Part shown: positions 1-64,000 of the stretch, piece after piece
How positions within the stretch are numbered: the first letter of the stretch is position 1
Layout: each line of letters starts with the position of its first letter
Assembly: GCA_965218975.1 (NCBI GenBank)
Contig: OZ244717.1
Location: 1,248,001 to 1,312,000 of the forward strand
Source of the DNA: Candidatus Oxydemutatoraceae bacterium
GTDB lineage: Bacteria > Pseudomonadota > Gammaproteobacteria > Poriferisulfidales > Oxydemutatoraceae
Direction of reading: 5' to 3'
Length of the DNA stretch: 64,000 nt
Made by a program: the position numbers and the translations under genes
The notes under the pieces: generated by a model
What the model was told of the DNA's origin: nothing
The model's input: only the letters and a program-made list of their open reading frames with translations
The model's database searches: none

Positions 1-1391
1 TGAGCAGTTTTGAGGAATTAAAGGAACGTGGCCGACGATTCCATGCTCAAACCCCTAATTTTTTTGCACAAGCAGTGGAATCCTCCGATCAAGAGACACC
101 GGGAATGGTTTTATTTACCTCCGGTGTTTCAGGAAACCCTTTGGCGGTTCAAGTGAAGTACAAAAATATGTTACATGTTGCGACATATATTGCAAAGACG
201 GACGGTATTACTACCGCTGACGAAGTGCTTTCCTTTATGCCGATTTCCCGTGCGACTAGCCTTTTGTTTGGTTATGTGATGTCACATGTAACCGGATTAT
301 GTGTTAGCTGCCCTGAAAATGTCGAGACAATTATGGGGAATTTGTGTGAGATAAATCCGACGCTGTTATATGGTCCGCCGCAAGTTTATAAATATATCGC
401 TGCTTCAATTTATGACCGGATTGATTTGGCGGACGGGTTACCGCGGAAGTTATATGATTATTACATAAACAATGCGATAGAAAAGAAGCGCCCTATGCGC
501 GGAATAGGGGAAGTTCTAGTCGCAGGCCCTATTCGTGATTTGTACGGTTTGGGTAAAGTGCGCTTGCTATTATCGGGAGGCGACTTGATTCCATCACAGT
601 TATTTGATTTCTTCCGCGCGTTGGATATTAAGATACGAAAAATATATGGTAATACCGAGTCTTTTGGTTGTATTACTTTACAAGCTGCAGAAGAGACAAC
701 CGAAGATGTAGGATATGCGATAGAAGGAATGGAGATTAAAATCTCCGACGAGGGGGAAATTTTATGCCGCGGCAAAAATTTAGTGAGTAGTTATTTAAAT
801 AATCCGCAAGCAACGCAGCAGGCGTTTGATGCGCAGGGTTGGCATCGTACAGGCGATGTGGGTGTGTTGGAGCCTAGTGGTTTGTTACATATCTATGATC
901 GCCTCAATGCAGTAACTGTGATGCCGGATAAAACAAAATATATGCCAAAAGTAATTGAGAGCAGTATCAAAGCATCGCCTTATGTCCATGAAGCTTTTGT
1001 GGGCGGCGGAGATACCGGCGAGTTAGTAGCGGCTGTAATTATTAGTGGTGATTTAGTTGGGAAATGGGCAAAAAATAAAAAAATTCGTTATGCAGGATAC
1101 GCCGACTTAAGCCGCAAAAAACCGGTTCAAGATTTGATTGCAGAAGCGATTGTTTCGGCAAATGCCACTAAGGCGCAGAATAAGCAGCCATCGGTACGTA
1201 AGTTTATTCTTTTTCATCGTCAGTTGAGTTTTCAAGCCGGAGAAATAACATTGATGAGTAAATTAAGGCGTTCGTTTCTCCAGAAAAGTTTTGGTGACAT
1301 TATTCAAGCGGCGCAAAGCGGCAAGGAAAATATTCAATTTTTTGATTCGATGAATAAGGAACAAGTTCTTTTCAACATTTGTCAATGTTAA
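1..1391 (+). CDS. Long-chain acyl-CoA synthetase (AMP-binding family), 5' truncated by window edge
   Basis: FTSGVSGNP P-loop-like motif, YGNTE and TGD adenylate-forming motifs; frame is open from position 3. Confidence 0.85.
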   Translation, partial: SSFEELKERGRRFHAQTPNFFAQAVESSDQETPGMVLFTSGVSGNPLAVQVKYKNMLHVATYIAKTDGITTADEVLSFMPISRATSLLFGYVMSHVTGLCVSCPENVETIMGNLCEINPTLLYGPPQVYKYIAASIYDRIDLADGLPRKLYDYYINNAIEKKRPMRGIGEVLVAGPIRDLYGLGKVRLLLSGGDLIPSQLFDFFRALDIKIRKIYGNTESFGCITLQAAEETTEDVGYAIEGMEIKISDEGEILCRGKNLVSSYLNNPQATQQAFDAQGWHRTGDVGVLEPSGLLHIYDRLNAVTVMPDKTKYMPKVIESSIKASPYVHEAFVGGGDTGELVAAVIISGDLVGKWAKNKKIRYAGYADLSRKKPVQDLIAEAIVSANATKAQNKQPSVRKFILFHRQLSFQAGEITLMSKLRRSFLQKSFGDIIQAAQSGKENIQFFDSMNKEQVLFNICQC

Positions 1392-1411
1392 AAGTAAGTG
1401 CAAATAAATAA

Positions 1412-2266
1412 ATGACGCTGCAATTTACAGATTCGGTTTTGAAAAGGCATAACGCTCAGTCGGTATCGTCATTAAATGGTCAAAGGAGTCCGCAGAACAA
1501 CGGCGCTTTATTGAGTATAAGGGATATTACCTTGACATTCAAGAGAGTTGCAGCAATTACTGACATCAGCTTTGATGTTATGGAAGGAGAAATTTGTGCT
1601 TTGATTGGGCCGAACGGCGCCGGGAAAAGTTCAATGCTCAATGTTATTAACGGAGTGTATCGTGCACAACAGGGAACAATTACTTACAACGGCCATACAT
1701 ACACTCATATACACGCCGGGACGGCGGCAAGAAAGGGGATTGCCAGAACTTTTCAAAACATCGCCTTGTTTCACGGGATGACGACACTTGATAATATTAT
1801 GACAGGTCGCAATCTAAAGATGAAATCGACCGTGTTAGAGCAAATTTTTTATTTTGGCAGGCCACGTAACGAAGAGATCTTTCACCGGCGCAAGGTTGAA
1901 GAAATCATTGAGTTTTTACAAATCCAATCAATCCGGAACACACCGGTCAACAATCTGCCTTATGGTTTGCAAAAACGCGTTGAGTTGGGTCGAGCTTTGG
2001 CCATGGAACCGAAAATGCTTCTGCTTGACGAACCAATGGCTGGGATGAACATGGAGGAAAAGCAGGATATGTCTTGCTTTATTATGGAAATCAATCGTGA
2101 ATTTGGGACAACAATCGTGTTGATTGAACACGATATGAGTGTGGTGATGGATATTTCCGACCATGTGATTGTGATGGATTACGGCAAGAAGATTGGCGAT
2201 GGGAATCCTGAAGAGGTTAAAAATAATCCCGAAGTGATTGATGCCTATTTGGGGATACAGCATTAG
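1412..2266 (+). CDS. Liv-type ABC transporter ATP-binding protein (LivG-like)
   Basis: GPNGAGKS Walker A, ARTFQN, LPYGLQKRVE, LLLDEP. Confidence 0.92.
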   Translation: MTLQFTDSVLKRHNAQSVSSLNGQRSPQNNGALLSIRDITLTFKRVAAITDISFDVMEGEICALIGPNGAGKSSMLNVINGVYRAQQGTITYNGHTYTHIHAGTAARKGIARTFQNIALFHGMTTLDNIMTGRNLKMKSTVLEQIFYFGRPRNEEIFHRRKVEEIIEFLQIQSIRNTPVNNLPYGLQKRVELGRALAMEPKMLLLDEPMAGMNMEEKQDMSCFIMEINREFGTTIVLIEHDMSVVMDISDHVIVMDYGKKIGDGNPEEVKNNPEVIDAYLGIQH

Positions 2267-2277
2267 GAGAGCATGAA

Positions 2278-3201
2278 ATGCTATTTTTTGTTGAAACATT
2301 AATGGTCGGTTTGCTCAGTGGCATCATGTACTCGCTCGTTGCAATCGGATTTGTCTTGATTTACAAATCTTCGGGAGTATTTAACTTTGCCCAAGGGACT
2401 ATGCTGTTATTTGCCGGTTTGACTTTCATCAAGTTGGTTGAGCAAGGGCTGACGTTTTGGTATGCATTCAGCTTGACGTTGGGTGCGATGGTTGTAATGG
2501 GAATTTTGATTGAGCGGTTTGTAATGCGTCCGTTAGCAAACCAATCCTTGCTGTCGTTGTTTATGGCAACCGTCGGGTTGAGTATCTTTCTTGAGGGCTT
2601 CTCTCAAGGACTATGGGATTCTGCAGTGCATGGACTTAAGCTCTCTGATTTTTTTGATTTTGCGCTACTTGATCCTTCACCGATATTTGTTGCGGATTTT
2701 ATTCCTTGGCTGGATATTATCATTGCACGCTTTGATATTTTTGCCGCGATTGTTGCAGGGTTGATGATACTGAGTCTATCGCTATTTTTCCAAAAAACCA
2801 AGACAGGCATGTCTCTACGCGCCGTTTCCGACAATCATCTTGCGGCGCTTGCAGTTGGCATCCCTTTGTCAAGGATCTGGGCGATTGTTTGGTCAGTTAC
2901 CGGAATCATCGGTTTGGTTGCCGGCTTATTGTGGGCAGATCGAATCAGCGTGTCGTTTACTTTGACTGCAGTGGTGTTAAAAGGCTTGCCGGTTATTTTA
3001 GTCGGCGGATTAACCTCAATCCCGGGTGCAATTATCGGAGGTTTATTGATCGGTGTCGCCGAAAAAATGGGTGAAATTTATGTGGCGGATTTGCTTGGTG
3101 GTCAAGGGATTGAAAATTGGTTTGGGTATGCCGCCGCGATGCTGTTTATTCTATTAAGGCCGGCGGGATTATTCGGGGAAAAAGCGACAGAGAGGGTATA
3201 G
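2278..3201 (+). CDS. Liv-type ABC transporter permease (LivH-like)
   Basis: Hydrophobic; GFVLIYKSSGVFNFAQG and C-terminal RPAGLFG motifs. Confidence 0.92.
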   Translation: MLFFVETLMVGLLSGIMYSLVAIGFVLIYKSSGVFNFAQGTMLLFAGLTFIKLVEQGLTFWYAFSLTLGAMVVMGILIERFVMRPLANQSLLSLFMATVGLSIFLEGFSQGLWDSAVHGLKLSDFFDFALLDPSPIFVADFIPWLDIIIARFDIFAAIVAGLMILSLSLFFQKTKTGMSLRAVSDNHLAALAVGIPLSRIWAIVWSVTGIIGLVAGLLWADRISVSFTLTAVVLKGLPVILVGGLTSIPGAIIGGLLIGVAEKMGEIYVADLLGGQGIENWFGYAAAMLFILLRPAGLFGEKATERV

Positions 3202-3205
3202 AGCC

Positions 3206-4324
3206 ATGTTTTACCGAGGCGGTGGTCAAATTGTTAGCAACTATCTGCAAGATCGGCGGATGCTGCCGATTCGTCAGGATCGGTGGTTTTTATTTGCCGC
3301 TCTCTTTGCGATGTTCTTTGTTGTGCCGAATATCGCCGACGATTACTGGCTCTCGGCAATTTTAATTCCTTTGATGGTATTTACCCTAGCCTCTCTGGGG
3401 TTAAATATTTTGACCGGTTATACCGGTCAATTATCGCTTGGCACCGGCGGCTTCATGTTAACGGGAGCGATTGCGGCATTTAACTTTATTTATCGTTTTG
3501 AAGGAATGCCCTTACTGCTTGCTTTTATTCTCGCTGGCATAGTAACCGGTTTGGTTGGGGTGGTTTTTGGTTTACCTAGTATCCGTATTAAAGGTTTTTA
3601 TTTGATTGTTTCAACTTTGGCGGCACATTATTTTTTGTTGTGGTTTTTCAGAACTTACACCTACTTTGTTAATTACGACCGTGCGGGTGTCGTACTGTTA
3701 TCCAGCAAGTATTACGATACTACTTGGCTGACGTTTGATCCTGCAAATTATTATCTGCCGACATTGACTACCATTAATATTAATACGGCGATTGGCAAAT
3801 ACTATATCGCGCTGATAACCCTTATTCTGTTAACCTTAGCCGCTAAAAATCTGACGCGCGGATTATTTGGCCGCAATATGATGGCAGTTCGCGATATGGA
3901 TATTGCCGCAAGTGTCGTAGGAATCCGAGTAGCGATTACAAAATTAGTTGCATCTTTCTTAAGCACTTTTTACATTGGTATTTCAGGTGCATTATTCTCG
4001 TTCTGTTATACGACGAATATTGATTTACGGATGCACGAGTTAGACCGCGGGTTCCAAGTCCTATTTATGATTATTATCGGTGGTTTAGGTACTATTTCAG
4101 GGGCTTTCCTGGGAGCGGCATTCGTTTATCTGTTTGATATTATCCTCAGCTTGGTTGGCGATAAAATATTCGGCGGCGCATTTGATTCGGCATTTGTTGA
4201 GAATTTGTCAAAGATGCTGGTCGGAATCATTATCATTTTGCTCTTAATTAAAGAGCCGGGCGGGTTTGCCGCTCTCTGGCAGAAATATAAGGGAAAACTG
4301 ACTAATTGGCCGTTTCCGCATTGA
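3206..4324 (+). CDS. Liv-type ABC transporter permease (LivM-like)
   Basis: GLNILTGYTGQLSLG, IIIGGLGT, EPGG motifs. Confidence 0.92.
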   Translation: MFYRGGGQIVSNYLQDRRMLPIRQDRWFLFAALFAMFFVVPNIADDYWLSAILIPLMVFTLASLGLNILTGYTGQLSLGTGGFMLTGAIAAFNFIYRFEGMPLLLAFILAGIVTGLVGVVFGLPSIRIKGFYLIVSTLAAHYFLLWFFRTYTYFVNYDRAGVVLLSSKYYDTTWLTFDPANYYLPTLTTININTAIGKYYIALITLILLTLAAKNLTRGLFGRNMMAVRDMDIAASVVGIRVAITKLVASFLSTFYIGISGALFSFCYTTNIDLRMHELDRGFQVLFMIIIGGLGTISGAFLGAAFVYLFDIILSLVGDKIFGGAFDSAFVENLSKMLVGIIIILLLIKEPGGFAALWQKYKGKLTNWPFPH

Positions 4325-4608
4325 TTTGGACGGCTAATTTTGGACATTTGGACAAAAGATAAAAGATTGATTTATCAGTCTTTTGTAACGGAAATGGTGG
4401 TTGAGACAGATAAAAAAGATGACAAGTCCATCATTTTTGCTTATATTTACCGGTTATACGGTCTTAGAAAGGATAAAAGAAAAGACTGTGTATAGATAGA
4501 GAGTTGAGTATTTTACGAAGAACAAAATTCAAACTACTCTAGCTAAATGAAAAACACATGCGCAAGGAAGATGCAAGTGTTTGATGAAAAACTAAAGGAG
4601 ATTATTTA

Positions 4609-5955
4609 ATGAAAAAACTTTTTATAGTAGCAATCAGTCTGAGTGCTATGCTGGCAAGTAGTTCTCTAGTTGTTGCACAGGAGTCATATTATGTGCCGAT
4701 GCCTGTTTATAGAACGGGTCCTTATGCAGCGGGCGGAACGGGCTACTTTGGTGGAATAATTGATTACTTCACTCTGCTTAATGAGCGTGACGGAGGAATC
4801 GGTGGCGTAAAGATTGTTTGGGATGAATGCGAAACAGAATATAACCGTACTAAGGGTATTGCGTGCTACCATCGTCAAAAGACAAGTAAGACGATGGGTG
4901 AAGCGCTATACTTTGACCCTTTGAGCGTGGGTATTTCTTCCTCTTTGATTGAGCAAGGGCGAAGAGATAAAATTTCCATTATCAGTGTGAACCATGGCAG
5001 AACTGAAACGGAACGCGGTGACGTATTTCCATATCAGTTTCCGTTGGGGACGAATGCTTATGACTTCGCCTATGCGACGGTCAAGTTTATGGGGCAGCAA
5101 ATGGGTGGAATTGATAAGCTCAAAGGTGAAACCATTGTTACGTTGTACCATGGTTCGCCGTATGGTCGTGAAGCTAATGAGTTTCTGACTGGTCTGGGTG
5201 AGCAATATGGTTTCACGCATAAGCCGATTGAGGTGCCTCATCCCGGCAATGAGCAAGGTGCACAGTGGCTGAAAATCCGTCGGATGAAACCTGCCTATGT
5301 ATTTTTGCGTGGTTGGGGTGTCATGAATCCGGTTGCTATGCAGGCTGCGGTTCGTAACGGTTACTCGGTGTCTAATCTCATTGGCAACGAATGGAGCAAT
5401 TCCGACGAAGACGTAATTCCTGCCGGTAAAGCGGCTGATGGTTACATTGCTGTAACCGTTCACCGTGCCGGAACCGACTACCCTATGGCAGATCAAATCC
5501 GCCAGCTTTATATTCAGGGTAAAGGTGACCTGGGAGACAAAACCCGTCTTGGCAGTGTTTACTACAATCTTGGCTTGTGGGCGGGCGTTATGTCTGCTGA
5601 GGCGATTCGCGTTGCGCAGAAGCGTTTTGGCAAAAAGCTTTCAAGCGCTCAGGTCCGTTGGGGCTTTGAAAATATTCATTTGACAGAGGAACGTTTGAAT
5701 CAAATGGGTCTTGGGGACATTGTTCCTCCGATTAAAGTGACCTGCAAGGACCATGCTGCATTGCATACCGCGCGTTTCCAACAATGGAGCGCTTCTAAGC
5801 GTCAGTGGAAACTAGCAAGCGGCTGGATTGAAGGCCGCAGCGACTTTTCTCAGAAAGTTGTTGACGAAAATGCTGCAAAATACGCTTCGGAACATCCTGA
5901 GTTTCCGCAACGTGATTGTGACAACCCGAAAGATCGGGACGATTTTGATGTCTAA
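4609..5955 (+). CDS. ABC transporter periplasmic substrate-binding protein (LivK-like)
   Basis: Signal peptide, YRTGPYA and GGIGGVKI..ECET motifs; operon context. Confidence 0.9.
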   Translation: MKKLFIVAISLSAMLASSSLVVAQESYYVPMPVYRTGPYAAGGTGYFGGIIDYFTLLNERDGGIGGVKIVWDECETEYNRTKGIACYHRQKTSKTMGEALYFDPLSVGISSSLIEQGRRDKISIISVNHGRTETERGDVFPYQFPLGTNAYDFAYATVKFMGQQMGGIDKLKGETIVTLYHGSPYGREANEFLTGLGEQYGFTHKPIEVPHPGNEQGAQWLKIRRMKPAYVFLRGWGVMNPVAMQAAVRNGYSVSNLIGNEWSNSDEDVIPAGKAADGYIAVTVHRAGTDYPMADQIRQLYIQGKGDLGDKTRLGSVYYNLGLWAGVMSAEAIRVAQKRFGKKLSSAQVRWGFENIHLTEERLNQMGLGDIVPPIKVTCKDHAALHTARFQQWSASKRQWKLASGWIEGRSDFSQKVVDENAAKYASEHPEFPQRDCDNPKDRDDFDV

Positions 5956-5987
5956 TTAAAGGCTGATAAATTGATATAAAAAATTTT

Positions 5988-6036
5988 GGATGGGTGAGAG
6001 TTAAATAATCATTTGCCCGCCCATCCTTTTCTTTTT
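5988..6036 (+). terminator. Stem-loop followed by T tract (terminator or mRNA stabiliser) after substrate-binding gene
   Basis: GGATGGGTG...CGCCCATCC followed by TTTTCTTTTT. Confidence 0.5.
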
Positions 6037-6060
6037 AAGAAATTAAATAAGTACAGACAA

Positions 6061-6870
6061 ATGTCAGAACCGCTGTTCAATGTCAATAATATAGAAGTTG
6101 TTTATAACCAAGTAATTCTCGCCTTGCGCGGAATGACTCTGGATGTCCCGAAAGGTTCGGTTGTTTCTTTACTCGGAGCGAATGGTGCCGGTAAAACAAC
6201 CACACTGAAAGCTTGCTCGAACCTTTTGCAAGCAGAACGTGGCATGGTCACAAAAGGGTCAATTGAATTCAACGGACAAGATATTTCCCAATTGGAAGCG
6301 CATGAGTTGGTAGACCAAGGTGTTGTTCAAGTGTTGGAAGGACGTCACTGTTTTGCACATTTAAGCGTTGAAGAGAATTTGTTGACGGGGTCGTTTATTC
6401 GTAAGACTGCACCGCGCAAAGAAATCAAAGAAGATTTGGAAAGAGTTTACAACTACTTTCCACGGATTAAACATTGCCGCAAGACACTTGCAGGCTTTAC
6501 TTCCGGAGGGGAACAGCAAATGACTGCGATTGGCCGCGCTTTAATGGCAAAGCCGCAATTGATTTTGTTGGATGAACCTTCTATGGGACTTGCACCGCTA
6601 TTTGTCGAGGAAGTTTTTGAAATTGTCAGGCAATTAAATGAGCAGGAAGGAGTCAGCTTTTTGGTCGCCGAGCAGAATGCGATGGTTGCGTTACGCTATG
6701 CCGATCACGGTTACGTCGTTGAAAATGGCAGGGTAGTCTTAAAAGGTGAAGCAAAGAGTATGATTGGAAGAGAGGATATTAAAGAATTGTATCTCGGCGC
6801 CGCCGATACCGCCGGTATTAGCTTTAAGGATGTTAAATATTATCACCGGCGTAAACCGGTTTTTTTATAA
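6061..6870 (+). CDS. Liv-type ABC transporter ATP-binding protein (LivF-like)
   Basis: GANGAGKTT, SGGEQQM, LLDEPSMGLAP; ATG 6061 preferred over TTG 6013. Confidence 0.92.
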   Translation: MSEPLFNVNNIEVVYNQVILALRGMTLDVPKGSVVSLLGANGAGKTTTLKACSNLLQAERGMVTKGSIEFNGQDISQLEAHELVDQGVVQVLEGRHCFAHLSVEENLLTGSFIRKTAPRKEIKEDLERVYNYFPRIKHCRKTLAGFTSGGEQQMTAIGRALMAKPQLILLDEPSMGLAPLFVEEVFEIVRQLNEQEGVSFLVAEQNAMVALRYADHGYVVENGRVVLKGEAKSMIGREDIKELYLGAADTAGISFKDVKYYHRRKPVFL

Positions 6871-6880
6871 TTTCACGGTC

Positions 6881-7360
6881 TTATAACAAGCTCTGCTTGT
6901 TGACAATTATTCCGTCTTTATCGACATAGACATATTCCCCTGGAACAAAGGAAACTCCCGCAAATTCAACCAAGATATCACGCTCTCCGGTATTGCTTTT
7001 TTCACTTTTCATAGGGCAAGCCGCTAAGGCTTTTAGACCAATTTTCATTTGCAAAATTTCGGAAGAGTCTCGAATACATCCGTAAACGATAATACCTGCC
7101 CACGCGTTTTTTACTGCGGATGCCGCGAGCAGGTCACCAAGTAGCGCGCAACGATGTGAACCGTTGCCATCAACGACCAATACCTTGCCTGCACCTGGTT
7201 CCATCAATGCTGCTTTGACCAAAGAGTTATCCTCAAAACATTTAACTGTGCTGATTTTTCCACTAAATGTTTTATAGCCGCCGAAATCATGGAACAACGG
7301 GAACGCGACCCGGATCGTACTTATATGTACGTCACATAAATCTGCCACTTTAAAGTCCAT
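6881..7360 (-). CDS. rraA: RraA family protein (RNase E regulator / HMG aldolase-like)
   Basis: ADLCD, KCFEDNS, VLVVDG, ALLGD, GCIRD motifs; ATG at 7360. Confidence 0.9.
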   Translation of the reverse strand: MDFKVADLCDVHISTIRVAFPLFHDFGGYKTFSGKISTVKCFEDNSLVKAALMEPGAGKVLVVDGNGSHRCALLGDLLAASAVKNAWAGIIVYGCIRDSSEILQMKIGLKALAACPMKSEKSNTGERDILVEFAGVSFVPGEYVYVDKDGIIVNKQSLL

Positions 7361-7639
7361 ATACTTAGTAAGTATAGCAATAGTTGCCACCTCTGCCTAC
7401 GATGTACGGTGATCGCATTCATATCTTTTTGGAATATTGCCGTTTCCTCTCTTTCGTCTACATTAGAACGCAATTTTTAGTAGCGGGAAAAAATAGAGAT
7501 GCTATGTCGGTTTAGAGCAACTGAACGGGTCTATGATATAAGCTCAACAAGAGCGCTGATATGCTTTCCGATTCATCATCCGCCAGCTTTTATCCCAAAG
7601 GTTCTATAAAGTTCTTTTGTCCGCTTCGTGGGCAGCAAT

Positions 7640-7769
7640 ACGGAAACTTAAAGTGTTGAAGTTTTACAACACTCATTATAAGTAATGTTTTTCGTGCACA
7701 TTGCATAAACCCTCGCCGGATGCTTGAATAATATCCGCTTGGTTTACCCAGTATGTATTAAATCGTACA
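7640..7769 (+). mobile_element. Highly decayed right end of an older IS481-like copy
   Basis: FYNTH-like coding remnant and terminal ATCGTACA matching the right ends at 9569 and 47674. Confidence 0.4.
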
Positions 7770-8074
7770 AGCGCCTGTACAGTGCCAGATACATGTGGGA
7801 TTCACGGCACGACTCAAAAAGGTAACCGATATGCAATATCAGCACATCGGCCACCGCATCAAAGGTTTCTATATGAGCCCATTTTGCTTCAAAAATAGAG
7901 GCTCATGAACACAACGGCTCAACAGAAATATGATGCCCTATTATTTTGGGAGGGTTGTAACTTCCGAACGCATTCAAGATCGGTCGCAGTACTTTGTACC
8001 GCTGGCGCCGGCGTTATCGCCGCACTGGCCTCAGTGCCTTACATGATCGCGGCAAAGCGCCGCGTAAGAGGCGC

Positions 8075-8641
8075 CGGCGGATTGTGCCGGATTGTCGGCA
8101 AAGTGCCTGTCGTCCATGACGCGACTGGGTTCTGTCAACAAGCTCCAGCCCCGACGTCCTTGTCGGGTCGTTCACCGCTGAAAACCAATTGGTTTTCCGG
8201 GCGCGTCTCACCCATGACGAGACTTGGTTCTGTCAATGAGCGCCAGCCCTGACGTCCTTGTCGAGTCGTTCGCCGCTGAAAACCGATCGATTTTCCGGGC
8301 GCGTCTCACCCTGCGCCAGGCAGAATTTCGGCAGCTTTGGCAAATCTCGGCAGCAGTAAAATCTTTGAGCTGATGAAACCGTTTTGTGTTTGTTGCCGTG
8401 TTGTCGGCGGATTGTGCCGGATTGTCGGCAAAGTGCCTGTCGTCCATGACGCGACTGGGTTCTGTCAACAAGCTCCAGCCCCGACGTCCTTGTCGGGTCG
8501 TTCACCGCTGAAAACCGATCGGTTTTCCAGGCGCGTCTTACCCATGACGAGACTTGGTTCTGTCAATGAGCACCAGCCCGACGTCCTTGCCGGGTCGTTT
8601 GCCGCTGAAAACCGATCAGTTTTCCGGGCGCGTCTCCCTGC
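8075..8641 (+). repeat. Four copies (8075-8213, 8214-8314, 8373-8543, 8544-8641) of a hairpin-rich 100-170 bp repeat
   Basis: Shared core GGTTCTGTCAA...GACGTCCTTG...GAAAACC....GGTTTTCC...GCGCGTCT. Confidence 0.9.
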
Positions 8642-8714
8642 CCGAGTGTCCGCACGATTGCGCGCCTGATCGCGGATGCGCCGGATAAAATGCGCTGTAT
8701 TCCGCAGCGGCTGA

Positions 8715-9188
8715 ATGCCAAAGGACAAACAAAACGACCGTTTAAGCGCCGTTGCAGGGCACGCAAGCCGAAACACTTCAAAGCACAGTAATCCGGGGCA
8801 TTGCATCGCCCTGGATACGATTGTGCGTTATCAGCACGGAGTGCGCCGCCACGTCTTAACGGCCATCGATGTCTATACCCGAATGGCAATAGCAACGGCA
8901 ACCAACCGCTGTAACAGCTGCAACGCAGCCGCATTCCTGCGCCTGACCCTGGCGGTGCTGCTGCAACCGGTAAAATATATTCTGACGGACGGCGGTAGTG
9001 AGTTTCAAGGACAGTTTGCTCGGCTCATCCGGGAATCACCCGTGATTGAGCAGTGGCTGACCTATCCCAAGTGTCCAAAAATGAACGCGCACATCGAGCG
9101 CTTCAACCGCACCGTCCAAGAAGATTGTATCGATCATGCAGAAGACCTGCTATTCGCCGATACGGAAGCATTCAATGACTGGTTATGA
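8715..9188 (+). pseudogene. IS481-like transposase, integrase core (rve) fragment
   Basis: IALDT, AIDVYTR, TDGGSEF, MNAHIERFNRTVQE DDE motifs; N- and C-termini cut off by repeat insertions. Confidence 0.85.
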
Positions 9189-9465
9189 AACCGTTTTGTG
9201 TTTGTTGGTGGATTTTCGGCGGATTGTGCCGGATTGTCGGCAAAGTGCCTGTCATCCATGACGCGACTGGGTTCTGTCAACAAGCTCCAGCCCCGACGTC
9301 CTTGTCGGGTCGTTCACCGCTGAAAACCAATTGGTTTTCCGGGCGCGTCTCACCCTGCTCATCCATGACGCGACTGGGTTCTGTCAACAAGCTCCAGCCC
9401 CGACGTCCTTGTCGGGTCGTTCACCGCTGAAAACCGATCGGTTTTCCGGTCGCGTCTCACCCTGC
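9185..9465 (+). repeat. Two further copies (9185-9358, 9359-9465) of the hairpin-rich repeat
   Basis: Near-identical to the 8373-8543 copy. Confidence 0.9.
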
Positions 9466-9574
9466 ACCGTCCTCATGCCGACAACGGACAGAAAGCACCG
9501 ATCCGAATGTTACTGCCGAACGCTTCCCCCGAAGCCCTTCAAAAATCCTATTTAGAGTGGCATCGTACAGCGCC

Positions 9575-9603
9575 TTGCATCTCGATAGAATTTAGGTTAT
9601 CTT
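9575..9603 (+). promoter_or_regulatory. Candidate sigma70 promoter upstream of leuA
   Basis: TTGCAT-N17-TATCTT. Confidence 0.55.
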
Positions 9604-9805
9604 AAAAAGATGATTAGACAATCAAACACCTTATTCTTTTTTTCGCAGAGTCCTTATTGTTTTCTGCGCTGTTTTCTGCGCACAGGATTACGACTGCCGC
9701 GGTGAGCGGTAGCTAAGAATAGCCGGCGGGCTTACACGTAAAATAAATACCCTTATTTTTTATTATCCAAGATGCCACACTTACAGTGTGGGCTGCTTAC
9801 AACAG

Positions 9806-11353
9806 ATGAAAGATAAAAGCAAACTAATTATTTTCGATACGACATTGCGCGATGGCGAGCAAAGCCCCGGTGCTTCAATGACAACCGAAGAGAAGCTACG
9901 TGTTGCTAAAATGTTGGAGCGAATGCGTGTAGACGTGATTGAAGCAGGTTTTCCGATTGCAAGCGGAGGAGATTTTGAAGCGGTTTGTCGAATCGCCGAG
10001 GAAATAAAAGACAGTAGAGTCTGCGGCCTTGCACGTGCATTAGATAAAGATATTGACAGTGCGGGACAGGCGTTGTCGGCAGCGGCGGCGCCTCGGATAC
10101 ATACCTTTATAGCAACATCAGATATTCATATGAAGAAAAAGCTCTGTATGACAAAGGAACAAGTGGTTGAGCGAGCGATTGCTTCTGTAAAAAAGGCAAG
10201 AAATTATACCGACGATGTGGAATTTTCCCCCGAAGATGCCGGACGCTCGGAAATTGATTTTCTATGCTATGTGATTGAAGCGGTGATTTCTGTCGGCGCG
10301 ACGACGATCAATATTCCGGATACGGTTGGCTACAGCATACCGGTGCAATTCGGCGCGATGATTAAAAATTTGATTGAGAAAGTGCCTAATTCCGACCGAG
10401 CTGTTTTTTCCGTGCATTGTCACAATGATTTAGGGCTAGCAGTTGCCAATTCTTTAGCAGCGGTTATGAACGGTGCACGTCAAGTCGAATGTACTATTAA
10501 CGGAATCGGAGAACGTGCCGGCAATGCCGCACTTGAGGAAGTTGTAATGTGTGTGAAAACGCGACAGGACATTTTTACTTGCGATACCAATATTGATACT
10601 CAGCATATTGTTTCGGCTTCCAAGTTAATTTCCAGTATCACCGGCTTCCCAGTGCAACCGAACAAAGCGGTGGTTGGTGCGAATGCGTTTGCGCATGAAT
10701 CGGGTATTCATCAGGATGGCGTTATTAAACAGCGTGAGACTTATGAGATTATGCGTGCCGAAGATGTTGGTTGGAATGAAAACCGTATTGTACTTGGCAA
10801 GCATTCGGGGAGACATGCTTTTCGGTTACGTCTTCAGGAATTAGGTATAGACCCCACAGATGAAGAGCTCAACAATATTTTCGTACGGTTTAAAGAGTTA
10901 GCAGATAAGAAACATGAAATTTATGATGAAGATTTACAAGCGCTTGTTTCAGAAGCAGGGTTTGACCGCGCATTTGAGCGTTATGATTTGGTTTCTATCA
11001 AAGTAACTGCGGAAACCGGTAAGACTCCCGATTCAACGGTGACATTGAGTATCAACGACAGAACACAAAGTTCAAGTGCTCCGGGAAGCGGCTCGGTTGA
11101 TGCAACATTCAAGGCAATTGAATCGTTGGTGGATAGTAACAGCGAATTGTTGCTTTATTCGGTTAATAACATCACGACCGGCACCGATTCGCAGGGAGAG
11201 GTTACCGTACGTCTGGGTAGAAACGGACGTATTGTTAATGGCTTAGGTGCTGATACTGATATTGTGATCGCTTCGGCGAAAGCTTATGTCAACGCATTAA
11301 ACAAATTAGAGAGCAATGTAAACCGAAGGCATCCCCAACGCGGTGATGTTTGA
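9806..11353 (+). CDS. leuA: 2-isopropylmalate synthase
   Basis: [38 protein letters not shown]; ATG 9806 preferred. Confidence 0.97.
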
Positions 11354-12071
11354 TTACTCTAAGAGGCGATTGCTTTATTTACATAAGATGGGTATTCCAT
11401 TTTATATCCGCAAAAACCTTACTTTGGCAGCTAAACAAAAGATACAGCCAATATCATCTTGGCAAGAACAAAGGCCAATGAATGATTCCGCGAAACAAGA
11501 CGGTTTACCTACGATATGGTTACAATTGTATTCGGAAATAAAGAAATGTACCAACTGCGCACTGCACCAGCGGCGCACTCAAGCGGTGCCCGGAGTCGGT
11601 GATATTCATGCCGACTGGATGCTCATAGGCGAAGCGCCAGGATTCGAAGAGGATAAAAAAGGCGAGCCGTTTGTCGGTCGCGCCGGACGGCTGCTAAATA
11701 AAATGCTGGCGGCAATCGGCCTTGATCGACGACAAGTATATATTACCAATGTTGTGAAGTGTCGCCCCCCGGAAAATCGCAACCCGCGTCCTGAAGAGAC
11801 GACTGCATGTGAAGATTATTTGCATCGGCAAATTCAAATGGTGAAGCCTAAAATTATTTTAGCGCTCGGCAGGATTGCTGCAAATGCATTATTAAATAGT
11901 AGCGCTCCGGTCGGGAAGTTACGCGGACGTGTTTATTATTATCAAGAATTAAAACTACCTATTGTGATCACTTATCATCCGGCATATCTGTTACGTTCTC
12001 CGCAGCAAAAACGCGCCGCATGGGATGACCTTAAGTTAGCGTGTAGGACAATCGGAATGGAAATATCATGA
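11343..12071 (+). CDS. Family 4 uracil-DNA glycosylase (Fe-S)
   Basis: [29 protein letters not shown] motifs. Confidence 0.93.
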
Positions 12072-12556
12072 GTGCGCTAGCTAGGGATATTCATGTCAAA
12101 GTTCGGCGAATGGCGGCGGAGGATTTACCCGCGGTTATGGATATTGAGAGGCGCGGTTATGAGTTTCATTGGAGCACGATTAACTTCAAAGAATGTTTGA
12201 CAACAGCTTGTGAGAGTATCGTTTTATTGTTAAATGATGAGATTATCGGTTACGGTATTATGATGATTGCGGTTGACGAATGTCATATTCTGAATGTATG
12301 TATTGATCCTGATTTTCAAAGGCAAGGTTATGGTTGCGCGCTATTACAAGAAATGATTGTGCATGCGATCGTTCTAGGCGCCGAATATGCGATTCTTGAA
12401 GTACGCTCGTCTAATATGCCCGCAATTAGCATGTATCAGTCTGAAGGCTTTGAACAAATCGGGTTGCGCCGCAAATACTATCCTGATTATGAAGGACGTG
12501 AAGATGCGTTGGTTTTTATGCGTCAATTGAAACCTTTATACGGAATGGAAGATTAA
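12068..12556 (+). CDS. rimI: Ribosomal protein S18 N-acetyltransferase
   Basis: GNAT motif QRQGYG, LEVRSSN, RRKYY, EDA. Confidence 0.92.
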   Translation: MSALARDIHVKVRRMAAEDLPAVMDIERRGYEFHWSTINFKECLTTACESIVLLLNDEIIGYGIMMIAVDECHILNVCIDPDFQRQGYGCALLQEMIVHAIVLGAEYAILEVRSSNMPAISMYQSEGFEQIGLRRKYYPDYEGREDALVFMRQLKPLYGMED

Positions 12557-12584
12557 CCAAAAAAAGAAAATTCTAGCATGGGCA

Positions 12585-13793
12585 ATGTACGACTGGGCAA
12601 ATTCAGCATTTGCCGTCGTTGTCCTATCGGGTTTTTTCCCCATTCTATATCGAGATTACTGGGCTGAGTCGCTTGCAAGCAAGGATGTTACCACCTCGTT
12701 GGCTATCGCGAATTCAACCAGTGGTATTCTGTTGATGCTGCTGTCGGTTTTCTTGGGTGCGATTGCTGATGTCGGCAATCGACAAAAACTTTTTTTAATC
12801 GTATGGATGAGTATAGGTGTTGGCGGCACGTTTGCGTTGGGAGCTGTGGCCGCCGGCGAGTGGATGTTAGTGCTAATTGTGTATGCGGTAGCAACCCTGT
12901 CGTTTATGATCGGCAATATATTTTATGACGCGATGATTGTTGATGTGAGCATTCCCGCGGAACGAGAACGGGTTTCATCGCTAGGTTATGCCGTGGGTTA
13001 TTTAGGAGGTGGTTTGTTGCTTGCCGGGATGAGTGCGCTTGTTTTATTCGCTGATCAAGTCGGTTTTTCAAGCGGAAAAAACGGACAAGTTTCGGCGATG
13101 CGCCTGAGTTTTTATGTAACAGGAATCTGGTGGTTGGTATTCACTCTGCCGTTAATTTTATTTATCCCAAATCGGAGACGAACCAGGATTGATTTCAAAG
13201 CGGCAGTGCATCGTTTTTTAAGCACCTTCCGCCTGCTTTCCGGACATTCAAATACCAAATGGTTTTTGCTCGCTTATTGGTTGTATATCGACGGCGTTGA
13301 TACTGTAATTCGGATGGCGGTTGATTACGGCAAAGTACTAGGTTTTTCATCCGGAGATTTAATTACCGCTCTATTGCTCGTACAATTTATCGGATTTCCG
13401 GGAACTTTGATATTCGGATTGATCGCTGAAAAAATTGGCGCTAAGCGCGCTGTTTTGTTCGCCGTCATTGGGTATGTAGGGATCTGCTTTTTTGGAGCTC
13501 TGGTTAAATCGTTAACCGGGTTTTATATGTTAGCGATAATGATTGCCCTCTTACAAGGCGGGATACAAGCGCAAAGCCGTTCGATTTTTTCAAAGTTGAT
13601 ACCGGTTAAAAATGCCGCTCAATTTTTCGGCCTATATAATTTGCTGGGGAGGTTTTCGGTAGTGGTCGGTCCTCTGCTGCTGAGTTTGGTCGGTGCGCTA
13701 ACGGACAATCCGCGTTTGGGTATTCTGTCGATTGTAGTGCTGTTTATTTTGGGAGGAATAATACTGTCACGTGTATCGGAGGCAAAAATTTAA
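12585..13793 (+). CDS. MFS transporter (UMF1/Atg22-like)
   Basis: MYDWANSAF, GYAVGYLGG, YWLYIDGV, SRS motifs; multiple TM segments. Confidence 0.88.
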   Translation: MYDWANSAFAVVVLSGFFPILYRDYWAESLASKDVTTSLAIANSTSGILLMLLSVFLGAIADVGNRQKLFLIVWMSIGVGGTFALGAVAAGEWMLVLIVYAVATLSFMIGNIFYDAMIVDVSIPAERERVSSLGYAVGYLGGGLLLAGMSALVLFADQVGFSSGKNGQVSAMRLSFYVTGIWWLVFTLPLILFIPNRRRTRIDFKAAVHRFLSTFRLLSGHSNTKWFLLAYWLYIDGVDTVIRMAVDYGKVLGFSSGDLITALLLVQFIGFPGTLIFGLIAEKIGAKRAVLFAVIGYVGICFFGALVKSLTGFYMLAIMIALLQGGIQAQSRSIFSKLIPVKNAAQFFGLYNLLGRFSVVVGPLLLSLVGALTDNPRLGILSIVVLFILGGIILSRVSEAKI

Positions 13794-13882
13794 GATCGAA
13801 TAATGAATTACCTTGAGCCTAGTTTAAAATAAGTCTGTGTAGCACTCGTTTGAATTTGCCTAAGCTTGCTAAGATCGATGGT

Positions 13883-16576
13883 TTACGTGTTTACGTTCGA
13901 TAAATTGTTCCACATACTTCGCCGGCAGATTCCGGAATAGTTGCAATACCGACAAACTTTGTCAGTCGCCCAGGCGGGCAATGGAGCCTCCGAGTGATAG
14001 TCGTCAAACCAGTTGAGTAAGCGTTCCATATGCTGTTTGCGTAGAGTTTGCAAATTTTCATCTTTATAATTGCTTACTTTAATTTGTGTATTTGCGATTT
14101 CACAGTAGGAAACACTTTCGATATCGTCGGACAGTAGCGCATATAAGCCGATTTGTACGTCTTCACCGCTTGCAATTTTGTTCTTGCTCGGCAGTTTGCC
14201 ACTTTTGTAGTCAAGGATATGTTTTTGCCCTTGTGTGTCTTCCACCATACAGTCCAAACGGCCGTAGATAGTAAATTTCTCGTTAATCGCTTGTTCAATT
14301 TCCTGTTCCATCCGGAATGTTTCCCGGATGAATTTTTTTTCAACCAGCCATTCGACGTATCGTTCCAGTGCGGCTTGCGCTTGGCGCATATCCCACATCG
14401 CGGCATAATGTTTTGCGGCGGCATCGGAAAAATGTGCCGTAACAATTTCTGCAACAAGTTTTTTTGCGTAATTGAGATGCTTTTCATCCCAAGGCTTATC
14501 CATTGGTCCCGGCAGCTGCGGATTTTTCTGATGTAGCGCGGCAATGCAAGTGTGTAAATGCCTGCCGTATACGGTTCGAGCATCGTATGTGGCAGGTTCC
14601 GTACTTTCTCTGATTGCAAGACAATAGCGAGCAAAAAATTGGTAGGGGCATGCGACTGCACTTTTATATGCGCTTGCTGATATTTTACTCGGCCACAAAT
14701 TTCTCGGTGCATTCGGTTGCGGTTGCTGCATGATGCTAGGTTTGGAAATTAATGCGGCTGTTTCATTGTAAAGCGTGTCCGCGCTAAAGTTGACTTCAAG
14801 TGTTCGACCATAAGTCAATTGATGGAAATTTTGCAGTTCTTCCGGCCAAGGAGCGGGGATTAATGTTTGCCCGTTTTCTGATACTTGACAAGTAAGCAAT
14901 ACTTTTCGCGCGCGCTGAATCAGTCTCTGAAATCGCAATGTGATTAATTCCGAATAAAATTTTCTGGTTTTAATTCCGAGTTGTTCGCGACTGAAGTCGT
15001 TTAGCGCGATGCCGGCAGTCGGTTGTACGTGACGTTTATCCAAAGCAGCGATGATCAGAGCTTCACTAGCGACTAAAGGCGATTGATTAAAGTTGTACAG
15101 CCTAATACCGCTGCCGGGATTCGGCGGAGTGAAGTCTTGCTTTTCAAGTCGGTGCATTAACCAACTACGCCATAATTGCCAGTCGCCCATTATAGTTTCT
15201 TGATCGGCAATATCGTGCATAGCATCAATTTCCTGACTTAGTTTTTTACCCGCAACATCTTGTAAAAGTGATGTATGCATTCCTAGCGCTTGTGTTGTGT
15301 GGTTAAGCGTAATGAAGAAATTGCTCAAAGGCTGCTGTTGTGTTTGTCGACATAATGCTTGTAATGGTTGTAAAGTATCGTTGATATGTGCGGTTATAGT
15401 GCGCAACTGCCGGCTTGTTTTCTGATGAGACAGAATAAACCGTTGCAGTTCGGTGAAGGTCTCCAGTACTTTTGAGGTGCTATTCATCAATCGATGAATT
15501 TCACCAACACATTTTTGCAGAGTTTCAAGCGTATAATTGTATCGGCAGTAAGGGGAGCGTATTAGGTTTAATAAGGTTCGAGGAGGAAAGCCGGTTTCTG
15601 CGGGGGGTATTAACAGAAACAGAGCTGCCGCACTGCTGGTTGTTGATAGCGCCCAGCCGACATAGTCATAAACGTTGATACCTTTTCTTTCTAATAATGC
15701 ACGGAGTCTGCGCGCAAGTTTTCGGTCTTGCGTCACGACAGCGATATCCTGTATCCCTTCGTTTAACCAATTAGTAATTTGGACTTGGATACCGGTAGCA
15801 TGTAGCTCAAGATTATCGGGCTTAAAAATTCGGACCCGTTCTTCCAACGGACTTTGGGGTAGCGTAATGCGACAATGATTGACAATCTCATTGAGAGATT
15901 GCGTTTCTTGTCCCCAAGCAAAGTTGAGCGCTCGTGCGAACGGCGGGGCTGCCGTATCTTCTTTCTCGGCAAACAAAGGTGGGGCGTATTCAATCCGAAT
16001 TAATTTTCCGGCCTCCTGCAATCGTTGTGCCCAGTCTTCTTCGCTGGGTGTTAGCAGGTCAAAGCCACACAGAAAAACCTCTTCGTTGTCCTGAGTCATT
16101 AGATTGTGTTCCAATGCTTGTTGATATAAATTATGTTCGGTTGGAATATCAGAGATTTCCCGGTGCCAACGAGCGTAAATATTTCCGAGTAATGCGGCTT
16201 CGTCCGTTAATGCTTGCTCTTTATTAGTAATAGATTCTTGTTGATTAATTTCTTCAAACAAGCTGAGCAAAGCATCGCTAATTTTCCAACAAACTGCTCC
16301 CGGAAACAAATCACGGTTGTCATTTAGCGCAGCGCTAAGCAGAAGTTGGCAATGTGCTTCGGATAAATAATGAGTTTGCTTATTTCGCGTAAGAAATAAT
16401 TTTTTCGGCGTAGTGATGATGGGAGGAATTAATGCCGGCAATTTTGCGGCATTCAATAAAGCCTGTCGCATTGCCGGAGCGTGCATTTCATGCGGCAGTA
16501 GAATAATAACCAAGTTTAATAACGGGAGTCGAGATTGATGGCGACGAACAACTTCAGCGGCGCAAACATCCAACAA
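13883..16576 (-). CDS. addB: AddB-like PD-(D/E)XK nuclease subunit with Fe-S staple
   Basis: DRKLARRLRALL, CPYQFF, GRLD, LDYKSG, Q...Y, CRYC..SGIC. Confidence 0.8.
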   Translation of the reverse strand: MLDVCAAEVVRRHQSRLPLLNLVIILLPHEMHAPAMRQALLNAAKLPALIPPIITTPKKLFLTRNKQTHYLSEAHCQLLLSAALNDNRDLFPGAVCWKISDALLSLFEEINQQESITNKEQALTDEAALLGNIYARWHREISDIPTEHNLYQQALEHNLMTQDNEEVFLCGFDLLTPSEEDWAQRLQEAGKLIRIEYAPPLFAEKEDTAAPPFARALNFAWGQETQSLNEIVNHCRITLPQSPLEERVRIFKPDNLELHATGIQVQITNWLNEGIQDIAVVTQDRKLARRLRALLERKGINVYDYVGWALSTTSSAAALFLLIPPAETGFPPRTLLNLIRSPYCRYNYTLETLQKCVGEIHRLMNSTSKVLETFTELQRFILSHQKTSRQLRTITAHINDTLQPLQALCRQTQQQPLSNFFITLNHTTQALGMHTSLLQDVAGKKLSQEIDAMHDIADQETIMGDWQLWRSWLMHRLEKQDFTPPNPGSGIRLYNFNQSPLVASEALIIAALDKRHVQPTAGIALNDFSREQLGIKTRKFYSELITLRFQRLIQRARKVLLTCQVSENGQTLIPAPWPEELQNFHQLTYGRTLEVNFSADTLYNETAALISKPSIMQQPQPNAPRNLWPSKISASAYKSAVACPYQFFARYCLAIRESTEPATYDARTVYGRHLHTCIAALHQKNPQLPGPMDKPWDEKHLNYAKKLVAEIVTAHFSDAAAKHYAAMWDMRQAQAALERYVEWLVEKKFIRETFRMEQEIEQAINEKFTIYGRLDCMVEDTQGQKHILDYKSGKLPSKNKIASGEDVQIGLYALLSDDIESVSYCEIANTQIKVSNYKDENLQTLRKQHMERLLNWFDDYHSEAPLPAWATDKVCRYCNYSGICRRSMWNNLSNVNT

Positions 16577-16611
16577 GTTATAATGACAGGGAACTGAGAG
16601 ATTAGGCGTGT

Positions 16612-16935
16612 TCAGCGTTCTAATAGTTCAATTTTATTTTCTTTGTCCGCCCAATCGTCGGCGTCCGGCGGCGGGTCCTTCTTAACTGTGATAACCGGCC
16701 ATTGTAACGAAAGTTCCGCGTTCAATTTAAGAAAAAATTGTTTCTCCTCGCTTAATTCATCTTCGGCAACTATGGCATCAACCGGACACTCCGGAACGCA
16801 TAAAGTGCAATCGATGCACTCCTCCGGATCAATGGCAAGAAAATTTGGGCCTTCGTGAAAGCAATCAACCGGGCAAACCTCCACGCAATCGGTATATTTG
16901 CACTTGATGCATTTGTCGGTAACGACGTAACTCAT
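16612..16935 (-). CDS. fdxA: 7Fe ferredoxin (FdI type)
   Basis: [17 protein letters not shown] and [13 protein letters not shown]. Confidence 0.95.
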
Positions 16936-17628
16936 TCGTATATTTCTCGGATAAGGGAAATGAATGTTACTTTATACCTTTCATACGATATGCAGGTGAT
17001 TTGACTATGGATAGTATCGAATGAGCCAAATGAATTCAAAGTAATACTCTCAATGTTGTATCAATGTTGTATCAATGCCGACAATCAAAACGGCAGCAAA
17101 CACCGTATGCCGCATTTACACTTTTCAGCTTCCGCTATTTTAACCTCAAAATTTACTAGTCCGTCCGATACTCGGTTTTTTAATCCGTCGTATCTGTTTT
17201 AATGCCGATAACATCCTGTAGCGCTTCAATTTCAAAAGTTTCTTATGCATTGGCAGATTTGCGCTTTATATAACAGAACGCTCATGATTATATTTTCCTT
17301 CAATTAGGTTGAAAAATAAAGTGCTATGGGTCCGCCACCTATTGCATGTTGTATTATGGAATAACAGATTGAATCCGTAAACCTGCCCTTGCCTAGCCGG
17401 CAAACTCCAGACGTAATCAACGGGTCCGCTAGGATTACTTCCGGCAATCACTTGCGATATCGCTTACGGCAAAATACGATAGATACTATAGAGTGGCAAT
17501 AGTGTCATGTGTGGTGGAAGTAGTATAAGGAAGAAAGAATGATGGCGATGATGATATGGGGGTTTTGCGGCGAAGTGAGTTTCCCAAACTCCAATTATGC
17601 GCATTTACTCCTATAGAATAGTAAATTT

Positions 17629-18252
17629 ATGGCACAGAGTAAAAGCAGTGCGCGGTGGTTGCGAAGGCAATCGAACGATTATTATGTAAAGCAAGCTCAG
17701 CGGCAAGGTTGGCGTTCGCGCGCGGTAACCAAATTACAGCAAATTGATGAGCGGTATCATTTACTATATCCGGAGATGCGGATACTTGATTTGGGTGCGG
17801 CGCCTGGTAGCTGGAGTCAGTATTTTGCTGCGCGGGTTCGTCGAGGGAAAATTTTCGCGGTAGATATTTTGCCGACAAAGGCAATTCCCGGGGTGTTTTT
17901 CGTGCAGAGTGATATTGCCGATGCTAGATTATCGGAACAGATGATTAGTTTTTTTAATCATCAAAAAATTGACCTTGTCGCTTCCGATATTGCCCCAAAC
18001 ATAACGGGTATTAGTTCGGTAGATATGCCGAAGATTCTGCATTTGGCGGAGTTAGCGCTAGAGATTGCAAGTGAAATGCTGGAACGTAAAGGTTTTTTTC
18101 TAGTAAAAGTTTTTCAAGGACGGGGATTTGAAGAATATTTGCAACAAGTAAAGCATTGCTTTATTAAAGTACAAACTTGTAAGCCGGCAGCTTCAAGGTC
18201 TACAAGTAAGGAAGTATACATTCTGGGAAAATGCCTAAAAAGCGCCGGTTAA
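17629..18252 (+). CDS. rlmE: 23S rRNA U2552 2'-O-methyltransferase
   Basis: RSRA..KL, DLGAAPGSWSQ, SDIAPN, KP.ASR..S.E; upstream of ftsH. Confidence 0.96.
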   Translation: MAQSKSSARWLRRQSNDYYVKQAQRQGWRSRAVTKLQQIDERYHLLYPEMRILDLGAAPGSWSQYFAARVRRGKIFAVDILPTKAIPGVFFVQSDIADARLSEQMISFFNHQKIDLVASDIAPNITGISSVDMPKILHLAELALEIASEMLERKGFFLVKVFQGRGFEEYLQQVKHCFIKVQTCKPAASRSTSKEVYILGKCLKSAG

Positions 18253-18307
18253 TGTTATACTTTCCGATAGAGCGCAATGTTCTACTAGAAAGATAGAGGA
18301 ATGATAG

Positions 18308-20242
18308 ATGAGCGATTTGTTGAAAAATTTGATTCTATGGGCTGTCATTGGAGTCGTGCTCATGACGCTGTTCAACAAATTTATGACACCCGAAGAAAAA
18401 GCAACGTATGTGACTTATTCGCAATTCGTTGAAGACGTTCGAGAGAATCGAGTACGTAGTGTTGTAATTGAATCGGACAACCGCACGATTAACGGTTACT
18501 ACACAACCAGCGAGATGTTTACCACATTTAATCCGGGCGATGCTGACTTGGTAAACGACTTATTAAACTCTAATGTTGAAATCAGAACAGTCCCTGAAGA
18601 GGGGCGTTCCTTATTAGTAGATATTTTAATTAGTTGGTTCCCAATGTTGTTATTGATAGGTTTGTGGATTTTCTTTATGCGCCAGATGCAGGGTGCCGGC
18701 GGTGGACGCGGCGCCATGTCCTTTGGCAAAAGTAAAGCGCGATTGATGGGCGAGGATCAGATTAAAGTAACTTTCAAAGATGTTGCCGGCGTTGAAGAGG
18801 CGAAGGAGGAGGTTGGTGAATTAGTTGAGTTTCTAAAAGATCCCGGCAAGTTTCAGAAGCTAGGTGGCAGGATTCCAAAAGGCGTATTGATGGTCGGACC
18901 GCCGGGTACCGGCAAGACATTGCTTGCTAAAGCAATTGCCGGCGAAGCCAAAGTAGCTTTTTTCTCAATTTCCGGCTCTGATTTTGTTGAGATGTTTGTC
19001 GGTGTCGGAGCTTCTCGCGTGCGGGATATGTTTATGCAAGCGAAGAAGCATGCCCCATGTATTATTTTTATCGACGAAATCGACGCAGTCGGTCGTCATC
19101 GTGGCGCCGGGCTTGGCGGCGGACATGACGAACGTGAGCAAACGTTGAATCAACTGCTAGTTGAGATGGATGGCTTTGAGGGACATGAAGGCATTATTGT
19201 GATTGCGGCGACCAATCGCCCTGATGTTTTGGACCCTGCCTTACTTCGTCCCGGCCGTTTTGATCGTCAGGTAGTTGTTCCATTGCCGGATATTCGCGGG
19301 CGTGAACGGATTTTGAAAGTACACATGCGCAAAGTGCCGTGCCATGATGATGTTTGTCCTGATTTGTTGGCGCGTGGCACTCCCGGTTTTTCCGGAGCCG
19401 ACTTGTCGAATTTGGTGAATGAAGCGGCATTGTTTGCGGCGCGCGCTAATCGTCGTACAGTGTCAATGCGGGAGTTTGAAAAAGCTAAAGATAAAATTAT
19501 CATGGGCGCCGAACGCAAGTCGCTTGTTATGAGTGAGGAGGAAAAAGAATTGACCGCTTATCACGAGTCAGGGCATGCAATTGTCGGAAGATTAACCCCT
19601 CAGCATGATCCGGTTTATAAAGTGACTATCATTCCGCGTGGTAGAGCGTTAGGAGTCACGATGTTTCTGCCGGAAGATGACAAGCACAGCTATAGCAGGC
19701 AAAAATTAGAGAGTCAGATTTCTAGTTTGTTTGGCGGCAGAGTCGCTGAAGAGTTGATATTCGGTGATGATTCGGTTACGACCGGTGCATCCAACGACAT
19801 TGAACGAGCGACCGATATTGCTCGCAATATGGTAACTCGTTGGGGACTTTCCGAACGCTTGGGCCCTTTATCCTATAGTGAAGAAGAAGGACACCCGTTC
19901 CTTGGGCATTCAATGGCACAACAGGGGACACAGTTGTCGGATGAAACCGCGTCGGAAATCGATAAAGAAATTCGTGCGATTATTGATCGCAACTATCAGC
20001 GTACACGCGAAATCTTGGAAGAAAATATGGAAAAGCTGCATCTAATGGCAAAAGCGTTGATCAAATATGAAACGATTGATAAGGGACAGATTGACGATAT
20101 TATGGCAGGCAAGGAACCGAAACCTCCGAAAGATTGGTCCGAAGATGACAGAAATAATTCCGGTACAAGCGCCGATGTTGCCGATGAAAGTGAGGACCAT
20201 GCGCCCGACAGTGAATTGGGCGACCCGGCCGGTCAACACTAA
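18308..20242 (+). CDS. ftsH: ATP-dependent zinc metalloprotease FtsH
   Basis: [25 protein letters not shown]. Confidence 0.98.
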
Positions 20243-20275
20243 AGCACGAATATTTACAATCCGTAGATAAAAATC

Positions 20276-21592
20276 TTGGAACGTTATTTTGGCACTGACG
20301 GTATACGTGCACGTGTCGGCGATGAACCAATGACTCCGGAAACGGTACTCAAGTTTGGTTGGGCCGCCGGTCGTGCACTGTGTCGCGGCAAAGCAAAGGC
20401 GCTGATCGGTAAAGACACGCGCATTTCCGGCTATATGTTTGAGTCTGCGCTTGAAGCGGGATTATCTGCTGCCGGAGTTGACGTACATTTACTAGGTCCT
20501 TTGTCTACTCCGGGAGTCGCTTATCTAACACTTGCATTGAAAGCTGATCTTGGATTCATTATTAGTGCATCACATAATCTTTACTACGATAATGGCATTA
20601 AGCTATTTTCCGCACAGGGAACAAAATTGTCGGATGAGGAAGAAACGAGAGTTGTTGACCAAATGCGTCAGTCGTTACAGATTGGCGACCAATTAGGCAA
20701 GGCCTATCGTGTCAATGATGCGGTCGGGCGCTATACGGAGTTTTGCAAAGGAACGATTCGCCGAGGAATCAGTTTCAAAGGATTGCGCATTGCTATAGAT
20801 TGCGCACATGGCGCCGCTTATACTGTTGCGCCTCAAGTATTTTCCGAACTTGGCGCGACTGTATTTCCAATCGGTATCAACCCGGATGGGTTTAATATCA
20901 ATGCGGATGTCGGAACGCTGCATCCTGATACTTTACGACAAACGGTACTGGAAAATAACGCGGACGTCGGAATTGCGCTGGATGGTGACGGTGATCGTTT
21001 GATTCTGGTTGACGATAAAGGCGATGCCGTTGACGGTGATGAAATTTTGATGATTATCGCTGCGCACCGGCTGAAAAAAGAAGATTTGTATGGAGTGGTT
21101 GGAACTCAAATGAGCAATATTGGTTTAGAGCGCAGTTTAACTGAATGCGGAATCGTATTTGAACGTACGCAAGTGGGTGATCGTTATGTGATGGAGCGGT
21201 TACTAGAAAAAGGTTGGCAGCTTGGCGGCGAAACATCCGGACATGTTATTTGTTTGGATAAACTACCGACCGGTGATGGCATTATCGCCGCTTTACAGGT
21301 GATTCAAGCGCTAATCGACGAAGAGACATGTTTATCGTCCGCTAGAAAACTCATGAAAAAGTATCCGCAGAAATTAGTAAATATGTCGTGCCATGCAACG
21401 TTCCGTTCGGATATGCCGGAACTCACTCGAGTAACGCAGGCGGCATTGAATGCGCTGGGCGATTATGGCAGAGTTGTAGTTAGGCCTTCCGGTACGGAAC
21501 CATTAGTCCGTATTATGGTTGAAGCGGAGTCCTTTAGCGATTGTGAGAAGTGGGCGCAGGAAATCGCGCAGGTGGTCAAGCAATTGGCCTAG
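20276..21592 (+). CDS. glmM: Phosphoglucosamine mutase
   Basis: YFGTDGIR, SASHN, DGDGDR, RPSGTEP. Confidence 0.96.
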   Translation: MERYFGTDGIRARVGDEPMTPETVLKFGWAAGRALCRGKAKALIGKDTRISGYMFESALEAGLSAAGVDVHLLGPLSTPGVAYLTLALKADLGFIISASHNLYYDNGIKLFSAQGTKLSDEEETRVVDQMRQSLQIGDQLGKAYRVNDAVGRYTEFCKGTIRRGISFKGLRIAIDCAHGAAYTVAPQVFSELGATVFPIGINPDGFNINADVGTLHPDTLRQTVLENNADVGIALDGDGDRLILVDDKGDAVDGDEILMIIAAHRLKKEDLYGVVGTQMSNIGLERSLTECGIVFERTQVGDRYVMERLLEKGWQLGGETSGHVICLDKLPTGDGIIAALQVIQALIDEETCLSSARKLMKKYPQKLVNMSCHATFRSDMPELTRVTQAALNALGDYGRVVVRPSGTEPLVRIMVEAESFSDCEKWAQEIAQVVKQLA

Positions 21593-21610
21593 AAGTTATA
21601 ACCGAGCAAT

Positions 21611-22375
21611 ATGAATACCCAAGCAAAGAATTTAGTCATAGGTAATTGGAAATTACACGGGTCGCAGCGGGAAAATATTTCTTTGATCAAGAGTCTCAAA
21701 TCAGCGCTTGATAATTTGCCTGCCGCTGAATTTGTTGTTTGCCCTCCGTATGTTTATTTACCGCAAGTCGGTGAATTGATTCAAGGAAGTAACATTATGC
21801 TGGGTGCGCAAAATGTATCCGATCAGGAGAGTGGGGCATTTACCGGTGAGGTATCGGCAGCAATGTTGGCTGAATTGAGCTGTCGCTACGTAATCGTCGG
21901 GCACATGGAAAGACGTACTCTTTATAGCGAAGACAATGCGTTGATCGCACGCAAATATACCGCTGTTCAAAAAGCCGGATTAGTACCGATTCTATGCGTT
22001 GGCGAAACGCTTGAGCAACATCGTCGAGGAGAAACGCAAACCGTGATTGCCGAACAACTGCAATCTTGCTTAAGCCCCTCTTGTGATTCTGCGCCGATTA
22101 TTGCGTATGAGCCAGGTTGGGCGATCGGTACCGGTCAGAGTGCGACTCCCGAGCAAATTTTGGAAGTGCATCGTTTCATAAGCGATTTCGTCAGTCAATT
22201 GATTCGGCAAGCATCTGTTTTACCTAGGGTGGTTTACGGTGGCAGCATAAAAACGGATAATGCGCGTATGTTGTTTGACATCAATTATGTGAATGGCGCT
22301 TTGGTAGGCGGCGCTTCACTGGATGCTTTAGCGTTCGGTTTGATTGCTCAGGCAGCTTGTAAAGGCGCCGCATAA
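21611..22375 (+). CDS. tpiA: Triosephosphate isomerase
   Basis: GNWK, GAFTGE, AYEP.WAIGTG, YGGS, LVGGASL. Confidence 0.96.
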   Translation: MNTQAKNLVIGNWKLHGSQRENISLIKSLKSALDNLPAAEFVVCPPYVYLPQVGELIQGSNIMLGAQNVSDQESGAFTGEVSAAMLAELSCRYVIVGHMERRTLYSEDNALIARKYTAVQKAGLVPILCVGETLEQHRRGETQTVIAEQLQSCLSPSCDSAPIIAYEPGWAIGTGQSATPEQILEVHRFISDFVSQLIRQASVLPRVVYGGSIKTDNARMLFDINYVNGALVGGASLDALAFGLIAQAACKGAA

Positions 22376-22395
22376 CCCAATACGGCAGTTTTTTT

Positions 22396-22764
22396 ATGTT
22401 ATATACAATTTTTTTAGTATTCGGTGTATTTTTAGCATTAGCTTTGGTCGTGCTTATTCTATTGCATCGCGGGCGCGGCGCCGATGTCGGCGCAGCATTT
22501 GGAGGCGGGGCTTCGGGGACTGTTTTCGGCGCCAAAGGAGCGACTTCTTTTCTTGGCAGAGTGATTAGTATTTTGTCAGTGCTATTTTTTGTGAACATTT
22601 TATCTTTGACTTATGTTGCTAATCGGGACTTTATAGGTGACGACATTGTCGAGCAAGTAGAAAATATTAATACCTTCACTGAGGATACAAACATTGATAC
22701 TGAGGCGCTGGTTGAAGAAGAAGGAGTAGGCGAAGCAACGGTGGCGCCTGAAGTTCCCAATTAG
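22396..22764 (+). CDS. secG: Preprotein translocase subunit SecG
   Basis: GRGADVGAAFGGGASGTVFG between two TM helices; follows tpiA. Confidence 0.95.
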   Translation: MLYTIFLVFGVFLALALVVLILLHRGRGADVGAAFGGGASGTVFGAKGATSFLGRVISILSVLFFVNILSLTYVANRDFIGDDIVEQVENINTFTEDTNIDTEALVEEEGVGEATVAPEVPN

Positions 22765-22789
22765 CGGCATTTCAGTTTTTTAATACCAA

Positions 22790-22874
22790 GCCGATGTGGT
22801 GGAACAGGTAGACACGCTGTCTTGAGGGGGCAGTGGCTTCGGCCGTGCCGGTTCGAGTCCGGCCATCGGCACCA
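22790..22874 (+). tRNA. tRNA-Leu (GAG)
   Basis: GCCGATG/CATCGGC acceptor stem, CTGTC-TT-GAG-GG-GGCAG anticodon arm, long variable arm, GTTCGAGTC, CCA. Confidence 0.96.
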
Positions 22875-23024
22875 CAATGTGGTGCATCTATACAATCACC
22901 CTCAAATTTATTTTAGTATGAGTGATATCCTCTTACTAGGAAATCATGATACCCATAAAGTGCATCATATAATGCATAAGTCTTTTGTAGATTCTCGTAT
23001 ATAATGAAACCCTTGACAATTTGG

Positions 23025-23101
<77 letters not shown>

Positions 23102-23229
23102 CACAATTAATCGCTGTTGAGTGTTAATTTTCTGCTACTGCTCGGCTTTTTGTACTGTAATTCTCTTGCGGGAGGCTGCGGTTGTATAAAGACGGATACA
23201 TACCGAGAAATATTTTTCAATTGTACCGT

Positions 23230-23510
23230 TGTACGATGCCACCCTGGTAGGATTCTTGCAGGGTGAGACGCGCCCGGAAAACCGAACGGTTTTCAGCGGC
23301 GAACGACCCGACAAGGACGTCGGGGCTGGGGCTCATTGACAGAACCAAGTTGCGTCATGGACGACGTGTACTTTGCTAATAATCCGGCACAATCCACCGA
23401 CAACCCTGCTACCAAACACAAAAAGGTTTCAAATATTTCTGAGCTTATGCAGCATACCGGTTACCTTTTCGAGTCGTGCCGTGAGTCCCGTATGTATATG
23501 ACACTATGCA
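23230..23510 (-). mobile_element. Internally deleted IS481-like element carrying one copy of the hairpin repeat (23258-23431)
   Basis: TGTACGATGCCAC right end at 23230; left-end homology to 7776 at 23452-23510 and to 47274 at 23432-23451. Confidence 0.8.
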
Positions 23511-24106
23511 GTCTGCATCAGGTTCAGGATGCCCTGCAAGTTCCTAACATGTAGCTCAAGTGTGTTATTGCCTATCCGAAATTGTGATGGGAAGTTGATT
23601 GCTAATCGCCATTCTTTTTCGCCTGCAAACTCGCGAGGTTTAGAAAAGTACTTGCGGTTCCATGATTCGCTAGGCCCAGGATCAGTTTCAAGCTGTTCGA
23701 CCTTGCCGTACTCAATTTTTTGGAAGCTTATATGGCTCCCTTTTACTATGGAGCAAATATTTTCGACTCGTTTCTCCAGTTCGGTTAGACCCGAAATCTC
23801 GAAAATATATTTTCCAAATTTTGTTAACGGAATTTCACTAAAGCTCAGCATGAAAAACGGTATGATCGGGACGTCACTGTCGTCATCAAGATCATGACAG
23901 ATTTGTCCATTGGGCAATTTATATGATCCGATCCCTTCTGAAGGGTCTGCAGACAAATCTTCCCCAGGTTCACGAAAATACCTGGGCGATCGGAACCAAA
24001 GTATTCCTTTCAGATGATTGTAGAGTGCCTCTCTACTATTAGTTGTCCGGAAAAGAGTGGCCGGAAGTTCGGTCATACTTCTTTTGCTGTGGTTGGCGAT
24101 ATTCAT
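23504..24106 (-). CDS. Hypothetical protein (weak DUF2971-like K...F..E.EWR motif)
   Basis: 200-aa ORF; YFSKPREFAGEKEWRL; stop codon lies in the IS end. Confidence 0.6.
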   Translation of the reverse strand: MNIANHSKRSMTELPATLFRTTNSREALYNHLKGILWFRSPRYFREPGEDLSADPSEGIGSYKLPNGQICHDLDDDSDVPIIPFFMLSFSEIPLTKFGKYIFEISGLTELEKRVENICSIVKGSHISFQKIEYGKVEQLETDPGPSESWNRKYFSKPREFAGEKEWRLAINFPSQFRIGNNTLELHVRNLQGILNLMQTA

Positions 24107-24393
24107 GAAGTTGCGTTGTAAGGGAATCTCTTTAATTTGCCGAATAATGGATTGATAAGCTATCCTACTATAGAATAGCCAACAAGCACGATATAGTTTT
24201 CAGTTCATACCTTTTAATAGCGCGCGAGTGTACGGCAAGCGAACCAAAGCCAAGCTACAAGATCGGGGGCTGCCTCAAGGAATTGAGAGCTGTGAAAATA
24301 GCAAACAACGCGAACCAAAATCCGATCACCGAGATCCTCATAAATCGCCGAAGTTTTTGAGGTTGATATTGGTGATTTAATACGGAAGTAATT

Positions 24394-27300
24394 ATGGCCG
24401 ATCATTCCGACCTGACGTTTATCACGAACGAAAAGGGGCAAAGTCTCCTTGAGCGTTTCAAGGTGTTGATCAAAGACACCGAATTTTTTGATGTCCTGGT
24501 CGGCTACTTTTTTACTAGCGGCTTTCATGCTCTCCATAAACCGTTGGAGAGAACAAAGAAAATTAGAATCCTCACCGGTATCGGCACCGACAGGCAAACG
24601 CTCGATCTGATAAAGCAAGCCAAACAGCAGGAGCTCCGATTTTCCCATGCAGAAACCAAAGAGTGTTTTTCCGGCTGCTTGGTTAACGAGATGGAAAATT
24701 CCGAAGACAGCAAGAAGCTTGAAGAAGGAGTAGAGAAGTTTTTGGAGTGGCTGCGAAGCGGAAAACTGGAGATCAGAGCGTATCCGACGAAGAATGTCCA
24801 TGCCAAGCTCTACATTATGTCGTTTATTGAAGGTGATCGCGACGTCGGTCGTGTAATCACCGGTTCAAGCAACTTCACGCAATCCGGTTTGGTGGACAAC
24901 CTTGAGTTTAATGCAGAGCTCAAGATGCGCGCGGACTATGACTTTGCCAAGCAAAGGTTCGAGGATCTCTGGGAAAACGCCGTTGACGTGAGCGACAAAT
25001 ACGTTCAAACCATCCGAGAAAAAACCTGGCTTAACGACACCATCACGCCATACCAACTTTATCTCAAATTCCTCTACGAGTATTTCAGAGATGAGCTGCG
25101 CCAATCCGATGAGGTAATTTTCAAATACGTTCCGACGGAGTTTAAGCATCTGGAGTATCAACGGCAGGCCGTATTGAATGCCAAAAAAATTCTGGAGGAG
25201 CACGGCGGCGTGTTTCTCTCGGATGTCGTAGGCCTCGGAAAAACCTATGTGTCCGCAATGCTTGCAGATCAGCTTGACGGCAGAAACCTCGTCTTGGCGC
25301 CACCCATTCTGCTTGATGAAACCAACCCCGGTTCTTGGAAAAATGTCTTCTCGGATTTTCACGTGCCCGCGGCCTTCGAATCGCTCGGCAAGCTGGAACA
25401 GCTCACGCGCCGCGGCACGGAAAAATACAAAAATATCTTCATAGACGAGGCACACCGTTTCCGCACAGAATCAAACGTCACTTATGAAAAACTGGCGCAG
25501 ATTTGCCGCGGCAAGAGGGTTGTGCTTGTTACGGCAACTCCGCTCAACAACACGCCGAAGGACATATTGAGCCAAATTAAGCTGTTTCAAAATGCGAGGA
25601 AAAGTACCATCCCAGGCATGTCCGACCTGGAGTCGTTTTTTGGTCGACTGGAGCAGAAAATCAAAAAGCTGGATCGCCAAAAAGACCGCGCCGAATACAT
25701 GCAAACCGCGAAGGAAAATGCGCGGGAGGCTCGCGAGTCCGTTTTGAAATACCTCATGGTACGGCGCACAAGAAAGGAAATTGAAAATTACTTTGCCGAC
25801 GACTTGAAAAGTCAGAAGCTCAAATTTCCCAAGGTAGAGAATCCGCAACCGGCTTTCTATCAGCTCAACGCGGAAGAAAGCAAGGTGTTTGACAAGACCG
25901 TCGGATTCATTGCCGGGCAACTCTGTTACGCGCGCTATATACCTATGTCCTACTACGAGGGCGAGGACAGGCCGAGCTCGTTTGAGATACAGGCGCAGAA
26001 AAACATGGGCAGTTTCATGAAAATTTTGTTCATCAAGCGGCTGGAGAGCAGTTTTTACGCCTTCCGAAAGACAGTCAACCGTTTTATTTCAAACTACGAA
26101 TTGTTCCTCAAAGCGTTGGAGGAAGGCAATGTTTACGTCAGCAAAAAGCACTCCAACAAAATCTTTGAGCTCCTTGGCAACGACGACGACGAAGCCATTC
26201 AAAAACTCCTTGAGAGCGATAAAGCAAGAAAGTATTCGGCAAAGGATTTTAGCGACGCGCTAAAGCAAGACCTGGAAAATGACCTTGCAATTCTGCGGGA
26301 AATTCAAAGACTGTGGCGCGGTGTGAAGCGCGATCCGAAACTCCTCTTCTTTGTAAAACTTCTTTTGACCCACCCTGTTTTGAAGCAAAACAAGCTTATT
26401 GTTTTTACCGAGGCTAAAGAAACTGCCGACTATCTTGCCGAGAATCTCGAGGAAAAACTCCCGGGCGAAGCGCTTGTTTTCACCGGCACTTCAAGCGCGG
26501 AGACCCGGCAAAAAGTTATTGAAAATTTTGACGCGCGCGCCCGTTTTCCTAAAGACGATTACAGAATCCTCATCGCAACCGAAGTGTTGTCGGAAGGCGT
26601 GAATCTGCACCGCTCCAACGTAGTCGTCAACTACGATATTCCGTGGAATCCGACCCGGCTCATGCAACGTGCCGGACGGATTAACCGCGTGGATACCTCG
26701 TTTGATACAATATACAGCTTCAACTTTTTTCCGACCGAAGAGTCAAACGATCAAATCAAGCTCAAAGAAGCCGCCGAGGCAAAGATACAGGCGTTTATCA
26801 CGCTTTTAGGCGCCGATGCGCAGATTCTTACCGATGGAGAAGTCATTGAATCGCATGAGCTTTTCAACCGGCTGATTTCCAAAAAGACCATTACCGGCGA
26901 GGACGATGAAGCAGAAAGCGAATTGAAGTATTTGCAAGTTATTCGGGGTATTCGCGACAACGACCCCGACTTATTTGAGAAAATAAAGCGTCTGCCGAAG
27001 AAAGCGCGCACTGCCAGAAAGGGCCCGCCTGCGTATGGGGACGCACAGGCAGGCCTGAAAGAAAATCAGCTCTTGACATATTTTAGAAAGAGCAAGTTAC
27101 AGAAATTTTTCTTGGTCGGCAAAGACAACCCGGAAGAGCTTGACTTCATGAGCGCGGCAAGCCGGCTTGAAGCCGAAGCGCAAGTCAGGCGGGAAAAACC
27201 GCCCGCTGATTTCTACGACAAGCTTGAGAAAAACAAACAAGCCTTTTTCTTTGCCACAAGCGAAGCAGCGGAGGAACTCAAAAGCGCTCCGCGCAGTGGC

Positions 27301-27618
27301 CGGGACAGCGCTATGCAAGCGCTCAGGATCCTTAAGGCGTTAAGAGACTTACGGCAATATACCGAAGACCAGGAAGCGTATCTCAACAGAGTGATGAACC
27401 GATTGGAAGAAGACGCTTTGCCGAAGCAGACGGCAAGCGCTGTGCTCAAGGCGCTCAACACAGAGCTCCGGTCCGGCAGGCCAAGCCCGCTTAAAGTGCT
27501 CGCGATTTTGCGCAACAACATCCCGGATGAATTTCTGAAAAGCCACATTACAGAAAGCGCCGCGCACACATCCGGACCGAGGGAAGTCATTTTGTCCGAA
27601 TACCTGATCAGCGAATAA
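24394..27618 (+). CDS. PLD-nuclease / SNF2-like helicase fusion associated with RM methyltransferase
   Basis: HAKLY...ITGSSNFT (PLD), SDVVGLGKT, IDEAH, TATP, LSEGVNL, QRAGRINR. Confidence 0.9.
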   Translation: MADHSDLTFITNEKGQSLLERFKVLIKDTEFFDVLVGYFFTSGFHALHKPLERTKKIRILTGIGTDRQTLDLIKQAKQQELRFSHAETKECFSGCLVNEMENSEDSKKLEEGVEKFLEWLRSGKLEIRAYPTKNVHAKLYIMSFIEGDRDVGRVITGSSNFTQSGLVDNLEFNAELKMRADYDFAKQRFEDLWENAVDVSDKYVQTIREKTWLNDTITPYQLYLKFLYEYFRDELRQSDEVIFKYVPTEFKHLEYQRQAVLNAKKILEEHGGVFLSDVVGLGKTYVSAMLADQLDGRNLVLAPPILLDETNPGSWKNVFSDFHVPAAFESLGKLEQLTRRGTEKYKNIFIDEAHRFRTESNVTYEKLAQICRGKRVVLVTATPLNNTPKDILSQIKLFQNARKSTIPGMSDLESFFGRLEQKIKKLDRQKDRAEYMQTAKENAREARESVLKYLMVRRTRKEIENYFADDLKSQKLKFPKVENPQPAFYQLNAEESKVFDKTVGFIAGQLCYARYIPMSYYEGEDRPSSFEIQAQKNMGSFMKILFIKRLESSFYAFRKTVNRFISNYELFLKALEEGNVYVSKKHSNKIFELLGNDDDEAIQKLLESDKARKYSAKDFSDALKQDLENDLAILREIQRLWRGVKRDPKLLFFVKLLLTHPVLKQNKLIVFTEAKETADYLAENLEEKLPGEALVFTGTSSAETRQKVIENFDARARFPKDDYRILIATEVLSEGVNLHRSNVVVNYDIPWNPTRLMQRAGRINRVDTSFDTIYSFNFFPTEESNDQIKLKEAAEAKIQAFITLLGADAQILTDGEVIESHELFNRLISKKTITGEDDEAESELKYLQVIRGIRDNDPDLFEKIKRLPKKARTARKGPPAYGDAQAGLKENQLLTYFRKSKLQKFFLVGKDNPEELDFMSAASRLEAEAQVRREKPPADFYDKLEKNKQAFFFATSEAAEELKSAPRSGRDSAMQALRILKALRDLRQYTEDQEAYLNRVMNRLEEDALPKQTASAVLKALNTELRSGRPSPLKVLAILRNNIPDEFLKSHITESAAHTSGPREVILSEYLISE
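27022..27055. repeat. Short palindromic element in frame within helicase gene
   Basis: GGCCCGCCTGCGT-ATGGGG-ACGCACAGGCAGGCC hairpin. Confidence 0.7.
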
Positions 27619-30600
27619 TGCAAAAAGCAGCCGCTCAAAGACTGGTACGGGAGACATTGCAAGATTCTTTTGACCGGGAGCACTTCGTTTGGTTGGTCAA
27701 AAATGTCCTCAACAAATTTGACGAGTCTAAAGCACTCCATGCACGCGGATATGTTAAGGAAAAATTCAAAAATACAGTCCGAACCTACGAGCGTATCGGT
27801 ACCTACACTGATGCCAACGACAAGAACAACGACAAGAAAATAGATTTGCTCATCGTGCATTTGCAAAGAGCCAGCTCTATTGAACGAGCGAGAACCTCCC
27901 TGCGCAATTTTGTTGCTGACTACCTAAAGCAGCGAGGTATGAAAGACGCAGCGCTGGTAGCATTTGTCGCGCCCAATGGCGCCGACTGGCGTTTCTCCTT
28001 CGTCAAGATGGAGTACAAATTCGATGAGGAAGGCAAAGTTAAAGAGGAATTCACTCCGGCCCGGCGCTACTCCTTTCTGGTCGGAGAAAATGAAAACAGC
28101 CACACTGCGCAAAGCCGTCTTGTGCCGATTCTCTTAAACGATGAAGTCAATCCGACACTTGAACAACTGGAAGAAGCTTTTAGCGTTGAGCGGGTCACCA
28201 AAGAATTTTTTGAGAAGTACCACGACCTCTTTTCATGGCTCAAAGGATTGCTTGACGATGGTGTCGAGAAAGACGCCAAAATCAAAGCCGATTTCAAAGA
28301 GAAAAACATTAGTAGCGCAGACTTTGCCAAGAAACTCCTGGGCCAGATCGTGTTCCTTTACTTCCTTCAAAAGAAGGGCTGGTTCGGTGTTGCGCGCGAT
28401 CAGGAATGGGGGTCGGGCTCCAGGCGTTTTCTGAGAGAACTCTTCGAAAAGAAGCACGGCAGTTACAGAAACTTTTTCAACGATATTTTAGAGCCGCTTT
28501 TCTACGAAGCGCTGCGTCTTGAACGCCCCTCCGATGACTACTACAGTCGCTTCAAATGTCGCATTCCGTTTCTAAACGGCGGACTTTTTGATCCGTTGGG
28601 CGACTACGATTGGCAGAAGACGAACATCCTCCTACCCGACGATCTTTTCTCCAACGATCGCAAGACCAAAGAGGGCGACGAGGGCGACGGAGTTTTGGAT
28701 ATCTTTGACCGCTACAACTTCACCGTCAAAGAAGACGAGCCGTTGGAAAAAGAGGTTGCCATTGATCCGGAAATGCTCGGCAAAGTCTTTGAAAATATCT
28801 TGGAGGCCAAAGACCGCAAATCCAAAGGCACCTATTACACCCCGCGTGAAATTGTGCACTACATGTGTCAGGAAAGTCTGATCAACTATCTGGCGGCCGA
28901 GCTTGGCCTGTCTGCGGGGAGCAAACAGACAGACGAAGGCATCAGCAAAGAAGATATCGAAACGCTCATTAAATACGGCGAGGCTGCAACGGAGCACGAC
29001 AGCCGCGTGGTAGACAAAGGTCGCGAGACGGAAAGGTATCCCTTCAAACTTCCTCAGAGCGTGCGCGAGCGCGCCCAACTCATCGACGACAAGCTCGCCG
29101 CGGTCCGTGTTTGCGACCCGGCGGTCGGCTCCGGCGCGTTTCCGGTCGGTATGATGAACGAAATCGTCAGGACTCGGAACACCCTCACGGCTTACCTGCC
29201 CGCGCGTCCCACACAGACAGACCTATCTACGGACGTACAGGTGAACAAAAACGAACAACGCAGCCCGTATCACTTCAAACGCCACGCGATTCAAAACTGT
29301 CTCTACGGCGTGGACATTGACCCGGGCGCCGTGGAAATCACCAAGCTCCGCTTGTATCTTTCTCTTGTTGTGGACGAAGAAGAACGCGACAACATCCGGC
29401 CGCTGCCGAACCTTGATTATAAAATTGTGCAAGGCAATTCGCTTTTAAGCGTGGACGTAAAAGAAGATATTTTCCGCAGGAGATTGTTCTTCCCCAAACT
29501 GGAAGAACTCAAAACGCTCTATTTCAGTGAAACTAACGCCGGCAAAAAGCAGGAATACCGCAAACAGATCAACGACCGCATCAGCTGGATTAACGGCGGC
29601 CAAAAGAGTTTTAGTTTTGAAGTGTACTTCTCGGAGGTATTTCACGATCTGCCTATCGCAACGCAGGCGGGTCTATCTGCGTGCGGAAACGCGCGGGCAG
29701 GGAAAAGCGGGTTTGATGTGGTGATTGCCAATCCGCCGTATGTTAAAGAGTACGTTAACCGCTCCGCATTTGATGGTCTCAGAAACTCGCCATACTATCA
29801 AGGCAAAATAGATCTATGGTACATGTTTGCGTGTGGGGCCATAGATGTATTGAAGGAGCATGGCATTCTGGCATTTATTGCTCAGAATAACTGGGTTACC
29901 AGCCACGGCGCTTCAAAAATGAGAAACAAGATAATGAGAGACACTCAGATTTTAAATCTCTCTGATTTTGGCGCTTTCAAAATTTTTGAGGCCGGTATTC
30001 AAACAATGGTAATGATATTCCAAAAGAATGCCGAGTTAGAAAACTATTCATTCGATTATAGAAGACTCTTGGGTGATGATCTTGAAATAAGCAATGTTGT
30101 AGCACTGCTGAACAAACGGAAGAGTGCCAAAATAGAATACTTGACTCCAGAAATTGAGAAAGCTCGATTTATAGACAAGCCACTTACATTTAGCTCTTCT
30201 GATATTCAGCGGATACTTGGGAAAATTTTAGAAAACTCTAATTTCAATATGGATTCGATTGAGGAAGTTGCGCAAGGTATCGTATCACCACAAGATTATG
30301 TCAATAGAGCAAGCCAAAAAGCTCTAGGCGAGAATTTCAAAATTGGTGCGGGAATTTTTACGTTATCCACTGATGAACTTAAGGCGCTACCATTATCCAG
30401 AAATGAGTTACAACTCATTAGACCCTTTTATACAACTGATGAATTGAGTAGATGGCAAGCTAATTCTCACAACCAAAGATGGATTATCTATACAGACTCA
30501 AGCTTCAAAAACAAGAAAAAATTAAAGAACTATCCAAACGTAAAAAAACACCTTGACCAATTTAAAAAAGTTATCACTTCAGACAATGGCCCCTATGGGC

Positions 30601-31061
30601 TTCACAGAGCACGAAATGAATACTTCTTTAAGGGAGAAAAAATTATTGCGGTCAGGAAATGCGCGCGTCCTACTTTTACTTATGTTTATTTTGATAGTTA
30701 TGTATCAGCAACTTTTTACATCATCAAAACAAAGCGCGTCAATCAAAAATATCTTGTTGGGCTTTTGAATTCACAATTGATTGCATTCTGGTTAAGGCAT
30801 AAGGGGAAAATGCAAGGCACAAATTATCAGGTTGACAAAGAACCCCTTGTTAACCTTCCTCTTATCAGGCCAGATCTAGAAGTGCAGAGAACAGCAGAGC
30901 GAATAGTCAACAAAATCTTTGCTATCACCAAAGAAGACGACTATTTAGAAAACGCCACCAAGCAAGTCAAGGTCCGCGAGCACGAAAAACAAATTGACCG
31001 ATTAGTTTATAAACTTTACGGGCTTACCGAAGATGAAATCAAAATTATGGAAGGCAAATAA
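27618..31061 (+). CDS. Type IIG/Eco57I-like N6-adenine methyltransferase with C-terminal TaqI-like target recognition domain
   Basis: FLNGGLF, GTYYTPRE, DPAVGSGAF, YGVDID, IANPPYV, GLLNS, LYGLT. Confidence 0.92.
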   Translation: MQKAAAQRLVRETLQDSFDREHFVWLVKNVLNKFDESKALHARGYVKEKFKNTVRTYERIGTYTDANDKNNDKKIDLLIVHLQRASSIERARTSLRNFVADYLKQRGMKDAALVAFVAPNGADWRFSFVKMEYKFDEEGKVKEEFTPARRYSFLVGENENSHTAQSRLVPILLNDEVNPTLEQLEEAFSVERVTKEFFEKYHDLFSWLKGLLDDGVEKDAKIKADFKEKNISSADFAKKLLGQIVFLYFLQKKGWFGVARDQEWGSGSRRFLRELFEKKHGSYRNFFNDILEPLFYEALRLERPSDDYYSRFKCRIPFLNGGLFDPLGDYDWQKTNILLPDDLFSNDRKTKEGDEGDGVLDIFDRYNFTVKEDEPLEKEVAIDPEMLGKVFENILEAKDRKSKGTYYTPREIVHYMCQESLINYLAAELGLSAGSKQTDEGISKEDIETLIKYGEAATEHDSRVVDKGRETERYPFKLPQSVRERAQLIDDKLAAVRVCDPAVGSGAFPVGMMNEIVRTRNTLTAYLPARPTQTDLSTDVQVNKNEQRSPYHFKRHAIQNCLYGVDIDPGAVEITKLRLYLSLVVDEEERDNIRPLPNLDYKIVQGNSLLSVDVKEDIFRRRLFFPKLEELKTLYFSETNAGKKQEYRKQINDRISWINGGQKSFSFEVYFSEVFHDLPIATQAGLSACGNARAGKSGFDVVIANPPYVKEYVNRSAFDGLRNSPYYQGKIDLWYMFACGAIDVLKEHGILAFIAQNNWVTSHGASKMRNKIMRDTQILNLSDFGAFKIFEAGIQTMVMIFQKNAELENYSFDYRRLLGDDLEISNVVALLNKRKSAKIEYLTPEIEKARFIDKPLTFSSSDIQRILGKILENSNFNMDSIEEVAQGIVSPQDYVNRASQKALGENFKIGAGIFTLSTDELKALPLSRNELQLIRPFYTTDELSRWQANSHNQRWIIYTDSSFKNKKKLKNYPNVKKHLDQFKKVITSDNGPYGLHRARNEYFFKGEKIIAVRKCARPTFTYVYFDSYVSATFYIIKTKRVNQKYLVGLLNSQLIAFWLRHKGKMQGTNYQVDKEPLVNLPLIRPDLEVQRTAERIVNKIFAITKEDDYLENATKQVKVREHEKQIDRLVYKLYGLTEDEIKIMEGK
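28905..29702. repeat. Three clusters of short palindromic elements (28905-28934, 29195-29243, 29649-29702) in frame within the MTase gene
   Basis: CCTG(C/T)CTG...CAG(G/A)CAG(G/A)-like stems, single or tandem. Confidence 0.65.
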
Positions 31062-31062
31062 G

Positions 31063-31144
31063 CCCCGCCTGTGTGAAGGTGCTCGCAGACAGACTTGTCC
31101 GCGTGTAACACGTAGGCGGGCCTGCCCGATGTTATTAGTAGGGT
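31063..31144. repeat. Tandem of three degenerate palindromic elements directly after the MTase stop
   Basis: CCCGCCTG..CAGACAGA / CTTGTCCG..TAGGCGGG / CCTGCCCG.. Confidence 0.55.
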
Positions 31145-31147
31145 GAA

Positions 31148-32062
31148 TTAATCCTTTTTCCTAATTACATCTTCTGCGATTTTAATCGTCTCTAGATGTG
31201 TTGCAGTATTAGCGCCCGTTGAGATATAGCCGGTGTTGCCCGCTTCAAAAATTGCTTTAGTAGCCTGAATTAAAACGGTATCGCGTATCTTAGGATCACT
31301 GGTTGATTCTACAAATGTTTGAAAGCAAGCAAGGCTATTAGTTCGATGCTCATTTAACGTCTGGAGATGCTTATTTGCTGTGTAATTTTTTACTGTTTGG
31401 TAGAAGATTATTAAGAGGAACGAAAATATCAACGCTTTGGTAAAAAAGGTTTGCAGCAGCATCCCAACGCCGACATTCCCGTTGGCGCCGAGAGATAAAC
31501 TACTCAATAACCACCAAAGCACAGCAATTATTCCGATCGTTACAACAACGGAAATTCCCAACCAAAGACGGGCGCTCTTCTTATTCTCTTCGGCTTGGTC
31601 ATCAAATATCCCTGTAAACTTGCTTACTCCGACCTGCGCTGCGGCTTTTTGTACTGCATCAATTTGTTTATTTAGGATAAACACCTCAAGAGGCAAGAAG
31701 AAATCAGGGGCAGAGTAAAGGTAAAGGTAAGCGTGGTTTTTTTTAATCTTCTCTATAAGTGAGTCTCTTGAACCGGGATCTATATCATGCTTCCCAGTAC
31801 TGAAAACATGCATACTTATAATAGCGTCGGCGTAATCTGTTAGGGCCTTTACAATAGCGTCGGATGGTTTTCTCAGTCGCTCGTCAACTTTCTCATCAAA
31901 AAAATCCGGTATATACTTGGAATGGCTAATAAACTCCTTAACGTAGGGGTGCACAACAGAAAAATTCAGCTCTTGCCCTTTGCGTTCAAGGGCGGCAATT
32001 TCTTCTTCACTAAAAGCGGCTAATTTTTCTAAGGATTGCTTTAATTCTTCATCTAGTGCCAT
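31148..32062 (-). CDS. Hypothetical membrane protein with two C-terminal TM helices
   Basis: 304-aa ORF with RBS GAGG; TM pair followed by H....NEHR.NSL..FQTF. Confidence 0.75.
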   Translation of the reverse strand: MALDEELKQSLEKLAAFSEEEIAALERKGQELNFSVVHPYVKEFISHSKYIPDFFDEKVDERLRKPSDAIVKALTDYADAIISMHVFSTGKHDIDPGSRDSLIEKIKKNHAYLYLYSAPDFFLPLEVFILNKQIDAVQKAAAQVGVSKFTGIFDDQAEENKKSARLWLGISVVVTIGIIAVLWWLLSSLSLGANGNVGVGMLLQTFFTKALIFSFLLIIFYQTVKNYTANKHLQTLNEHRTNSLACFQTFVESTSDPKIRDTVLIQATKAIFEAGNTGYISTGANTATHLETIKIAEDVIRKKD

Positions 32063-32425
32063 TTTACCCTCCGGAATAGTGTGAGCGCATATCAGACACG
32101 GAAATCTAAACTATTGCTACGTGTCTGAAAAGCAACTGCTTAAATACATTTTAAGCCGATGCGCTAGCCGAGATCAATAATTAGACACAGTAGTCCTTTA
32201 CTCTATTTGTACTTACGGGCGGTCGCTGAATAGCACTTGGCACACCATAATATTGTGGTTAGGCAGCAAATCTTTTAACACACAGTACCTATGATACGTT
32301 GCCGCTTGGTGGAAACGATATATACGTGTATCCACTGAATTGAGTGTAAGCGGACACACGAAATGAGGGCAAGAGACACAACTTGAGGGAAAATTAGTCC
32401 GGATGCGGGACTACCAGGGCTCTGA

Positions 32426-33157
32426 TCATTCAATTCTGTTTGTTTTTGGCCCTGCCGGAATTTCATCGTATGTGCGATTATTAAGTATTCGACCATTTCG
32501 GTGCTTTTGAACGCCACCCCATTGTTTGAAAAAGAACGATGCACCAAACGTTCTGCACTGATCCTTGATTGACAGAACCCAATCTTCTTTCATCGGTCTT
32601 GCGCCGGGCCCGGACTCTCCGCCGACAATAACCCAGTGAATACCCCTTAACGGCAGATCATCGACAGGGCCAATCAGTGGTTCGCAAGAGAGAAAACGTG
32701 TATGAGAAGGAACTTCCCGCAAATCATGGATACGCTGATAAACCCGATTGTCTTCTACGCTAACACCCATCCAGATATTTGGTGTCCACTTGAGCTTGTT
32801 CGCCAGGGATTTCAGGCGCCCGCTGCGTTTGGTGAGAATCTGGAAAATGTGTTGGGAACAATCGTTCATCGTTTTGAATGCTTGCTCGATAAATCCGGTT
32901 GGTACGTTTTGGTGGAAAATATCGCTCATGGAGTTGACGAATATCATGCGGGGTGAGCGCCATTTGCGGGGCGCATCCAATAAATCTTCGTGTAACGTTA
33001 GTTTGAAACCGTTCCGGTAGCGCTTATTTCCCATCAATTTGAGGCGACGGGACATACGTTCCGCATAGCAGTGCTTGCAGCCGGCACTGACCTTCGTGCA
33101 GCCCGTGACGGGGTTCCAAGTCATTTCAGTCCATTCGATTTTGGAGCGAGACGCCAT
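32426..33157 (-). CDS. DUF5131 / phage Gp37-Gp68 family three-Cys protein
   Basis: IEWT..TWNPVTGCTKVSAGCKHCYA, FVNSMSD.FH, VIVGGESG, FFFKQWGG. Confidence 0.93.
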   Translation of the reverse strand: MASRSKIEWTEMTWNPVTGCTKVSAGCKHCYAERMSRRLKLMGNKRYRNGFKLTLHEDLLDAPRKWRSPRMIFVNSMSDIFHQNVPTGFIEQAFKTMNDCSQHIFQILTKRSGRLKSLANKLKWTPNIWMGVSVEDNRVYQRIHDLREVPSHTRFLSCEPLIGPVDDLPLRGIHWVIVGGESGPGARPMKEDWVLSIKDQCRTFGASFFFKQWGGVQKHRNGRILNNRTYDEIPAGPKTNRIE

Positions 33158-33162
33158 CTTAA

Positions 33163-34056
33163 TTATCTACTCGCGTTTAGAACATGGTCGGCAAACCTCT
33201 TCGCCAAAGCTATTGCTTTTGGTGAAGTGCTTCCAACACAGAATATGAACTCATAGAGCGGTGAACTTCTCGAGTTTACCAATGTCTTTGATTTTTTCAT
33301 TAATCTTGAGCCAAACAGATTGCCCAGCTTGCGTTTGTATAGTTCAACGATTCCTTCAGCACCGGAATCTCTTTTATGGACTTTATTTACGCCGTCAAAC
33401 AAGGTCTGCTCTAAATTGACGGAATAGAGTTTTTTCCAACTGTAGTCACCAAAGACACGAGTTAGTTTCTGTGCGACCGGAGGTGGAATATCGTCTGGAT
33501 TTTTTGAAACAGGTAACAGTCGGCTAACTACATGCGTTGGGAAAAGGATCCAAGTATCTAGCGCTTTACACTTTGCTATCTTCTCAATAGTTGCCCATTC
33601 AACTTCTATGCCATACGGGTCCAGGAAAAGTACGCCCCGCCATTTTTTGTTGCCAGAGATTTCTTTCGAGATCTTGCGCAGACTAGCGTTGGCCTCGGCA
33701 TTAAAAACACGAACATGGCTTTCGCCTCCTTCCTTCAATCGTTTCAATTGCTCACATCGTTTATGGTCCTGTTCAATGAAAATCAGTTGATCAAACCTTT
33801 TTTTATCAATTTTTAAGGCTATTGATGCAGAACCTTCGTAGAATTCTTTCTGTTCCTCTTTGAGAACGGAGAGTAAATCAGTGTCTTTGCATTTCGGATA
33901 AATAAATCCTGACCCGGCGAATGCATCTATGTACACTAAATGAAAATGTTGTGTTTTTAACGCAGTGGTATAGGAATTAAGGTACTGCTCGAGCATATTC
34001 AGCTTCTGAATAGTCCAGGTTCCTCCCCAGGTTTCATTAGGTCTGTTCTGGCTCAT
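33163..34056 (-). CDS. tcmP: Three-Cys-motif partner protein TcmP (methyltransferase-like)
   Basis: GG.WT..KL..L..YL..Y, YIDAFAGSG, GSA, FLDPYG; adjacent to DUF5131. Confidence 0.88.
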   Translation of the reverse strand: MSQNRPNETWGGTWTIQKLNMLEQYLNSYTTALKTQHFHLVYIDAFAGSGFIYPKCKDTDLLSVLKEEQKEFYEGSASIALKIDKKRFDQLIFIEQDHKRCEQLKRLKEGGESHVRVFNAEANASLRKISKEISGNKKWRGVLFLDPYGIEVEWATIEKIAKCKALDTWILFPTHVVSRLLPVSKNPDDIPPPVAQKLTRVFGDYSWKKLYSVNLEQTLFDGVNKVHKRDSGAEGIVELYKRKLGNLFGSRLMKKSKTLVNSRSSPLYEFIFCVGSTSPKAIALAKRFADHVLNASR

Positions 34057-34116
34057 CGGTTAATTTTTTTGCTCGTTGTTATCAGTTTAGCATGAGTAAT
34101 TAGGGTGCAGTGCGGT

Positions 34117-34212
34117 TAGAAACCTTTGATGCGGTGGCCGATGTGCTGATATTGCATGTCGGTCATCTTTTTGAGTTAGGCCGTAAGTCCCATATGTATC
34201 TGGCACTATACA
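34117..34212 (-). mobile_element. Isolated left end of IS481-like element
   Basis: Reverse complement closely matches 7776-7872 (TGTATAGTGCCAGATACAT...CATCAAAGGTTTCTA). Confidence 0.8.
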
Positions 34213-34218
34213 GTTGGT

Positions 34219-34261
34219 CCCAAACAACCCTCAAAAACCCGTAGTGTACTGACATTATGCA
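34219..34261 (+). mobile_element. Decayed right end of IS481-like element
   Basis: CAAACAACCCTCAAAAACCCG..TGTACTG similar to 35481-35521. Confidence 0.55.
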
Positions 34262-34263
34262 AT

Positions 34264-34890
34264 TTATTGCACAGATCTCTGAACCATTATTATGGCTGGC
34301 ACCAGAATACAATACATAGATCCCACTATTAGAGTACCGAGAAACAGAAACACGATAAAAGCTATAGAAGAGCGCAGTTTAGATACACTGTTAAGTTTGC
34401 GTAATGTATCCCATACGAATAGTAACCAAGCCGGTGCAGATATGGTTATCACCAAAAATAATGTATTCCTAATATCAATATCTGATTTCGTCACTTTAAG
34501 GTAACTTCCGATAAAGAACCAAATTATGGTAGTGACAACGATAAAAACGCCTATAAAGTAAGCCCAAGGAACAAAAATATTTTGTAATGTTGCTTTCCCG
34601 CCAACAATAAGCCAACTCAGTTTCAGAAATAATATAGATAAAACAACGGCCAGGAGACTTTCTACAGCCTCAATCGCTAGATATTCATTGAGATCGCTAG
34701 GTCCAGGTCCAAGTAACAGTGGAAATTCAACAAGTGAAGCAATAATAATAGATAAAACGAGGAACCGGAACGCATCTTTAAATGTAGAGTCTGTACTTAT
34801 GTTTTTTGATTCTATAAAGGCATTAGGCCCAGAAAATATCGCTATAAGTTCCTTAAAGTACTTTGCAAGATAAGACAAGAGTGCAGTCAT
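34264..34890 (-). CDS. Yip1-like multi-pass membrane protein
   Basis: 208 aa, about five TM segments, P..F near N-terminus, GGKA loop. Confidence 0.65.
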   Translation of the reverse strand: MTALLSYLAKYFKELIAIFSGPNAFIESKNISTDSTFKDAFRFLVLSIIIASLVEFPLLLGPGPSDLNEYLAIEAVESLLAVVLSILFLKLSWLIVGGKATLQNIFVPWAYFIGVFIVVTTIIWFFIGSYLKVTKSDIDIRNTLFLVITISAPAWLLFVWDTLRKLNSVSKLRSSIAFIVFLFLGTLIVGSMYCILVPAIIMVQRSVQ

Positions 34891-34998
34891 AACAGCATTT
34901 TCTACAAGATACTAAACAGAGGTTCAGAGGTTGCTTCATCGACAGCTATACTGTTTGGGTGATTCTACCACGCTCTGGGAGGGGTATTGGCAAGCGGA

Positions 34999-35100
34999 TG
35001 TACGATGTCGTCCGTATGTGTGAGTGTGCCGGCAACAGATTTAGCCTCCGTCGTGTTACTAACGCCAAGAATCTTCTTCAGGATTTTGTATAACTCAATT
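34999..35100 (-). mobile_element. Decayed right end of IS481-like element
   Basis: TGTACGATG at 34999 matches the first 9 bp of the right TIR; reads ...HRT like the other ends. Confidence 0.45.
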
Positions 35101-35117
35101 GTGCTTCCGCGTTCTTC

Positions 35118-35397
35118 GCCCTTCGAGATTCCAGCAAGGCTCGGTGTACCCGAGATTGACCCCGGACGATCTTAATCCCGTGTTCGGCTGGTAATCCCCG
35201 GATCCGATCAATCGGCACCGTACGCCGGGATACCACCGAACTGTATATCTGGTACATACGCTCTCGCGCCTGTCGCGCTCCACGCTTAACCCATGCAAAA
35301 TGCATTGGCGGATGCCACAGCACTTTGCTCGGTCCGTCTTGTTTTTCTTCACAAATGGTTGCAAAAACTGCTGCACTGTTGGCCTCACCTTGTACTC
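35118..35397 (-). pseudogene. IS110 family transposase fragment (frameshifted)
   Basis: QFLQPFVKKNKTDRA and PPMHF..VK...IDRIRGLPAEHGI resemble IS110 VKPFVK.NKTD and NQIRGLLAE.G motifs. Confidence 0.7.
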
Positions 35398-35424
35398 GTA
35401 TCCTCGTAACGCTCGGTCCCGGTA

Positions 35425-35521
35425 ATGCGCACGACCGCACGCTGGTTTGGGACAACAGCCTTCATACCGGATGTTGATTTCAAACAGCCCTCAAAAGCCC
35501 GAAATGTATTGGGCACGTACT
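35425..35521 (+). mobile_element. C-terminal transposase remnant and right end of IS481-like element
   Basis: ARPHAGLGQQP...PEMYWART (RPHxxLG motif) ending CACGTAC. Confidence 0.65.
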
Positions 35522-35527
35522 ATGGAT

Positions 35528-35556
35528 TTGTCGCATGTCGTACAGTACTCTATACT
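35528..35556 (+). promoter_or_regulatory. Candidate sigma70 promoter for DUF2235 gene
   Basis: TTGTCG-N17-TATACT, RBS GAGGA downstream. Confidence 0.55.
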
Positions 35557-35591
35557 CATACACTCATAAATAACAGAGAGAGGAACGTTTA

Positions 35592-36743
35592 ATGACTGAT
35601 AAAAATGAACCCAGAACGCTGGTTTTCAGCTTTGACGGAACCGGCAATGAACCGAGTGATATGGGGCATTTTACCGAAGACGAGAGCATTACCAATATTC
35701 TGAAGTTACATATCCTGATGGGGGGCGGAATCGCAACGGATAACACCGACACAAAAACCCCTAGCGGATCTCTCCAAACCAACTACTATTACAACGGTAT
35801 CGGTACTCGGGAAGGAGGTCGGCAAATCCCGCTTTTGGGTCGTTTATGCTCGGCAGGGCGGAAGTTTATCAATATGATGCTTGCTCCCAGTTCCGGTGAT
35901 GCGAAGAGTATTCTTAACGAAGCCAAAGACGACTTTCAAAAATCATATAAAAACGGAGATAAGTTGGTCGTGTTCGGATTCAGCCGCGGCGCTGCGTTAG
36001 CGCGGAAATTTGCCAGTATTATCCTTGCCGCTAATTCAAAGGTTCGTGTGTCGTTTTTAGGGGTCTTCGATACCGTCGCGGCAATGAGCGGAATACACCG
36101 CAAAGGCGAACGTATCAGCAGCGACGTAGTTTTCGAAAACGGAACGCTAAATGAAAGAATTGAAAAGGCAGTGCATATCGTATCAATTGACGAGTACCGG
36201 GTACCGTTCACGCCGACGCTGATAAACGCAGATGAAAAGAACCCCGAACGCATTACCGAAGTCTGGTTTCCCGGCGTTCACAGCGATGTCGGGGGCGGAT
36301 ACTGGTTTGACGGTTTGTCCGATATTGCGCTTGAATTTATGATCAAGCAATGCCGCTCGGCATTGGATGATCATATTTCGATTCAAGACGGAAGAAACAT
36401 TAAAGGTGTCGGACAATTGTTAACAGATCAAGGTTCCGCTCTTGAAGGGCTGGAGGTTGATGATATCGCCGTCAGGCCTATGGCACACGGTGTGATGCAT
36501 ACGCACCACGGCTTATTATCGAAAATGCAAGACCAAGAACCGAGATCGGTGCATGTATGTGTTAACGATCGGCCCAGCCAAGACTTACCCGTGCTGCACG
36601 AGGCGGTAAAGGAACGATTTGATAAGGTGGCCAGCTACCGCCCGCCCGCCCTGCGAGGCTTGAAATTTAGATTGATGAAAGACGGCACAATCACAAAGAA
36701 TACAATACATGGTATCAGCGAATTGCGCGGATCAGTTCAGTAG
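35592..36743 (+). CDS. DUF2235 alpha/beta hydrolase (Tle1 phospholipase-like)
   Basis: FDGTGN, YY.GIGT, FGFSRGA, GVFDTV, WFPGVHSDVGG. Confidence 0.9.
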   Translation: MTDKNEPRTLVFSFDGTGNEPSDMGHFTEDESITNILKLHILMGGGIATDNTDTKTPSGSLQTNYYYNGIGTREGGRQIPLLGRLCSAGRKFINMMLAPSSGDAKSILNEAKDDFQKSYKNGDKLVVFGFSRGAALARKFASIILAANSKVRVSFLGVFDTVAAMSGIHRKGERISSDVVFENGTLNERIEKAVHIVSIDEYRVPFTPTLINADEKNPERITEVWFPGVHSDVGGGYWFDGLSDIALEFMIKQCRSALDDHISIQDGRNIKGVGQLLTDQGSALEGLEVDDIAVRPMAHGVMHTHHGLLSKMQDQEPRSVHVCVNDRPSQDLPVLHEAVKERFDKVASYRPPALRGLKFRLMKDGTITKNTIHGISELRGSVQ

Positions 36744-36989
36744 AGTCATTCAACAAACGGTCACCGAATGCTTCCGGATGATTTAACTTTTATTCTGAAA
36801 TAGGAACAGGGCCAAGACCACGGTAATAAACGATTATTGAATATATTTGCCAGCGCCCTTTGCGATAATGGAACGGGTTGTATGTAGATCAATGGCGCTA
36901 TGCAATGCCGCTCCCGTATGCATTCAAAGTGAGTCATTCGGTGCTGTATCCGAGCGCGACGACGATCGGATGTCTGATCGCAGATACTG

Positions 36990-37388
36990 CAAATCGGATG
37001 CTTACTTGGGCCGGACATCAATGGAGATGCTCTGCGCTCCATGAGGGCTCCCGGTACTGCGTACGACGGCCCGCTCATCGGAAAAGATCCTCAGCCATAC
37101 CACATGGATTATTACATGACCACTGCTACTGATCATGGAGGCATTCACATCAATTCCGGCATTCCCAATCATGCGTTCTACTTGCTATCTCAATATTTAG
37201 GCGGGTATGCCTGGGACCGTGCAAGACGAATTTGGTATGATGCAATACAGTCAATCAACAACCCTATGGCAACTTTTCACGAATGGGCGGGCAAGACTGT
37301 GGAAATGGCCTATCGGCTTTATGGCGCAGGGAGCATTGAAGTGCACTTTACAAGGTGTGCGTGGAAATTGGTCGGCATCAATGTTTGA
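36990..37388 (+). pseudogene. Protealysin-like M4 metalloprotease, C-terminal remnant
   Basis: LRSMRAPGTAYD..IGKDPQP.HM, GGIHINSGIPNHAFY; no HExxH or propeptide visible upstream. Confidence 0.85.
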
Positions 37389-37403
37389 GCGGGGGTAACG
37401 GCA

Positions 37404-37739
37404 ATGAAAATCTTTATTAAACGTTCAGGAGGACTGGCGAATATCGGACCGATTCAAGGAGAATTGGACACGGCGGAACTCATGCCGGATTTAGCTCAGG
37501 AGGTCAGCCGGTTGATCAAACTTGTCTCCTCTGGAAAAGCCGGCAAGAAAAATCTGTTCATGGCAGACGGCCAGCAAATTTCAGTTGGCTTTCGACCCTC
37601 GGACTCGGACAAGGACCCATACCTAGAATATGAAATTGATGAATCATCCGTTGATCCTGAATTGTTTGGGATATGTAATGAACTGGCTAACCAAGTAGTA
37701 AAAAACAGCTTAACAAGACGTCGCGCCGAAGCAGGTTAG
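37404..37739 (+). CDS. Emfourin-like protealysin inhibitor
   Basis: MKI...RSGGLA N-terminus and ADG motif; directly downstream of protealysin remnant. Confidence 0.75.
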   Translation: MKIFIKRSGGLANIGPIQGELDTAELMPDLAQEVSRLIKLVSSGKAGKKNLFMADGQQISVGFRPSDSDKDPYLEYEIDESSVDPELFGICNELANQVVKNSLTRRRAEAG

Positions 37740-37742
37740 GCA

Positions 37743-37932
37743 GTGCGGCCTTTCACCGTTAAGTGGCACAAGGAAAGCTTGGCAGGGGCTTTTACTGATG
37801 AAAGTAAACGGAAGGAATTCCGAGAAGAGCTAGAAATTTTGCGAAGGGAACTGCGATAACTATAATTCTATGTCGGCAGATATTGCCGGCGTGGAAGATT
37901 TAACCACTCTGGAACTAACAGAACCAAAGTAA
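37743..37932 (+). pseudogene. C-terminal remnant of an uncharacterised gene
   Basis: VRPFTVKWHKESLAGAF...ELR then frameshifted NYNSMSADIAGVEDLT; no start codon. Confidence 0.45.
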
Positions 37933-37964
37933 AGTAAAACAGACTAAAAAAGGAGCTTGGCACT

Positions 37965-39092
37965 ATGGCTGATCCAATAAAAAACATCTTTATAAGCCAT
38001 ATTCATGAGGAGGAGGATGAAGGTCTCAACAAACTCAAGAATTTGATCAAAGATAAAGAAATGATTCCCCAGGACTATTCAATCAATGAAGAGTGCATCA
38101 AGTCACGTATTCTGCAATCCGGCGCATTGATTGTTTATATCTCCCCTAAAACCAAGGAAAGCTAGATTGTCAACTGGGAAATTGAGTATGCCCACAGACA
38201 AGGTAAAAGAATTGTAGGGGTCTGGGCACAAGATGAAGCTGGCTGTGAGGTCCCGGAAGCATTGGACAAATATGCTGATGCCGTAGTTGGCTGGGCAGAT
38301 AACCGTACAGATAACCATATCATTAAAGCTATAAACGGAAGTATTGACGTCTGGGAAAATCCGAATGGCGCAAAATGCGCGCCACGGGATATTGACGGCC
38401 CGGAAAATCCGGACGGTACAAAATGCGCGCCCCACGAGATATCGAGCGATATAAATGCTAATGTGAGACTATTTTCTTATATTGTCACTGATGACTATGG
38501 CTTCGCCCCAAACCCTTTTTATGGGGTATGTACGCTGGCCACCTGCAAACCAGAAATTCGGAAAGAGGCCTCTGTCAGAGACTGGGTAATTGGTACTGGT
38601 AGCAAGCGCAAATGCAAACAAGGACGCCTCGTTTATGTTATGCGTGTGACGGAGACAATGACATTTAATGAATACTGGAAAGATGATCGGTTTCAACGAA
38701 AAAAGCCAAACTTGAGAGGAAGTTGGAAACAAGCATCTGGTGACAACATCTACTTCTGGGATGATAAGAAGTGGCAGCAACAGAAATCTTACCACGGTTG
38801 CGATGATGTTAAGCACGACACACAGACTAATAGGGTGCTGCTTAGTACGAAGAAGTATGCGTATTGGGGCGGCTCAGGGCCAAAAATACCTAAAGAGTTT
38901 CGTGACTATAACGGGGTTGATATCTGCACTGGCCGAGGTTGAAAATATAAGTTTTCTAAAGCGTTGGTCAATGACTTTCTCACTTGGTTGTGTTATCAGA
39001 TGTGTCATCTGGATAAAAAAGGCTACCTTGGTACACCCTCGGACTGGCCCTGTTGCCAAAGACCGGAAAAACGAATCGACTGTCAAGGGTGA
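37965..39092 (+). pseudogene. TIR-like (DUF1863/ThsB-type) domain fused in frame to Nmad2 domain, interrupted by TAG 38163-38165 and TGA 38940-38942
   Basis: NIFISH, LIVYISPKT, VNWEIEYA..GKRIVGVW; SYIV.DDYGFAPNPFYG.CTLATCKP.IR; one continuous frame. Confidence 0.8.
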
Positions 39093-39171
39093 GTTGCTTT
39101 TACGCAACTATATACGAGAAACCGAGCCGACAGACAGCTGACTCCCTAAGGATGATCTGCGCCCGGTTCTT

Positions 39172-40218
39172 ATGGAACTGTTTGGTGAAGTCGGCAGTAT
39201 TATGACAACTGCTAAGAAACACATCCTGGAAAATAAGGCTTACTCCGGATATCGGCAAGCGACGGAGGAAGAATTTGGTGACACGCTTTGGTACTTCACA
39301 GCGTTGTGCCGACGTCTCGGCACGAGTGTTGACACTATTTTTTCTGAAACAGTGGACCAAGATAGCTATAGAAAGTGTCTTGGTGCAAGCGATTCGCCAG
39401 GTAGTACAGTTTCTTACATATTTTCCATTGATGAACTACCCACTCCCGATAAGACGCTACTTAATTTGGGGGAAGCAACTGCGGCATTATTTGGTATAAA
39501 GAGCCTGAATGAGCAGACATATAATTTGCTGCGGACATTCTCGGACTGTTATTTACAAGCACTTCAGGCGATAAACCTAAGTTTTTCAAAGATCGCTCGT
39601 ATGAACATCAAGAAGACACATGGGCGGTTCCTTAATCCTGACGTGACAAAACTGCCAACATTCGATAGCGAATTTTCAGAGGAAGAAAGGCTTCCTTGGT
39701 GTTTTGAAATCAAGATTACACAACGGGCAAGTGGTCAATGTTATTTGCAATGGAATGGTGTATTTATCGGCGGCCCGTTAACAGACAACCTTCTTGATCC
39801 GGACGGCTATCGATTTCATGATGTGTTTCACTTTGCGCATGCCGCTATTCTTCACTGGTCTCCTACTTTTCGTGGCCTGATAAAGCAGAAGCGAAAGAGT
39901 AATCCGAAGATTGATGAGGCTGAGGATGGTGGTAGGGCAATTGTCGTTGAGGAAGGACTTACTGCATGGATATTTTCACGCGCCAAACAGCTCAATTTTT
40001 TTGAGGGACATAACAGTATCTCCTTTGATTTGCTTAAGACCGTGGAGCAGTTTGTACAGGGATACGAAGTGGAAAGCTGTTCTCTGAGGCTATGGGAAGA
40101 ATCTATCCTGAAAGGATACGAGGTCTTTAGACAGGTACGGGATAACAATGGTGGGATTGTGGTTGGAAATCGAGGGGCCCGTACTATTGAGTATAAGTCA
40201 ATAGATGAGAAAGAGTAA
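39172..40218 (+). CDS. MazG-like nucleotide pyrophosphohydrolase with MazG_C domain (N-terminus separated by in-frame TGA 39139-39141)
   Basis: LFGEVGS, EEFGDTLWY, DGYRFHDVFH, KRKSNP.IDE.EDGGRAIVVEEG. Confidence 0.85.
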   Translation: MELFGEVGSIMTTAKKHILENKAYSGYRQATEEEFGDTLWYFTALCRRLGTSVDTIFSETVDQDSYRKCLGASDSPGSTVSYIFSIDELPTPDKTLLNLGEATAALFGIKSLNEQTYNLLRTFSDCYLQALQAINLSFSKIARMNIKKTHGRFLNPDVTKLPTFDSEFSEEERLPWCFEIKITQRASGQCYLQWNGVFIGGPLTDNLLDPDGYRFHDVFHFAHAAILHWSPTFRGLIKQKRKSNPKIDEAEDGGRAIVVEEGLTAWIFSRAKQLNFFEGHNSISFDLLKTVEQFVQGYEVESCSLRLWEESILKGYEVFRQVRDNNGGIVVGNRGARTIEYKSIDEKE

Positions 40219-40221
40219 GAC

Positions 40222-40872
40222 ATGAGACCGGCCCAATACGTGGGAGCATTGTGTGGGTTGAATTTTGAAAATACGTTTAATCCTTATTCAGACCGTTGTG
40301 TTGTTCACGACTTGGATGACGCACCGCGCAGTAGAGCACAGATGTTGCAATCCATGCTTGAGGTAGCAACAGAACAGGAAATTGATTCTCTCTGGATTGG
40401 ACGCGATCTGGGTCATCGCGGCGGCAGGAGAACAGGGCTTGCCTTCACAGATGATGTTCATATTCATGCTCACATTCGGCGGTGGGGTTTATCTATAAAT
40501 CATCGGCCAACGAGGGGGAAAGTGGTTATTGAGCGAACTGCGGCTGTCATCTGGCAGGCTCTTTCACGAGTTAACGCATCTGTCTTTCTTTGGAATGTTT
40601 TTCCACTACACCCCCACGAGCCTCACAACCCTTTCAGTAATCGCCCTCATAATTCTTGCGAGCAACGGTCCGGTGAGGAATTTCTCTCTCAACTTATTCT
40701 GCTGTTGAAACCGGATCAATTGATTGCAATAGGCAATGATGCAATGCAAACAGTGCTCCGCTTATGCGCTCGAGACAAAGTTATTCAAGTACGTCATCCC
40801 AGTTATGGTGGACAAACGCAATTTTTAGCGCAAATGCGTAAACTGTACGATCTGAATGGAAGTATTGTCTAG
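40222..40872 (+). CDS. Uracil-DNA glycosylase superfamily protein
   Basis: FNPY, GRDLG.RGGRRTGLAFTD, WNVFPLHPH, NR, RHPSYGG. Confidence 0.88.
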   Translation: MRPAQYVGALCGLNFENTFNPYSDRCVVHDLDDAPRSRAQMLQSMLEVATEQEIDSLWIGRDLGHRGGRRTGLAFTDDVHIHAHIRRWGLSINHRPTRGKVVIERTAAVIWQALSRVNASVFLWNVFPLHPHEPHNPFSNRPHNSCEQRSGEEFLSQLILLLKPDQLIAIGNDAMQTVLRLCARDKVIQVRHPSYGGQTQFLAQMRKLYDLNGSIV

Positions 40873-40882
40873 GACATTAACT

Positions 40883-41095
40883 TGTACTGTTCAGATACAT
40901 ACGGAACTCATGGCACGGACTCAAAAAGTGTCCGATATGCGGTATTGGCACATCGGTCATCGCATCAAAGGTTTCTATTGTAAAATGATCGTTTTAGCTC
41001 CAAAGATGGAGGCTATGATAACAACCGGTGCCAACAAGAGAAACACGATGCCTTCATTTTGGGAAGGTTGTAGCTTCCGGACATATTCAAGGTCA
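40883..41095 (+). mobile_element. Decayed left end and transposase N-terminus of IS481-like element
   Basis: Homologous to 7776-7985 (TGTACTGTTCAGATACAT...HIGHRIKGFY...FWEGC). Confidence 0.8.
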
Positions 41096-41366
41096 GCCGA
41101 CGATCAGTGCGATGTACTGAGCTACGAGACCACGGTCACCGCCAAAGTCACCGACACACATCCGGCTTCAATGTCGTTGATCCGGAATCCCGCTGGTACA
41201 GCATCTATGCGTTGGACGCTCTCGGCCAGATGATACACATCGCTCGTGACCAGATTGGAAGCGGTTTCAATATGATAAATTAACAATATGGGACGCTGCA
41301 TGACACCGGTATATATTGTCGTTTAGAGAAAACGGCGAATTGTAGAGTTACAAGGTCAAAGCGACT

Positions 41367-42299
41367 ATGGAATTGAAGCCTTCTATAACCTCACCTGCTA
41401 GTGAACCATCCGAATGTTTCCGGAATACCGACGGTGGGTGGGCATTGCCGCTAGAAATCGGAACGCAGCGAATATGTCGGTGCAAAGTCAACCATATCAA
41501 TTGTTTGAGCGCCAAGGAGTGGCTGAAGAATCAGTTGGGAGTATGGAGGTTCAACTACGAGGACAGGGACATCCGCGACAAGGCAGTTCATCCGGCCACG
41601 TACCCTATCGCTCTTGCACGGCGCGTCATAGAGCAATTTACCCATGAAGGCGAATTAGTGCTTGATCCGTTCGTGGGCAGCGGAACGTCGTTGCTGGCTG
41701 CGCAGGATACGAACCGGAATGCCGTCGGATTTAATTTGTCGTCAGCCTATGTGGACCTGTGCCGTAAAAGGACTGCGCAACAAAGCTTAGTTCAACATGC
41801 TCAGCAAGTTGCAGTGCAAGATGATGCTCGGAACATACCGAAATATCTGGCCGAGGAAACTGTCAGCCTCATCGTCACATCCCCGCCGTATGCTAATCTT
41901 CTGAATCGCAAGCGACAAAATAAATCCAGGCGCGACCGACGCAATGACCAGCTTGACAAGGTTGAGCAGTATTCGCAAGACCCGCGAGACTTAGGAACGA
42001 TGAACCTCGATTTGTATACGGAGAATATGGAAGCGATCTTTGCATCCCTGTTGCCGTTGCTTCGTCCGAAAGCGCATTGCGTTATTAATGTTCCTGATAT
42101 GTGGTGGGAGAATGAACGGATTACAATCCATGTTGCATTGATTGAAGAATTGCGCCGCTGCGGCTACGAACTTCGCAATATCATCATTTGGGATCGCACA
42201 AACATTGTAAATCGGATTGGAATCTTCGGTTGGCCGAGCAACTACATCACGATGGGCACCACATTCGAATATCTGTTGGATTTCTGGCGGCCGGAATGA
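41367..42299 (+). CDS. Orphan N4-C/N6-A DNA methyltransferase
   Basis: HPATYP, VLDPFVGSGT, IVTSPPY, IIWD. Confidence 0.88.
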   Translation: MELKPSITSPASEPSECFRNTDGGWALPLEIGTQRICRCKVNHINCLSAKEWLKNQLGVWRFNYEDRDIRDKAVHPATYPIALARRVIEQFTHEGELVLDPFVGSGTSLLAAQDTNRNAVGFNLSSAYVDLCRKRTAQQSLVQHAQQVAVQDDARNIPKYLAEETVSLIVTSPPYANLLNRKRQNKSRRDRRNDQLDKVEQYSQDPRDLGTMNLDLYTENMEAIFASLLPLLRPKAHCVINVPDMWWENERITIHVALIEELRRCGYELRNIIIWDRTNIVNRIGIFGWPSNYITMGTTFEYLLDFWRPE

Positions 42300-42396
42300 A
42301 TTATTTCACCAAAGCGCTCAGAAAGTTACGAAAGGCAGTAGCAAGCAATCCACAGGTGAGTTCAGAAGCGTAATAATTTCATAGGAATTACTATAA

Positions 42397-43662
42397 ATGT
42401 TCAGATTTATACATGCTGCAGACATCCACCTCGATAGTTCACTACACGGCTTGGAGCGATATGAAGGAGCTCCAGTAGATGAGATCCGAAGCGCCACCCG
42501 CCGAGCTTTTGATAATTTAATCAAACTTGCAATTGATGAAGAAGTGGCATTTGTGCTGCTGGCCGGGGACTTGTACGACGGCGACTGGAAGGATTACAAC
42601 ACGGGGCTCTATTTTGTAGAACGTATGAGTAGGTTGCGAGAAGAAGATATCCGCGTTTTCATTGTGGCAGGAAACCATGATGCTGCCAGCCAAATCACCA
42701 AACACCTTCAATTACCTGAAAACGTAACTCTATTTTCAACCAAGAATCCGGAAAGGATTGACCTAGATGACCTAAATGTAGCTGTATATGGGCAGGGCTT
42801 CGCAAAACGGGCAGTAATGGACGATCTTTCACAGGCATATCCACAAGGGAACTCACAACTCTTTAATATTGGCCTGCTGCACACTTGCCTAGAGGGTAAG
42901 GTAGGCCATGAGCCCTATGCGCCTTGCACTGTAGAAGGGCTACGATCCAAAGGATACCAGTACTGGGCTCTGGGTCATGTCCATAAACGGGAGGAGGTAA
43001 GTCAGGATCCATGGATTGTATTTCCTGGGAATATCCAGGGACGACACATCCGTGAGGCAGGTCCAAAGGGCTGTACCTTGGTTACAGTTGAAAACGGAGA
43101 GATTGTGGAGCTGAAACACTGTGAACTGGATGTGATGCGCTGGACTCTGTGTGAACTTGATGTTTCTGTTAGTGAGACAGTGGATGATGTCTATGAGCAA
43201 GTTCGTAAAGGACTGCAGACTGAATTAGATGCTGCCGAAGGGAGGCCAATTGCTGTTCGCTTAGTCTTACAAGGAGAATGTTCTGCCCATTCAGCATTAC
43301 AAGCGGGTCGGGACCGCTGGGTACAGGAGTATCGTGCCCTGGCAACTGGACTCGGTGGAGCAGGTGTCTGGCTTGAGAAGGTTATCATCAAGGTAACACC
43401 GTCTGTTTCCACTGATGTGATTCTTGCGCGCAATGATGCGTTGGGGGGCCTAATGCGTACTATCCGAGATATGAAGCTGGATGCCACGGCTTTAGAGGGT
43501 CTCGCCGATGAGATATCCGCACTTCGACAGAAACTTCCTGCTGAACTGTTGGGAGGCGATGACCCCTTTGATCCTACCAAACCGGAATTACTTAAAGATG
43601 CCCTAGAGGATATCAAAGAGCTTCTCGTTAACCGCCTGTTGTCCACGGAGAAAGGGCCATGA
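42397..43662 (+). CDS. Mre11/SbcD-like metallophosphoesterase (YhaO type)
   Basis: HAADIHLD, AGDLYD, GNHD, LLH, WALGHVH, FPGNIQGRH. Confidence 0.92.
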   Translation: MFRFIHAADIHLDSSLHGLERYEGAPVDEIRSATRRAFDNLIKLAIDEEVAFVLLAGDLYDGDWKDYNTGLYFVERMSRLREEDIRVFIVAGNHDAASQITKHLQLPENVTLFSTKNPERIDLDDLNVAVYGQGFAKRAVMDDLSQAYPQGNSQLFNIGLLHTCLEGKVGHEPYAPCTVEGLRSKGYQYWALGHVHKREEVSQDPWIVFPGNIQGRHIREAGPKGCTLVTVENGEIVELKHCELDVMRWTLCELDVSVSETVDDVYEQVRKGLQTELDAAEGRPIAVRLVLQGECSAHSALQAGRDRWVQEYRALATGLGGAGVWLEKVIIKVTPSVSTDVILARNDALGGLMRTIRDMKLDATALEGLADEISALRQKLPAELLGGDDPFDPTKPELLKDALEDIKELLVNRLLSTEKGP

Positions 43663-46600
43663 TGATTCATGAGTTGTGTCTTGCCGCATTCGGGCCCTTT
43701 ACCGATAAAGTATTGGTTTTTGATGGGGCAAGGCTCCATATTGTCTACGGACCTAATGAGGCAGGGAAGAGTGCTGCTCTTCGGGGTTTGAAAGCCCTGT
43801 TGTATGGCATAGAAGAACGTACTCTCGACAACTTCCTTCACGTCAACGACAAGCTCCGTATACATGGTTATTTACGGAAAGCTAATGGACATGAGCTTAA
43901 GTTGGTTCGGCGTAAAGGCCGAAAAAATACGTTATTAACTCTTGATGGTGAAGTACTTAGTGGTGAGGTGCTGGTACCCTTTCTTCATGGCGTTACTTCG
44001 GAGCTCTTCGAGACGCTTTTTGGGATTGATCACAGGGCATTGGTACAAGGGGGGCAAGAAATTCTTGAGCAGAAGGGAGAAGTCGGACAGGCACTTTTTT
44101 CGGCAGCGCTTGGCAGCCAAGCACACACTGTACTTGCACAACTGAATGAAGAGGCTGATGCTCTTTTTCGACCAAGGGGCTCAACACAGAAGATCAATTC
44201 AGCGTTAAAGTCGTATGCAGAATTTCGCAAGAAGATCAGGGAGCAATCCCTCTCATCCGGAAAATGGGATGAGCAACGCCATGTTTTGGAGCAAACGATG
44301 AAGGAACTGGAGAAAATTCAATCTCAACTAGCGGACAACAGGATTAAGGTAAACCATTTAAAGCGTATCCGGCGAGTTTTACCGAAACTTGCCAAGCGTC
44401 GTGAACTTCTTCAGAAATTGGAATTGTTAAAAGATGTCGTCCTCCTTCCGGATGATTTTTCAGGCCGTCGGCAAAGGGCAATGAATAAGTTGGAAACAGC
44501 TCAGGTCATAGTTGGGAAGGCAAGCCCTCGTCTCGAAGAATTGCAGGAACGGCTAGGAGGGTTATCAACAAACCAAGAATTGTTAGATCAGGCAGAAAAC
44601 ATTGAAGATCTACATGCGCGCCTTGGAGGTCATCGAAAAGCACAGCAAGACCGACCATATCTTGAATCAGAAGTCAAACAACTACTGACAGATACTGAAT
44701 CCATACTCAAAGAGATTCGTCCTGATCTCGAACTAAAGGATATCGAGGAATTACGTCCAGTATTAACTAGACGGCAGGCTATAACCAAGTTGGCCAGTAA
44801 GAATACCAGACTGAATGCTAGTATAGAACAGTTAGAGTCCAGTTTGCGTGAAACAGAAACGCGGTTGAGGAAAGCCCGCAAAGAGCGTGATGAGGTCCCC
44901 GCGTCAGGCTCTACAGACACATTGCATCGAACGATTGCAGCAGCTAGGAAACAGGGAGAATTAGATGCCTTGGTTAAATCCACTCAAGGTCAGCTTACAA
45001 GCCTGCAGACAGATTACACTGCTAGTCTCTCGCGACTCACGCTTTGGGATGGTGAATTGGAAGATTTAGCTGGTTTGAAGATGCCCAACCGAGAAAGCAT
45101 TAATCAATTTGAAAAGGTATCAGACAAAATTGAAAACAATTTTCAGCGGTTTGAAGAGAAGAGAAAAGAGACGATTAATTCCCTACAAAATATCTCGCAG
45201 AGACTTGATGAGATTGAGCGTATAGGGAAAGTACCTACGGAGGCAGCCCTCACTAATGCCAGATCCGAACGTGATCAGGTGTGGCAGTTGCTACGTCGGC
45301 AGTGGGTGGAAGGTGAAGACGTGTCAGCCGAGGCAAGTTATCACCAAGGTGAAGGAACATTGCCGGATGTATTCGAAAACCGGCTTGAAAATGCCGATGA
45401 AATGTCTGATCGTTTGCGCCGTGAAGCGGACCGGGTCCATGAATTGGCAAACCTTCAGTCCAAGCAGGAAGGTGGGCTAAGGCAAGTAGAGAAGATAGAC
45501 AAGCAGCTTGAGGCAACTACCGCCGAAAAGGACCAGCTTGTTACTGACTGGCAGCAATTGTGGACGCCTTGTCAGATTGTTCCGCGCAGTCCGCGTGAGA
45601 TGCGCGCTTGGCTGGATAATTTCGAAAAACTTCGTGAGCGGGTGGAACAGTTGAATTTGCTTCGCCAGAAAGTGAAAGAGCTTCAGCAAAATCGTAAGAT
45701 GCGTATCCAGCTGCTTAATGAGCAGTTAGCAGGGCTGGGAAGGGCGGGCTCGACGTCGGGGGAGCTTGAAACCGTACTCTTGGAATGCGAAACGTTTGCT
45801 AAACAGCTTGATGGTGCCAAACAGAAACGCGATTCGTTGGATAAGGAGGCCAAAGACCGGGAAATAACTGTTGAATCGTTGAGAGAAGAACATCGACTGG
45901 CAACCGAAAAGCTTGAAGCATGGAAGACGCAGTGGGGTGAGTTGATGCAGGGTCTTGGTCTGCAAAGCGAGACTTTACCATCAGAAGTTGACGATTTCAT
46001 TGATAAGGTCAAGGAATTATTCTCAAAACAGCACGAAGTAGAAAAACTGCGAATACGCATCAATGCTATCGACACAGATTCAACGTCTTTCTGCAGTCAG
46101 GTGAAGGTCATGGTTGCTACGATTGCCTTGGAACTTCTTAGTGATTTGTCTGCAGATGATGCCGTCATGCGTCTCAATTCGCTGTTATCGGAAAACCGAT
46201 CAAAACAAACAAAGCGACAACAGATTGAAGAGCAAGTTGAACAAGTGAAGCAGGAAATACAGGAGTCGAAAGGATCTATCCGTACTATGACGGATCTGCT
46301 GGATGCATTATGTGTAGAGGCGAAATGTGGTAACCACAATCAGCTAGAAGAGGCCGAACGCAGGTCGTCAGATCGTCTTAGAATCAAAGAGTCAATCAAT
46401 ACGGTTGAACAAGGGGTTCTGGAGACAGGCGAAGGTATAACCATTGCAGAGTTGGAGGCCGAAGTTGAAGGGATAAAACCGGATATGCTGCCCGGGCAAA
46501 TCAAAGAGTTGAATAATAAGATTGATAATGAACTCGAGCCAAAACGGACTGAACTGGCGGAGAAAAAGGGACGTGAAGAAAGGGAACTTGAGCGCATGGA

Positions 46601-47147
46601 TGGCAGTGATGACGTGGCGGAGCTTGCTGACCAAGCCCACGCTATCCTTGCCAATATTCGTTCAGAGGCTGAACGCTATATTCGAGTAAAACTCGCCAGA
46701 AAGATATTGTATGACCAGATTGAGCTTTATCGAAAAGAAAACCAAGGGCCGCTGGTCAAGCGTGCCAGTGAGCACTTTTCCAGACTGACGCTTGGGTCAT
46801 TTTATAGGCTCATTGCTGATATTAATGATAAGGATGAGCCTGTTCTTGCTGGGATCCGGTCAACTGGGAAGCAAGTATATGTGGAAGGAATGAGCACCGG
46901 AACTCGAGACCAGCTATATCTTGCATTGCGTTTGGCCTCACTAGAAAAATATATGGAAAGGTCCGAGTCGATGCCTTTCATTGTTGACGATATACTTGTG
47001 GACTTTGATGATGATCGTTCACAAGCAGCATTGAATTCCTTGGCGGAATTAGCTGAAAAGACACAAGTTATCCTATTTACTCATCACGTGCAGGTTGTTG
47101 AGCAGTCAAAGCAACTGAATGCGCCGGTACAGGTGCATGAGTTGTAG
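43659..47147 (+). CDS. Rad50/SbcC-like coiled-coil ATPase (YhaN type)
   Basis: GPNEAGKS, long coiled coil, MSTGTRDQLYLALRLA, IVDDILVDFDD, FTHH. Confidence 0.92.
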   Translation: MMIHELCLAAFGPFTDKVLVFDGARLHIVYGPNEAGKSAALRGLKALLYGIEERTLDNFLHVNDKLRIHGYLRKANGHELKLVRRKGRKNTLLTLDGEVLSGEVLVPFLHGVTSELFETLFGIDHRALVQGGQEILEQKGEVGQALFSAALGSQAHTVLAQLNEEADALFRPRGSTQKINSALKSYAEFRKKIREQSLSSGKWDEQRHVLEQTMKELEKIQSQLADNRIKVNHLKRIRRVLPKLAKRRELLQKLELLKDVVLLPDDFSGRRQRAMNKLETAQVIVGKASPRLEELQERLGGLSTNQELLDQAENIEDLHARLGGHRKAQQDRPYLESEVKQLLTDTESILKEIRPDLELKDIEELRPVLTRRQAITKLASKNTRLNASIEQLESSLRETETRLRKARKERDEVPASGSTDTLHRTIAAARKQGELDALVKSTQGQLTSLQTDYTASLSRLTLWDGELEDLAGLKMPNRESINQFEKVSDKIENNFQRFEEKRKETINSLQNISQRLDEIERIGKVPTEAALTNARSERDQVWQLLRRQWVEGEDVSAEASYHQGEGTLPDVFENRLENADEMSDRLRREADRVHELANLQSKQEGGLRQVEKIDKQLEATTAEKDQLVTDWQQLWTPCQIVPRSPREMRAWLDNFEKLRERVEQLNLLRQKVKELQQNRKMRIQLLNEQLAGLGRAGSTSGELETVLLECETFAKQLDGAKQKRDSLDKEAKDREITVESLREEHRLATEKLEAWKTQWGELMQGLGLQSETLPSEVDDFIDKVKELFSKQHEVEKLRIRINAIDTDSTSFCSQVKVMVATIALELLSDLSADDAVMRLNSLLSENRSKQTKRQQIEEQVEQVKQEIQESKGSIRTMTDLLDALCVEAKCGNHNQLEEAERRSSDRLRIKESINTVEQGVLETGEGITIAELEAEVEGIKPDMLPGQIKELNNKIDNELEPKRTELAEKKGREERELERMDGSDDVAELADQAHAILANIRSEAERYIRVKLARKILYDQIELYRKENQGPLVKRASEHFSRLTLGSFYRLIADINDKDEPVLAGIRSTGKQVYVEGMSTGTRDQLYLALRLASLEKYMERSESMPFIVDDILVDFDDDRSQAALNSLAELAEKTQVILFTHHVQVVEQSKQLNAPVQVHEL

Positions 47148-47273
47148 TCAAGCGGAATGAGGGATCTGAATGACAAACTATAAAGTGCATAAATGGATGT
47201 ACCAAAAAGCTTTTGATTAGGAACATGTGGTTGGAAGGACTCCAATGCTGGCGTTCCATTGTCTTCGCGAGGT

Positions 47274-47674
47274 TGTACAATGCATAAGCTCAGAAACATT
47301 TGGCATTCCTGCCGACAGGAGGTGTGGCCTTGCAAATCCGACATATAGGCTATCGAATCCGGGGTTTTACCGGATCGCTAAAATCGGGCATAGTTGGGAT
47401 ACTATGGCTTACGATGCAAAACAACGACTCAAAATTCTCACCTTTTGGCAAAATCACGGCACAGCGGCTGGACGAGACTTTGGTTCTGTCAACAAGCCCC
47501 AGCCCCGACGTCCTTGTCGGGTCGTTCGCCGCTGAAAACCGATCGGTTTTCCGGGCGCGTCTCACCCTGCACCGCCTTCATGCCGGCAACGGACAGAAAG
47601 CACCGATCCGAATGTTACTGCCGAACGCTTCCCTCGAAGCCCTTCAAAAATCCCATTTAGAGTGGCATCGTACA
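47274..47674 (+). mobile_element. Internally deleted IS481-like element with hairpin repeat (47471-47570) replacing most of the transposase
   Basis: TGTACAATGC ... GGCATCGTACA; HIGYRIRGF and AKQRLKILTFWQNHG N-terminus; tail near-identical to 9464-9569. Confidence 0.85.
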
Positions 47675-47679
47675 AGTTC

Positions 47680-47708
47680 TTGCATTACTTAAAAAAATAC
47701 TATACGAT
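47680..47708 (+). promoter_or_regulatory. Candidate sigma70 promoter of rimP-nusA-infB
   Basis: TTGCAT-N17-TACGAT. Confidence 0.6.
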
Positions 47709-47734
47709 GAAACATTAACAGACTGGTGGATAAT

Positions 47735-47767
47735 AACAAAAGCCCCTGCATTCTCAGGGGCTTTGTT
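47735..47767 (+). terminator. rimP leader hairpin (attenuator/terminator-like)
   Basis: AACAAAAGCCCCTG-CATTCT-CAGGGGCTTTGTT. Confidence 0.65.
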
Positions 47768-47804
47768 GTTTGGAAACGAGTATTTTCACTAATGAAGGTG
47801 GTTT

Positions 47805-48272
47805 ATGGCTTACCGCAATATTGCATCAGTCGTGAAACCGGTTGTTGAAGCAATGGGTTATGACTGCTGGGGCATACAATTTAGCACGTATAAAAGGCGT
47901 GCTTTATTACGTGTGTTTATTGACCATGCAGACGGTATTTCCCTGGATGATTGTTCGTCGGTGAGCGGACAGCTTAGCGGCGTGCTTGATGTGGAGAATG
48001 TAATCAACTGCCCGTACACTTTGGAAGTTTCTTCTCCGGGGTTGGAAAGACCATTATTGGAGTGTGGTCAGTACCGCCGCTATATCGGTGCGAAAATTAA
48101 AGTGCATTGCCATACTGCGATTGATAATAGGAAAAAAATAGCGGGAGTGCTGAAAGCGGTTTCCGATGAAATGATTAAGCTGAAAGTTGATGCCGGTTGC
48201 ATTGAAGTTCCTTTTACGGAAATAAGCCGAGCGAATCTTATTTATGACGAATATCGGAGAGGCAGGACATGA
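47805..48272 (+). CDS. rimP: Ribosome maturation factor RimP
   Basis: LRVFID, LDDC..VS, YTLEVSSPGLERPL. Confidence 0.96.
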   Translation: MAYRNIASVVKPVVEAMGYDCWGIQFSTYKRRALLRVFIDHADGISLDDCSSVSGQLSGVLDVENVINCPYTLEVSSPGLERPLLECGQYRRYIGAKIKVHCHTAIDNRKKIAGVLKAVSDEMIKLKVDAGCIEVPFTEISRANLIYDEYRRGRT

Positions 48273-49789
48273 ATAGGGAATTATTAATGGCGATTGATTC
48301 GACCTGTAATGAAAAAGGACTGGATAAAGATGATGTTTTCAGTGCGCTTGAATCCGCATTGGCTGTTGCCGTTCGTCGTAAAAGAGGTCATCATATGGAT
48401 ATCCGCGTTGCGATGGACCGAGAATCCGGGAAATGTGAAATTTTTCGTCGGTGGCAAGTAATTGACGATGAAGATCCGGCTTTTGAATCACCGGAGTACC
48501 ATATTCTTCTTAAACAAGCACGGGAGCAGGATGCGGGTATTCAATGTGGCGATTATATTGAGGAACAACAGGAAGACGCCGATTTTGGACGCATTTCCAT
48601 ACACACCACGAAGCAAGTCATTTTTCATAAAATGCGTGAAGCGGAAAGGGCGCAAGTCGTTAAACGATATCGCGATCGTGTCGGCGGTTTGGAAATGTGT
48701 GTTGTAAAACGCGAAGATTATAATGGCGTGTATGTTGATTTAGGAGATAACGCAGAGGGCTTTATTCCGCGCGAACATACAATTTTGCGCGAAAACTTCC
48801 GACCGGGCGATAGGATGCGTGCTTATCTGTTAAAAGTTGATGAAGAAGAACGTGGCTCTCAGTTGATTTTATCGCGCACTGTGCCTGAGTTTCTGCTGGA
48901 GCTATTTCGTTTGGAAGTGCCTGAAGTGGGTCAAGAGTTGATCAACCTGATGGGTGCGGTGCGTGACCCGGGGCTGCGCGCTAAAATTTCAGTACGTTCG
49001 AATGATCTACGGCTCGACCCGGTCGGAGCTTGTGTCGGGATGCGCGGTTCGCGAGTGCAGGCAGTGTCCAACGAACTTGCGGGCGAACGTATTGACATTA
49101 TTTTATGGGATGAAAATCCGGCGCAATATGTTATCAATGCGATGTCCCCGGCGGCGGTTGTGTCTATTGTCGTTGATGAAGATAAAAAAAGCATGGAAGT
49201 TGCGGTTGAAGAAGAAAAATTATCTCAGGCAATCGGGCGTGGCGGACAGAATATTCGTCTTGCCAGCAAACTGGTTGGTTGGAAGTTGGATGTGATGAGC
49301 GAGCATCAAGCCGAAGAGAAAAATGAAGAAGAAACAAAACGGTTGCAACAATTATTCAGAGATAAGTTGGATGTTGACGAGGAAGTTGCGGCAATTTTAG
49401 TGCAAGAAGGTTTTTCCAGCATTGATGAGATTGTTTATTTACCCCAAGAGGATTTGCTTAAGATTGAGGAGTTTGATCAGACAATGGTGGATGAAATGCG
49501 CACGCGTGCAAGCGATGCCTTATTGTCAATGGCGATTTCCGGGGAGATTGATGATACGGAAAAAGAGTGCAAGGATGACTTGGCAAGTTTGGATGATATT
49601 GACAAACATACGATTGAGCTGCTTGCGGAGAAAGGGATTACTACCATGCAAGACCTTGCCGACCAAGCGGTGGATGACTTGCTTGAAGTTGAAGGAATGA
49701 ATCAAGAACGTGCCGCCGCATTAATTATGGCGGCGCGCGCACCTTTATTCGAAAAAGAAATGCGTAAAGAAGAGGAGGCGGCAGAATAA
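48269..49789 (+). CDS. nusA: Transcription factor NusA
   Basis: S1/KH motifs, RDPG.RAKI, GACVGMRGSRVQ, AIGRGGQN, acidic repeats. Confidence 0.97.
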   Translation: MNRELLMAIDSTCNEKGLDKDDVFSALESALAVAVRRKRGHHMDIRVAMDRESGKCEIFRRWQVIDDEDPAFESPEYHILLKQAREQDAGIQCGDYIEEQQEDADFGRISIHTTKQVIFHKMREAERAQVVKRYRDRVGGLEMCVVKREDYNGVYVDLGDNAEGFIPREHTILRENFRPGDRMRAYLLKVDEEERGSQLILSRTVPEFLLELFRLEVPEVGQELINLMGAVRDPGLRAKISVRSNDLRLDPVGACVGMRGSRVQAVSNELAGERIDIILWDENPAQYVINAMSPAAVVSIVVDEDKKSMEVAVEEEKLSQAIGRGGQNIRLASKLVGWKLDVMSEHQAEEKNEEETKRLQQLFRDKLDVDEEVAAILVQEGFSSIDEIVYLPQEDLLKIEEFDQTMVDEMRTRASDALLSMAISGEIDDTEKECKDDLASLDDIDKHTIELLAEKGITTMQDLADQAVDDLLEVEGMNQERAAALIMAARAPLFEKEMRKEEEAAE

Positions 49790-49791
49790 AT

Positions 49792-52383
49792 ATGCCTCAA
49801 GTTACGGTCAAAAGTCTCGCCAAGGCAATCAAAACGACACCTGAGCAATTGCTTGAGAGATTTTCAGAAGTCGGCTTGACGAAAAAATCTCCGGACGATT
49901 CCGTTAGTGCGGAAGAAAAAATGCAGTTGATTGAATACTTACGCAAAGATGGTAGCGCCAATCGTGTGCAATTAAAAAGAAAGACAGTCTCCAAGTTAAA
50001 ATCCTCTAGTAAATCGGTTCATTCCGGTATTACAGTCGAAGTGCGTAAAAAGCACACCTATATCCGTAAGAAGCCTGATCAAAAAGAGGAGATAACCGCC
50101 GCAAAGGATATGGATGCGGTGCAGAAGCCGGTCAAGGCAAAAGCGGATATGCCTGACGGCAATGTCAAATCGGGCAAGAGCAAACCAAAGCCGGACAAAG
50201 ACAGTGTTCAAGCCGCTAAAAAAGTTGCCAAGACCAAGATAAAATCCGCCTCGAAATCTGAAACGAAAACGCAGACAAAAACTGCAACAGAATTCAAGAG
50301 TAAGCCGCCGTCTGAAAATAAATCCTCGATTGGTTCCGATGTTTCGCTAAGATCGGAAGTAAAAAGTTCCCGGGTTCCCTCAAGTAAAAATTCCGTTCAA
50401 GCAAAAAGTGCTACGCAGGAAACGCAGATGTCTGAGCGCTTGATGCCCGATAACAGATCAGCCGGTCTGAAATATAAACCGACATTTCAAAAAAAGAAAA
50501 GCGAGCGCAAGGAGCTGCATGTAAAGAGTGAGAAACGTGGCAAACGCAAATTTACCAGTAAAAAGACTCTGCTGAAGAAAGTTGTCAAGGTTCCTAAACA
50601 TGAGTTTGAGAAACCGACCGAACCGGTCAAGCGTGAAGTTGTTGTTTTTGACCGCATGACAGTGAAAGATTTGGCACAAGGCATGGCAATCAAGAGCGCT
50701 GAGTTGGTTAAGCAAATGATGACGATGGGAGGAATGAACGCTACGTTAAACCAAACATTTGATCAAGACACTGCGACATTGATTGTCGAGGCATTAGGGC
50801 ATACTCCGCGAATCACTAAACAAGCTAAATTGGAAGAGGACTTTTTGCCGGAAGTTAAAGATGGGATTGATATTCAACCCAGAGCGCCGGTTGTCACGAT
50901 TATGGGGCATGTCGATCACGGTAAAACTTCTTTGCTGGATTACATCCGCAAGTCGCGGGTCGCCGCAGGCGAAGCAGGCAATATTACTCAGCATATCGGC
51001 GCCTATCGAGTCACGACAGATGCGGGTGCCATCACTTTTTTTGATACGCCCGGCCATTCCGCATTTACCGCAATGCGCGCGCGCGGCGCTAAAGTAACTG
51101 ATATCGTTGTGCTGGTTGTTGCCGCCGACGACAGCGTAAAACCTCAAACTGAAGAAGCAATTAAGCATGCGCACTCTGGCGAAGTGCCGGTTATTGTCGC
51201 CATTAATAAAATTGACAAGCCGAATATTGATATTGAAAAAGTAAAGGGAGACCTTGCTCAGCTTGAGGTAGTGCCTGAAGAATGGGGTGGCGACAATATT
51301 TTTGTTGAAGTTTCGGCAAAAACCGGTCAAGGAATTGAGAATTTGCTGGAAGCGATTTTGCTGCAAGCCGAAGTGATGGACCTGAAAGCGGCGGTTGACG
51401 GAATGACAAAAGCAGTGGTGATTGAGTCAGCGCTTGACTATGGGCGCGGTGCAATGATGACCGCGTTAGTGCGCCAGGGCGTTTTGAAAAAAGGCGATAT
51501 ACTGTTGGTCGGAAGTGAATATGGCCGAGTGCGGAGTATGTTGGATGAAAGCGGTAAGGAGATGTTTCAAGCGAGACCGTCTTTTCCTGCATTGATATTT
51601 GGCTTGCCTAACGTTCCTGAAGTGGGTGAAGAAATACTTGCGATCGGAGACGAGCGTAAAGCGAAGAAAATTGCCGACTTGAGGAGATGGAAGACACGAG
51701 AGTCATCCTTTTTAAGGCAGTCGCTTTCGCCGGAGAGTTTTTTAGATAAGTTGCCTAAAGATGAATCGATATCCTTAAAAATCTTAATGAAAGGAGATGT
51801 ACAAGGAAGCGTTGAAGCGCTCAGGAATTCAATTGAAGGATTGTCCGCGGAGAGTATCAGTGTTGAAATTATTACATCGGGAATTGGCGGGGTCACTGAG
51901 TCAGATGTGAGTCTGGCATTAGCATCCGGTGCCATGATTGTTGGGTTTAATGTGCGTGCCGATGCGCGTGCGCGTAAGCTACTGCAAGCAAATAGTCATG
52001 TTATTCTTCGTTATTACAGTATCATTTATGAAGCGATTGACGATATTAAGCAAATAATGTCCGGTATGCTGCAGCCTGAGATTCGCGAGCAAATTATCGG
52101 CATTGCCGCAGTAAAAGATATATTTCGCTCCTCTAAGTTTGGCTTAGTGGCGGGTAGTCAAGTGATAGAGGGATTGATCAAGCGAGGAAATCCGATTCGT
52201 GTATTGCGTGATAATGTTGTTGTTTACGAAGGTGAGCTTGAGTCTCTGCGACGCTTTAAGGATGAGGCGAGTGAAGTATCCAGCGGTAAGGAGTGTGGAA
52301 TTGCAGTAAAAAATTATAATGACGTAAAAGTTGGTGACAGTATTGAAGTGTACGAAAAAATTGAAATTGAACGGAGTCTATGA
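49792..52383 (+). CDS. infB: Translation initiation factor IF-2
   Basis: [29 protein letters not shown]. Confidence 0.98.
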
Positions 52384-52754
52384 AGATGTTTAACGGATAT
52401 GACAGATCGTTGCGAGTTGCTGCATTACTCAGAAGAGAGTTAAGTGATTTACTAAGGAGCAAAGTTAAAGATCCGCGAACTAGTCAGGTAACTATTATTG
52501 ATGTTAGAAGCACACGTAGTTTATCGCAAGCAAAAGTGTATATTCGTGCTCCGGAATTAGTTGATCGCAAGCAGGTTATGGCCGGTTTGACGCGAAGTGC
52601 CGGTTTTTTGCGCAAGCAATTGGGTCTAAGACTTAAAATGCGTTGTATTCCGGAGTTGAAATTTATATTTGATGAAACTTTGGAACAAAGTGAGCGCATT
52701 AATCAGTTGATTGCATCCGATGCGCTTGAGTCCGTTCATCGCACCGGAAAGTGA
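52380..52754 (+). CDS. rbfA: Ribosome-binding factor A
   Basis: KDPR, AKVY, AGFLR, PEL.F.FD; follows infB. Confidence 0.95.
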   Translation: MKMFNGYDRSLRVAALLRRELSDLLRSKVKDPRTSQVTIIDVRSTRSLSQAKVYIRAPELVDRKQVMAGLTRSAGFLRKQLGLRLKMRCIPELKFIFDETLEQSERINQLIASDALESVHRTGK

Positions 52755-52987
52755 TTGATTTTGAGTAGCCGCCACTCGCACATAGTACTAAATATTAGGT
52801 AGGTATTTCTCAATAGAGGGCATGGGTAACGTATGCTCCGATGCGGTTATTCACACAATGAGGAATGATAGCGGAGAGCGACGGGTGATGATCAAAAGGG
52901 CAGTAGCGAATTTCCTTTGGAAAATCAAATATGCGGCGGTATAGCGCGGTTTATCCTGTTCCTCTATTTAATATGCTATGATGCTAA

Positions 52988-53334
52988 AGAGCCGACCAAA
53001 CGGTTGCCGCTTAACTGCGGAGGAAAGTCCGGGCTCCACAGGGCAGGGTGCCAGGTAATACCTGGAAGATGTGAATCTATGGAGAGTGCCACAGAAAAAA
53101 AACCGCCTGCTTTTTTACAGGTAAGGGTGAAAAGGTGCGGTAAGAGCGCACCGCTTTGATGGCAACATCATCGGCAGGGTAAACCCCACCCGGAGCAAGA
53201 CCAAGTAAGAAGATTTCTGCCAAGACTGCATGCCCGTGCAGACATATCTTCGGGTAGGTCGCTTGAGACGCACGGCGACGTGTGTTCCAGATGGATAACC
53301 GTTCTCGACAGAACCCGGCTTATCGGTCGGCTCT
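52988..53334 (+). ncRNA. rnpB: RNase P RNA (class A)
   Basis: GAGGAAAGTCCGGGCTCC, AGTGCCACAG, GGTAAACCCC, ACAGAACCCGGCTTA; P1 AGAGCCGACC/GGTCGGCTCT. Confidence 0.97.
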
Positions 53335-53396
53335 CATTCCCTAACTAACTGATACATAAAGGATTTCATTCCAACAGCCGTTATTAATTCTTTATA

Positions 53397-53410
53397 GTGG
53401 TGTAAAGTGG
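53397..53410 (+). promoter_or_regulatory. Probable MraZ-binding direct repeats
   Basis: GTGG-N6-GTGG upstream of mraZ. Confidence 0.5.
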
Positions 53411-53469
53411 CATTTTTTGTATAAAAAGGATACAATAATGTAATATAAGTGACATGAAATAAACGTGAA

Positions 53470-53940
53470 ATGTCCGAGCAACCGATTTTCAAAGGTGTCA
53501 GTCAAGTGACGATTGACATAAAAGGCCGTATGGCAATGCCGTCGAAATATCGTCAGCTTCTGCAGAATTACTGCAAAGGAAAGTTGGTGATCACCGCTGA
53601 TCGCGATGAGTGTTTATTAATTTATCCTCAGCTGGTTTGGTTAGATAATGTGGAACCGGAATTAATCCGTCTGCCCGGTTTTAACAAACAAGCTCGATTC
53701 GTTCAACGGATTACTTTAGGACATGCAACCGAATGCGAAATGAATTCGCAAGGTCGCATCCTGCTACCTCTTCCACTACGAGAATTTGCCCATCTGAGTA
53801 AGCAAGCCATGCTGATGGGACAAGGAAGTAAATTTGAGTTATGGGACTATGAGCGTTGGAATCGCCAACGCGATCTTTGGTTAAAAGAAGAAAGTGACAC
53901 AAAGGATGTGCACGAGGTCTTAGAGAACATCCGTTTCTGA
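53470..53940 (+). CDS. mraZ: Transcriptional regulator MraZ
   Basis: D.KGR..P and QGRI..P repeats; heads dcw cluster. Confidence 0.96.
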   Translation: MSEQPIFKGVSQVTIDIKGRMAMPSKYRQLLQNYCKGKLVITADRDECLLIYPQLVWLDNVEPELIRLPGFNKQARFVQRITLGHATECEMNSQGRILLPLPLREFAHLSKQAMLMGQGSKFELWDYERWNRQRDLWLKEESDTKDVHEVLENIRF

Positions 53941-53941
53941 G

Positions 53942-54925
53942 TTGAGTAGCCACTCTCATGCTGGGGAATTGACAAAACATGGACATCAGCCTGTTTTGCT
54001 TGCTTCGGCAATACGTGCATTACAGATTGATCCGCACGGGTTTTATATTGATGCGACTTATGGCCGGGGTGGTCACAGCAGGGAAATCCTATGTCGACTC
54101 GCTGCCGACGGGCGTCTGCTCGCTTTTGATAAAGACCCTGAAGCGTACCATCATGCCCGTTCGGAATTTGGCGCGGATGCGCGATTTGAAATCCGGCAAG
54201 GCTCATTCACTGGTATCCGGCAGATTAAGGATGAGGGCGGCATGAATCAGATTGCGGGTATATTGTTTGATTTGGGCGTTTCGTCACCGCAGCTGGAAGA
54301 TCCCGATCGTGGATTCAGCTTTCAGAATGAAGGGCCACTTGATATGCGAATGGATCCTGAAACTGGGGTTAGTGCATTGGAGTGGCTGAATAATGCTACA
54401 GTATCTGAAATAAAAACGGTACTTAAAACGTATGGCGAAGAGCGCAACGCCGCAAAGATTGCCAAGGCAATTAAAAGTAGCCCCACTCTCTACACTACTT
54501 TAGACTTAGCAAGCTTGGTCGCGGCTGTATCAAGCAAATTCACCCCTCTCAGTAAAAATCCGGCCACTCGCACTTTTTTAGCGCTCCGGTTATATCTCAA
54601 TCGCGAACTCGAGGACCTGCGTGAGGCGCTATCCGAAGTGCCGGATTTGTTACGTATAGGCGGTAGACTCGTGACGATTAGCTTTCACTCGCTTGAAGAT
54701 CGTATTATCAAACGGTTCGTCCGACGGTTTTCAAACCCGAAACGCGCGCCGGCGAAGTTGCCGATTGCCGACGATTACTCCCAAGTTTGTTTGAAGAAGA
54801 TTGGTCGTCCGATTACTCCCGACATGCATGAGATATCGCAAAACCATCGTGCGCGTAGCGCTCGATTGCGAATCGCCGAGAAGATTGCGAAGGACGTTAA
54901 TGAGGATCGTTTGAAAAATGAATAA
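53942..54925 (+). CDS. rsmH: 16S rRNA C1402 N4-methyltransferase
   Basis: H.PVL, DATYGRGGHS, DLGVSSPQL, LDMRM, ISFHSLEDR. Confidence 0.97.
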   Translation: MSSHSHAGELTKHGHQPVLLASAIRALQIDPHGFYIDATYGRGGHSREILCRLAADGRLLAFDKDPEAYHHARSEFGADARFEIRQGSFTGIRQIKDEGGMNQIAGILFDLGVSSPQLEDPDRGFSFQNEGPLDMRMDPETGVSALEWLNNATVSEIKTVLKTYGEERNAAKIAKAIKSSPTLYTTLDLASLVAAVSSKFTPLSKNPATRTFLALRLYLNRELEDLREALSEVPDLLRIGGRLVTISFHSLEDRIIKRFVRRFSNPKRAPAKLPIADDYSQVCLKKIGRPITPDMHEISQNHRARSARLRIAEKIAKDVNEDRLKNE

Positions 54926-55193
54926 ACAAGCGGTTGGTATCGCTGTTTTGGCAATCTTGGTTGTTGTATCAGCTTTTATAACAGTGGGTGTCAAACATTT
55001 GAATCGGATGCATTTTATGGAAATCCAATCGTTATTAGATGAAAGAGATGAATTACGTATCGAATGGGAGTGGTTGCAATTAGGTGTAGATTCTTTCGGC
55101 ACATTGAGCCGGGTTGAAAACTTTGCCGAAAAAAACTTGAACATGGTAGTTCCTACGCACGATCAAGTTATAAGTGTGGTGATTTATGAATAG
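54918..55193 (+). CDS. ftsL: Cell division protein FtsL
   Basis: Single TM plus coiled coil; between rsmH and ftsI. Confidence 0.9.
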   Translation: MNKQAVGIAVLAILVVVSAFITVGVKHLNRMHFMEIQSLLDERDELRIEWEWLQLGVDSFGTLSRVENFAEKNLNMVVPTHDQVISVVIYE

Positions 55194-56922
55194 GAACGCA
55201 GAAGTTATTACAAGCTCCAATCGGCATTTTTTGGTGCTACTATTTTTTGCTTTGATTGCGCTGGGATTGCTTGCGCGGGCGGTTTACTTGCAACATCATT
55301 TGCAAGAGTATCTGTTGGAAGCCGGCAAAAAATTCCAGCATAGAGAAGTACTGATTCCCTCACACCGTGGTGCTATCACCGACCGCAACAACGAATTACT
55401 TGCGATCAGTATACCGGTTTATGCTGTATGGATAGATCCGAGCAGTTTTGATTATACCGATGTGTCAATCATCCGGATTGCCGAGTTGCTATCCTTAGAC
55501 TCGGCGCGGTTGCAAGAGAAGCTTGAACAAAAAAGGGATAAGCAATTTATTTATGTCAAACGTCAGGTGATGCAGGAAGATGCTTCCGCTCTGCAAAGTT
55601 TAAATATTCAGGGAGTTCACTTCAAACGCGAACATCGCCGCTATTATCCGATGGGCGAATCAACTGCTCATTTGCTGGGAGTTACCGACATTGATGACAT
55701 TGGGATTGAAGGAATCGAGAAAGCGTTTGATCGGTATTTGCGTGGAGAACCCGGCAAGAAATACATTGAGCAGGACCGTTACGGCAGACCGGTTAAAGAT
55801 ATTGGGTTGATTATTCCGCCGCAACCGGGCAAAAAACTAGTTTTAAGTATTGACTACCGCATTCAATATCGCGCTTATAAAGCTCTGAAAATGGCGGTAC
55901 ACAAACACCGTGCGAATTGGGGTTCTTTAGTTGTGCTTGATGTGCGTAGCGGTGAAATATTAGCGATGGTTAATCAGCCGTCTTTTAACCCCAATGATCG
56001 GAGCAATTTCTTTGCCGAGGCTAGACGTAATCGAGCAGTCACGGATGTTTTTGAACCTGGTTCCACGATTAAACCGTTGATTCTCGCTGCATTGCTTCAG
56101 CGTGGTTTGGTCACCTTGGATACTAAAGTGAATGTTTCATCCGGGGTTTATGTTGTTGCAGGCAACACAATTAAAGACATGCGCGACTATGGTGAGTTAA
56201 GCGCGGCAGATGTCTTGATTAAATCAAGCAATGTAGGTATTAGCAAATTATCGGCGCGATTATTGCCTGAGGAGATGTGGCAGTTTTTTGCTTCCGTAGG
56301 TTTTGGTCAAATACCAGGGACAGGATTTCCCGGTGAAGCCGGAGGCACGTTAATTAATCATACGCAATGGCATGGCAGTGACCAAGCAATGATGTCGTTC
56401 GGTTATGGACTTTCAGTGTCACCCCTTCAATTGGCATATGCTTATACTGCAATTGCAAATAACGGCCGGCAACCGGGATTAACTTTATATAAAAGAAAAA
56501 ACAATCATTCTAGCGGCAAACAAATCTTGTCACAAAAAGTTGCGACCGATTTACATAGGGTAATGCAGAGAATCGTCAGTTCGCGCGGCACCGCTGCTAA
56601 AGCGAAAGTAATAGGTTTCTCCACGGCCGGAAAAACAGGCACTGTGCGTAAATATGTCTCCGGTCGATATACGCAAGACGATTATCTGTCGGTTTTCTCC
56701 GGCTTTGTTCCGGCGAATGATCCGCGATTGGTTATCGCTGTTTTAATCGATAATCCCGTCGCTAATTTTTACGGTGGTGAAGTTGCCGCGCCTGTGTTTG
56801 CGCAGGTTGCCGACAGCGCTTTGCGCATTCTTGGAGTTCCTGACGATGAGATTGATTTTCATGAACCTAATGAAAATGGCCGTTACATTATCAGTGATAA
56901 GAGTTTGGTCGGTAAATCATGA
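55186..56922 (+). CDS. ftsI: Peptidoglycan D,D-transpeptidase FtsI (PBP3)
   Basis: RG.I.DRN, R.YP.G, STIK, SSN, KTGT. Confidence 0.96.
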   Translation: MNRNAEVITSSNRHFLVLLFFALIALGLLARAVYLQHHLQEYLLEAGKKFQHREVLIPSHRGAITDRNNELLAISIPVYAVWIDPSSFDYTDVSIIRIAELLSLDSARLQEKLEQKRDKQFIYVKRQVMQEDASALQSLNIQGVHFKREHRRYYPMGESTAHLLGVTDIDDIGIEGIEKAFDRYLRGEPGKKYIEQDRYGRPVKDIGLIIPPQPGKKLVLSIDYRIQYRAYKALKMAVHKHRANWGSLVVLDVRSGEILAMVNQPSFNPNDRSNFFAEARRNRAVTDVFEPGSTIKPLILAALLQRGLVTLDTKVNVSSGVYVVAGNTIKDMRDYGELSAADVLIKSSNVGISKLSARLLPEEMWQFFASVGFGQIPGTGFPGEAGGTLINHTQWHGSDQAMMSFGYGLSVSPLQLAYAYTAIANNGRQPGLTLYKRKNNHSSGKQILSQKVATDLHRVMQRIVSSRGTAAKAKVIGFSTAGKTGTVRKYVSGRYTQDDYLSVFSGFVPANDPRLVIAVLIDNPVANFYGGEVAAPVFAQVADSALRILGVPDDEIDFHEPNENGRYIISDKSLVGKS

Positions 56923-58397
56923 TGCATCCATTAACTAACTTATTGGATGGGTTGGCCGAGTCAAACGAGCTTCTACAACCAATCGGGGTCAATAGTCTTG
57001 TTTGCCACAGTGATGCGGTGCAAGAAGGTAGTCTTTATCTGGCGATGTCCGGACATCGGGCGCATGGTTTAGATTTTCTTGAAACAGCGCTTGCGCGCGG
57101 TGCTTGTGCGGTTGCATGGGAACCCGATGAACGTTATATGACTTTAGATTGTTTGATTCCATCAGTATGTGTTCCTGATTTACATCGTAAAGCAGGGATT
57201 ATTGCCGATCGTTTCTTTGATCATCCGTCCGCCGAATTGCATGTAGTGGCGGTTACCGGCACGAACGGTAAAACTTCTACGGCGCATTTTATCAGTGAGG
57301 CATTAAGTCAAACTTATTCCGGTTGTGGTTTGATCGGCACTTTAGGCAACGGTGTATTTGGCAAGCTTAAGAAAACTGTCAATACGACACCGGATGCATT
57401 ATCACTGCATCAACAAATGTGGGATTTGCGCGACAAAAACATTCGCCATGTCGTATTGGAAGCATCATCTCATGGTTTGGTTCAGGGTAGGCTTGCCGGA
57501 GTCCGGATAGATACTGCCGTGTTTACTTTGCTCGGACACGATCACTTTGATTACCACGGTTCAAAAGAGAAATATAAGGCGGCAAAAAAGTTGCTGTTTA
57601 AAACTTCAAGCTTGCAACATGCAATTATCAACATGGACGATATTTTTGGTAGAGAACTGATTGAGTTTTGTCGTCATCAATGTGAGCTCGTTACTTATTC
57701 CGCGGAAGGTCGGAGCGCCGATATTTGCGCTCATAATATTGAGGTTAATCGTTATGGTTTGCATTTTGAATTACAGTATGGTGATTTTAATGCGACGATA
57801 GAAAACGGTTTAATCGGACGATTCAATATAACCAATTTACTTGCGGCTTTTGGTGTTTTGTTGGTGCAAGGAGTTGGTGCAAAGTCGGCCGCTTCACTTC
57901 TGAGCAAGGTGCAGACAATCAAAGGCAGGATGCAATCCTTCATCGCAAAATCACCCATGCCGTTAGTGATTTTAGATTATGCCCATACTCCGGATGCGCT
58001 TGAAAGCGCGCTGCAAACTTGCGCGGAAATCACGCGCGGGGATTTACATTGTGTCTTTGGTTGCGGTGGAAATCGTGATCAAGGAAAACGAGAACTAATG
58101 GGAGAGGTCGCATCACGACTCGCGCATTATGTAGTAATCACCGACGACAATCCGCGCGATGAAGCAGCGGAAAAAATTGTTGCGGATATTGTGCGAGGGA
58201 TGGATAAGCATTCCGATAAGCTTGTTGTAATCCATGATCGCCGTGAGGCGATACAATCTGCGATCTTTCAAGCACAGCGCGATGATTGTGTTTTGGTTGC
58301 AGGTAAGGGGCATGAGACTGAGCAGATTGTGCGGGGGCAGTCATTGCCGATGGATGATAACCGCATTATTACTGAAATACTAGCAGAGATTCGCTGA
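56919..58397 (+). CDS. murE: UDP-MurNAc-tripeptide synthetase (mDAP type)
   Basis: TGTNGKTS, EASSH, DYAHTPD, DNPR, AGKGHE. Confidence 0.96.
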   Translation: MMHPLTNLLDGLAESNELLQPIGVNSLVCHSDAVQEGSLYLAMSGHRAHGLDFLETALARGACAVAWEPDERYMTLDCLIPSVCVPDLHRKAGIIADRFFDHPSAELHVVAVTGTNGKTSTAHFISEALSQTYSGCGLIGTLGNGVFGKLKKTVNTTPDALSLHQQMWDLRDKNIRHVVLEASSHGLVQGRLAGVRIDTAVFTLLGHDHFDYHGSKEKYKAAKKLLFKTSSLQHAIINMDDIFGRELIEFCRHQCELVTYSAEGRSADICAHNIEVNRYGLHFELQYGDFNATIENGLIGRFNITNLLAAFGVLLVQGVGAKSAASLLSKVQTIKGRMQSFIAKSPMPLVILDYAHTPDALESALQTCAEITRGDLHCVFGCGGNRDQGKRELMGEVASRLAHYVVITDDNPRDEAAEKIVADIVRGMDKHSDKLVVIHDRREAIQSAIFQAQRDDCVLVAGKGHETEQIVRGQSLPMDDNRIITEILAEIR

Positions 58398-59737
58398 TGG
58401 CGTGGTTAGATTTGAATGATATTAGCCGAATGGTCGGTGGCGTTTTGCTGGGAGAGAATATGGCGGTTGACGGTGTCGCAATTGACACTAGGGCGATTCT
58501 TCCGAATCAGTTATTTATTGCATTGAAAGGTAAAAACTATGACGGACATGATTTTGCCGCCGACAGTATCGTGGCTGGCGCAGCGGCAGTGATGACAACT
58601 CGACGATTATCTGTTGCCGCACCGCAGATCATTATTCATAACACATTATACGCACTACAAAAACTTGCCGCCGCTTGGCGCTTACGTTTGAGACCAATCG
58701 TTATTGCATTAACCGGCAGTAACGGGAAAACGACCACCAAAGAGATGATTGTTTCCATTTTAAGAGCTTGTAAGAATGTTCATGCGACACGAGGTAATTT
58801 GAATAACCATATTGGTGTGCCGCTGAGTTTACTCGGATTACGTCATGAGCATGAAGTGGCTGTGATTGAACTGGGAGCGAATCATTCGGGTGAGATTCGC
58901 CGGCTTGCGCAATTAGTACAAGCTGATATCGGGCTGATTACTAATGCCGCTGTTGCGCATTTGGAAGGTTTTGGTAGTGTTGAAGGTGTTGCACGCGCCA
59001 AAGGTGAGTTATTTGAGGAACTCGCTACTGCTGCTATTGCCGTGATGAATGCTGACGACGTTTATTATAACTATTGGCGCGGTTTATTAAGCTGCCAACG
59101 ATGCATCCGTTTTGGAATGAAAGAAAATATTGAAATACAGGGAGTTAGCGACGGGCATCAGAACTCAATCGGAATTGACGGGAAATTTTATCCTGTTCGG
59201 CTGCAAATGATCGGTCGGCATAACTTTCAAAATGCGTTAGCAGCTGCAGCTGTCGCAAAAGCGATAGGCATTGCACCACAAACTATCGTTCAAGGTTTAG
59301 CAGATGTTTCTCCGGTAGCAGGGCGTATGAATCAACGCGAAGGCATTCGGGGATCATGTTTATGGGACGATACTTATAATGCAAATCCCTCTTCATTGAT
59401 TGCGGCGCTGGATGTTTTGCATGATACGCCTGGCAAGAAGTGGTTAGTGCTGGGCAATATGGCTGAGCTGGGTGAGACTGCAAAGCAATGGCATGCCGAT
59501 GCCGGGAAGATTGCTAAAGAAAAAGGAGTTGATTATTTGTTTACTGTCGGCGATCTTGCCGCATCCGCAACTACGGCATTCGGTACGAATGCCGAACATT
59601 TTCTTGATGTTGAAACTTTGACTCGGCATCTTGTCATGTCAATTGATCATCGTACTACGTTACTGATAAAAGGATCGCGCAGTGCCGAAATGGAAAAAGT
59701 CGTGGATGCATTGGCGGTATCGGAAACTGAGCCATAG
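58397..59737 (+). CDS. murF: UDP-MurNAc-pentapeptide synthetase
   Basis: TGSNGKTTTK, NNHIGVP, DTYNANP, KGSR. Confidence 0.96.
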   Translation: MAWLDLNDISRMVGGVLLGENMAVDGVAIDTRAILPNQLFIALKGKNYDGHDFAADSIVAGAAAVMTTRRLSVAAPQIIIHNTLYALQKLAAAWRLRLRPIVIALTGSNGKTTTKEMIVSILRACKNVHATRGNLNNHIGVPLSLLGLRHEHEVAVIELGANHSGEIRRLAQLVQADIGLITNAAVAHLEGFGSVEGVARAKGELFEELATAAIAVMNADDVYYNYWRGLLSCQRCIRFGMKENIEIQGVSDGHQNSIGIDGKFYPVRLQMIGRHNFQNALAAAAVAKAIGIAPQTIVQGLADVSPVAGRMNQREGIRGSCLWDDTYNANPSSLIAALDVLHDTPGKKWLVLGNMAELGETAKQWHADAGKIAKEKGVDYLFTVGDLAASATTAFGTNAEHFLDVETLTRHLVMSIDHRTTLLIKGSRSAEMEKVVDALAVSETEP

Positions 59738-59748
59738 AGAAGTGATAC

Positions 59749-60831
59749 ATGCTTAAAGAATTTACCGAATACCTGACACAATATTACAGTGGTTTTAATG
59801 TATTTCAGTACATTACTTTACGTAGCATGCTAAGTACGCTAACGGCGTTACTCATTAGTTTCATATTCGGCAATAAATTAATTGTCATTTTGGAAAAAAT
59901 ACGCGCAAAACAGCCAGTGCGCGAAGACGGACCCCGCACTCATTTTTCTAAGCGAGGAACCCCGGTCGGAGGCGGAGTATTAATTTTAATCTCAATTGTG
60001 TTGAGCACGATCATCTGGGGAGATTTGACCAACCGATATGTGCTCATAATTTTGTTTATAACGCTTTTATTCGGTTTGATTGGCGGCATTGACGACTTGA
60101 TCAAGTTACGTTACAAAAATAGTTCCGGTTTGACTATGCGCCAAAAGATATTTTGGCAAATTCTAGTCACTTCAATTGTAGTGTATTTCCTATATGTCAA
60201 TTCAATTTTGCCGGTTGAGACTAGTTTGGTCGTACCGTTCGTTAAAGATTTTTCTATCAATTTAGGCGTATGGTTTGTCCCATTTGCGGTCCTTACGATT
60301 ATTGCGACAAGTAATGCCGTTAACTTAACCGATGGTCTGGATGGTCTCGCCATTATGCCGGCAGTGCTAGTCACAAGTGCGTTAGGCATTTTTGCGTACG
60401 CGAGCGGACACATTAATTTTTCTAGCTATCTCGGTATTCCTCATTTACCTTTATCCAGTGAGTTGGTGGTTTATTGCGGGGCAGTTGCCGGAGCAGGTCT
60501 AGGCTTTTTATGGTTCAACACTTATCCCGCACAAGTTTTTATGGGAGATGCCGGAGCGCTTGCTTTGGGCGCTGCAATCGGCATGCTCGCAGTTTTGGTA
60601 CGTCAGGAAGTTGTGCTCATTATTATGGGAGGATTATTTGTGATCGAAGCATTATCAGTTATCATTCAGGTTTTTTCTTATCGTCTGACGGGACGCCGCG
60701 TATTTCGGATGGCGCCCATCCATCATCATTTTGAGTTACGCGGATGGGCGGAGCCCAAGATTGTTATCCGCTTTTGGATTATTACATTGATTTTAGTGTT
60801 GATCGGTCTGACAACACTCAAGATTCGGTAA
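59749..60831 (+). CDS. mraY: Phospho-MurNAc-pentapeptide transferase
   Basis: [27 protein letters not shown]. Confidence 0.97.
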
Positions 60832-60836
60832 AACAA

Positions 60837-62201
60837 ATGGTAGGGATACAAGAAAACGATAGGTATTTGATCGTTGGTTTGGGAAAAACCGGGCTCTCGA
60901 TCGCACGTTTTTTGAGCCGGAAAAACATTCCGTTTTTTGCGACAGATAGTCGTGAAGCGCCGGTTGGATACGAAGAGTTTAGGCGCGATTTTCCCGACAT
61001 TAAAGTTAGGCTCGGCGAATTTCACAGAGAGGATTTTTTATCGGCTAAGAGCATCGTGTTAAGTCCTGGAGTGCCGTTATCTACCTCAGCGGTGCAAGAT
61101 GCGATACGCAGCAGTGTGCCGATTATCAGTGACATTGAGCTTTTTGCGAATCATGTCGTTGCAAAGAAATCTGTAATTGCCATAACCGGCACGAACGGAA
61201 AAAGTACGGTTACGACATTGGTCGCAGAGATGTTAACGCAAGTCGGATTTACGGTCGCTAAAGGCGGAAATCTAAGTCCGCCGGCATTGGATTTGATTAC
61301 TTCAAAAGCGCCGGTTGATTTTTATGTGTTGGAGCTATCCAGTTTTCAGCTAGAGACTACGTCATCACTGAATCTTGCGGCGTCCGTGATATTGAATGTC
61401 AGTGAAGATCATTTTGATCGTTATTCCGATTTAGAGGAGTACATCAATGCTAAGCAACGGATACATCGTCACAGTCAAGCAGTAGTAGTAAACCGGGAAG
61501 AGAAGTTCAAAGTTATTGCCGACGTTTCTAAAGTCATCAGTTTTGGTTTGGATAAGGGCAAAGGCCGTCATTTCGGAATAGTTCGAATACAAGGACACGA
61601 TTGGATTGCTCAAAACGAAACACCCTGGGTCGCTTGTAAGGAATTGTCCAATCTGCCCGGCGTTTCCGGAGTATTAAATGCGCAAGCGGCGCTTGCGCTC
61701 GGGCATGCGGTCGGTTTACCGCAAGCAGCGATGCTTAAAACACTGAAGACATTTAAAAGTTTGCCGCATCGTCTGCAATCGTTGGGATTGATAAAAGGAA
61801 TCGAGTGGATTAACGATTCTAAAGCCACTAATGTCGGCGCAACATGCGCCGCACTCGCAACGGTTGATAAACCGTATATATGGATAGCCGGTGGTGACGC
61901 AAAAGGCGCTGATTTTGCTCCTTTAATGAATCGGTTTGACGGCAAACTAAAATTCGCCTTGTTAATAGGGTGCGATGCCAAACATATTGCCGGTGCGTTC
62001 CGATCATTATCATCACCGCCGCCATTTAGAATAGTTCCGGATTTGGGTACTGCGGTACAAAATGCGATGGCGTATGCCACTTCGGGGGATTGCATTTTGC
62101 TCTCGCCCGCCTGTTCAAGCTTGGATTGTTACGGTAGTTATATCGAACGCGGCAATCATTTTATACAACTGTTTCAGGAACAAACATGCACGACTGGTTA
62201 A
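60837..62201 (+). CDS. murD: UDP-MurNAc-L-Ala:D-Glu ligase
   Basis: GLGKTGLS, TGTNGKSTV, ELSSFQLE, NDSKATN, LSPAC; ATG 60837 preferred. Confidence 0.96.
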   Translation: MVGIQENDRYLIVGLGKTGLSIARFLSRKNIPFFATDSREAPVGYEEFRRDFPDIKVRLGEFHREDFLSAKSIVLSPGVPLSTSAVQDAIRSSVPIISDIELFANHVVAKKSVIAITGTNGKSTVTTLVAEMLTQVGFTVAKGGNLSPPALDLITSKAPVDFYVLELSSFQLETTSSLNLAASVILNVSEDHFDRYSDLEEYINAKQRIHRHSQAVVVNREEKFKVIADVSKVISFGLDKGKGRHFGIVRIQGHDWIAQNETPWVACKELSNLPGVSGVLNAQAALALGHAVGLPQAAMLKTLKTFKSLPHRLQSLGLIKGIEWINDSKATNVGATCAALATVDKPYIWIAGGDAKGADFAPLMNRFDGKLKFALLIGCDAKHIAGAFRSLSSPPPFRIVPDLGTAVQNAMAYATSGDCILLSPACSSLDCYGSYIERGNHFIQLFQEQTCTTG

Positions 62202-63370
62202 GCCGCAATCATAAAACAATTGGTAGTATCTGGGTGGATATACCGTACTTGCTTGTGTTCGCTTGTTTATGTTTGTTTGGTTTATTAATAGTCACTTCGG
62301 CATCGCTGGAGTTAGCGGATAAGCAATACGGTAATAATCTGCACTTTGTTGTCCGTCATGCAATTTACTTGACAATTGCGGCGTTGATGGCGGTATTTAT
62401 TTATTTTATCCCGAGTCAGTTTTGGTTCAAACATCTTGACAAAATGTTCATTATGACGGGGGCGTTGTTGATATTAGTGCTGGTTTTAGGCCCGGAAATA
62501 AATAGCAGTCGCCGTTGGTTGTCATGGGGGTCTTTCTCTATGCAGCCGTCGGAAGTAGCAAAGCTTGTAATGATCTTGTTTGTTGCGAATTACATTGCTC
62601 GACGAGGCATTGAGCTGTATTCAACTTTTACAGGATTGTTGAAACCAATAGGGGTTGCTTCAATCTTGGCATTGCTGCTTTTACTGGAGCCGGACTACGG
62701 TGCTACAGCGATTATTTTTGCCATTATTACAGTCATGTTATTTCTTGCCGGCGCCAATCTATGGCGGTTCATTCTATATTTGCTAAGTTGTGCCGGTATG
62801 TTGAGCCTTTTGATTTGGGTGAAGCCTTATCGTTTGGCGCGAGTCAGCGCTTTTCTGAATCCATGGGGTAGTTCTGAGAACGAAGGTTATCAACTCACGC
62901 AATCGTTAATTGCTATCGGTCGGGGATCATGGTTTGGTCAAGGTTTAGGCGATAGCATTCAAAAGCAGTTCTATCTGCCGGAAGCACACACCGATTTTAT
63001 CTTTTCAGTAATAGCTGAGGAGCTTGGTTTTATCGGAGTTCTCGTAATTACTGTCTGTTACTTGATAATTATTTGCCGGTGCTTTGCGATTGCGCGGCAT
63101 GCTGATCGACAAAATATGTTGGCAAACGCGTACGTCGCCTATGGTGTTGGAATTTGGATTGGCTTGCAGGCGTTTATTAACATTGCCGTCACAATGGGAG
63201 TCTTGCCGACCAAAGGAGTTACTCTGCCGTTGATCAGTACCGGTGGAAGCAGTCTGGTAGTTTCATTTGCCGCATTTGCATTAACGCAGCGTATTCATTA
63301 TGAATCATGTTGTGCCGATCCTGTAATCATGCGTCATCATCAACAGGAGAAGCGTGATGTCCAAGCTTAA
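62186..63370 (+). CDS. ftsW: Peptidoglycan glycosyltransferase FtsW
   Basis: RW, QPSE.AK, EPDYG, LPEAHTDFIF, PTKG.TLP..S.GGSS. Confidence 0.96.
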   Translation: MHDWLSRNHKTIGSIWVDIPYLLVFACLCLFGLLIVTSASLELADKQYGNNLHFVVRHAIYLTIAALMAVFIYFIPSQFWFKHLDKMFIMTGALLILVLVLGPEINSSRRWLSWGSFSMQPSEVAKLVMILFVANYIARRGIELYSTFTGLLKPIGVASILALLLLLEPDYGATAIIFAIITVMLFLAGANLWRFILYLLSCAGMLSLLIWVKPYRLARVSAFLNPWGSSENEGYQLTQSLIAIGRGSWFGQGLGDSIQKQFYLPEAHTDFIFSVIAEELGFIGVLVITVCYLIIICRCFAIARHADRQNMLANAYVAYGVGIWIGLQAFINIAVTMGVLPTKGVTLPLISTGGSSLVVSFAAFALTQRIHYESCCADPVIMRHHQQEKRDVQA

Positions 63371-64000
63371 GCCTTTGATTATGATTAGTACAGGCGGAAC
63401 TGGCGGGCATGTTTTGTCGGGTCTGGCAGTTGCGAAGTGTTTAACGGATCAATCGGCTGAAGTTGTTTGGGTGGGAACGGAAGTCGGATTAGAAGCAACG
63501 CTTGTTCCTGCTGCCGGGATACCGTTCGAAACGTTAAAGATACAAGGGTTTCGCGGTAAACATTGGTCATCATTGTTCCTGCTGCCGTACCGGTTGAGTT
63601 TCGCGCTTCTGAGAGCGATGTATCTGATATATAAATATAAACCGAATTTAGTTTTGAATATGGGCGGGTTTGTTGCCGCCCCTGCAGGTTTGATTGCTGC
63701 CGCATTCGGAGTTCCGCTAGTTATCCACGAACAAAATACGATTGCCGGAATTACCAACCGGTGGTTAGCGCGATTCGGTCAACGTATTTTGCTTGGTTTC
63801 CCGAAAACATTTGTTTCACAGTCTAAGAATCAACCAGCTAAACAATATGCCGGCGAATATGTCGGTAACCCGGTTCGTGAAGAAATCAGCGCCTTGTCGA
63901 AACCCCAAATACGTTTATCCGATCGTAGTGGCGCGATACGTTTATTGGTGATCGGCGGAAGCCAAGGGTCTGCAACATTCAATCGGGTGGTTCCCGCGGC
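63357..64000 (+). CDS. murG: MurG glycosyltransferase, 3' truncated by window edge (not in ORF track)
   Basis: Hand translation MSKLKPLIMISTGGTGGHV...HEQN...GNPVR...GGSQG. Confidence 0.95.
   Translation, partial: MSKLKPLIMISTGGTGGHVLSGLAVAKCLTDQSAEVVWVGTEVGLEATLVPAAGIPFETLKIQGFRGKHWSSLFLLPYRLSFALLRAMYLIYKYKPNLVLNMGGFVAAPAGLIAAAFGVPLVIHEQNTIAGITNRWLARFGQRILLGFPKTFVSQSKNQPAKQYAGEYVGNPVREEISALSKPQIRLSDRSGAIRLLVIGGSQGSATFNRVVPA

Follow-up and report, generated by a model that had tools for sequence, protein, structure and literature searches.

Introduction

Site-specific transposons are rare and instructive. The Ty3 retrotransposon integrates at RNA polymerase III start sites and Tn7 at attTn7. 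In both, as is proposed here, a host protein or transcription complex bound to the DNA marks the site, and the new copy takes a constant spacing and direction relative to it; Ty3 is a eukaryotic retroelement and Tn7 a multi-protein system, whereas in the present elements one small transposase appears to be enough. IS481 has the target NCTAGN, and the present elements share with canonical IS481 and with IS1002 a single-ORF DDE transposase and TGT...ACA termini.

In passages of a published account, the IS1202 group lies inside the IS481 family tree and IS481-family target duplications are mostly of 6 bp, with a range of 2-15 bp (PMC10045372). A copy-and-paste model for the family is cited in a passage of PMC13733257. 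Within the IS1202 family, the ISAba32 subgroup is described in another report as inserting exactly 5 bp away from XerCD sites (xrs/dif), with the left end nearest, in fixed orientation and with a 5-bp duplication (10.1101/2022.12.17.520857). A sequence-only reading of the DNA considered below had drawn a comparison with the IS1202 group, and on these passages the comparison is apt: an exact 5-bp offset from a protein-bound site, the duplication and the orientation are common to both, a likeness of target geometry. By contrast with ISAba32, it is here the right end that lies next to the target, and a -35/-10 promoter takes the place of the XerCD site.

A named relative is ISKpn28, an IS481-family element of Klebsiella pneumoniae (named in ISfinder and in NCBI annotation), whose DDE/rve transposase is 37% identical to a 157-aa fragment from our window. 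Passages of PMC13733257 give it a 5-bp direct repeat and report a de novo copy in nlpD of K. pneumoniae K255 recombinants, with the repeat GGTGG and the right flank TTGCTTCACA. In those passages 'target site' is absent, 'promoter' occurs solely in a gene name and promoter adjacency is not described. The passages considered from PMC13733257, PMC9208149, PMC10045372 and 10.1101/2022.12.17.520857 hold no report of an IS481-type element targeting the -35 box or the promoter, nor did literature searches, which left aside subscription journals, ISfinder/TnPedia and supplements, return a report of promoter homing.

Here we describe repeats that we read as fossils of an IS481-like insertion sequence that integrated upstream of promoters, probably guided by promoter-bound RNA polymerase.

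Results

Decayed copies and their flanks in the window

The window is a 64,000-nucleotide stretch of a Candidatus Oxydemutatoraceae bacterium genome (GCA_965218975.1, OZ244717.1:1248001-1312000). The sequence-only reading had proposed that the right ends of an IS481-like family land 5-6 bp from a TTGC/TTGT motif, often a -35 box. Element copies, relics and flanks in the window are as follows:

7762..7769, plus strand: right-end tip scrap of 8 nt (ATCGTACA), 6 nt ahead of the left end of the next copy
7771..7775, no strand: left copy of the target-site duplication GCGCC, flanking copy 7776..9569
7776..9569, plus strand: decayed IS481-like copy, 1794 bp, left repeat TGTACAGTGCCAGATACATG..., right repeat ...GGGTGGCATCGTACA
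9570..9574, no strand: right copy of the duplication GCGCC, earlier taken for a 'spacer'
9575..9603, plus strand: candidate leuA promoter, -35 TTGCAT (9575-9580), 17-bp spacer, -10 TATCTT (9598-9603)
23230..23400, minus strand: right-end relic, tip at 23230-23240, flank ACGGT ACAATT, no in-register -35 or -10
34120..34212, minus strand: left-end relic (genome 1282212)
34213..34261, plus strand: right-end relic in strong decay, next bases ATTTA TTGCAC
34957..34998, minus strand: flank of the next tip, TCCGC (34998-34994), TTGCCA (34993-34988), TGgTAGAAT about 20 bp on
34999..35009, minus strand: decayed right-end tip (GACATCGTACA), leftward-facing
35463..35522, plus strand: decayed right end of a second subfamily (...TGGGCACGTACTA)
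35523..35556, plus strand: candidate promoter, TGGAT, -35 TTGTCG (35528-35533), 17 bp, -10 TATACT (35551-35556)
40892..40978, plus strand: left-end-like relic (repeat family D4), 78% identical to 7786-7872
47482..47674, plus strand: solo right-end relic, 94% identical to 9377-9569
47675..47708, plus strand: candidate rimP promoter, AGTTC, TTGCAT (47680-47685), 17 bp, TACGAT (47703-47708)

Within copy 7776..9569, arrays of a ~98-nt repeat break up the transposase remnants, of which ORF 8715-9188, the 157-aa fragment, has the IS481 model as its best NCBIfam match (77 bits, partial) and gives 30.2 bits for rve, below the Pfam cut-off of 32.6. Local termini have the form TGT...ACA and are imperfect inverted repeats (TGTACAGTGCC... 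and ...GGCATCGTACA). Every copy in this genome is decayed, frameshifted or interrupted, and an intact transposase was not found in it. Searching the window alone for GGCATCGTACA at up to 2 mismatches gave 14 matches against 13.3 expected, which is no enrichment, and an exact 11-mer match at 841-851 was set aside as a chance occurrence inside an AMP-binding enzyme gene.

On re-reading, the GCGCC-TTGCAT and AGTTC-TTGCAT arrangements that had been assigned to the leuA and rimP promoters are both where they had been placed, and Pfam identifies the downstream genes as leuA (9788-11353) and rimP (47805-48272). TTGTCG likewise stands ahead of an ORF (35592-36743) that carries PF09994 (formerly DUF2235), with the right end better placed at 35522 than at 35521 and the spacer thus read as TGGAT; no further copy of this second-subfamily end was found with a short query. 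In these three cases (right ends 9569, 47674 and 35522) a -10 hexamer follows at exactly 17 bp (TATCTT, TACGAT and TATACT), as had been claimed.

The other sites are less regular. At 34999 the decayed tip, TCCGC and TTGCCA hold up; TAGAAT lies 20 bp from TTGCCA, not 17, and the 208-aa minus-strand ORF that follows (34890-34264), previously called Yip1-like, has no Pfam family at 1e-5. The end at 34261 is decayed and followed by ATTTA TTGCAC as described, and its promoter is doubtful because the hexamer falls within the 3'-terminal part of ORF 34264-34890, on the minus strand. The end at 23230, already singled out as an exception, is a real misfit. At least relic 23230 and site 34261 thus do not fit a promoter model.

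The five-base spacer is a target-site duplication

Exact 5-bp duplications flank 5 of the 37 left/right pairs in this genome, 8 of 11 copies in another Ca. Oxydemutatoraceae metagenome-assembled genome (MAG) and 6 single-copy relatives. Right ends therefore adjoin the motif as proposed, at a distance of exactly 5 bp rather than 5-6 bp, and this distance is the duplication itself. It follows that the -35 box is part of the target, not of the element: the duplications bracket the elements and TTG lies outside them, which answers the earlier concern that TTGCAT might be part of the element. Among the five duplication-bearing elements here, a -10-like hexamer begins at +29 or +30 (counted from the right end) in all five and TTG is present in only one.

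With so few pairs retaining a duplication, most local empty sites are not rebuildable. Contigs of four sequencing runs break at the ends of the insertion sequence (7803 and 9540) and none links 7775 with 9570, so they are uninformative on empty sites. The 30 nearest genomes belong to other genera (leuA about 66-69% identical), and their intergenic DNA is too distant to align.

Right ends are in register with -35 and -10 elements genome-wide

We collected 93 right ends (90 distinct flanks) and 52 left ends from the genome. The enrichment of TTG at +6, and of a -10 box after another 17 bp, for which the sequence-only reading had asked to test, is very strong. TTG begins at +6 in 25 of 90 flanks; the other offsets between +1 and +30 give 0-4, and randomly drawn positions of the genome 2.1 per 90 (binomial, 4e-20). 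T stands at +6 in 63 flanks and at +7 in 43, and G at +8 in 45. At least five of six matches to TTGACA occur at +6 in 14 flanks (0-2 at other offsets), and at least five of six matches to TATAAT at the 17-bp spacing in 21 of 90 (0.39 expected, 3e-30). Combined -35 and -10 scores of at least 9/12 are reached by 24 of 90 flanks (0.14 expected), and 30 of 90 have the G at +27 of an extended -10. Neither motif is clear in about 40% of flanks here (42/90 score below 7/12). A more sensitive HMM search added about ten relics, including 23230, with an in-register -10 by eye in three or four.

The promoter matters as a whole. Of the 65 flanks that lack TTG at +6, 24 have a -10 (at least 5/6) at 16-18 bp from +6, where control offsets average 2.2 and never exceed 5. 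In the TTG group, 13 of the 25 flanks (52%) have a -10, as opposed to 232 of 12,768 other non-coding TTG sites (1.8%). A target resembling the element's own left end (TGTACA versus TTGACA) was considered and rejected, given that the logo reads T-T-G rather than T-G-T and that the -10 is in register.

The pattern is specific to the right end. Read outward, the 52 left ends have TTG at +6 in six cases, two of which are old tip scraps and two a single duplicated locus, and a -10 in one (Fisher, right versus left: 0.03 for TTG and 0.0005 for the -10).

What lies downstream are real housekeeping genes or RNAs, and the core promoter is spared. tmRNA starts 57 nt and tRNA-Asn 47 nt past right ends. 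A crude ORF orientation test did not discriminate (64/90 versus 53% random for ORFs of at least 60 aa, itself a weak difference; 43/90 versus 37% random for at least 100 aa) and was therefore replaced by Pfam searches of 20 co-oriented downstream ORFs. Thirteen of these have Pfam families, with matches that mostly begin at or near the N-terminus; the families include L25, S20, L21, thioredoxin, AhpC, BolA, Rrf2 and catalase.

Intact relatives in other genomes repeat the geometry

Homologous elements that remain intact elsewhere show the same arrangement, as the sequence-only reading had suggested checking. The Ca. Oxydemutatoraceae MAG carries an intact 1081-bp element with exact 5-bp duplications and the same geometry; its copies are mutually 98.5-99.9% identical, and of its 31 distinct flanks, 11 carry TTG at +6 and 10 have a -10 placed at +28 to +30. 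Intact single-copy relatives in Patescibacteria and other groups likewise combine exact 5-bp duplications with this geometry. An independent sample of 76 flanks from many phyla was picked solely by the right-end pattern ATATGTNNTGGACGCATACA, with one genome per species. Here TTG is at +6 in 46 flanks (61%), TTGA in 39 (51%) and T in 63; on the -10 side, at least 5/6 of TATAAT is found at +29 in 29, and the single positions give T at +29 (55 flanks), A at +30 (56) and T at +34 (57). Elements of this kind thus insert next to promoters, one 5-bp duplication away and in a single orientation, in many phyla.

Intact relatives are about 1.08-1.14 kb long with TGT/TGC...ACA ends (starting TGCAT or TGAAT, ending ...ATACA) and one DDE (rve) transposase gene. 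The gene runs into the target: the frame is open through the right end, 10 of 11 relatives have no stop codon within the element, and in 5 of 11 the stop is the TGA of TTGA. Reading inward, the right-end box is transposase coding sequence (...GWHRT / ...GWTHT). Scoring of ungapped inverted repeats paired ends spuriously and was replaced by a search for the conserved tip motif plus the duplication. Tips placed by eye in eight further relatives (five followed by N5 then TTG, three unclear) had no duplication support and were left uncounted.

The transposases of intact relatives are single ORFs of about 346-365 aa with HTH_28/23/32, rve and rve_3 domains and invariant D180, D238 and E273 in 10 sequences. 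The IS481 model (NCBIfam NF033577) aligns to the intact relatives in full and is the best match, ahead of IS3, at 179 and 157 bits against a cut-off of 224; the family is therefore named an IS481-like, divergent clade. A 5-bp duplication falls inside the IS481-family range and is not its majority value.

An ISKpn28 insertion lies upstream of a mapped promoter

The nlpD insertion of ISKpn28 fits as well; for it we took the flanks printed in the passages of PMC13733257 as oriented with the insertion sequence, an assumption. The sequence GGTGG TTGC[TG]T N17 TATTCT is found in 17 of 80 Enterobacteriaceae nlpD loci. In E. coli K-12 nlpD the sequence is TTGCGT N17 TATTCT. Its -10 ends 6 nt short of a point that lies 567 nt ahead of the rpoS ATG, and a passage of PMC10948607 gives that point as the PrpoS start. 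Taken together, these excerpts put the new ISKpn28 copy just ahead of the -35 of a mapped promoter, separated from it by a single 5-bp repeat and within a coding region. Among the nine repeat-bearing loci of Table 3 in the excerpted PMC13733257, TTG directly follows the repeat in five. One further ISKpn28-family copy that we examined has the duplication CCTCC, then TTGCAA, 17 bp and CATACT; its right-end tip (...ATATGTGGTGGACCCATACA) is related and its annotated transposase CDS extends 23 nt past the end. Unlike ISKpn28, the copies in our genome are all dead, contain the ~98-nt repeat arrays and have other terminal sequences.

Discussion

Integration here is very probably promoter-directed in the genuine sense. 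Of the earlier proposal that the family targets -35 boxes or promoter-bound RNA polymerase, the geometry and the intact core promoter stand; the polymerase contact is something we infer, and 'safe harbour' is a matter of interpretation. We lean towards polymerase or sigma, and not DNA alone, as what is read. The family integrates through a 5-bp staggered cut directly before the -35 hexamer in promoters of the sigma70 type, and the right end always faces the promoter, leaving the core promoter intact. We take the site to be chosen on the whole promoter and not on one DNA word. A transpososome would dock on the promoter-bound holoenzyme, at the upstream border of the contact between sigma region 4 and the -35 box. 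Asymmetry of the complex would set the orientation, to which a direct preference for T beside the cut may add.

Part of the signal could come from the DNA itself. T at +6 is conserved above T at +7 and G at +8, unlike in a plain promoter logo, which hints at direct base contact, and from the frequencies of TTG and TTGA across phyla a -35-reading helix-turn-helix could explain much of the signal. A stronger form of this idea, which we consider unlikely, is that the transposase (for example through an N-terminal helix-turn-helix) reads a TTGAC-like word, the -10 being secondary since good tolerated words are mostly promoters. In its favour, T at +6 is the strongest position both here (63/90) and across phyla (63/76), TTGA occupies +6 in 39/76, the transposases have HTH_28, HTH_23 and HTH_32 domains, and the -35 register is very sharp (14 flanks versus 0-2 for at least 5/6 of TTGACA). 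Against a DNA word alone stand the in-register -10 of 24/65 non-TTG flanks, its presence at 52% of the TTG sites adjacent to the insertion sequence versus 1.8% of other non-coding ones, and the young MAG copies together with the reported de novo ISKpn28 insertion in a gene, which leave little time for a selected association with the -10.

Survival of near-random insertions only where they are harmless, just upstream of promoters, is a very improbable explanation. In its favour, long ORFs cover 85% of this dense genome (rough mask), and the local copies are all old and decayed. Such retention fits poorly with a single-base register (25 at +6 versus 0-4 elsewhere), strict orientation and unused neutral intergenic sites far from promoters; moreover, the same pattern is found in the 98.5-99.9% identical copies with intact duplications and, on the passages describing it, in the de novo ISKpn28 insertion inside nlpD. 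That the element carries the TTG hexamer or a whole promoter as an outward promoter, or that the box is a host regulatory site, is hardly credible: an ungapped window repeat (D3) does extend to 9580 and 47685, taking in TTGCAT, and right ends (93) outnumber left ends (52), but the five intervening bases vary by site and recur, duplicated, in the left flank, the sequence after the hexamer is unrelated between sites and the box runs inward into transposase coding sequence.

Extended to the whole clade, promoter-directed integration suggests a tentative model, somewhat short of an even bet, in which a widespread group of IS481-like elements, from CPR bacteria to Klebsiella, use the holoenzyme as a beacon, probably through sigma region 4, with a fixed 5-bp stagger and orientation, and are so adapted to this target that they lack a stop codon and borrow the TGA of TTGACA. 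If the transcription machinery does guide insertion, no bacterial transposon known before would share this kind of targeting, and the clade would be the bacterial parallel to Ty3 and its Pol III target genes; as far as the literature was searched, no transposon is known to home to ordinary promoters in bacteria. It would offer a route to about 90 insertion sequence copies in a 2-Mb genome without gene killing. Promoters would be detached from their upstream regulatory sites while the core promoter is spared, and since UP elements and upstream activator sites would be severed and read-through from the insertion sequence added, systematic regulatory rewiring is predicted. Recurrent 'conserved boxes' beside -35 hexamers in many uncultivated lineages would then be transposon ends and not regulator sites.

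Annotators could use right ends as a promoter marker. ISKpn28 is active in a culturable enterobacterium, which makes the targeting directly testable, and a compact enzyme that inserts in a set place and direction at promoters could also serve as a tool.

Two smaller observations concern the sequences themselves. The motif YPKCPKMN before the catalytic E is invariant in 10 relatives, and ISKpn28, as translated here, reads YPYTPKMN. A scrap resembling the 8-nt tip at 7762..7769 also occurs at genome position 1862871.

The element upstream of leuA and other sites in the window

A decayed IS481-like insertion sequence lies upstream of leuA with the following layout.

7771-7775: GCGCC, before the left end
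7776-9569: decayed insertion sequence, 1794 bp; left repeat starts TGTACAGTGCCAGATACATG, right repeat finishes GGGTGGCATCGTACA
8715-9188: 157-aa ORF within the element
9570-9574: GCGCC, after the right end
9575-9580: TTGCAT, directly after the duplication; TATCTT 17 bp on; leuA downstream

Frameshifts and arrays of a ~98-nt repeat break up what is left of the transposase in this copy. The top NCBIfam model for the ORF is the IS481 transposase (77 bits, partial), while the Pfam rve match (30.2 bits) falls under the 32.6 cut-off. The sequence-only reading had placed right ends of this family 5-6 bp from TTGC/TTGT motifs, often taken as -35 boxes, and suggested that the family may target -35 boxes or promoter-bound RNA polymerase. 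GCGCC is present on both sides of the element, so the presumed spacer is its target-site duplication: the fixed gap exists, but it is 5 bp long and a product of insertion.

Most of the individual sites described in that reading held up, with amendments at 35521 and 34261. The right end at 47674 is followed by AGTTC, TTGCAT, 17 bp, TACGAT and then rimP, and the minus-strand end at 34999 by TCCGC and TTGCCA, with TAGAAT 20 bp further. The variant repeat is better read as ending at 35522 than at 35521; the promoter-like series beside it stands (TGGAT, TTGTCG, 17 bp, TATACT, then a PF09994 ORF). A badly decayed end at 34261 does precede TTGCAC, but this hexamer is contained in the 3' end of an ORF that runs the other way, which makes the site unconvincing. 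The end at 23230 is a true exception, as had been stated. An exact 11-mer at 841 was rejected as a right end, being a chance match within an AMP-binding enzyme gene. The ORF at 35592-36743 (383 aa) encodes a Tle1-like phospholipase catalytic domain (PF09994, formerly DUF2235).

Right ends often abut promoter-like sequences across the genome

The host genome is a single contig of 2.08 Mb. With the terminal 80 nt of the right end as query, blastn returned 96 hits, corresponding to 93 right ends and 90 distinct flanks. Counting outward from the element, with +6 the first base after the 5-bp duplication, T occupies +6 in 63 flanks and +7 in 43, and G occupies +8 in 45. TTG begins at +6 in 25/90, compared to 0-4 across offsets +1 to +30 and 2.1 per 90 at random positions (p = 4e-20). 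A hexamer matching TATAAT in at least five of six bases lies exactly 17 bp past the +6 hexamer in 21/90 flanks, where 0.39 are expected (p = 3e-30). Both features that had been proposed from the window are thus enriched genome-wide. TAnnnT begins at +29 in 31 flanks and at +30 in 14, the extended -10 base G is found at +27 in 30, and the combined -35 and -10 score reaches at least 9/12 in 24 (0.14 expected).

Left ends (n = 52), read outward, give no comparable signal: TTG is at +6 in six, including two old tip scraps and two from one duplicated locus, and a -10 is present in one. The association is thus specific in position and orientation. A right-end HMM recovered ~10 further relics, including 23230, with an in-register -10 visible by eye in three or four. 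Right ends outnumber left ends genome-wide (93 vs 52), a surplus that may arise because deletion would harm the adjoining promoter or because right ends now contribute to it.

An exact 5-bp duplication is kept in five of 37 left/right pairs (CCCTT, ACTTA, GCGCC, TCTAT and ACTGA), where a single match is expected by chance in ~1 in 1024; the remaining pairs have presumably been shuffled by inter-copy recombination or have decayed. All five copies have a -10-like hexamer starting at +29 or +30, which is TATAAT or TATACT in four and TATCTT (4/6) in the window copy. The promoter belongs to the target, not to the element. A tmRNA and a tRNA-Asn lie 57 and 47 nt downstream of right ends, and 13 of 20 co-oriented downstream ORFs match Pfam families (including ribosomal L25, S20 and L21, thioredoxin, AhpC/TSA, BolA, Rrf2, LysR and catalase), with matches that mostly begin at or near the N-terminus. 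The adjoining promoters look real.

Intact relatives share the geometry across phyla

Searching other genomes with the 157-aa fragment identified 35 loci. G031, a MAG labelled Ca. Oxydemutatoraceae, carries a 1081-bp element 41-47% identical to this DDE fragment, in copies that are mutually 98.5-99.9% identical and retain exact 5-bp duplications in 8 of 11 cases. Right end and duplication are followed by TTGCAA, TTGACG, TTGCGA, TTGTCA and the like, with TATAGT-type hexamers 16-18 bp on. From 43 matches in this genome, 30 loci were taken; among the 31 different flanks they supplied, 11 have TTG at +6 and 10 have a -10 (at least 5/6) at +28 to +30. Single-copy relatives occur in Ca. Multivoradales, Uhrbacteria, Nealsonbacteria, Azambacteria, other Patescibacteria and uncultured Gammaproteobacteria. 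Where a recognisable tip and a flank are present (10 relatives), TTG starts at +6 in eight; six relatives, with elements of 1084-1144 bp, have an exact 5-bp duplication beside a TGCAT- or TGAAT-type left end. The geometry read from the window thus recurs in intact homologous elements, in G031 as in single-copy relatives.

The signal was clearest in a flank-blind sample, which was based on the tip pattern ATATGTNNTGGACGCATACA and one genome per species and comprised 75 loci with 76 distinct flanks from Saccharibacteria and other CPR, SUP05/Thioglobus-type and other Gammaproteobacteria, Bdellovibrionales, Lachnospiraceae, Thermoanaerobaculia, Desulfobacteraceae, Endomicrobia and others. TTG begins at +6 in 46 (10 or fewer at any other offset), extended to TTGA in 39, and TATAAT (at least 5/6) begins at +29 in 29 (three or fewer elsewhere). 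With T+29 in 55, A+30 in 56, T+34 in 57 and G+27 in 40, this profile is the classic logo of a promoter, held in register with the end of a transposon. Three loci in records labelled Pacearchaeota archaeon (L315, L321 and L026) combine right-end tips with TTGACA/-10 flanks of bacterial type; their contigs were binned as DPANN archaea, possibly through misbinning of CPR DNA.

The transposase gene of these relatives is open-ended: in 10 of 11 examined the frame has no internal stop within the element. It crosses the right repeat (...GWTHT in relatives, ...GWHRT in the window's copies) and in 5 of 11 stops at the TGA of TTGAc, +7 to +9. An alignment of ten such transposases shows D, D and E as invariant residues, together with a YPKCPKMN motif, and intact relatives score 179 and 157 bits against the NCBIfam IS481 model, under its 224-bit cut-off.

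A laboratory insertion at the rpoS promoter

ISKpn28 is a named relative that is active, and ISKpn28-family transposases from Klebsiella plasmids are 37% identical to the window fragment. A K. michiganensis plasmid carries one copy whose duplication, CCTCC, runs straight into TTGCAA, 17 bp and CATACT; the annotated CDS of this copy extends 23 nt past the element. In the available portions of PMC13733257, strain K255 has 11 ISKpn28 loci; among the nine with a 5-bp repeat, TTG directly follows the repeat in five and T in eight. A laboratory event placed one copy inside nlpD, co-oriented with nlpD and rpoS, with the repeat GGTGG and right flank TTGCTTCACA. These portions do not contain the term 'target site' and use 'promoter' solely within a gene name.

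E. coli K-12 nlpD contains TTGCGT, 17 bp and TATTCT, ending 6 nt before a point 567 nt upstream of the rpoS ATG, which is the PrpoS start given in the portion of PMC10948607 available. GGTGG TTGC[TG]T N17 TATTCT occurs at this place in 17 of 80 other Enterobacteriaceae, several reading TTGCTT CACA as printed for K255. Matched in this way to the E. coli -35 and -10, the de novo copy lies upstream of the -35 of a mapped promoter inside a gene, at a distance of exactly one duplication; the K255 site is represented by 25 printed bases, with flanks assumed to be in IS orientation.

Recognition of the promoter

We somewhat favor a mechanism in which promoter-bound holoenzyme would recruit the transposase, the cut would fall at the upstream boundary of the footprint of sigma region 4 (about -41 to -36), and a base preference at the cut would add to recruitment. 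Among the 65 flanks without TTG, a good -10 is still present in 24, spaced from +6 as in a promoter (control offsets: mean 2.2, maximum 5; p = 5e-19), and a -10 accompanies 13 of 25 IS-adjacent non-coding TTG sites versus 1.8% of others. Both results argue that a transcription complex is being read, and count against direct readout of DNA by the transposase itself. Direct readout would fit the helix-turn-helix domains of the enzyme, the conservation of T at +6 beyond promoter-logo expectation, the frequent TTGA at +6 and, in this genome, a sharper -35 than -10 register; on balance we consider it rather unlikely. Selective retention of insertions near promoters cannot explain why young copies and the laboratory event keep to a single-base register and one orientation. 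A motif borne by the element is excluded by the target duplications, which place it outside.

The same geometry, an end 5 bp from the target with a 5-bp duplication, is described for the XerCD-site-targeting ISAba32 subgroup of IS1202 in the available part of 10.1101/2022.12.17.520857. The literature searched contained no report of the promoter targeting described here. New in this work are the fossil record of ~90 copies within one gammaproteobacterial genome, the argument from -10 elements in flanks lacking TTG, the 76-site cross-phylum sample and the link to the de novo ISKpn28 event at PrpoS.

Decay, repeats and nesting

Tblastn hits with their surrounding open stretches revealed no intact transposase in this genome; the longest open stretch (330 codons) begins within a repeat unit and lacks the N-terminus. 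None of 30 relatives searched is of the same genus, and the best named match of LeuA is a Ca. Oxydemutatoraceae MAG (Gammaproteobacteria) at 75% identity.

The ~98-nt unit, found at 8075-9498 and 47429-47603, contains the small palindromes CCCGACGTCCTTGTCGGG and GAAAACCGATCGGTTTTC. It forms arrays at three places within IS copies and also occurs alone, with 476 blastn hits genome-wide, of which 124 are nearly complete; the largest arrays have six units. It appears to be an independent miniature repeat that had already entered the IS when the IS spread.

Right-end tip scraps of 8-13 nt adjoin present element ends at 7762-7769 in the window, at genome positions 1862871, 221241, 858146, 1233773 and 236361, and at locus L336. 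Two read ATCGTACA followed by AGC[GA]CC directly before a left end. Such scraps may have been left by circle or tandem junctions, or by several insertions into one promoter.

Positions 47274-47480, on the upstream side of the solo right end at 47674, hold a piece of a different IS-like element, which has a promoter-like stretch of its own and the N-terminus MAYDAKQRLKILTFWQNHG. The sequence of that element's left end (...GGCACTCC..CCGACAGGAG...) is seen again flanking several right ends (genome 416969, 1204347 and 926986), indicating that elements are nested in each other. IS copies at genome 417061 and 1330498 are interrupted by another transposase gene, with the N-terminus MYLREKYDPERGRTRLQIVRS....

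Elsewhere the window contains two tRNA genes (22790-22871 and 23025-23098), two tandem copies of a 48-nt unit that are 79% alike (38342-38437) and a class A RNase P RNA (52988-53338, 321 bits).

Follow-up and report, generated by a model that had tools for sequence, protein, structure and literature searches.

A hairpin-forming repeat that probably arose within the transposase gene of an IS481-like element

The window (the whole 64-kb stretch of DNA that was analyzed) contains a hairpin-forming repeat of 98–171 bases, here called R, whose copies end alike, begin differently and lie within relics of an IS481-like insertion sequence. What is R, and how did it multiply inside another element? As the reference unit we took R1–171 (window 8373–8543), and a blastn comparison of this unit with the whole genome yielded exactly eight segments in the window:

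8075–8213, plus strand: R33–171 (blastn)
8212–8311, plus strand: R72–171 (blastn)
8373–8543, plus strand: R1–171 (the blastn query unit)
8542–8635, plus strand: R72–166 (blastn)
9185–9355, plus strand: R1–171 (blastn)
9354–9462, plus strand: R64–171 (blastn)
23261–23431, minus strand: R2–171 (blastn)
47471–47567, plus strand: R76–171 (blastn)

The segments agree to within 3 nt with the eight copies claimed in a previous, sequence-only reading of this DNA, and the three hairpins named there (TGCCG-GATTGT-CGGCA, CCCGAC-GTCCTT-GTCGGG and GAAAACC-nnnn-GGTTTTC) are present. So, in seven of the eight copies, is the GATC or AATT palindrome center that it had described for most of them, the exception being the copy at 23261, which has GTTC. 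All eight window copies have the orientation of the host IS, as had been proposed, but this does not hold genome-wide: three loci carry R reversed inside the left part of the IS.

The host element and the arrays within it

The relics in the window and their parts are as follows:

7776–9569, plus strand: IS481-like relic of subfamily 1, 1794 nt (termini, TSD, rve and HTH_32 domains)
7905–8074, plus strand: transposase N-terminal (HTH) coding remnant, with its end ...APRKRRRR directly before the first array (ORFs, HTH_32/HTH_28 matches, homologue ORFs)
8075–8311, plus strand: array at site 1, R33–171 and one 98-nt unit (blastn, ancestral piece M in other copies)
8313–8372, plus strand: transposase fragment B, native IS sequence coding for ...ANLGSSKIFEL (alignment with ..PNLGKEKVHVLL.. 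of intact homologues)
8373–8640, plus strand: array at site 2, the native (primary) site, R1–171 and one 97/98-nt unit (empty-site comparison, tandem repeat call)
8641–9184, plus strand: piece C, transposase catalytic-core remnant (rve match)
9185–9465, plus strand: array at site 4, R1–171 and one 107-nt unit (empty-site copies, tandem repeat call)
9466–9569, plus strand: piece D, transposase C-terminal remnant (..RPHADNGQK..) and right IS end (IS alignment)
23230–23511, minus strand: MITE-like IS relic of about 280 nt (blastn, IS mosaic)
47340–47674, plus strand: short relic with the 5′ part of IS481 subfamily 2, R76–171 and the IS right end (blastn, subfamily-2 reference)

The relic at 7776–9569 has the ends TGTACAGTGCC... 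and ...GGCATCGTACA and is bordered by a 5-nt direct repeat, GCGCC (7771–7775 and 9570–9574). The best NCBIfam match of its 157-aa transposase fragment was NF033577 transpos_IS481 (77 bits, 1.4e-21), which falls below the 224-bit full-length cut-off because only a fragment is matched. R interrupts the transposase at several places, as had been noticed earlier; piece C is uninterrupted, and site 3 is therefore empty in this relic. The relic at 23230–23511 is composed of the IS left end A16–75 (23452–23511), about 20 nt that are similar to the left end of subfamily 2 (GCATAAGCTCAGAAATATT), R2–171 and a right end that reads TGCAAGAATCC...GGCATCGTACA, and its internal junction recurs at other loci, for example at genome 364900. 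The 5′ part of the third relic is seen from at least 47340, its right end stops at 47674, and the 3′ junction of its R segment is CTCACCC|TGCACCG.

Some short relics look MITE-like only because the IS ends were retained. R itself is not a MITE: it has no TIR, and its insertions replace 11–37 nt. That R lacks a TIR or TSD of its own had been observed in the window and was borne out, in that the insertions substitute target bases and duplicate no target.

The host shows an IS481-profile rve transposase, terminal inverted repeats and a short target duplication, with exact 5-nt TSDs at 5 of 33 two-ended array-bearing IS copies, the window copy among them. What it lacks is an intact gene. No intact IS481 transposase gene was found in the genome, where the longest open frame with transposase homology is 246 aa (279473–280210), as compared with 305–386 aa in relatives.

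Probable origin at site 2 and distribution in the genome

The native site indicates where R came from. R1–15 (ATGAAACCGTTTTGT = MKPFC) is transposase coding sequence, and the inserted part is R16–171. One IS copy (genome 210880–211480, minus strand) has kept the ancestral empty site 2, which reads KPFC-HRHQLL-CPSVRT in protein and AAACCGTTTTGC|CATCGCCACCAGCTGCTC|TGCCC in DNA. By this comparison, 18 nt (6 codons) of the HTH–DDE linker gave way, in frame, to R16–171 (156 nt, 52 codons); as the reading frame was kept, a one-unit element could still have encoded transposase. The translation of B and R1–15, ..ANLGSSKIFELMKPFC, matches ..PNLGKEKVHVLLxPWC.. in intact homologues, and the frame continues from R into CPSVRTIARL...DDE within the 246-aa open frame. 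Because the 5′ part of long copies is transposase coding sequence, the variable 5′ end is in part co-copied IS flank. These findings point, with moderate confidence in the whole explanation including the minisatellite spread considered below, to R being not a separate transposon but a hairpin-rich segment born in the transposase gene of one IS481 lineage.

In the genome, a single contig of 2.08 Mb that is 99.4% complete, 324 R segments make up 164 arrays and 1.9% of the sequence, the arrays being spread over about 90 IS copies. IS481-like sequence adjoins 152 of the 164 arrays (144 on both sides, eight on one side). By eye, most of the remaining 12 could be placed within short remnants of the IS; the exceptions number about three (393256; 1035022 and 1035324). 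The claim that R is confined to IS481-like relics, for which a genome-wide tabulation had been proposed as the check, was thus upheld in large measure.

At genome 1034790–1035700 the exit point of R (the place where its copies end) joins back to CCCTGC in non-IS host DNA, with the result that a 302-nt tract of host DNA plus R is tandemly triplicated. A tandem duplication of host DNA at the R exit point is a signature of replication or repair and not of transposition.

No match to R was found in 18 other genomes of the family or 52 other genomes of the order. The exact pattern CCGCTGAAAACC-N4-GGTTTTCCGGGCGCG, which misses diverged relatives, gave no match in GTDB representative genomes and JGI metagenome contigs. 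Nor was R described among the matches listed for the literature on IS481, tandem repeats, transposase, symbionts and sponges, as judged from titles and the opening parts of abstracts, and three R motifs searched as words in the literature returned no paper.

Secondary sites, junctions and array variation

Secondary copies of R are found at no fewer than four other IS positions and next to R itself. Each replaces about 11–37 nt and, unlike the copy at site 2, they are not in frame. We compared empty and filled forms for sites 1, 3 and 4 and for the reversed insertion in the IS left part. At site 1 the 5′ junction lies within an 8-nt microhomology, CGGCGGAT (8075–8082), the 3′ junction is CTCACCC|TGCGCC, and roughly 37 nt of the gene's ancestral sequence (piece M) were displaced. 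The array at site 4 stands in place of 22 nt that read GGAGTATTTAGCCTGGTATAAG where the site is empty, and its 5′ junction introduces a TGA stop, such that the ORF terminates ...EAFNDWL. Site 3 exhibits two different 5′ junctions and one shared 3′ junction. Taken over all secondary copies, 5′ junctions are variable and lie in 2–8 nt of microhomology, and upstream B and R1–15 were sometimes carried along, B as B26–60 or B31–60 in the genome-wide mosaic. The 3′ junction is always 0–4 nt after ...CTCACCC, in C/TG(C) microhomology, and every one of the seven targets known in their empty form contains CTG(C).

The fixed 3′ end and variable 5′ end recognized in the window hold across the genome: 280 of the 324 segments (40 nt or longer) stop at R171 to the base, 310 reach at least R164, and there are 38 different starts. 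Because the query goes no further than R171, what matters is where homology to the native downstream flank breaks off. It breaks off at R171, and at least 10 different right-hand contexts follow CTCACCC; of 286 units, 166 continue with TG and 82 with the next 98-nt unit. First junctions of R with new right flanks number at least seven (B1, C342, D1, D16, D70, the reversed IS left part and host DNA), all at R171 to R174.

Could the tandem copies be an assembly artifact of a single repeat? The arrays are repetitive, and contigs from sequencing runs of four different studies are short, none spanning the window stretch. Yet the junction forms recur in these contigs, the empty site 4 and the site-3 variant among them, neighboring units in the window arrays differ (88–96% matches), unique IS segments separate the arrays, and the genome is one contig. 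We regard an artifact as extremely improbable.

As in a minisatellite or VNTR, the units are arranged head to tail, vary in copy number (one to seven segments per array, with periods of 98, 107 and others) and are locally homogenized. Units at different sites in one IS copy are 93.7% identical, as against 91.4% for units at the same site in different copies, a difference reached by none of 1000 permutations, and 17.7% of adjacent unit pairs are at least 98% identical, as against 2.1% of units from different loci. This greater likeness within a copy could partly reflect IS sublineages and not copying in cis. At the same time, complex architectures (A315|R46, C305|B26 and C544|R1) recur at many loci with different flanks, and in one IS copy site 2 is empty and sites 3 and 4 are filled. 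A tree of the backbone (203 nt, C342–544, 32 copies), meant to tell inheritance from independent insertion, was poorly resolved, with none of 29 inner branches at an SH-aLRT of 95 or more. On this tree the site states required 21 changes, against a mean of 20 in shuffles, and hence were not clustered; the haplotypes of units, sorted by site and rank, were so mixed that they outlined no lineage specific to a site.

Hairpins, enzymes and modes of spread

The hairpin stems are nearly invariant (P3 is intact in 254 of 286 aligned units and P2 in 198), and the palindrome center is GATC in 146 units and AATT in 77, together 223 of 286, with AATC in six and GATT in three. The GATC and AATT centers, both self-complementary, differ at two symmetric positions, and a switch between them with so few intermediates hints at a constraint or symmetrizing process beyond a template-switching model. 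These features, and the better folding of some units relative to shuffled sequences (z = −2.4 and −3.1), would fit a functional module under selection, be it a structured RNA within the transcript of the transposase or a palindromic site for a dimeric protein (a transposition regulator, or a methylase of the Dam type at GATC). The sequence-only reading had offered a structured RNA carried by the IS as one possibility, and this was not supported. No Rfam family matched R at the gathering threshold over the whole window or at a relaxed threshold over 7700–9700, where the only match, RsmY (E = 3.5), was at chance level. Compensatory changes are almost absent, one P3 double change being common to four units and single unrepaired P2 mismatches occurring in 70, and RNAalifold on 242 distinct units gave a weak consensus with no two-sided changes. 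Conservation is uniform across paired and unpaired columns, and folding relative to shuffles is modest, with one window unit at z = +0.25. Since, in addition, all host IS copies are dead and array length and position vary freely, a selected function is in our view quite improbable.

Which enzyme, if any, might have moved R? In the complete genome we found no match to RVT_1 (PF00078; the control responded in 3 of 14 genomes), Y1_Tnp (PF01797, IS200/RAYT; control in 6 of 14) or the IS110 DEDD transposase (PF01548; control in 7 of 14). IS91-type Y2 HUH (PF04986, NF033538) gave no match either, but here the controls were silent everywhere as well, so an enzyme of this kind may still exist. Three candidates were set aside accordingly: a PATE derived from IS200/IS605 or a REP/RAYT system (no Y1 HUH transposase and, with 38 different 5′ starts, no fixed left end), a retroelement-derived repeat spread by target-primed reverse transcription (TPRT; no reverse transcriptase) and a site-specific IS110/IS1111 element without TIR or TSD (no DEDD transposase). 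An enzyme that once acted on R could have been lost. Of the recombination-, RNA- or HUH-based routes suggested earlier, recombination is favored by the microhomology at both junctions, the replaced bases and the within-copy likeness, whereas the RNA and Y1 HUH routes are disfavored by the negative searches. The description of R as a non-autonomous hyperparasite of the IS is apt as to non-autonomous but was not supported as to a separate hyperparasite with an RNA or HUH route of its own.

The explanation that we favor, with moderate confidence and on the evidence of sequence comparisons, is that R is an IS-borne hairpin minisatellite spread by template switching in cis, unequal exchange, IS transposition and conversion between copies. 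R16–171 replaced 18 nt in the HTH–DDE linker of one IS481 lineage with the frame kept, and was then copied to at least four other IS positions and beside itself; arrays expanded and contracted locally, and the family reached about 90 IS copies. Copying may have occurred by template switching in cis while DNA was being replicated or a break repaired (through slippage or a process akin to SDSA/MMBIR). The newly copied unit is predicted to fold into a closing helix (GACGCG/CGCGTC or GAGAC/GTCTC) plus two hairpins, and its 3′ end would detach 4–7 nt past the last helix and re-anneal at the next CTG(C), the constant exit point being due, we infer, to this folding. Microhomology used purely at random would not, on its own, lead one to expect a single exit point, for which folding would be an explanation. 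Spread through the genome was presumably passive, by IS481 transposition in trans from a now-lost master copy and by gene conversion among IS copies. The 5-nt TSDs at 5 of 33 copies and the recurring complex architectures are in favor of passive spread, and the unclustered site states, together with the copy in which site 2 is empty and sites 3 and 4 are filled, fit conversion. A bolder version of this scheme, which we hold only tentatively, would make R a self-propagating, enzyme-free DNA segment and a "template-switch parasite" of the transposon: its fold would eject the copying strand at ...CACCC (4–7 nt past the closing helix), and re-priming at a nearby CTG(C) would paste R and a variable upstream flank into neighboring DNA, with spread borne by the IS.

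Two other histories deserve consideration. The unusual junctions may each have arisen once in a few master elements, with the remainder the work of IS481 transposition, unequal crossing-over among units and deletions from one array to another. In that case the 3′ boundary would be the edge that the first insertion left and passed on, and its reuse would follow from the fact that homologous exchange between copies of R goes no further than their homology. The same composite architectures at many loci, the TSDs around array-bearing copies, near-identical neighboring units and deletions that join the site-1 array straight to C342 or D, and so resemble inter-array recombination, all accord with such a history. 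But homologous exchange cannot make the first R171 junction with each new right flank, of which at least seven exist (R171 to R174), and the two site-3 variants are not derivable from each other by deletion, so we judge it unlikely. Alternatively, R could be what remains of a genuine mobile element, non-autonomous and copied from the 3′ end by a trans-acting enzyme now lost, either TPRT-like, by reverse transcription of an IS transcript primed at a CTG(C) target, or by one-ended rolling-circle transposition like that of IS91/ISCR, with an origin-like 3′ end by a CTGC target. A fixed 3′ end, 5′ truncation, co-copying of the 5′ flank, microhomology and small target deletions are typical of these processes as well. 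R indeed has one 3′ terminus against 38 starts, upstream IS flank (B, R1–15) taken to sites 3 and 4, junction microhomology with 11–37-nt target deletions, a site 3 with the same 3′ junction and two 5′ junctions, one reverse-orientation insertion, and CTG(C) in the empty target at all seven known sites. The complete genome, however, holds no match to RVT_1, Y1 HUH or IS110, and R carries neither a poly-A nor any other tail. The independent events are all located within or next to IS sequence (a few percent of the genome), though the targets share only CTG(C), and units are most alike within one IS copy instead of being drawn from a common pool. Moreover, the tandem duplication of host DNA at the same exit point is not a transposition product, and no match to R turned up in the other genomes and metagenomes searched. 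A mobile-element relic thus strikes us as a decidedly remote prospect, if less so than a selected function.

Under the favored explanation, a small structured segment for which no dedicated machinery is detectable can spread through an entire transposon family and come to make up about 2% of a small, symbiont-type genome. The R junctions form a natural catalog (one fixed exit, variable entry, microhomology and replaced bases) that makes structure-determined template switching testable as a copy-and-paste route in bacteria. They also counsel caution, in that a fixed 3′ end and a truncated 5′ end need not imply reverse transcription or rolling-circle transposition. For annotation, R arrays should be masked as IS-internal repeats, not called as genes, sRNAs or CRISPR-like arrays. 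New here are the MKPFC coding origin, the empty ancestral site, the fixed exit with target replacement, the host-DNA duplication and the within-copy likeness of units.

R invites comparison with several known systems. BOX elements have the module structure boxA–boxB(n)–boxC. Passages of PMC10969869 describe pneumococcal BOX elements as modular hairpin repeats of bacteria, and Rickettsia palindromic elements (RPEs) as insertions of about 150 nt that lie in frame in many unrelated genes and add a peptide segment. Like BOX, R is a weakly coding or non-coding modular repeat of narrow lineage with a head, variable tandem hairpin units, a tail and no enzyme of its own. But BOX is dispersed and intergenic, whereas R lies almost only inside one IS family, takes its head from transposase coding sequence and has one fixed 3′ junction with target replacement. 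With RPEs it shares its palindromic character, a length of about 150 nt and insertion into a protein gene with the frame kept (site 2, 52 codons for 6); unlike them, it is in frame in one gene only (the IS transposase linker), later copies being of the same element family and often out of frame or making stops. The Wolbachia VNTR-105/141 repeats are tandem units of about 100 nt with internal palindromes and copy numbers that vary between loci. R differs from them in that its 164 arrays are carried by a multicopy IS and its higher-order units take in fragments of genes.

Hairpins can, in one model, induce polymerase pausing and dissociation. PMC3597517 and PMC11790251 deal with replication slippage and with template switching mediated by microhomology (FoSTeS/MMBIR, serial replication slippage). 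R resembles these processes in its 2–8-nt microhomology junctions, templated insertions that cost the target little sequence, a tandem duplication bounded by short direct repeats (the 302-nt case) and occasional strand inversion, but it reuses one donor boundary in every event, which is unusual there and which a structure-determined exit would account for. TPRT (with 5′ truncation as in LINEs and SINEs) and IS91/ISCR one-ended transposition are both 3′-anchored copy mechanisms. R is like them in its fixed 3′ (or origin) end by a short conserved target, variable other end, co-mobilized flank and lack of TIR and TSD, the end ...CTCACCC|TG(C), seen in 166 of 286 units, being a resemblance only to that of IS91/ISCR. 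Unlike them, it has no reverse transcriptase that we found and no tail, is restricted to cis and duplicates host DNA at the same point. Further candidate ideas for the CTG(C) junction are priming by DnaG primase at CTG and a tyrosine-recombinase (Xer or integron-like) crossover at CTGC.

Copies of R and their host element

We searched the whole genome (one contig of 2,081,000 nt, 47.7% GC) by blastn, using as query the reference copy of the hairpin repeat R (R1-171). Eight segments were recovered in the window, and they coincide with the eight copies picked out by the sequence-only reading.

Segments of R in the window (blastn)
8075-8213: R33-171
8212-8311: R72-171
8373-8543: R1-171, the reference
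8542-8635: R72-166
9185-9355: R1-171
9354-9462: R64-171
23261-23431, minus strand: R2-171
47471-47567: R76-171

The arrays in the window have periods of 98, 97, and 107 nt with matches of 88-96% (Tandem Repeats Finder), and all three of the hairpins described earlier, TGCCG-GATTGT-CGGCA, CCCGAC-GTCCTT-GTCGGG, and GAAAACC-NNNN-GGTTTTC, were found in the sequence. The host, at 7776-9569, is an IS481-like element: it carries rve and HTH_32 domains, its top NCBIfam match is transpos_IS481, its termini read TGTACAGTGCC... and ...GGCATCGTACA, and GCGCC lies on both sides of it as a 5-nt direct repeat.

Genome-wide, R segments of at least 40 nt numbered 324, in 164 arrays, and R totaled 39,513 nt (1.9% of the genome). 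Each end piece of the IS gave 92 blastn HSPs. A mosaic parse yielded 135 loci. Of these, 92 combine IS pieces with R, 6 have R alone, and 37 have IS pieces alone, the last being mainly fragments of less than 300 nt; R was present in 58 of the 62 loci holding at least 300 nt of IS pieces. Of the 164 arrays, 144 had same-strand IS sequence at most 120 nt away to the left and the right, another 8 had it on a single side, and the remaining 12 lacked it. When the flanks of these 12 were read, most proved to sit in minimal IS relics, such as a ~20-nt IS left end (GCATAAGCTCAGAAACATT), the left part in reverse, or a right end, and only the array at 393256 and the pair at 1035022 and 1035324 were not assigned to relics. 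The near-complete confinement of R to IS relics is thus borne out. The 18 other genomes searched from the family and the 52 from the order yielded no match to R, and an exact-pattern search of GTDB representative genomes and JGI metagenome contigs came back empty.

Several minor features were seen in passing. A string resembling the IS right end (AAATCGTACA) lies at window 7757-7775, 6 nt ahead of the IS left end, and such a string adjoins an IS left end again at genome position 1862885 (ATCGTACAAGCACC^TGTATAG, the caret here and below marking a junction); IS copies may have inserted directly beside older IS ends. Window 40892-40978 (87 nt, 78% identity to the left-end region at 7786-7872) is probably a further decayed IS481-like left end without R. 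The window also holds two tandem copies of a 48-nt unit unrelated to R (38342-38437, 79% identity), two tRNA genes (22790-22871 and 23025-23098) directly upstream of a MITE-like relic (23230-23511), and a bacterial class A RNase P RNA (52988-53338). R shows an orientation bias: with the leading strand judged from cumulative GC skew, whose minimum lies near 0.27 Mb and whose maximum lies near 1.50 Mb, the sense strand of R is on it at 61 of the 97 R-bearing loci.

Origin of R in the transposase gene

Intact homologues from relatives (~50% identity) read ..PNLGKEKVHVLLxPWC(6 aa)CP..RTIARLIADAPDKMR. Piece B of the element, a transposase fragment (window 8313-8372), translates together with R1-15 to ..ANLGSSKIFELMKPFC, and piece C begins CPSVRTIARLIADAPDKMR; as judged by translation, the 5' part of R is transposase coding sequence. 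One IS copy (genome 210880-211480, minus strand) retains an empty form of site 2, the native site of R, which reads AAACCGTTTTGC^CATCGCCACCAGCTGCTC^TGCCCAAGTGTCC and encodes KPFC-HRHQLL-CPSV. It follows that R16-171 (156 nt, 52 codons) took the place of 18 nt (6 codons). The replacement, which kept the frame, lies in the linker that joins the HTH domain to the catalytic domain, and at genome 279473-280210 an open frame of 246 aa continues without a break out of R through CPSVRTIARL to the DDE core. Given the preserved frame and this open frame, an element with a single R unit could still have encoded transposase, which would resolve the paradox of a "dead" element present at ~90 copies. The genome today contains no intact transposase, the longest homologous open frame being that of 246 aa as compared with 305-386 aa in relatives. 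At the level of sequence, then, R is shown to have arisen inside the transposase gene.

A common exit point and its junctions

The 3' end of the segments fell at R171 in 280 of 324 and at R164 or later in 310, whereas starts occurred at 38 positions, a variety that stems partly from internal deletions in the G/T-rich head. Because the query itself stops at R171, we inspected the sequence after CTCACCC in 286 aligned units.

Sequence following CTCACCC
TGCTCGTC: 26 units, 107-nt unit
TGCACCG: 39 units, site 4
TGACGGAC: 22 units, site 3
TGCGCCA: 28 units, piece B
TGCCCGAG: 14 units, native flank
ATGACG: ~80 units, 98-nt unit
GGCAACGG: 7 units
TGCAAGAA, TGCCGATA, GTTTTGTG, and others: smaller numbers

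At least 10 right flanks are therefore joined 0-4 nt from one point. The asymmetry between a fixed 3' end and a variable 5' end, as noted by the sequence-only reading, is real, and there is one exit point. At all seven sites with a known empty form, (C)TG(C) was already in the target before insertion.

The IS mosaic has a regular grammar, its successive pieces and arrays running A, array, B-R..., C1-305, array, C342-544, array, D, where A is the left part and D the C-terminal transposase remnant with the right end.

Secondary insertions of R
Site 4, empty: GGTTATG^GGAGTATTTAGCCTGGTATAAG^CTGCACCG
Site 4, filled: GGTTATG^AAACCG...CTCACC^CTGCACCG; 22 nt of target replaced; microhomology ATG left, CTGC right
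Site 3, variant 1: 5' junction of C305 to B in 8-nt homology CCTGCGCC (left); 36 nt replaced
Site 3, variant 2: C ~330 joined to R ~57; 11 nt replaced; left microhomology of 2-3 nt
Site 1: 5' junctions in CGGCGGAT/GCCGGAT (R31-33 or R46); CCTGC microhomology right; ~37 nt (piece M) replaced
Reversed insertion, three loci: R ~8-171 inverted in the IS left part; at most 11 nt replaced

The insertion at site 4 creates a TGA stop. Both site-3 variants, for which the window copy served as the empty reference, share the 3' junction CTCACC^CTGACGG; variant 1 brings along B and R1-15, and deletion cannot turn either variant into the other. The empty form of site 1 is piece M of other copies, and the reversed insertion, too, adjoins TGC. 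The secondary insertions are shown by these alignments to be of a replacement type, with microhomology.

Host DNA was caught up in the same kind of event. At genome 1034790-1035700 a truncated relic (R ~90-171 and the IS right end) is embedded in ordinary host DNA rich in AT, which 233 nt upstream reads GTCCCTGCGCGAGC. The locus holds three 302-nt tandem copies, each made of 233 nt of host sequence and an R remnant of 69-80 nt, and every junction has the form CTCACCC^TGCGCGAGC and falls at a CCCTGC microhomology, of which the upstream host sequence has one occurrence. This triplication is a classic backward slip between CCCTGC microhomologies, one that leaves R at the usual exit point and lands in non-IS DNA; template switching makes such a product, and transposition does not.

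Misassembly of the tandem copies had been raised as a concern. Junction forms of the IS and of R recur in contigs from public runs of four studies, among them site-3 variant 2 and the unfilled site 4 (with 22 letters separating 9187 from 9462), which argues against a private assembly artefact; these contigs are short, none spans an array, and they bear on junctions rather than unit counts.

Mode of spread and related systems

Units from different sites of one IS copy were 93.7% identical, as compared with 91.4% (same site) and 91.1% (different sites) between IS copies, an excess reached by none of 1,000 label permutations. Likewise, 17.7% of 79 adjacent unit pairs were at least 98% identical versus 2.1% of 4,927 pairs from different loci, and some arrays contain identical neighbors. 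Copying and homogenization were therefore local, in cis, rather than supplied by a pool shared across the genome. Unit haplotypes a and b are mixed over all sites, site states do not cluster on the (poorly resolved) backbone tree, and the IS copy with empty site 2 has arrays at sites 3 and 4 all the same; taken together, these observations point to exchange from one IS copy to another. Of 33 two-ended copies, all array-bearing, 5 are flanked by exact 5-nt TSDs; the others are presumably scrambled or decayed. R is shown to have multiplied passively with the IS.

We propose that the secondary events would be template switches in replication or break repair, with the exit point set, perhaps, by the fold of the freshly copied unit and transposase supplied in trans by a master element carrying one unit in frame. 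That R is instead a retro-type or rolling-circle hyperparasite seems to us improbable. Such a parasite requires an enzyme since lost, and it leaves the cis restriction and the duplication of host DNA unaccounted for. RVT_1, Y1_Tnp, and IS110 had no match in the 99.4%-complete genome, although controls responded, which speaks against an RNA-based or Y1 HUH route and an adjacent RAYT, IS200, IS110, or RT gene; IS91-type profiles also had no match, with controls equally silent. Of the routes proposed earlier for a hyperparasite, the recombination-type one is in keeping with the replacement junctions and the cis likeness; an RNA or HUH route of its own is not supported by the enzyme searches.

The consensus unit folds as a three-way junction: two hairpins sit within a closing helix, which is GACGCG/CGCGTC in type-a units and GAGAC/GTCTC in type-b units, and the common exit point lies 4-7 nt past this helix. 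Folding z-scores were -2.4 and -3.1 for two type-a units and +0.25 for a type-b unit of the window. Stem P3 is intact in 254 and stem P2 in 198 of 286 units; P2 carries 70 single unrepaired mismatches, and only one compensated P3 variant was seen, in 4 units. Rfam had no match for R. Evidence for selection on an RNA formed by R is weak, and the idea of a structured RNA carried by the IS gains little from these mixed results. At the center of the palindrome GAAAACC/GGTTTTC (8189-8192 and 9331-9334 in the window, and likewise in every other unit), 146 units have GATC and 77 have AATT; single-step intermediates are rare (AATC 6, GATT 3), and asymmetric forms include GTTC (26) and GGTC (13). This symmetric switch at two positions is not accounted for by template switching.

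Among the kinds closest to R, in the passages and abstracts consulted, are BOX elements and other modular repeats with hairpins, palindromic RPEs that sit in frame (PMC10969869), and microhomology-mediated template switching, as well as endosymbiont hairpin VNTRs. Confinement to an IS, a head derived from transposase coding sequence, and a single fixed exit junction occur together in none of these. A literature search on the R motifs found no description, and R is undescribed in the titles and abstract openings of the matches listed for IS481, tandem repeats, transposase, symbionts, and sponges. The present analysis adds where R came from, its empty sites, the rule for its junctions, the duplicated host DNA, and the test for cis action.

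Finally, we note a second IS481 subfamily, also dead, at genome 205900-206850 (minus strand) and 1204330-1205420 and at window 47340-47470. Its DNA is dissimilar to that of the first, piece A aligning over only 38 nt, and its product is ~50% identical to the G001 homologue. Its R arrays are joined to subfamily-1 transposase pieces, and thus the two subfamilies have recombined.

Follow-up and report, generated by a model that had tools for sequence, protein, structure and literature searches.

A decayed copy of a conserved TIR-Nmad2 cassette with MazG-like and UDG-fold genes, a candidate anti-phage system, in a gammaproteobacterial defence island

TIR-based immunity is common to bacteria, plants and animals, and what most bacterial TIR proteins sense is, to our knowledge, unknown. 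In the window (the whole 64,000-nucleotide stretch of DNA analysed here, from the 2.08-Mb genome of an uncultured gammaproteobacterium), a defence island between tRNA-Met and rimP carries a cluster in which a TIR gene stands beside a putative base reader and two predicted nucleotide enzymes. The initial annotation took this cluster for a candidate defence system against phages with modified bases. We asked whether the cluster is a defence cassette, what an intact copy would respond to, and whether the copy in the window could work. The same island also contains a PLD-SNF2 helicase, a type IIG restriction-modification (R-M) enzyme, a PDC-M41 pair and a type II methyltransferase.

Positions 37740-40872 of the + strand hold a remnant of a gene that we call U168, followed by a ThsB-like TIR gene, Nmad2, MazG/MazG_C and a UDG-fold gene, tightly spaced and co-oriented (Table 1). 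Co-oriented, packed genes for TIR, Nmad2, MazG/MazG_C and UDG behind a fifth-gene remnant had been read from the letters alone, and all five elements were recovered in that arrangement. Pfam assigns ThsB_TIR (PF08937) to the open reading frame (ORF) 37965-38165 (E 2.9e-05), Nmad2 (PF18753) to the ORF 38262-38942 (E 6.1e-57), MazG_C (PF18722) to the ORF 39172-40218 (E 2.9e-79; 265.5 bits against a gathering score of 29.7) and UDG (PF03167) to the last gene (39.9 bits against a gathering score of 24.3). The WE motif said to be retained in the TIR is present as W71 and E72, which are invariant across 26 aligned TIRs. A scan for promoters and terminators was at chance level, with 7 promoter-like sites against 7.2 expected.

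Table 1. Features of the cassette in the window
Feature	Coordinates	Strand	Evidence
U168 remnant	37740..37932	+	alignment with 19 homologues
ThsB-like TIR pseudogene	37965..38459	+	Pfam, PADLOC, alignment
Nmad2 pseudogene, reading frame shared with TIR	38460..39091	+	Pfam, alignment
MazG-like NTP pyrophosphatase with MazG_C	39094..40218	+	Pfam, alignment with 15 homologues
UDG-fold protein, 216 aa, sole intact gene of the cassette	40222..40872	+	Pfam, alignment

The fifth-gene remnant also proved real: 37740-37856 aligns at 44-79% identity with a conserved protein of ~160 aa, U168, and corresponds to its residues ~100-138. U168 precedes the TIR gene in intact cassettes; that this fifth gene is a conserved component of the cassette had been overlooked. 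It has no family in Pfam, NCBIfam or PADLOC. Atlas suggested DUF6650 for it (score 0.85, rank 9), a lead that was rejected when HMMER matched 0 of 20 alignment members to that family at E ≤1. In PADLOC, whose coverage the initial annotation had wanted checked, the TIR matches the ThsB model PDLC00418, and neither Nmad2 nor U168 is represented there. An intact TIR homologue (L024) matches the same model with an E of 3.7e-66 over positions 3-155 of 155.

The search yielded at least 534 related loci; the counts that follow rest on the best 80, which are the most similar ones and no random sample. The TIR gene lies immediately 5' of Nmad2 in 76 of these 80 best loci (of at least 534); of the four exceptions, three lie at the edge of a contig and in the fourth the TIR is partial. 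The neighbourhood search that had been proposed as a check recovered the order TIR-Nmad2-MazG-UDG, spaced as in the window, in 38 of the 80 best loci and across many phyla, far beyond a chance neighbourhood. When the proteins of the window itself served as queries, MazG was present in 59/80 and UDG in 45/80, and U168 was found in 29/80 using the window remnant and in 32/80 using an intact query. Natural TIR-Nmad2 fusions account for 3 of the 120 best homologues among the matches listed. Nmad2 is a rare family of patchy distribution (5 of 400 other sampled genomes of the phylum, 0 of 14 control genomes), and in its wider membership a TIR partner was seen in one of five sampled loci and an Nmad3 partner in two. 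Of 30 further genomes from the family or order of the window organism, one contained cassette DNA, as weak partial matches only, and complete E. coli genomes gave no DNA match to the cassette of an enterobacterial MAG (L062). Cassettes of this family occur commonly among environmental and symbiont genomes; an intact one lies on the Mesorhizobium sp. 131-2-1 plasmid NZ_AP023248.1, at about 17.8-21.4 kb.

Comparison of these loci revealed that TIR-Nmad2 is a constant core and that the downstream MazG and UDG genes form a pyrimidine-nucleotide enzyme module that has at least one alternative. The alternative seen here consists of a thymidylate-synthase-like gene, a dTMP-kinase/5-hmdU-DNA-kinase fusion and at times a dCTP-deaminase-like gene; the first two accompany TIR-Nmad2 in 23 of the 80 best loci. 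The initial annotation had missed this invariant core with its exchangeable enzyme modules. No homology was seen between the two modules, hhalign giving a probability of 0.03 between the MazG and the dTMP-kinase/5-hmdU-kinase alignments. A second TIR gene paired with a SLOG-cluster-2 gene lies beside the cassette in 22-23 of the 80 best loci, and in several loci (L003, L010, L022 and L025) the cassette sits inside a type I R-M operon, between hsdM and hsdS/hsdR.

The alternative module connects the cassette to DS-4 (working identifier NTTI), an E. coli system of DeWeirdt, Mahoney and Laub, whose genes are given as thymidylate synthase, adenylate kinase, 5-hmdU kinase, TIR and Nmad2 (DefensePredictor, PMC13092281, Table S6). 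Its effect on lambda, the only NTTI row of Table S7, is a -log(EOP) of 0.93, a drop of ~9-fold, and smaller plaques (PMC13092281); with this one phenotype DS-4 is weakly validated in E. coli. Like the window cassette, DS-4 as tabulated has neighbouring TIR and Nmad2 genes, there at its 3' end (PMC13092281, Tables S6 and S8), but in place of MazG/MazG_C and UDG it has genes for thymidylate synthase, a dNMP kinase and a 5-hmdU DNA kinase. The window cassette lacks all three, and other related loci have them. The DS-4 that was assayed is intact, whereas the window copy is broken, and the likeness drawn between them is one of gene content and not of compared sequences.

For the form with MazG and UDG, the text of the same paper counts MazG, MazG-C, NMAD and UDG among the defence domains that it predicts, says of these that "none have been experimentally validated", calls MazG_C a predicted nucleotide kinase and, in the passage on Fig. 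6F, attributes the earlier prediction to Burroughs et al. 2015 (NAR 43:10633) (DefensePredictor, PMC13092281). These predicted systems share their domain vocabulary with the cassette, as judged from text and legend and not from the layout of the figure. The statement that the operon lacked experimental characterisation thus holds for the MazG-UDG form, as far as this text goes. Full-text literature searches returned no description of a TIR-Nmad2-MazG-UDG operon, and Burroughs et al. 2015 may already contain one. The cassette is of a known kind, a variant that has been predicted but not validated. The claim of a defence role was supported, on the strength of the island, the spread over many phyla, the R-M operons and the protection by the sibling DS-4; its narrower part, a target of modified-base phages, is weighed below.

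Two further systems bear on how the cassette might operate. As in Thoeris, the TIR is of the ThsB type (PF08937, PDLC00418), but its constant partner is Nmad2, for which PADLOC has no model, and none of the 19 island proteins scanned with PADLOC matched a model of a ThsA effector (SIR2-SLOG or Macro). In the PUA-Cal-HAD system, a PUA-like sensor binds m6-dAMP and turns on a dNTP-depleting effector; according to that preprint, PUA-like domains are also fused to TIR, and MazG-like enzymes can replace the Calcineurin-CE effector (bioRxiv 10.64898/2026.01.15.699771). The likeness would lie in a PUA/ASCH-clan sensor of a modified nucleotide that controls nucleotide-pool effectors, although the cassette has no Calcineurin-CE effector or HAD phosphatase domains, and Nmad2 is tied to PUA-like domains by predicted fold alone, at a Z of ~7. 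The term "Nmad" is absent from the text of the same preprint (bioRxiv 10.64898/2026.01.15.699771).

Complex prediction for TIR and Nmad2 gave a score of 0.89, against 0.00 for the best of three controls; 58 of 80 solved complexes and 2 of 110 mismatched pairs attained the mark for this score. The runs agreed in at least 89% of contacts, with a partner pLDDT of at least 91, and the TIR protein is predicted to bind Nmad2 through its C-terminal tail, the last 13 residues of which form the predicted interface. The model of an intact Nmad2 homologue (pLDDT 85.9) was most similar to YTH (Z 7.0, rmsd 3.7, 134 residues aligned) and ASCH (Z 6.8, rmsd 4.0, 135 aligned) domains; by the tool's own note, a Z of ~7 is the usual best value for models with no clear relative. 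By title, 12 of the 18 chains at Z ≥5 are YTH, ASCH, McrB-N or THYN1 readers, and YTH, ASCH or EVE consistently fill the top rows. Foldseek found nothing in the PDB at E ≤0.001 (best E 8.7e-03) and weak ASCH/EVE-like rows only among viral structures, and a sequence search of solved structures yielded no link between Nmad2 and the PUA-like clan. That search returned nothing usable for the cassette proteins in general, the best E being 0.27 for Nmad2 and 0.11 for MazG, with no match for UDG. The models thus suggest a PUA-like (YTH/ASCH/EVE) base-reader fold for Nmad2, and these fold results would be consistent with sensing of a nucleotide or base, whichever it may be.

The two downstream enzymes were approached in the same way. 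The model of an intact MazG homologue (L003; pLDDT 89.6) has an N-domain that resembles the dimeric dUTPases 1w2y and 5myd at a Z of 11.2 each, a value under the tool's caution level of 13 for helical proteins; 5myd superposes on 151 of 160 residues with an rmsd of 3.3. Against a MazG structure the N-domain reached a Z of 7.4 over 81 of 83 residues, Foldseek with the model found nothing in the PDB at E ≤0.001, and the Pfam MazG model did not match the cassette N-domain. Its acidic residues E80, E107, E108 and D111 are invariant in an alignment of 15 homologues. The models point to a dimeric-dUTPase-type all-alpha NTP pyrophosphatase for the N-domain called MazG. For MazG_C, the rows of the VIA search spanned residues 17-198 only and Atlas gave no usable match, so no fold is assigned and no novelty is claimed for this domain. 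The UDG-fold protein has GRDLGHRGGRRTG as motif A and RHPSYGG as motif B, and 27 columns are invariant over 24 sequences including the window copy. It differs from UDG families 4/5 in motif A, which reads GRDLG here versus GEAPG or GQDPY, whereas its divergent paralogues L037 and L067 have the family-4/5-like GEAPG. The NCBIfam family-4 models TIGR00758 and NF040953 scored 16.3 and 16.5 bits, their cut-offs being 125.3 and 250.

Taken together, we consider it probable that the interval holds, in pseudogenised form, an anti-phage cassette of U168, TIR, Nmad2, MazG/MazG_C and UDG that is conserved and has spread horizontally, and whose intact copies would work as follows. A pyrimidine-derived nucleotide or base arising on infection would be sensed by Nmad2, and the TIR, under Nmad2 control, would consume NAD+ or make an ADP-ribose-derived signal. 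For dU-type dNTPs and DNA with such bases, the enzymes would be the dUTPase-like MazG and the UDG, which would either produce the ligand, whether a dNMP or a free base, or be effectors, through dNTP depletion and abasic sites in replicating phage DNA. The division into a sensing and an executing protein is one that we infer.

A more specific form of this proposal, to which we give little credence for now, treats TIR-Nmad2 as the core of a distinct Thoeris-like immunity, in which the ligand of a PUA-like reader is made by the cassette's own enzymes from pyrimidine pools or DNA that the phage has perturbed. MazG would convert dNTP to dNMP and UDG would release a free base, the thymidylate-synthase-like and kinase enzymes of DS-4 would be equivalent, and the reader docked on the TIR tail would then unleash TIR activity. 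In a bolder form still, the TIR would use the base released by UDG for base exchange on NAD+, yielding a base-ADP-ribose signal. The cassette family is tractable: its small TIR is apparently held by the tail on a predicted base reader, and the pair is wired to alternative pyrimidine-nucleotide enzymes. The identity of the ligand would tell whether uracil- or hydroxymethyl-uracil-type nucleotides serve bacteria as infection signals, and would also show what the Nmad2 and MazG_C families do.

The reading of the initial annotation was a restriction-like system specific to phages with non-canonical bases, in which MazG would hydrolyse modified dNTPs, UDG excise the base and Nmad2 read it, with the TIR as a back-up abortive arm. 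The predicted likeness of Nmad2 to the modified-base readers YTH, ASCH, EVE and McrB-N is in keeping with this, as are the pyrimidine variants that are targets of the UDG fold and of a dUTPase-like MazG, and an alternative module whose 5-hmdU DNA kinase and thymidylate-synthase-like enzyme both belong to the hmU pathway. Those same enzymes, however, make or phosphorylate hmdU and do not destroy it, and so fit a purely degradative anti-modification role poorly. Lambda DNA, moreover, has no hypermodified base, and lambda provides the sole DS-4 phenotype on record in Table S7; we judge specificity for modified-base phages to be unlikely.

The cassette could also be a pathway that modifies the DNA or nucleotides of the cell or of a mobile element, with no immune sensor and effector, MazG clearing the canonical dNTP and the UDG-fold enzyme swapping or removing the base. 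The Pfam name of Nmad2, "nucleotide modification associated domain", its pairing with Nmad3 in two of the five sampled wider-family loci, and the phage thymidine hypermodification enzymes of the sibling module (thymidylate-synthase-like, 5-hmdU DNA kinase) would suit such a role. So would the occurrence of MazG_C in phages: phrog_229 ("MazG-like pyrophosphatase") matches the MazG_C region (E 1.8e-36). phrog_6988 matches the TIR (E 1.8e-13), and with these relatives at profile level the parts of the cassette are therefore not exclusively cellular. The particular Nmad2 and MazG subfamilies, however, had no tblastn match among 50,697 phage records, and a self-modification pathway would account poorly for an obligate TIR partner (76/80 best loci), for the embedding among R-M operons and defence islands, for the lowered plating of lambda recorded for DS-4 in Table S7, or for a MazG-UDG form that conserves no glycosyltransferase, methylase or other base-building enzyme. 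We regard this alternative as distinctly improbable, and return to the anti-phage cassette for the state of the copy at hand.

The window copy had been described as partly decayed. Decay is indeed present, but the description understates it: four of the five genes (U168, TIR, Nmad2 and MazG) are disrupted, and only UDG is intact. In-frame stops interrupt the TIR (TAG 38163-38165), Nmad2 (TGA 38940-38942) and MazG (TGA 39139-39141). When the stops were read through as X, the TIR match to PDLC00418 lengthened to positions 4-149 of 155 (E 1.5e-38) and the Nmad2 match to 3-196 of 200, and the stops in these two genes therefore fall within domains. All three stops recur in public sequencing contigs from three runs of one study, and TAG 38163 and TGA 39139 also in low-depth contigs of a second study; none of the sequencing runs listed for this DNA was an RNA run. 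In the alignment of 26 TIRs, gaps of 9 and 5 columns take out conserved segments and 4 aa are inserted. The gene has also lost its stop, its C-terminal tail has been replaced, and 48 bp are duplicated in tandem at ~38355-38441. Because of this lost stop, TIR and Nmad2 share one reading frame in the window, where homologues have two genes. Nmad2 lacks 7 columns of its conserved SHHS..DG.PN segment, has gained 4 aa by insertion and is extended at the C-terminus. In MazG the TGA is an extra codon relative to 15 homologues, and the longest intact ORF, 39172-40218, lacks the N-terminal helix. Only the last third of U168 remains, starting directly after the stop codon of the emfourin gene (37737-37739), and a +1 frameshift near 37857 moves its continuation, NYNSMSADIAGVEDLTTLE, into the next frame. 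As read from its sequence, with UDG alone readable, this copy cannot work.

That the copy is functional after all, its stops being read through or recoded to give a TIR-Nmad2 fusion and a full-length MazG, is very improbable: the three stops include no frameshift, natural TIR-Nmad2 fusions occur and most invariant residues of MazG are preserved, but conserved TIR segments and 7 residues of a conserved Nmad2 motif are missing, the tail of the predicted interface is swapped out, U168 is both shortened and frameshifted, and long neighbours, such as the 1162-aa ORF at 43659-47147, stop normally under table 11. The window copy matters solely as an example of the decay of defence genes in a small symbiont-like genome. 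A neighbouring M4 peptidase gene is likewise fragmented, which points to general gene decay.

The initial annotation described tightly set, co-oriented genes for a ThsB-like TIR protein, Nmad2, a MazG/MazG_C protein and a UDG-superfamily enzyme, preceded by the remnant of a fifth gene (here called U168). We found this description of the cassette to be accurate, since all five elements were recovered on the + strand within window 37740–40872, four of them with domain matches, and since read-through matches cross the in-frame stops. The TIR and Nmad2 ORFs share one reading frame. When the cassette region was translated straight through, with an X placed at each stop, the TIR match (PADLOC ThsB PDLC00418, positions 4–149 of 155, E = 1.5e-38) spanned the TAG at 38163–38165, and the Nmad2 match (positions 3–196 of 200) spanned the TGA at 38940–38942. 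A third in-frame stop, TGA 39139–39141, interrupts the MazG protein around its N-terminal helix. The U168 fragment corresponds to the C-terminal third of a conserved ~160-aa protein; it begins right behind the stop codon of an emfourin gene, and its frame shifts by +1 near 37857. NCBIfam has no family for any of the five cassette proteins.

Features of the cassette and of the surrounding island (window coordinates)
Feature	Position	Strand	Basis or context
U168 remnant, short reading frame	37740–37856	+	ORF reading
ThsB-type TIR ORF	37965–38165	+	ORF and domain search
Nmad2 ORF	38262–38942	+	ORF and domain search
MazG_C-containing ORF	39172–40218	+	ORF and domain search
UDG-superfamily ORF	40222–40872	+	ORF and domain search
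PLD-SNF2 helicase and type IIG R-M enzyme	24394–31061		island
PDC-M41 pair	32426–34056		island
Tle1-like hydrolase	35592–36743		island
Fragmented M4 peptidase and emfourin gene	36761–37739		island
Type II methyltransferase	41367–42299		island
Metallophosphatase and 1162-aa AAA_27 ATPase, weak LmuB match	42397–47147		island

The damage extends beyond the stops. Aligned with 25 homologous TIRs, the window TIR shows gaps of 9 and 5 columns where two segments are conserved in the others; it carries a 4-residue insertion, and beside the stop Ile occupies a position that is aromatic in all 25. Neither the C-terminal tail nor the stop codon survives, the frame continuing into Nmad2, and a 48-bp tandem duplication lies in the TIR region at ~38355–38441. 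For Nmad2, alignment to homologues showed the loss of 7 residues from a conserved segment, an insertion of 4 residues and an extended C-terminus. In the MazG protein the stop sits in an extra codon and Glu replaces a nearly invariant Gly; the invariant acidic residues are otherwise retained. UDG is the sole whole gene, with 27 columns invariant among 24 aligned sequences, the window's included. Window 37700–40166 is identical in contigs from three runs of one study, which is possibly the source of the assembly and thus not independent, and low-depth contigs from a second study cover TAG 38163 and TGA 39139 without a difference. The in-frame stops are not assembly errors. The cassette had been called partly decayed; the decay is real and was understated, as TIR, Nmad2 and MazG all carry stops and U168 is truncated. 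The cassette in this genome is a relic. Damage is also seen in other copies: at one related locus (L002, 8570–11461) MazG is split by a ~1.6-kb insertion with two reverse-strand ORFs, and at two more (L031 and L047) MazG occupies two ORFs.

The genome is a single contig of 2.08 Mb, and the whole 24.7-kb stretch from tRNA-Met to rimP (window 23101–47800) is a defence island, inserted between tRNA-Leu/tRNA-Met (22790–23101) and rimP-nusA-infB (47805 onward). Among named proteins, the RimP of this genome is most similar, at 55% identity, to that from a Candidatus Oxydemutatoraceae MAG, which places the host among the uncultured Gammaproteobacteria. Its thermolysin-type (M4) peptidase is in pieces, with the C-terminal 115-aa ORF alone scoring (PF02868, E = 3.4e-26), and the adjoining emfourin-like ORF reaches 21.2 bits against PF20242, under the cut-off of 27. 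The 5' breakpoint of the cassette is marked where the emfourin stop abuts the truncated U168.

An Nmad2 alignment scanned against one genome per species returned at least 534 loci, of which the best 80 were kept. Queried with the window proteins, these 80 loci yielded TIR at 77, MazG at 59, UDG at 45 and a match to the U168 remnant at 29, and the island's other genes at 0–2. With intact queries and strict adjacency, TIR lay immediately upstream of Nmad2 in 76/80; the exceptions were three loci at contig edges (L004, L047 and L076) and one with a partial TIR (L068). The proposed combination is therefore conserved elsewhere, the order TIR-Nmad2-MazG-UDG being kept in 38 of the best 80 loci. Hosts include Gammaproteobacteria, Alphaproteobacteria, Chloroflexota, Latescibacterota, Binatia, Poribacteria, Nitrospira, Streptomyces and others. 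Nineteen plasmids bear this Nmad2 type; in an annotated example the genes, with 4-bp overlaps, read hypothetical, TIR, hypothetical, NTP pyrophosphohydrolase and uracil-DNA glycosylase. The broader Nmad2 family is rare and not uniform: a sample of 400 other genomes of the phylum gave 5 with a member, and 14 control genomes gave none; the neighbour was TIR at one of the five loci, Nmad3 at two and neither at two. Of the two loci where Nmad3 takes the place of TIR (L089 and L090), one adjoins an AbiEii toxin gene. Among the closest cassettes (L002–L081), many belong to sponge-associated MAGs from phyla that are not related (Poribacteria, Latescibacterota, Binatia, Dehalococcoidia, Poriferihabitaceae and Porifericomitaceae). 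Gene exchange in a common habitat could explain this, as could sampling alone.

Clustering the neighbours of the best 80 loci, naming them by Pfam and reading the architectures revealed that TIR-Nmad2 is the constant part, while MazG and UDG alternate or combine with other enzyme genes: a dTMP-kinase/5-hmdU-DNA-kinase fusion (23 loci), a thymidylate-synthase-like gene (13) and a dCTP-deaminase-like gene (5). U168 accompanies 32/80 with an intact query. A second, longer TIR protein (~415 aa) occurs in 23/80 and a SLOG-cluster-2 protein (PF18163) in 22/80; PADLOC has a model for neither. This pair, perhaps an additional module or else a Thoeris-like partner, stands beside the cassette in either orientation at L005, L008, L009, L018, L026, L032, L053, L057, L060, L069, L071, L073 and others. 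At four loci (L003, L010, L022 and L025) a type I R-M operon encloses the cassette, with hsdM on one side and hsdS/hsdR on the other.

Intact homologues were used for structure models. The best solved matches of the Nmad2 model (L024; pLDDT 85.9) are the YTH, ASCH, EVE and McrB-N modified-base readers, at Z ≤ 7.0 (rmsd 3.7, 134 aligned). Eighteen chains reached Z ≥ 5 and none Z 8, values that by themselves do not rise above what such searches ordinarily return, and Foldseek gave the same families with weak E-values; we argue for a reader-like fold because the match list is coherent, not because of the Z values. Residues 17–198 of the MazG model (L003; pLDDT 89.6) superpose on the dimeric dUTPases 1w2y (Z 11.2, rmsd 4.2, 160 aligned) and 5myd (Z 11.2, rmsd 3.3, 151/160), and the model matches minimal MazG 1vmg at Z 7.4. 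Fold searches with this model assigned no fold to MazG_C. In UDG, motif A reads GRDLG and motif B HPSYGG; GEAPG, the family-4/5 form, is retained in two divergent paralogues. A predicted TIR-Nmad2 complex scored 0.89, against 0.00 for the best of three controls; of 80 solved complexes, 58 attained this score, as did 2 of 110 mismatched pairs. Runs agreed in at least 89% of contacts, with partner pLDDT of at least 91. The modelling thus supports binding of TIR to Nmad2, and the natural TIR-Nmad2 fusions, 3 of the 120 best homologues, agree with this. The predicted interface joins the TIR tail (146–158) and residues 113–118 to Nmad2 residues 83–92, 110–116 and 190–198; this tail is exactly what the window copy has lost.

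According to the text and tables of the DefensePredictor study (PMC13092281), the E. coli system DS-4 (NTTI), comprising thymidylate synthase, adenylate kinase, 5-hmdU kinase, TIR and Nmad2, was validated; lambda is its only row in Table S7 (-log(EOP) 0.93, smaller plaques). DS-4 shares TIR and Nmad2 with the cassette, whereas the window has MazG/MazG_C and UDG in place of the three other enzymes. The same source lists MazG, MazG-C, the nucleotide-modification-associated domain and UDG as predicted defence domains of which "none have been experimentally validated", credits the earlier prediction to Burroughs et al. 2015, and includes a stand-alone 214-aa E. coli UDG-superfamily candidate, UDNG, which was predicted defensive and cloned, and has no DS number in the strain list (Tables S6, S7 and S11). 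PADLOC-DB 2.0.0 covers TIR alone, as ThsB. The cassette type is a variant, already predicted in print, of a known kind of system. Its nearest mechanistic precedent is PUA-Cal-HAD, in which, as a preprint describes, a PUA-clan domain senses m6-dAMP and triggers dNTP depletion, with TIR fusions and MazG substitutions noted for the type (bioRxiv 10.64898/2026.01.15.699771).

Intact cassettes most likely serve against phages; the defence-island and R-M contexts support the defensive role first proposed. By the mechanism we infer, Nmad2, docked on TIR, would sense a pyrimidine-type nucleotide or base, and the dUTPase-like MazG and UDG would either produce that ligand or attack the phage dNTP supply and DNA. 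The narrower proposal, defence aimed at modified-base phages, is a less probable reading, and neither the phenotype of DS-4 on lambda nor the biosynthetic enzymes of the sibling modules fit it well. The cassette is also less likely to be a self-modification pathway, because the TIR partner is obligate, the contexts are defence islands and R-M operons, and tblastn of MazG/Nmad2 homologues against 50,697 phage records gave no matches for this subfamily; PHROGs does hold relatives of MazG_C and TIR, which counts against a purely cellular origin. The decayed window copy adds little beyond an example of loss, and it is the cassette family itself that merits experiment.

A second, intact UDG gene (218 aa) lies elsewhere in the genome (G000:C1:634995-635730; locus L085, 1434–2236), with ~92–93% nucleotide identity to window 40172–40967 and a dN/dS of 0.39 over 215 codons. 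It directly adjoins a second DUF5131/PDC-M41 segment (window counterpart 32344–33310), 96.7% identical to 32435–33310, and the junction beside it holds a 77-bp repeat that recurs at window 34127–34203 and 7785–7861. This second UDG, the duplicated PDC-M41 segment and the junction repeat suggest that the cassette's UDG end was moved or recombined independently.
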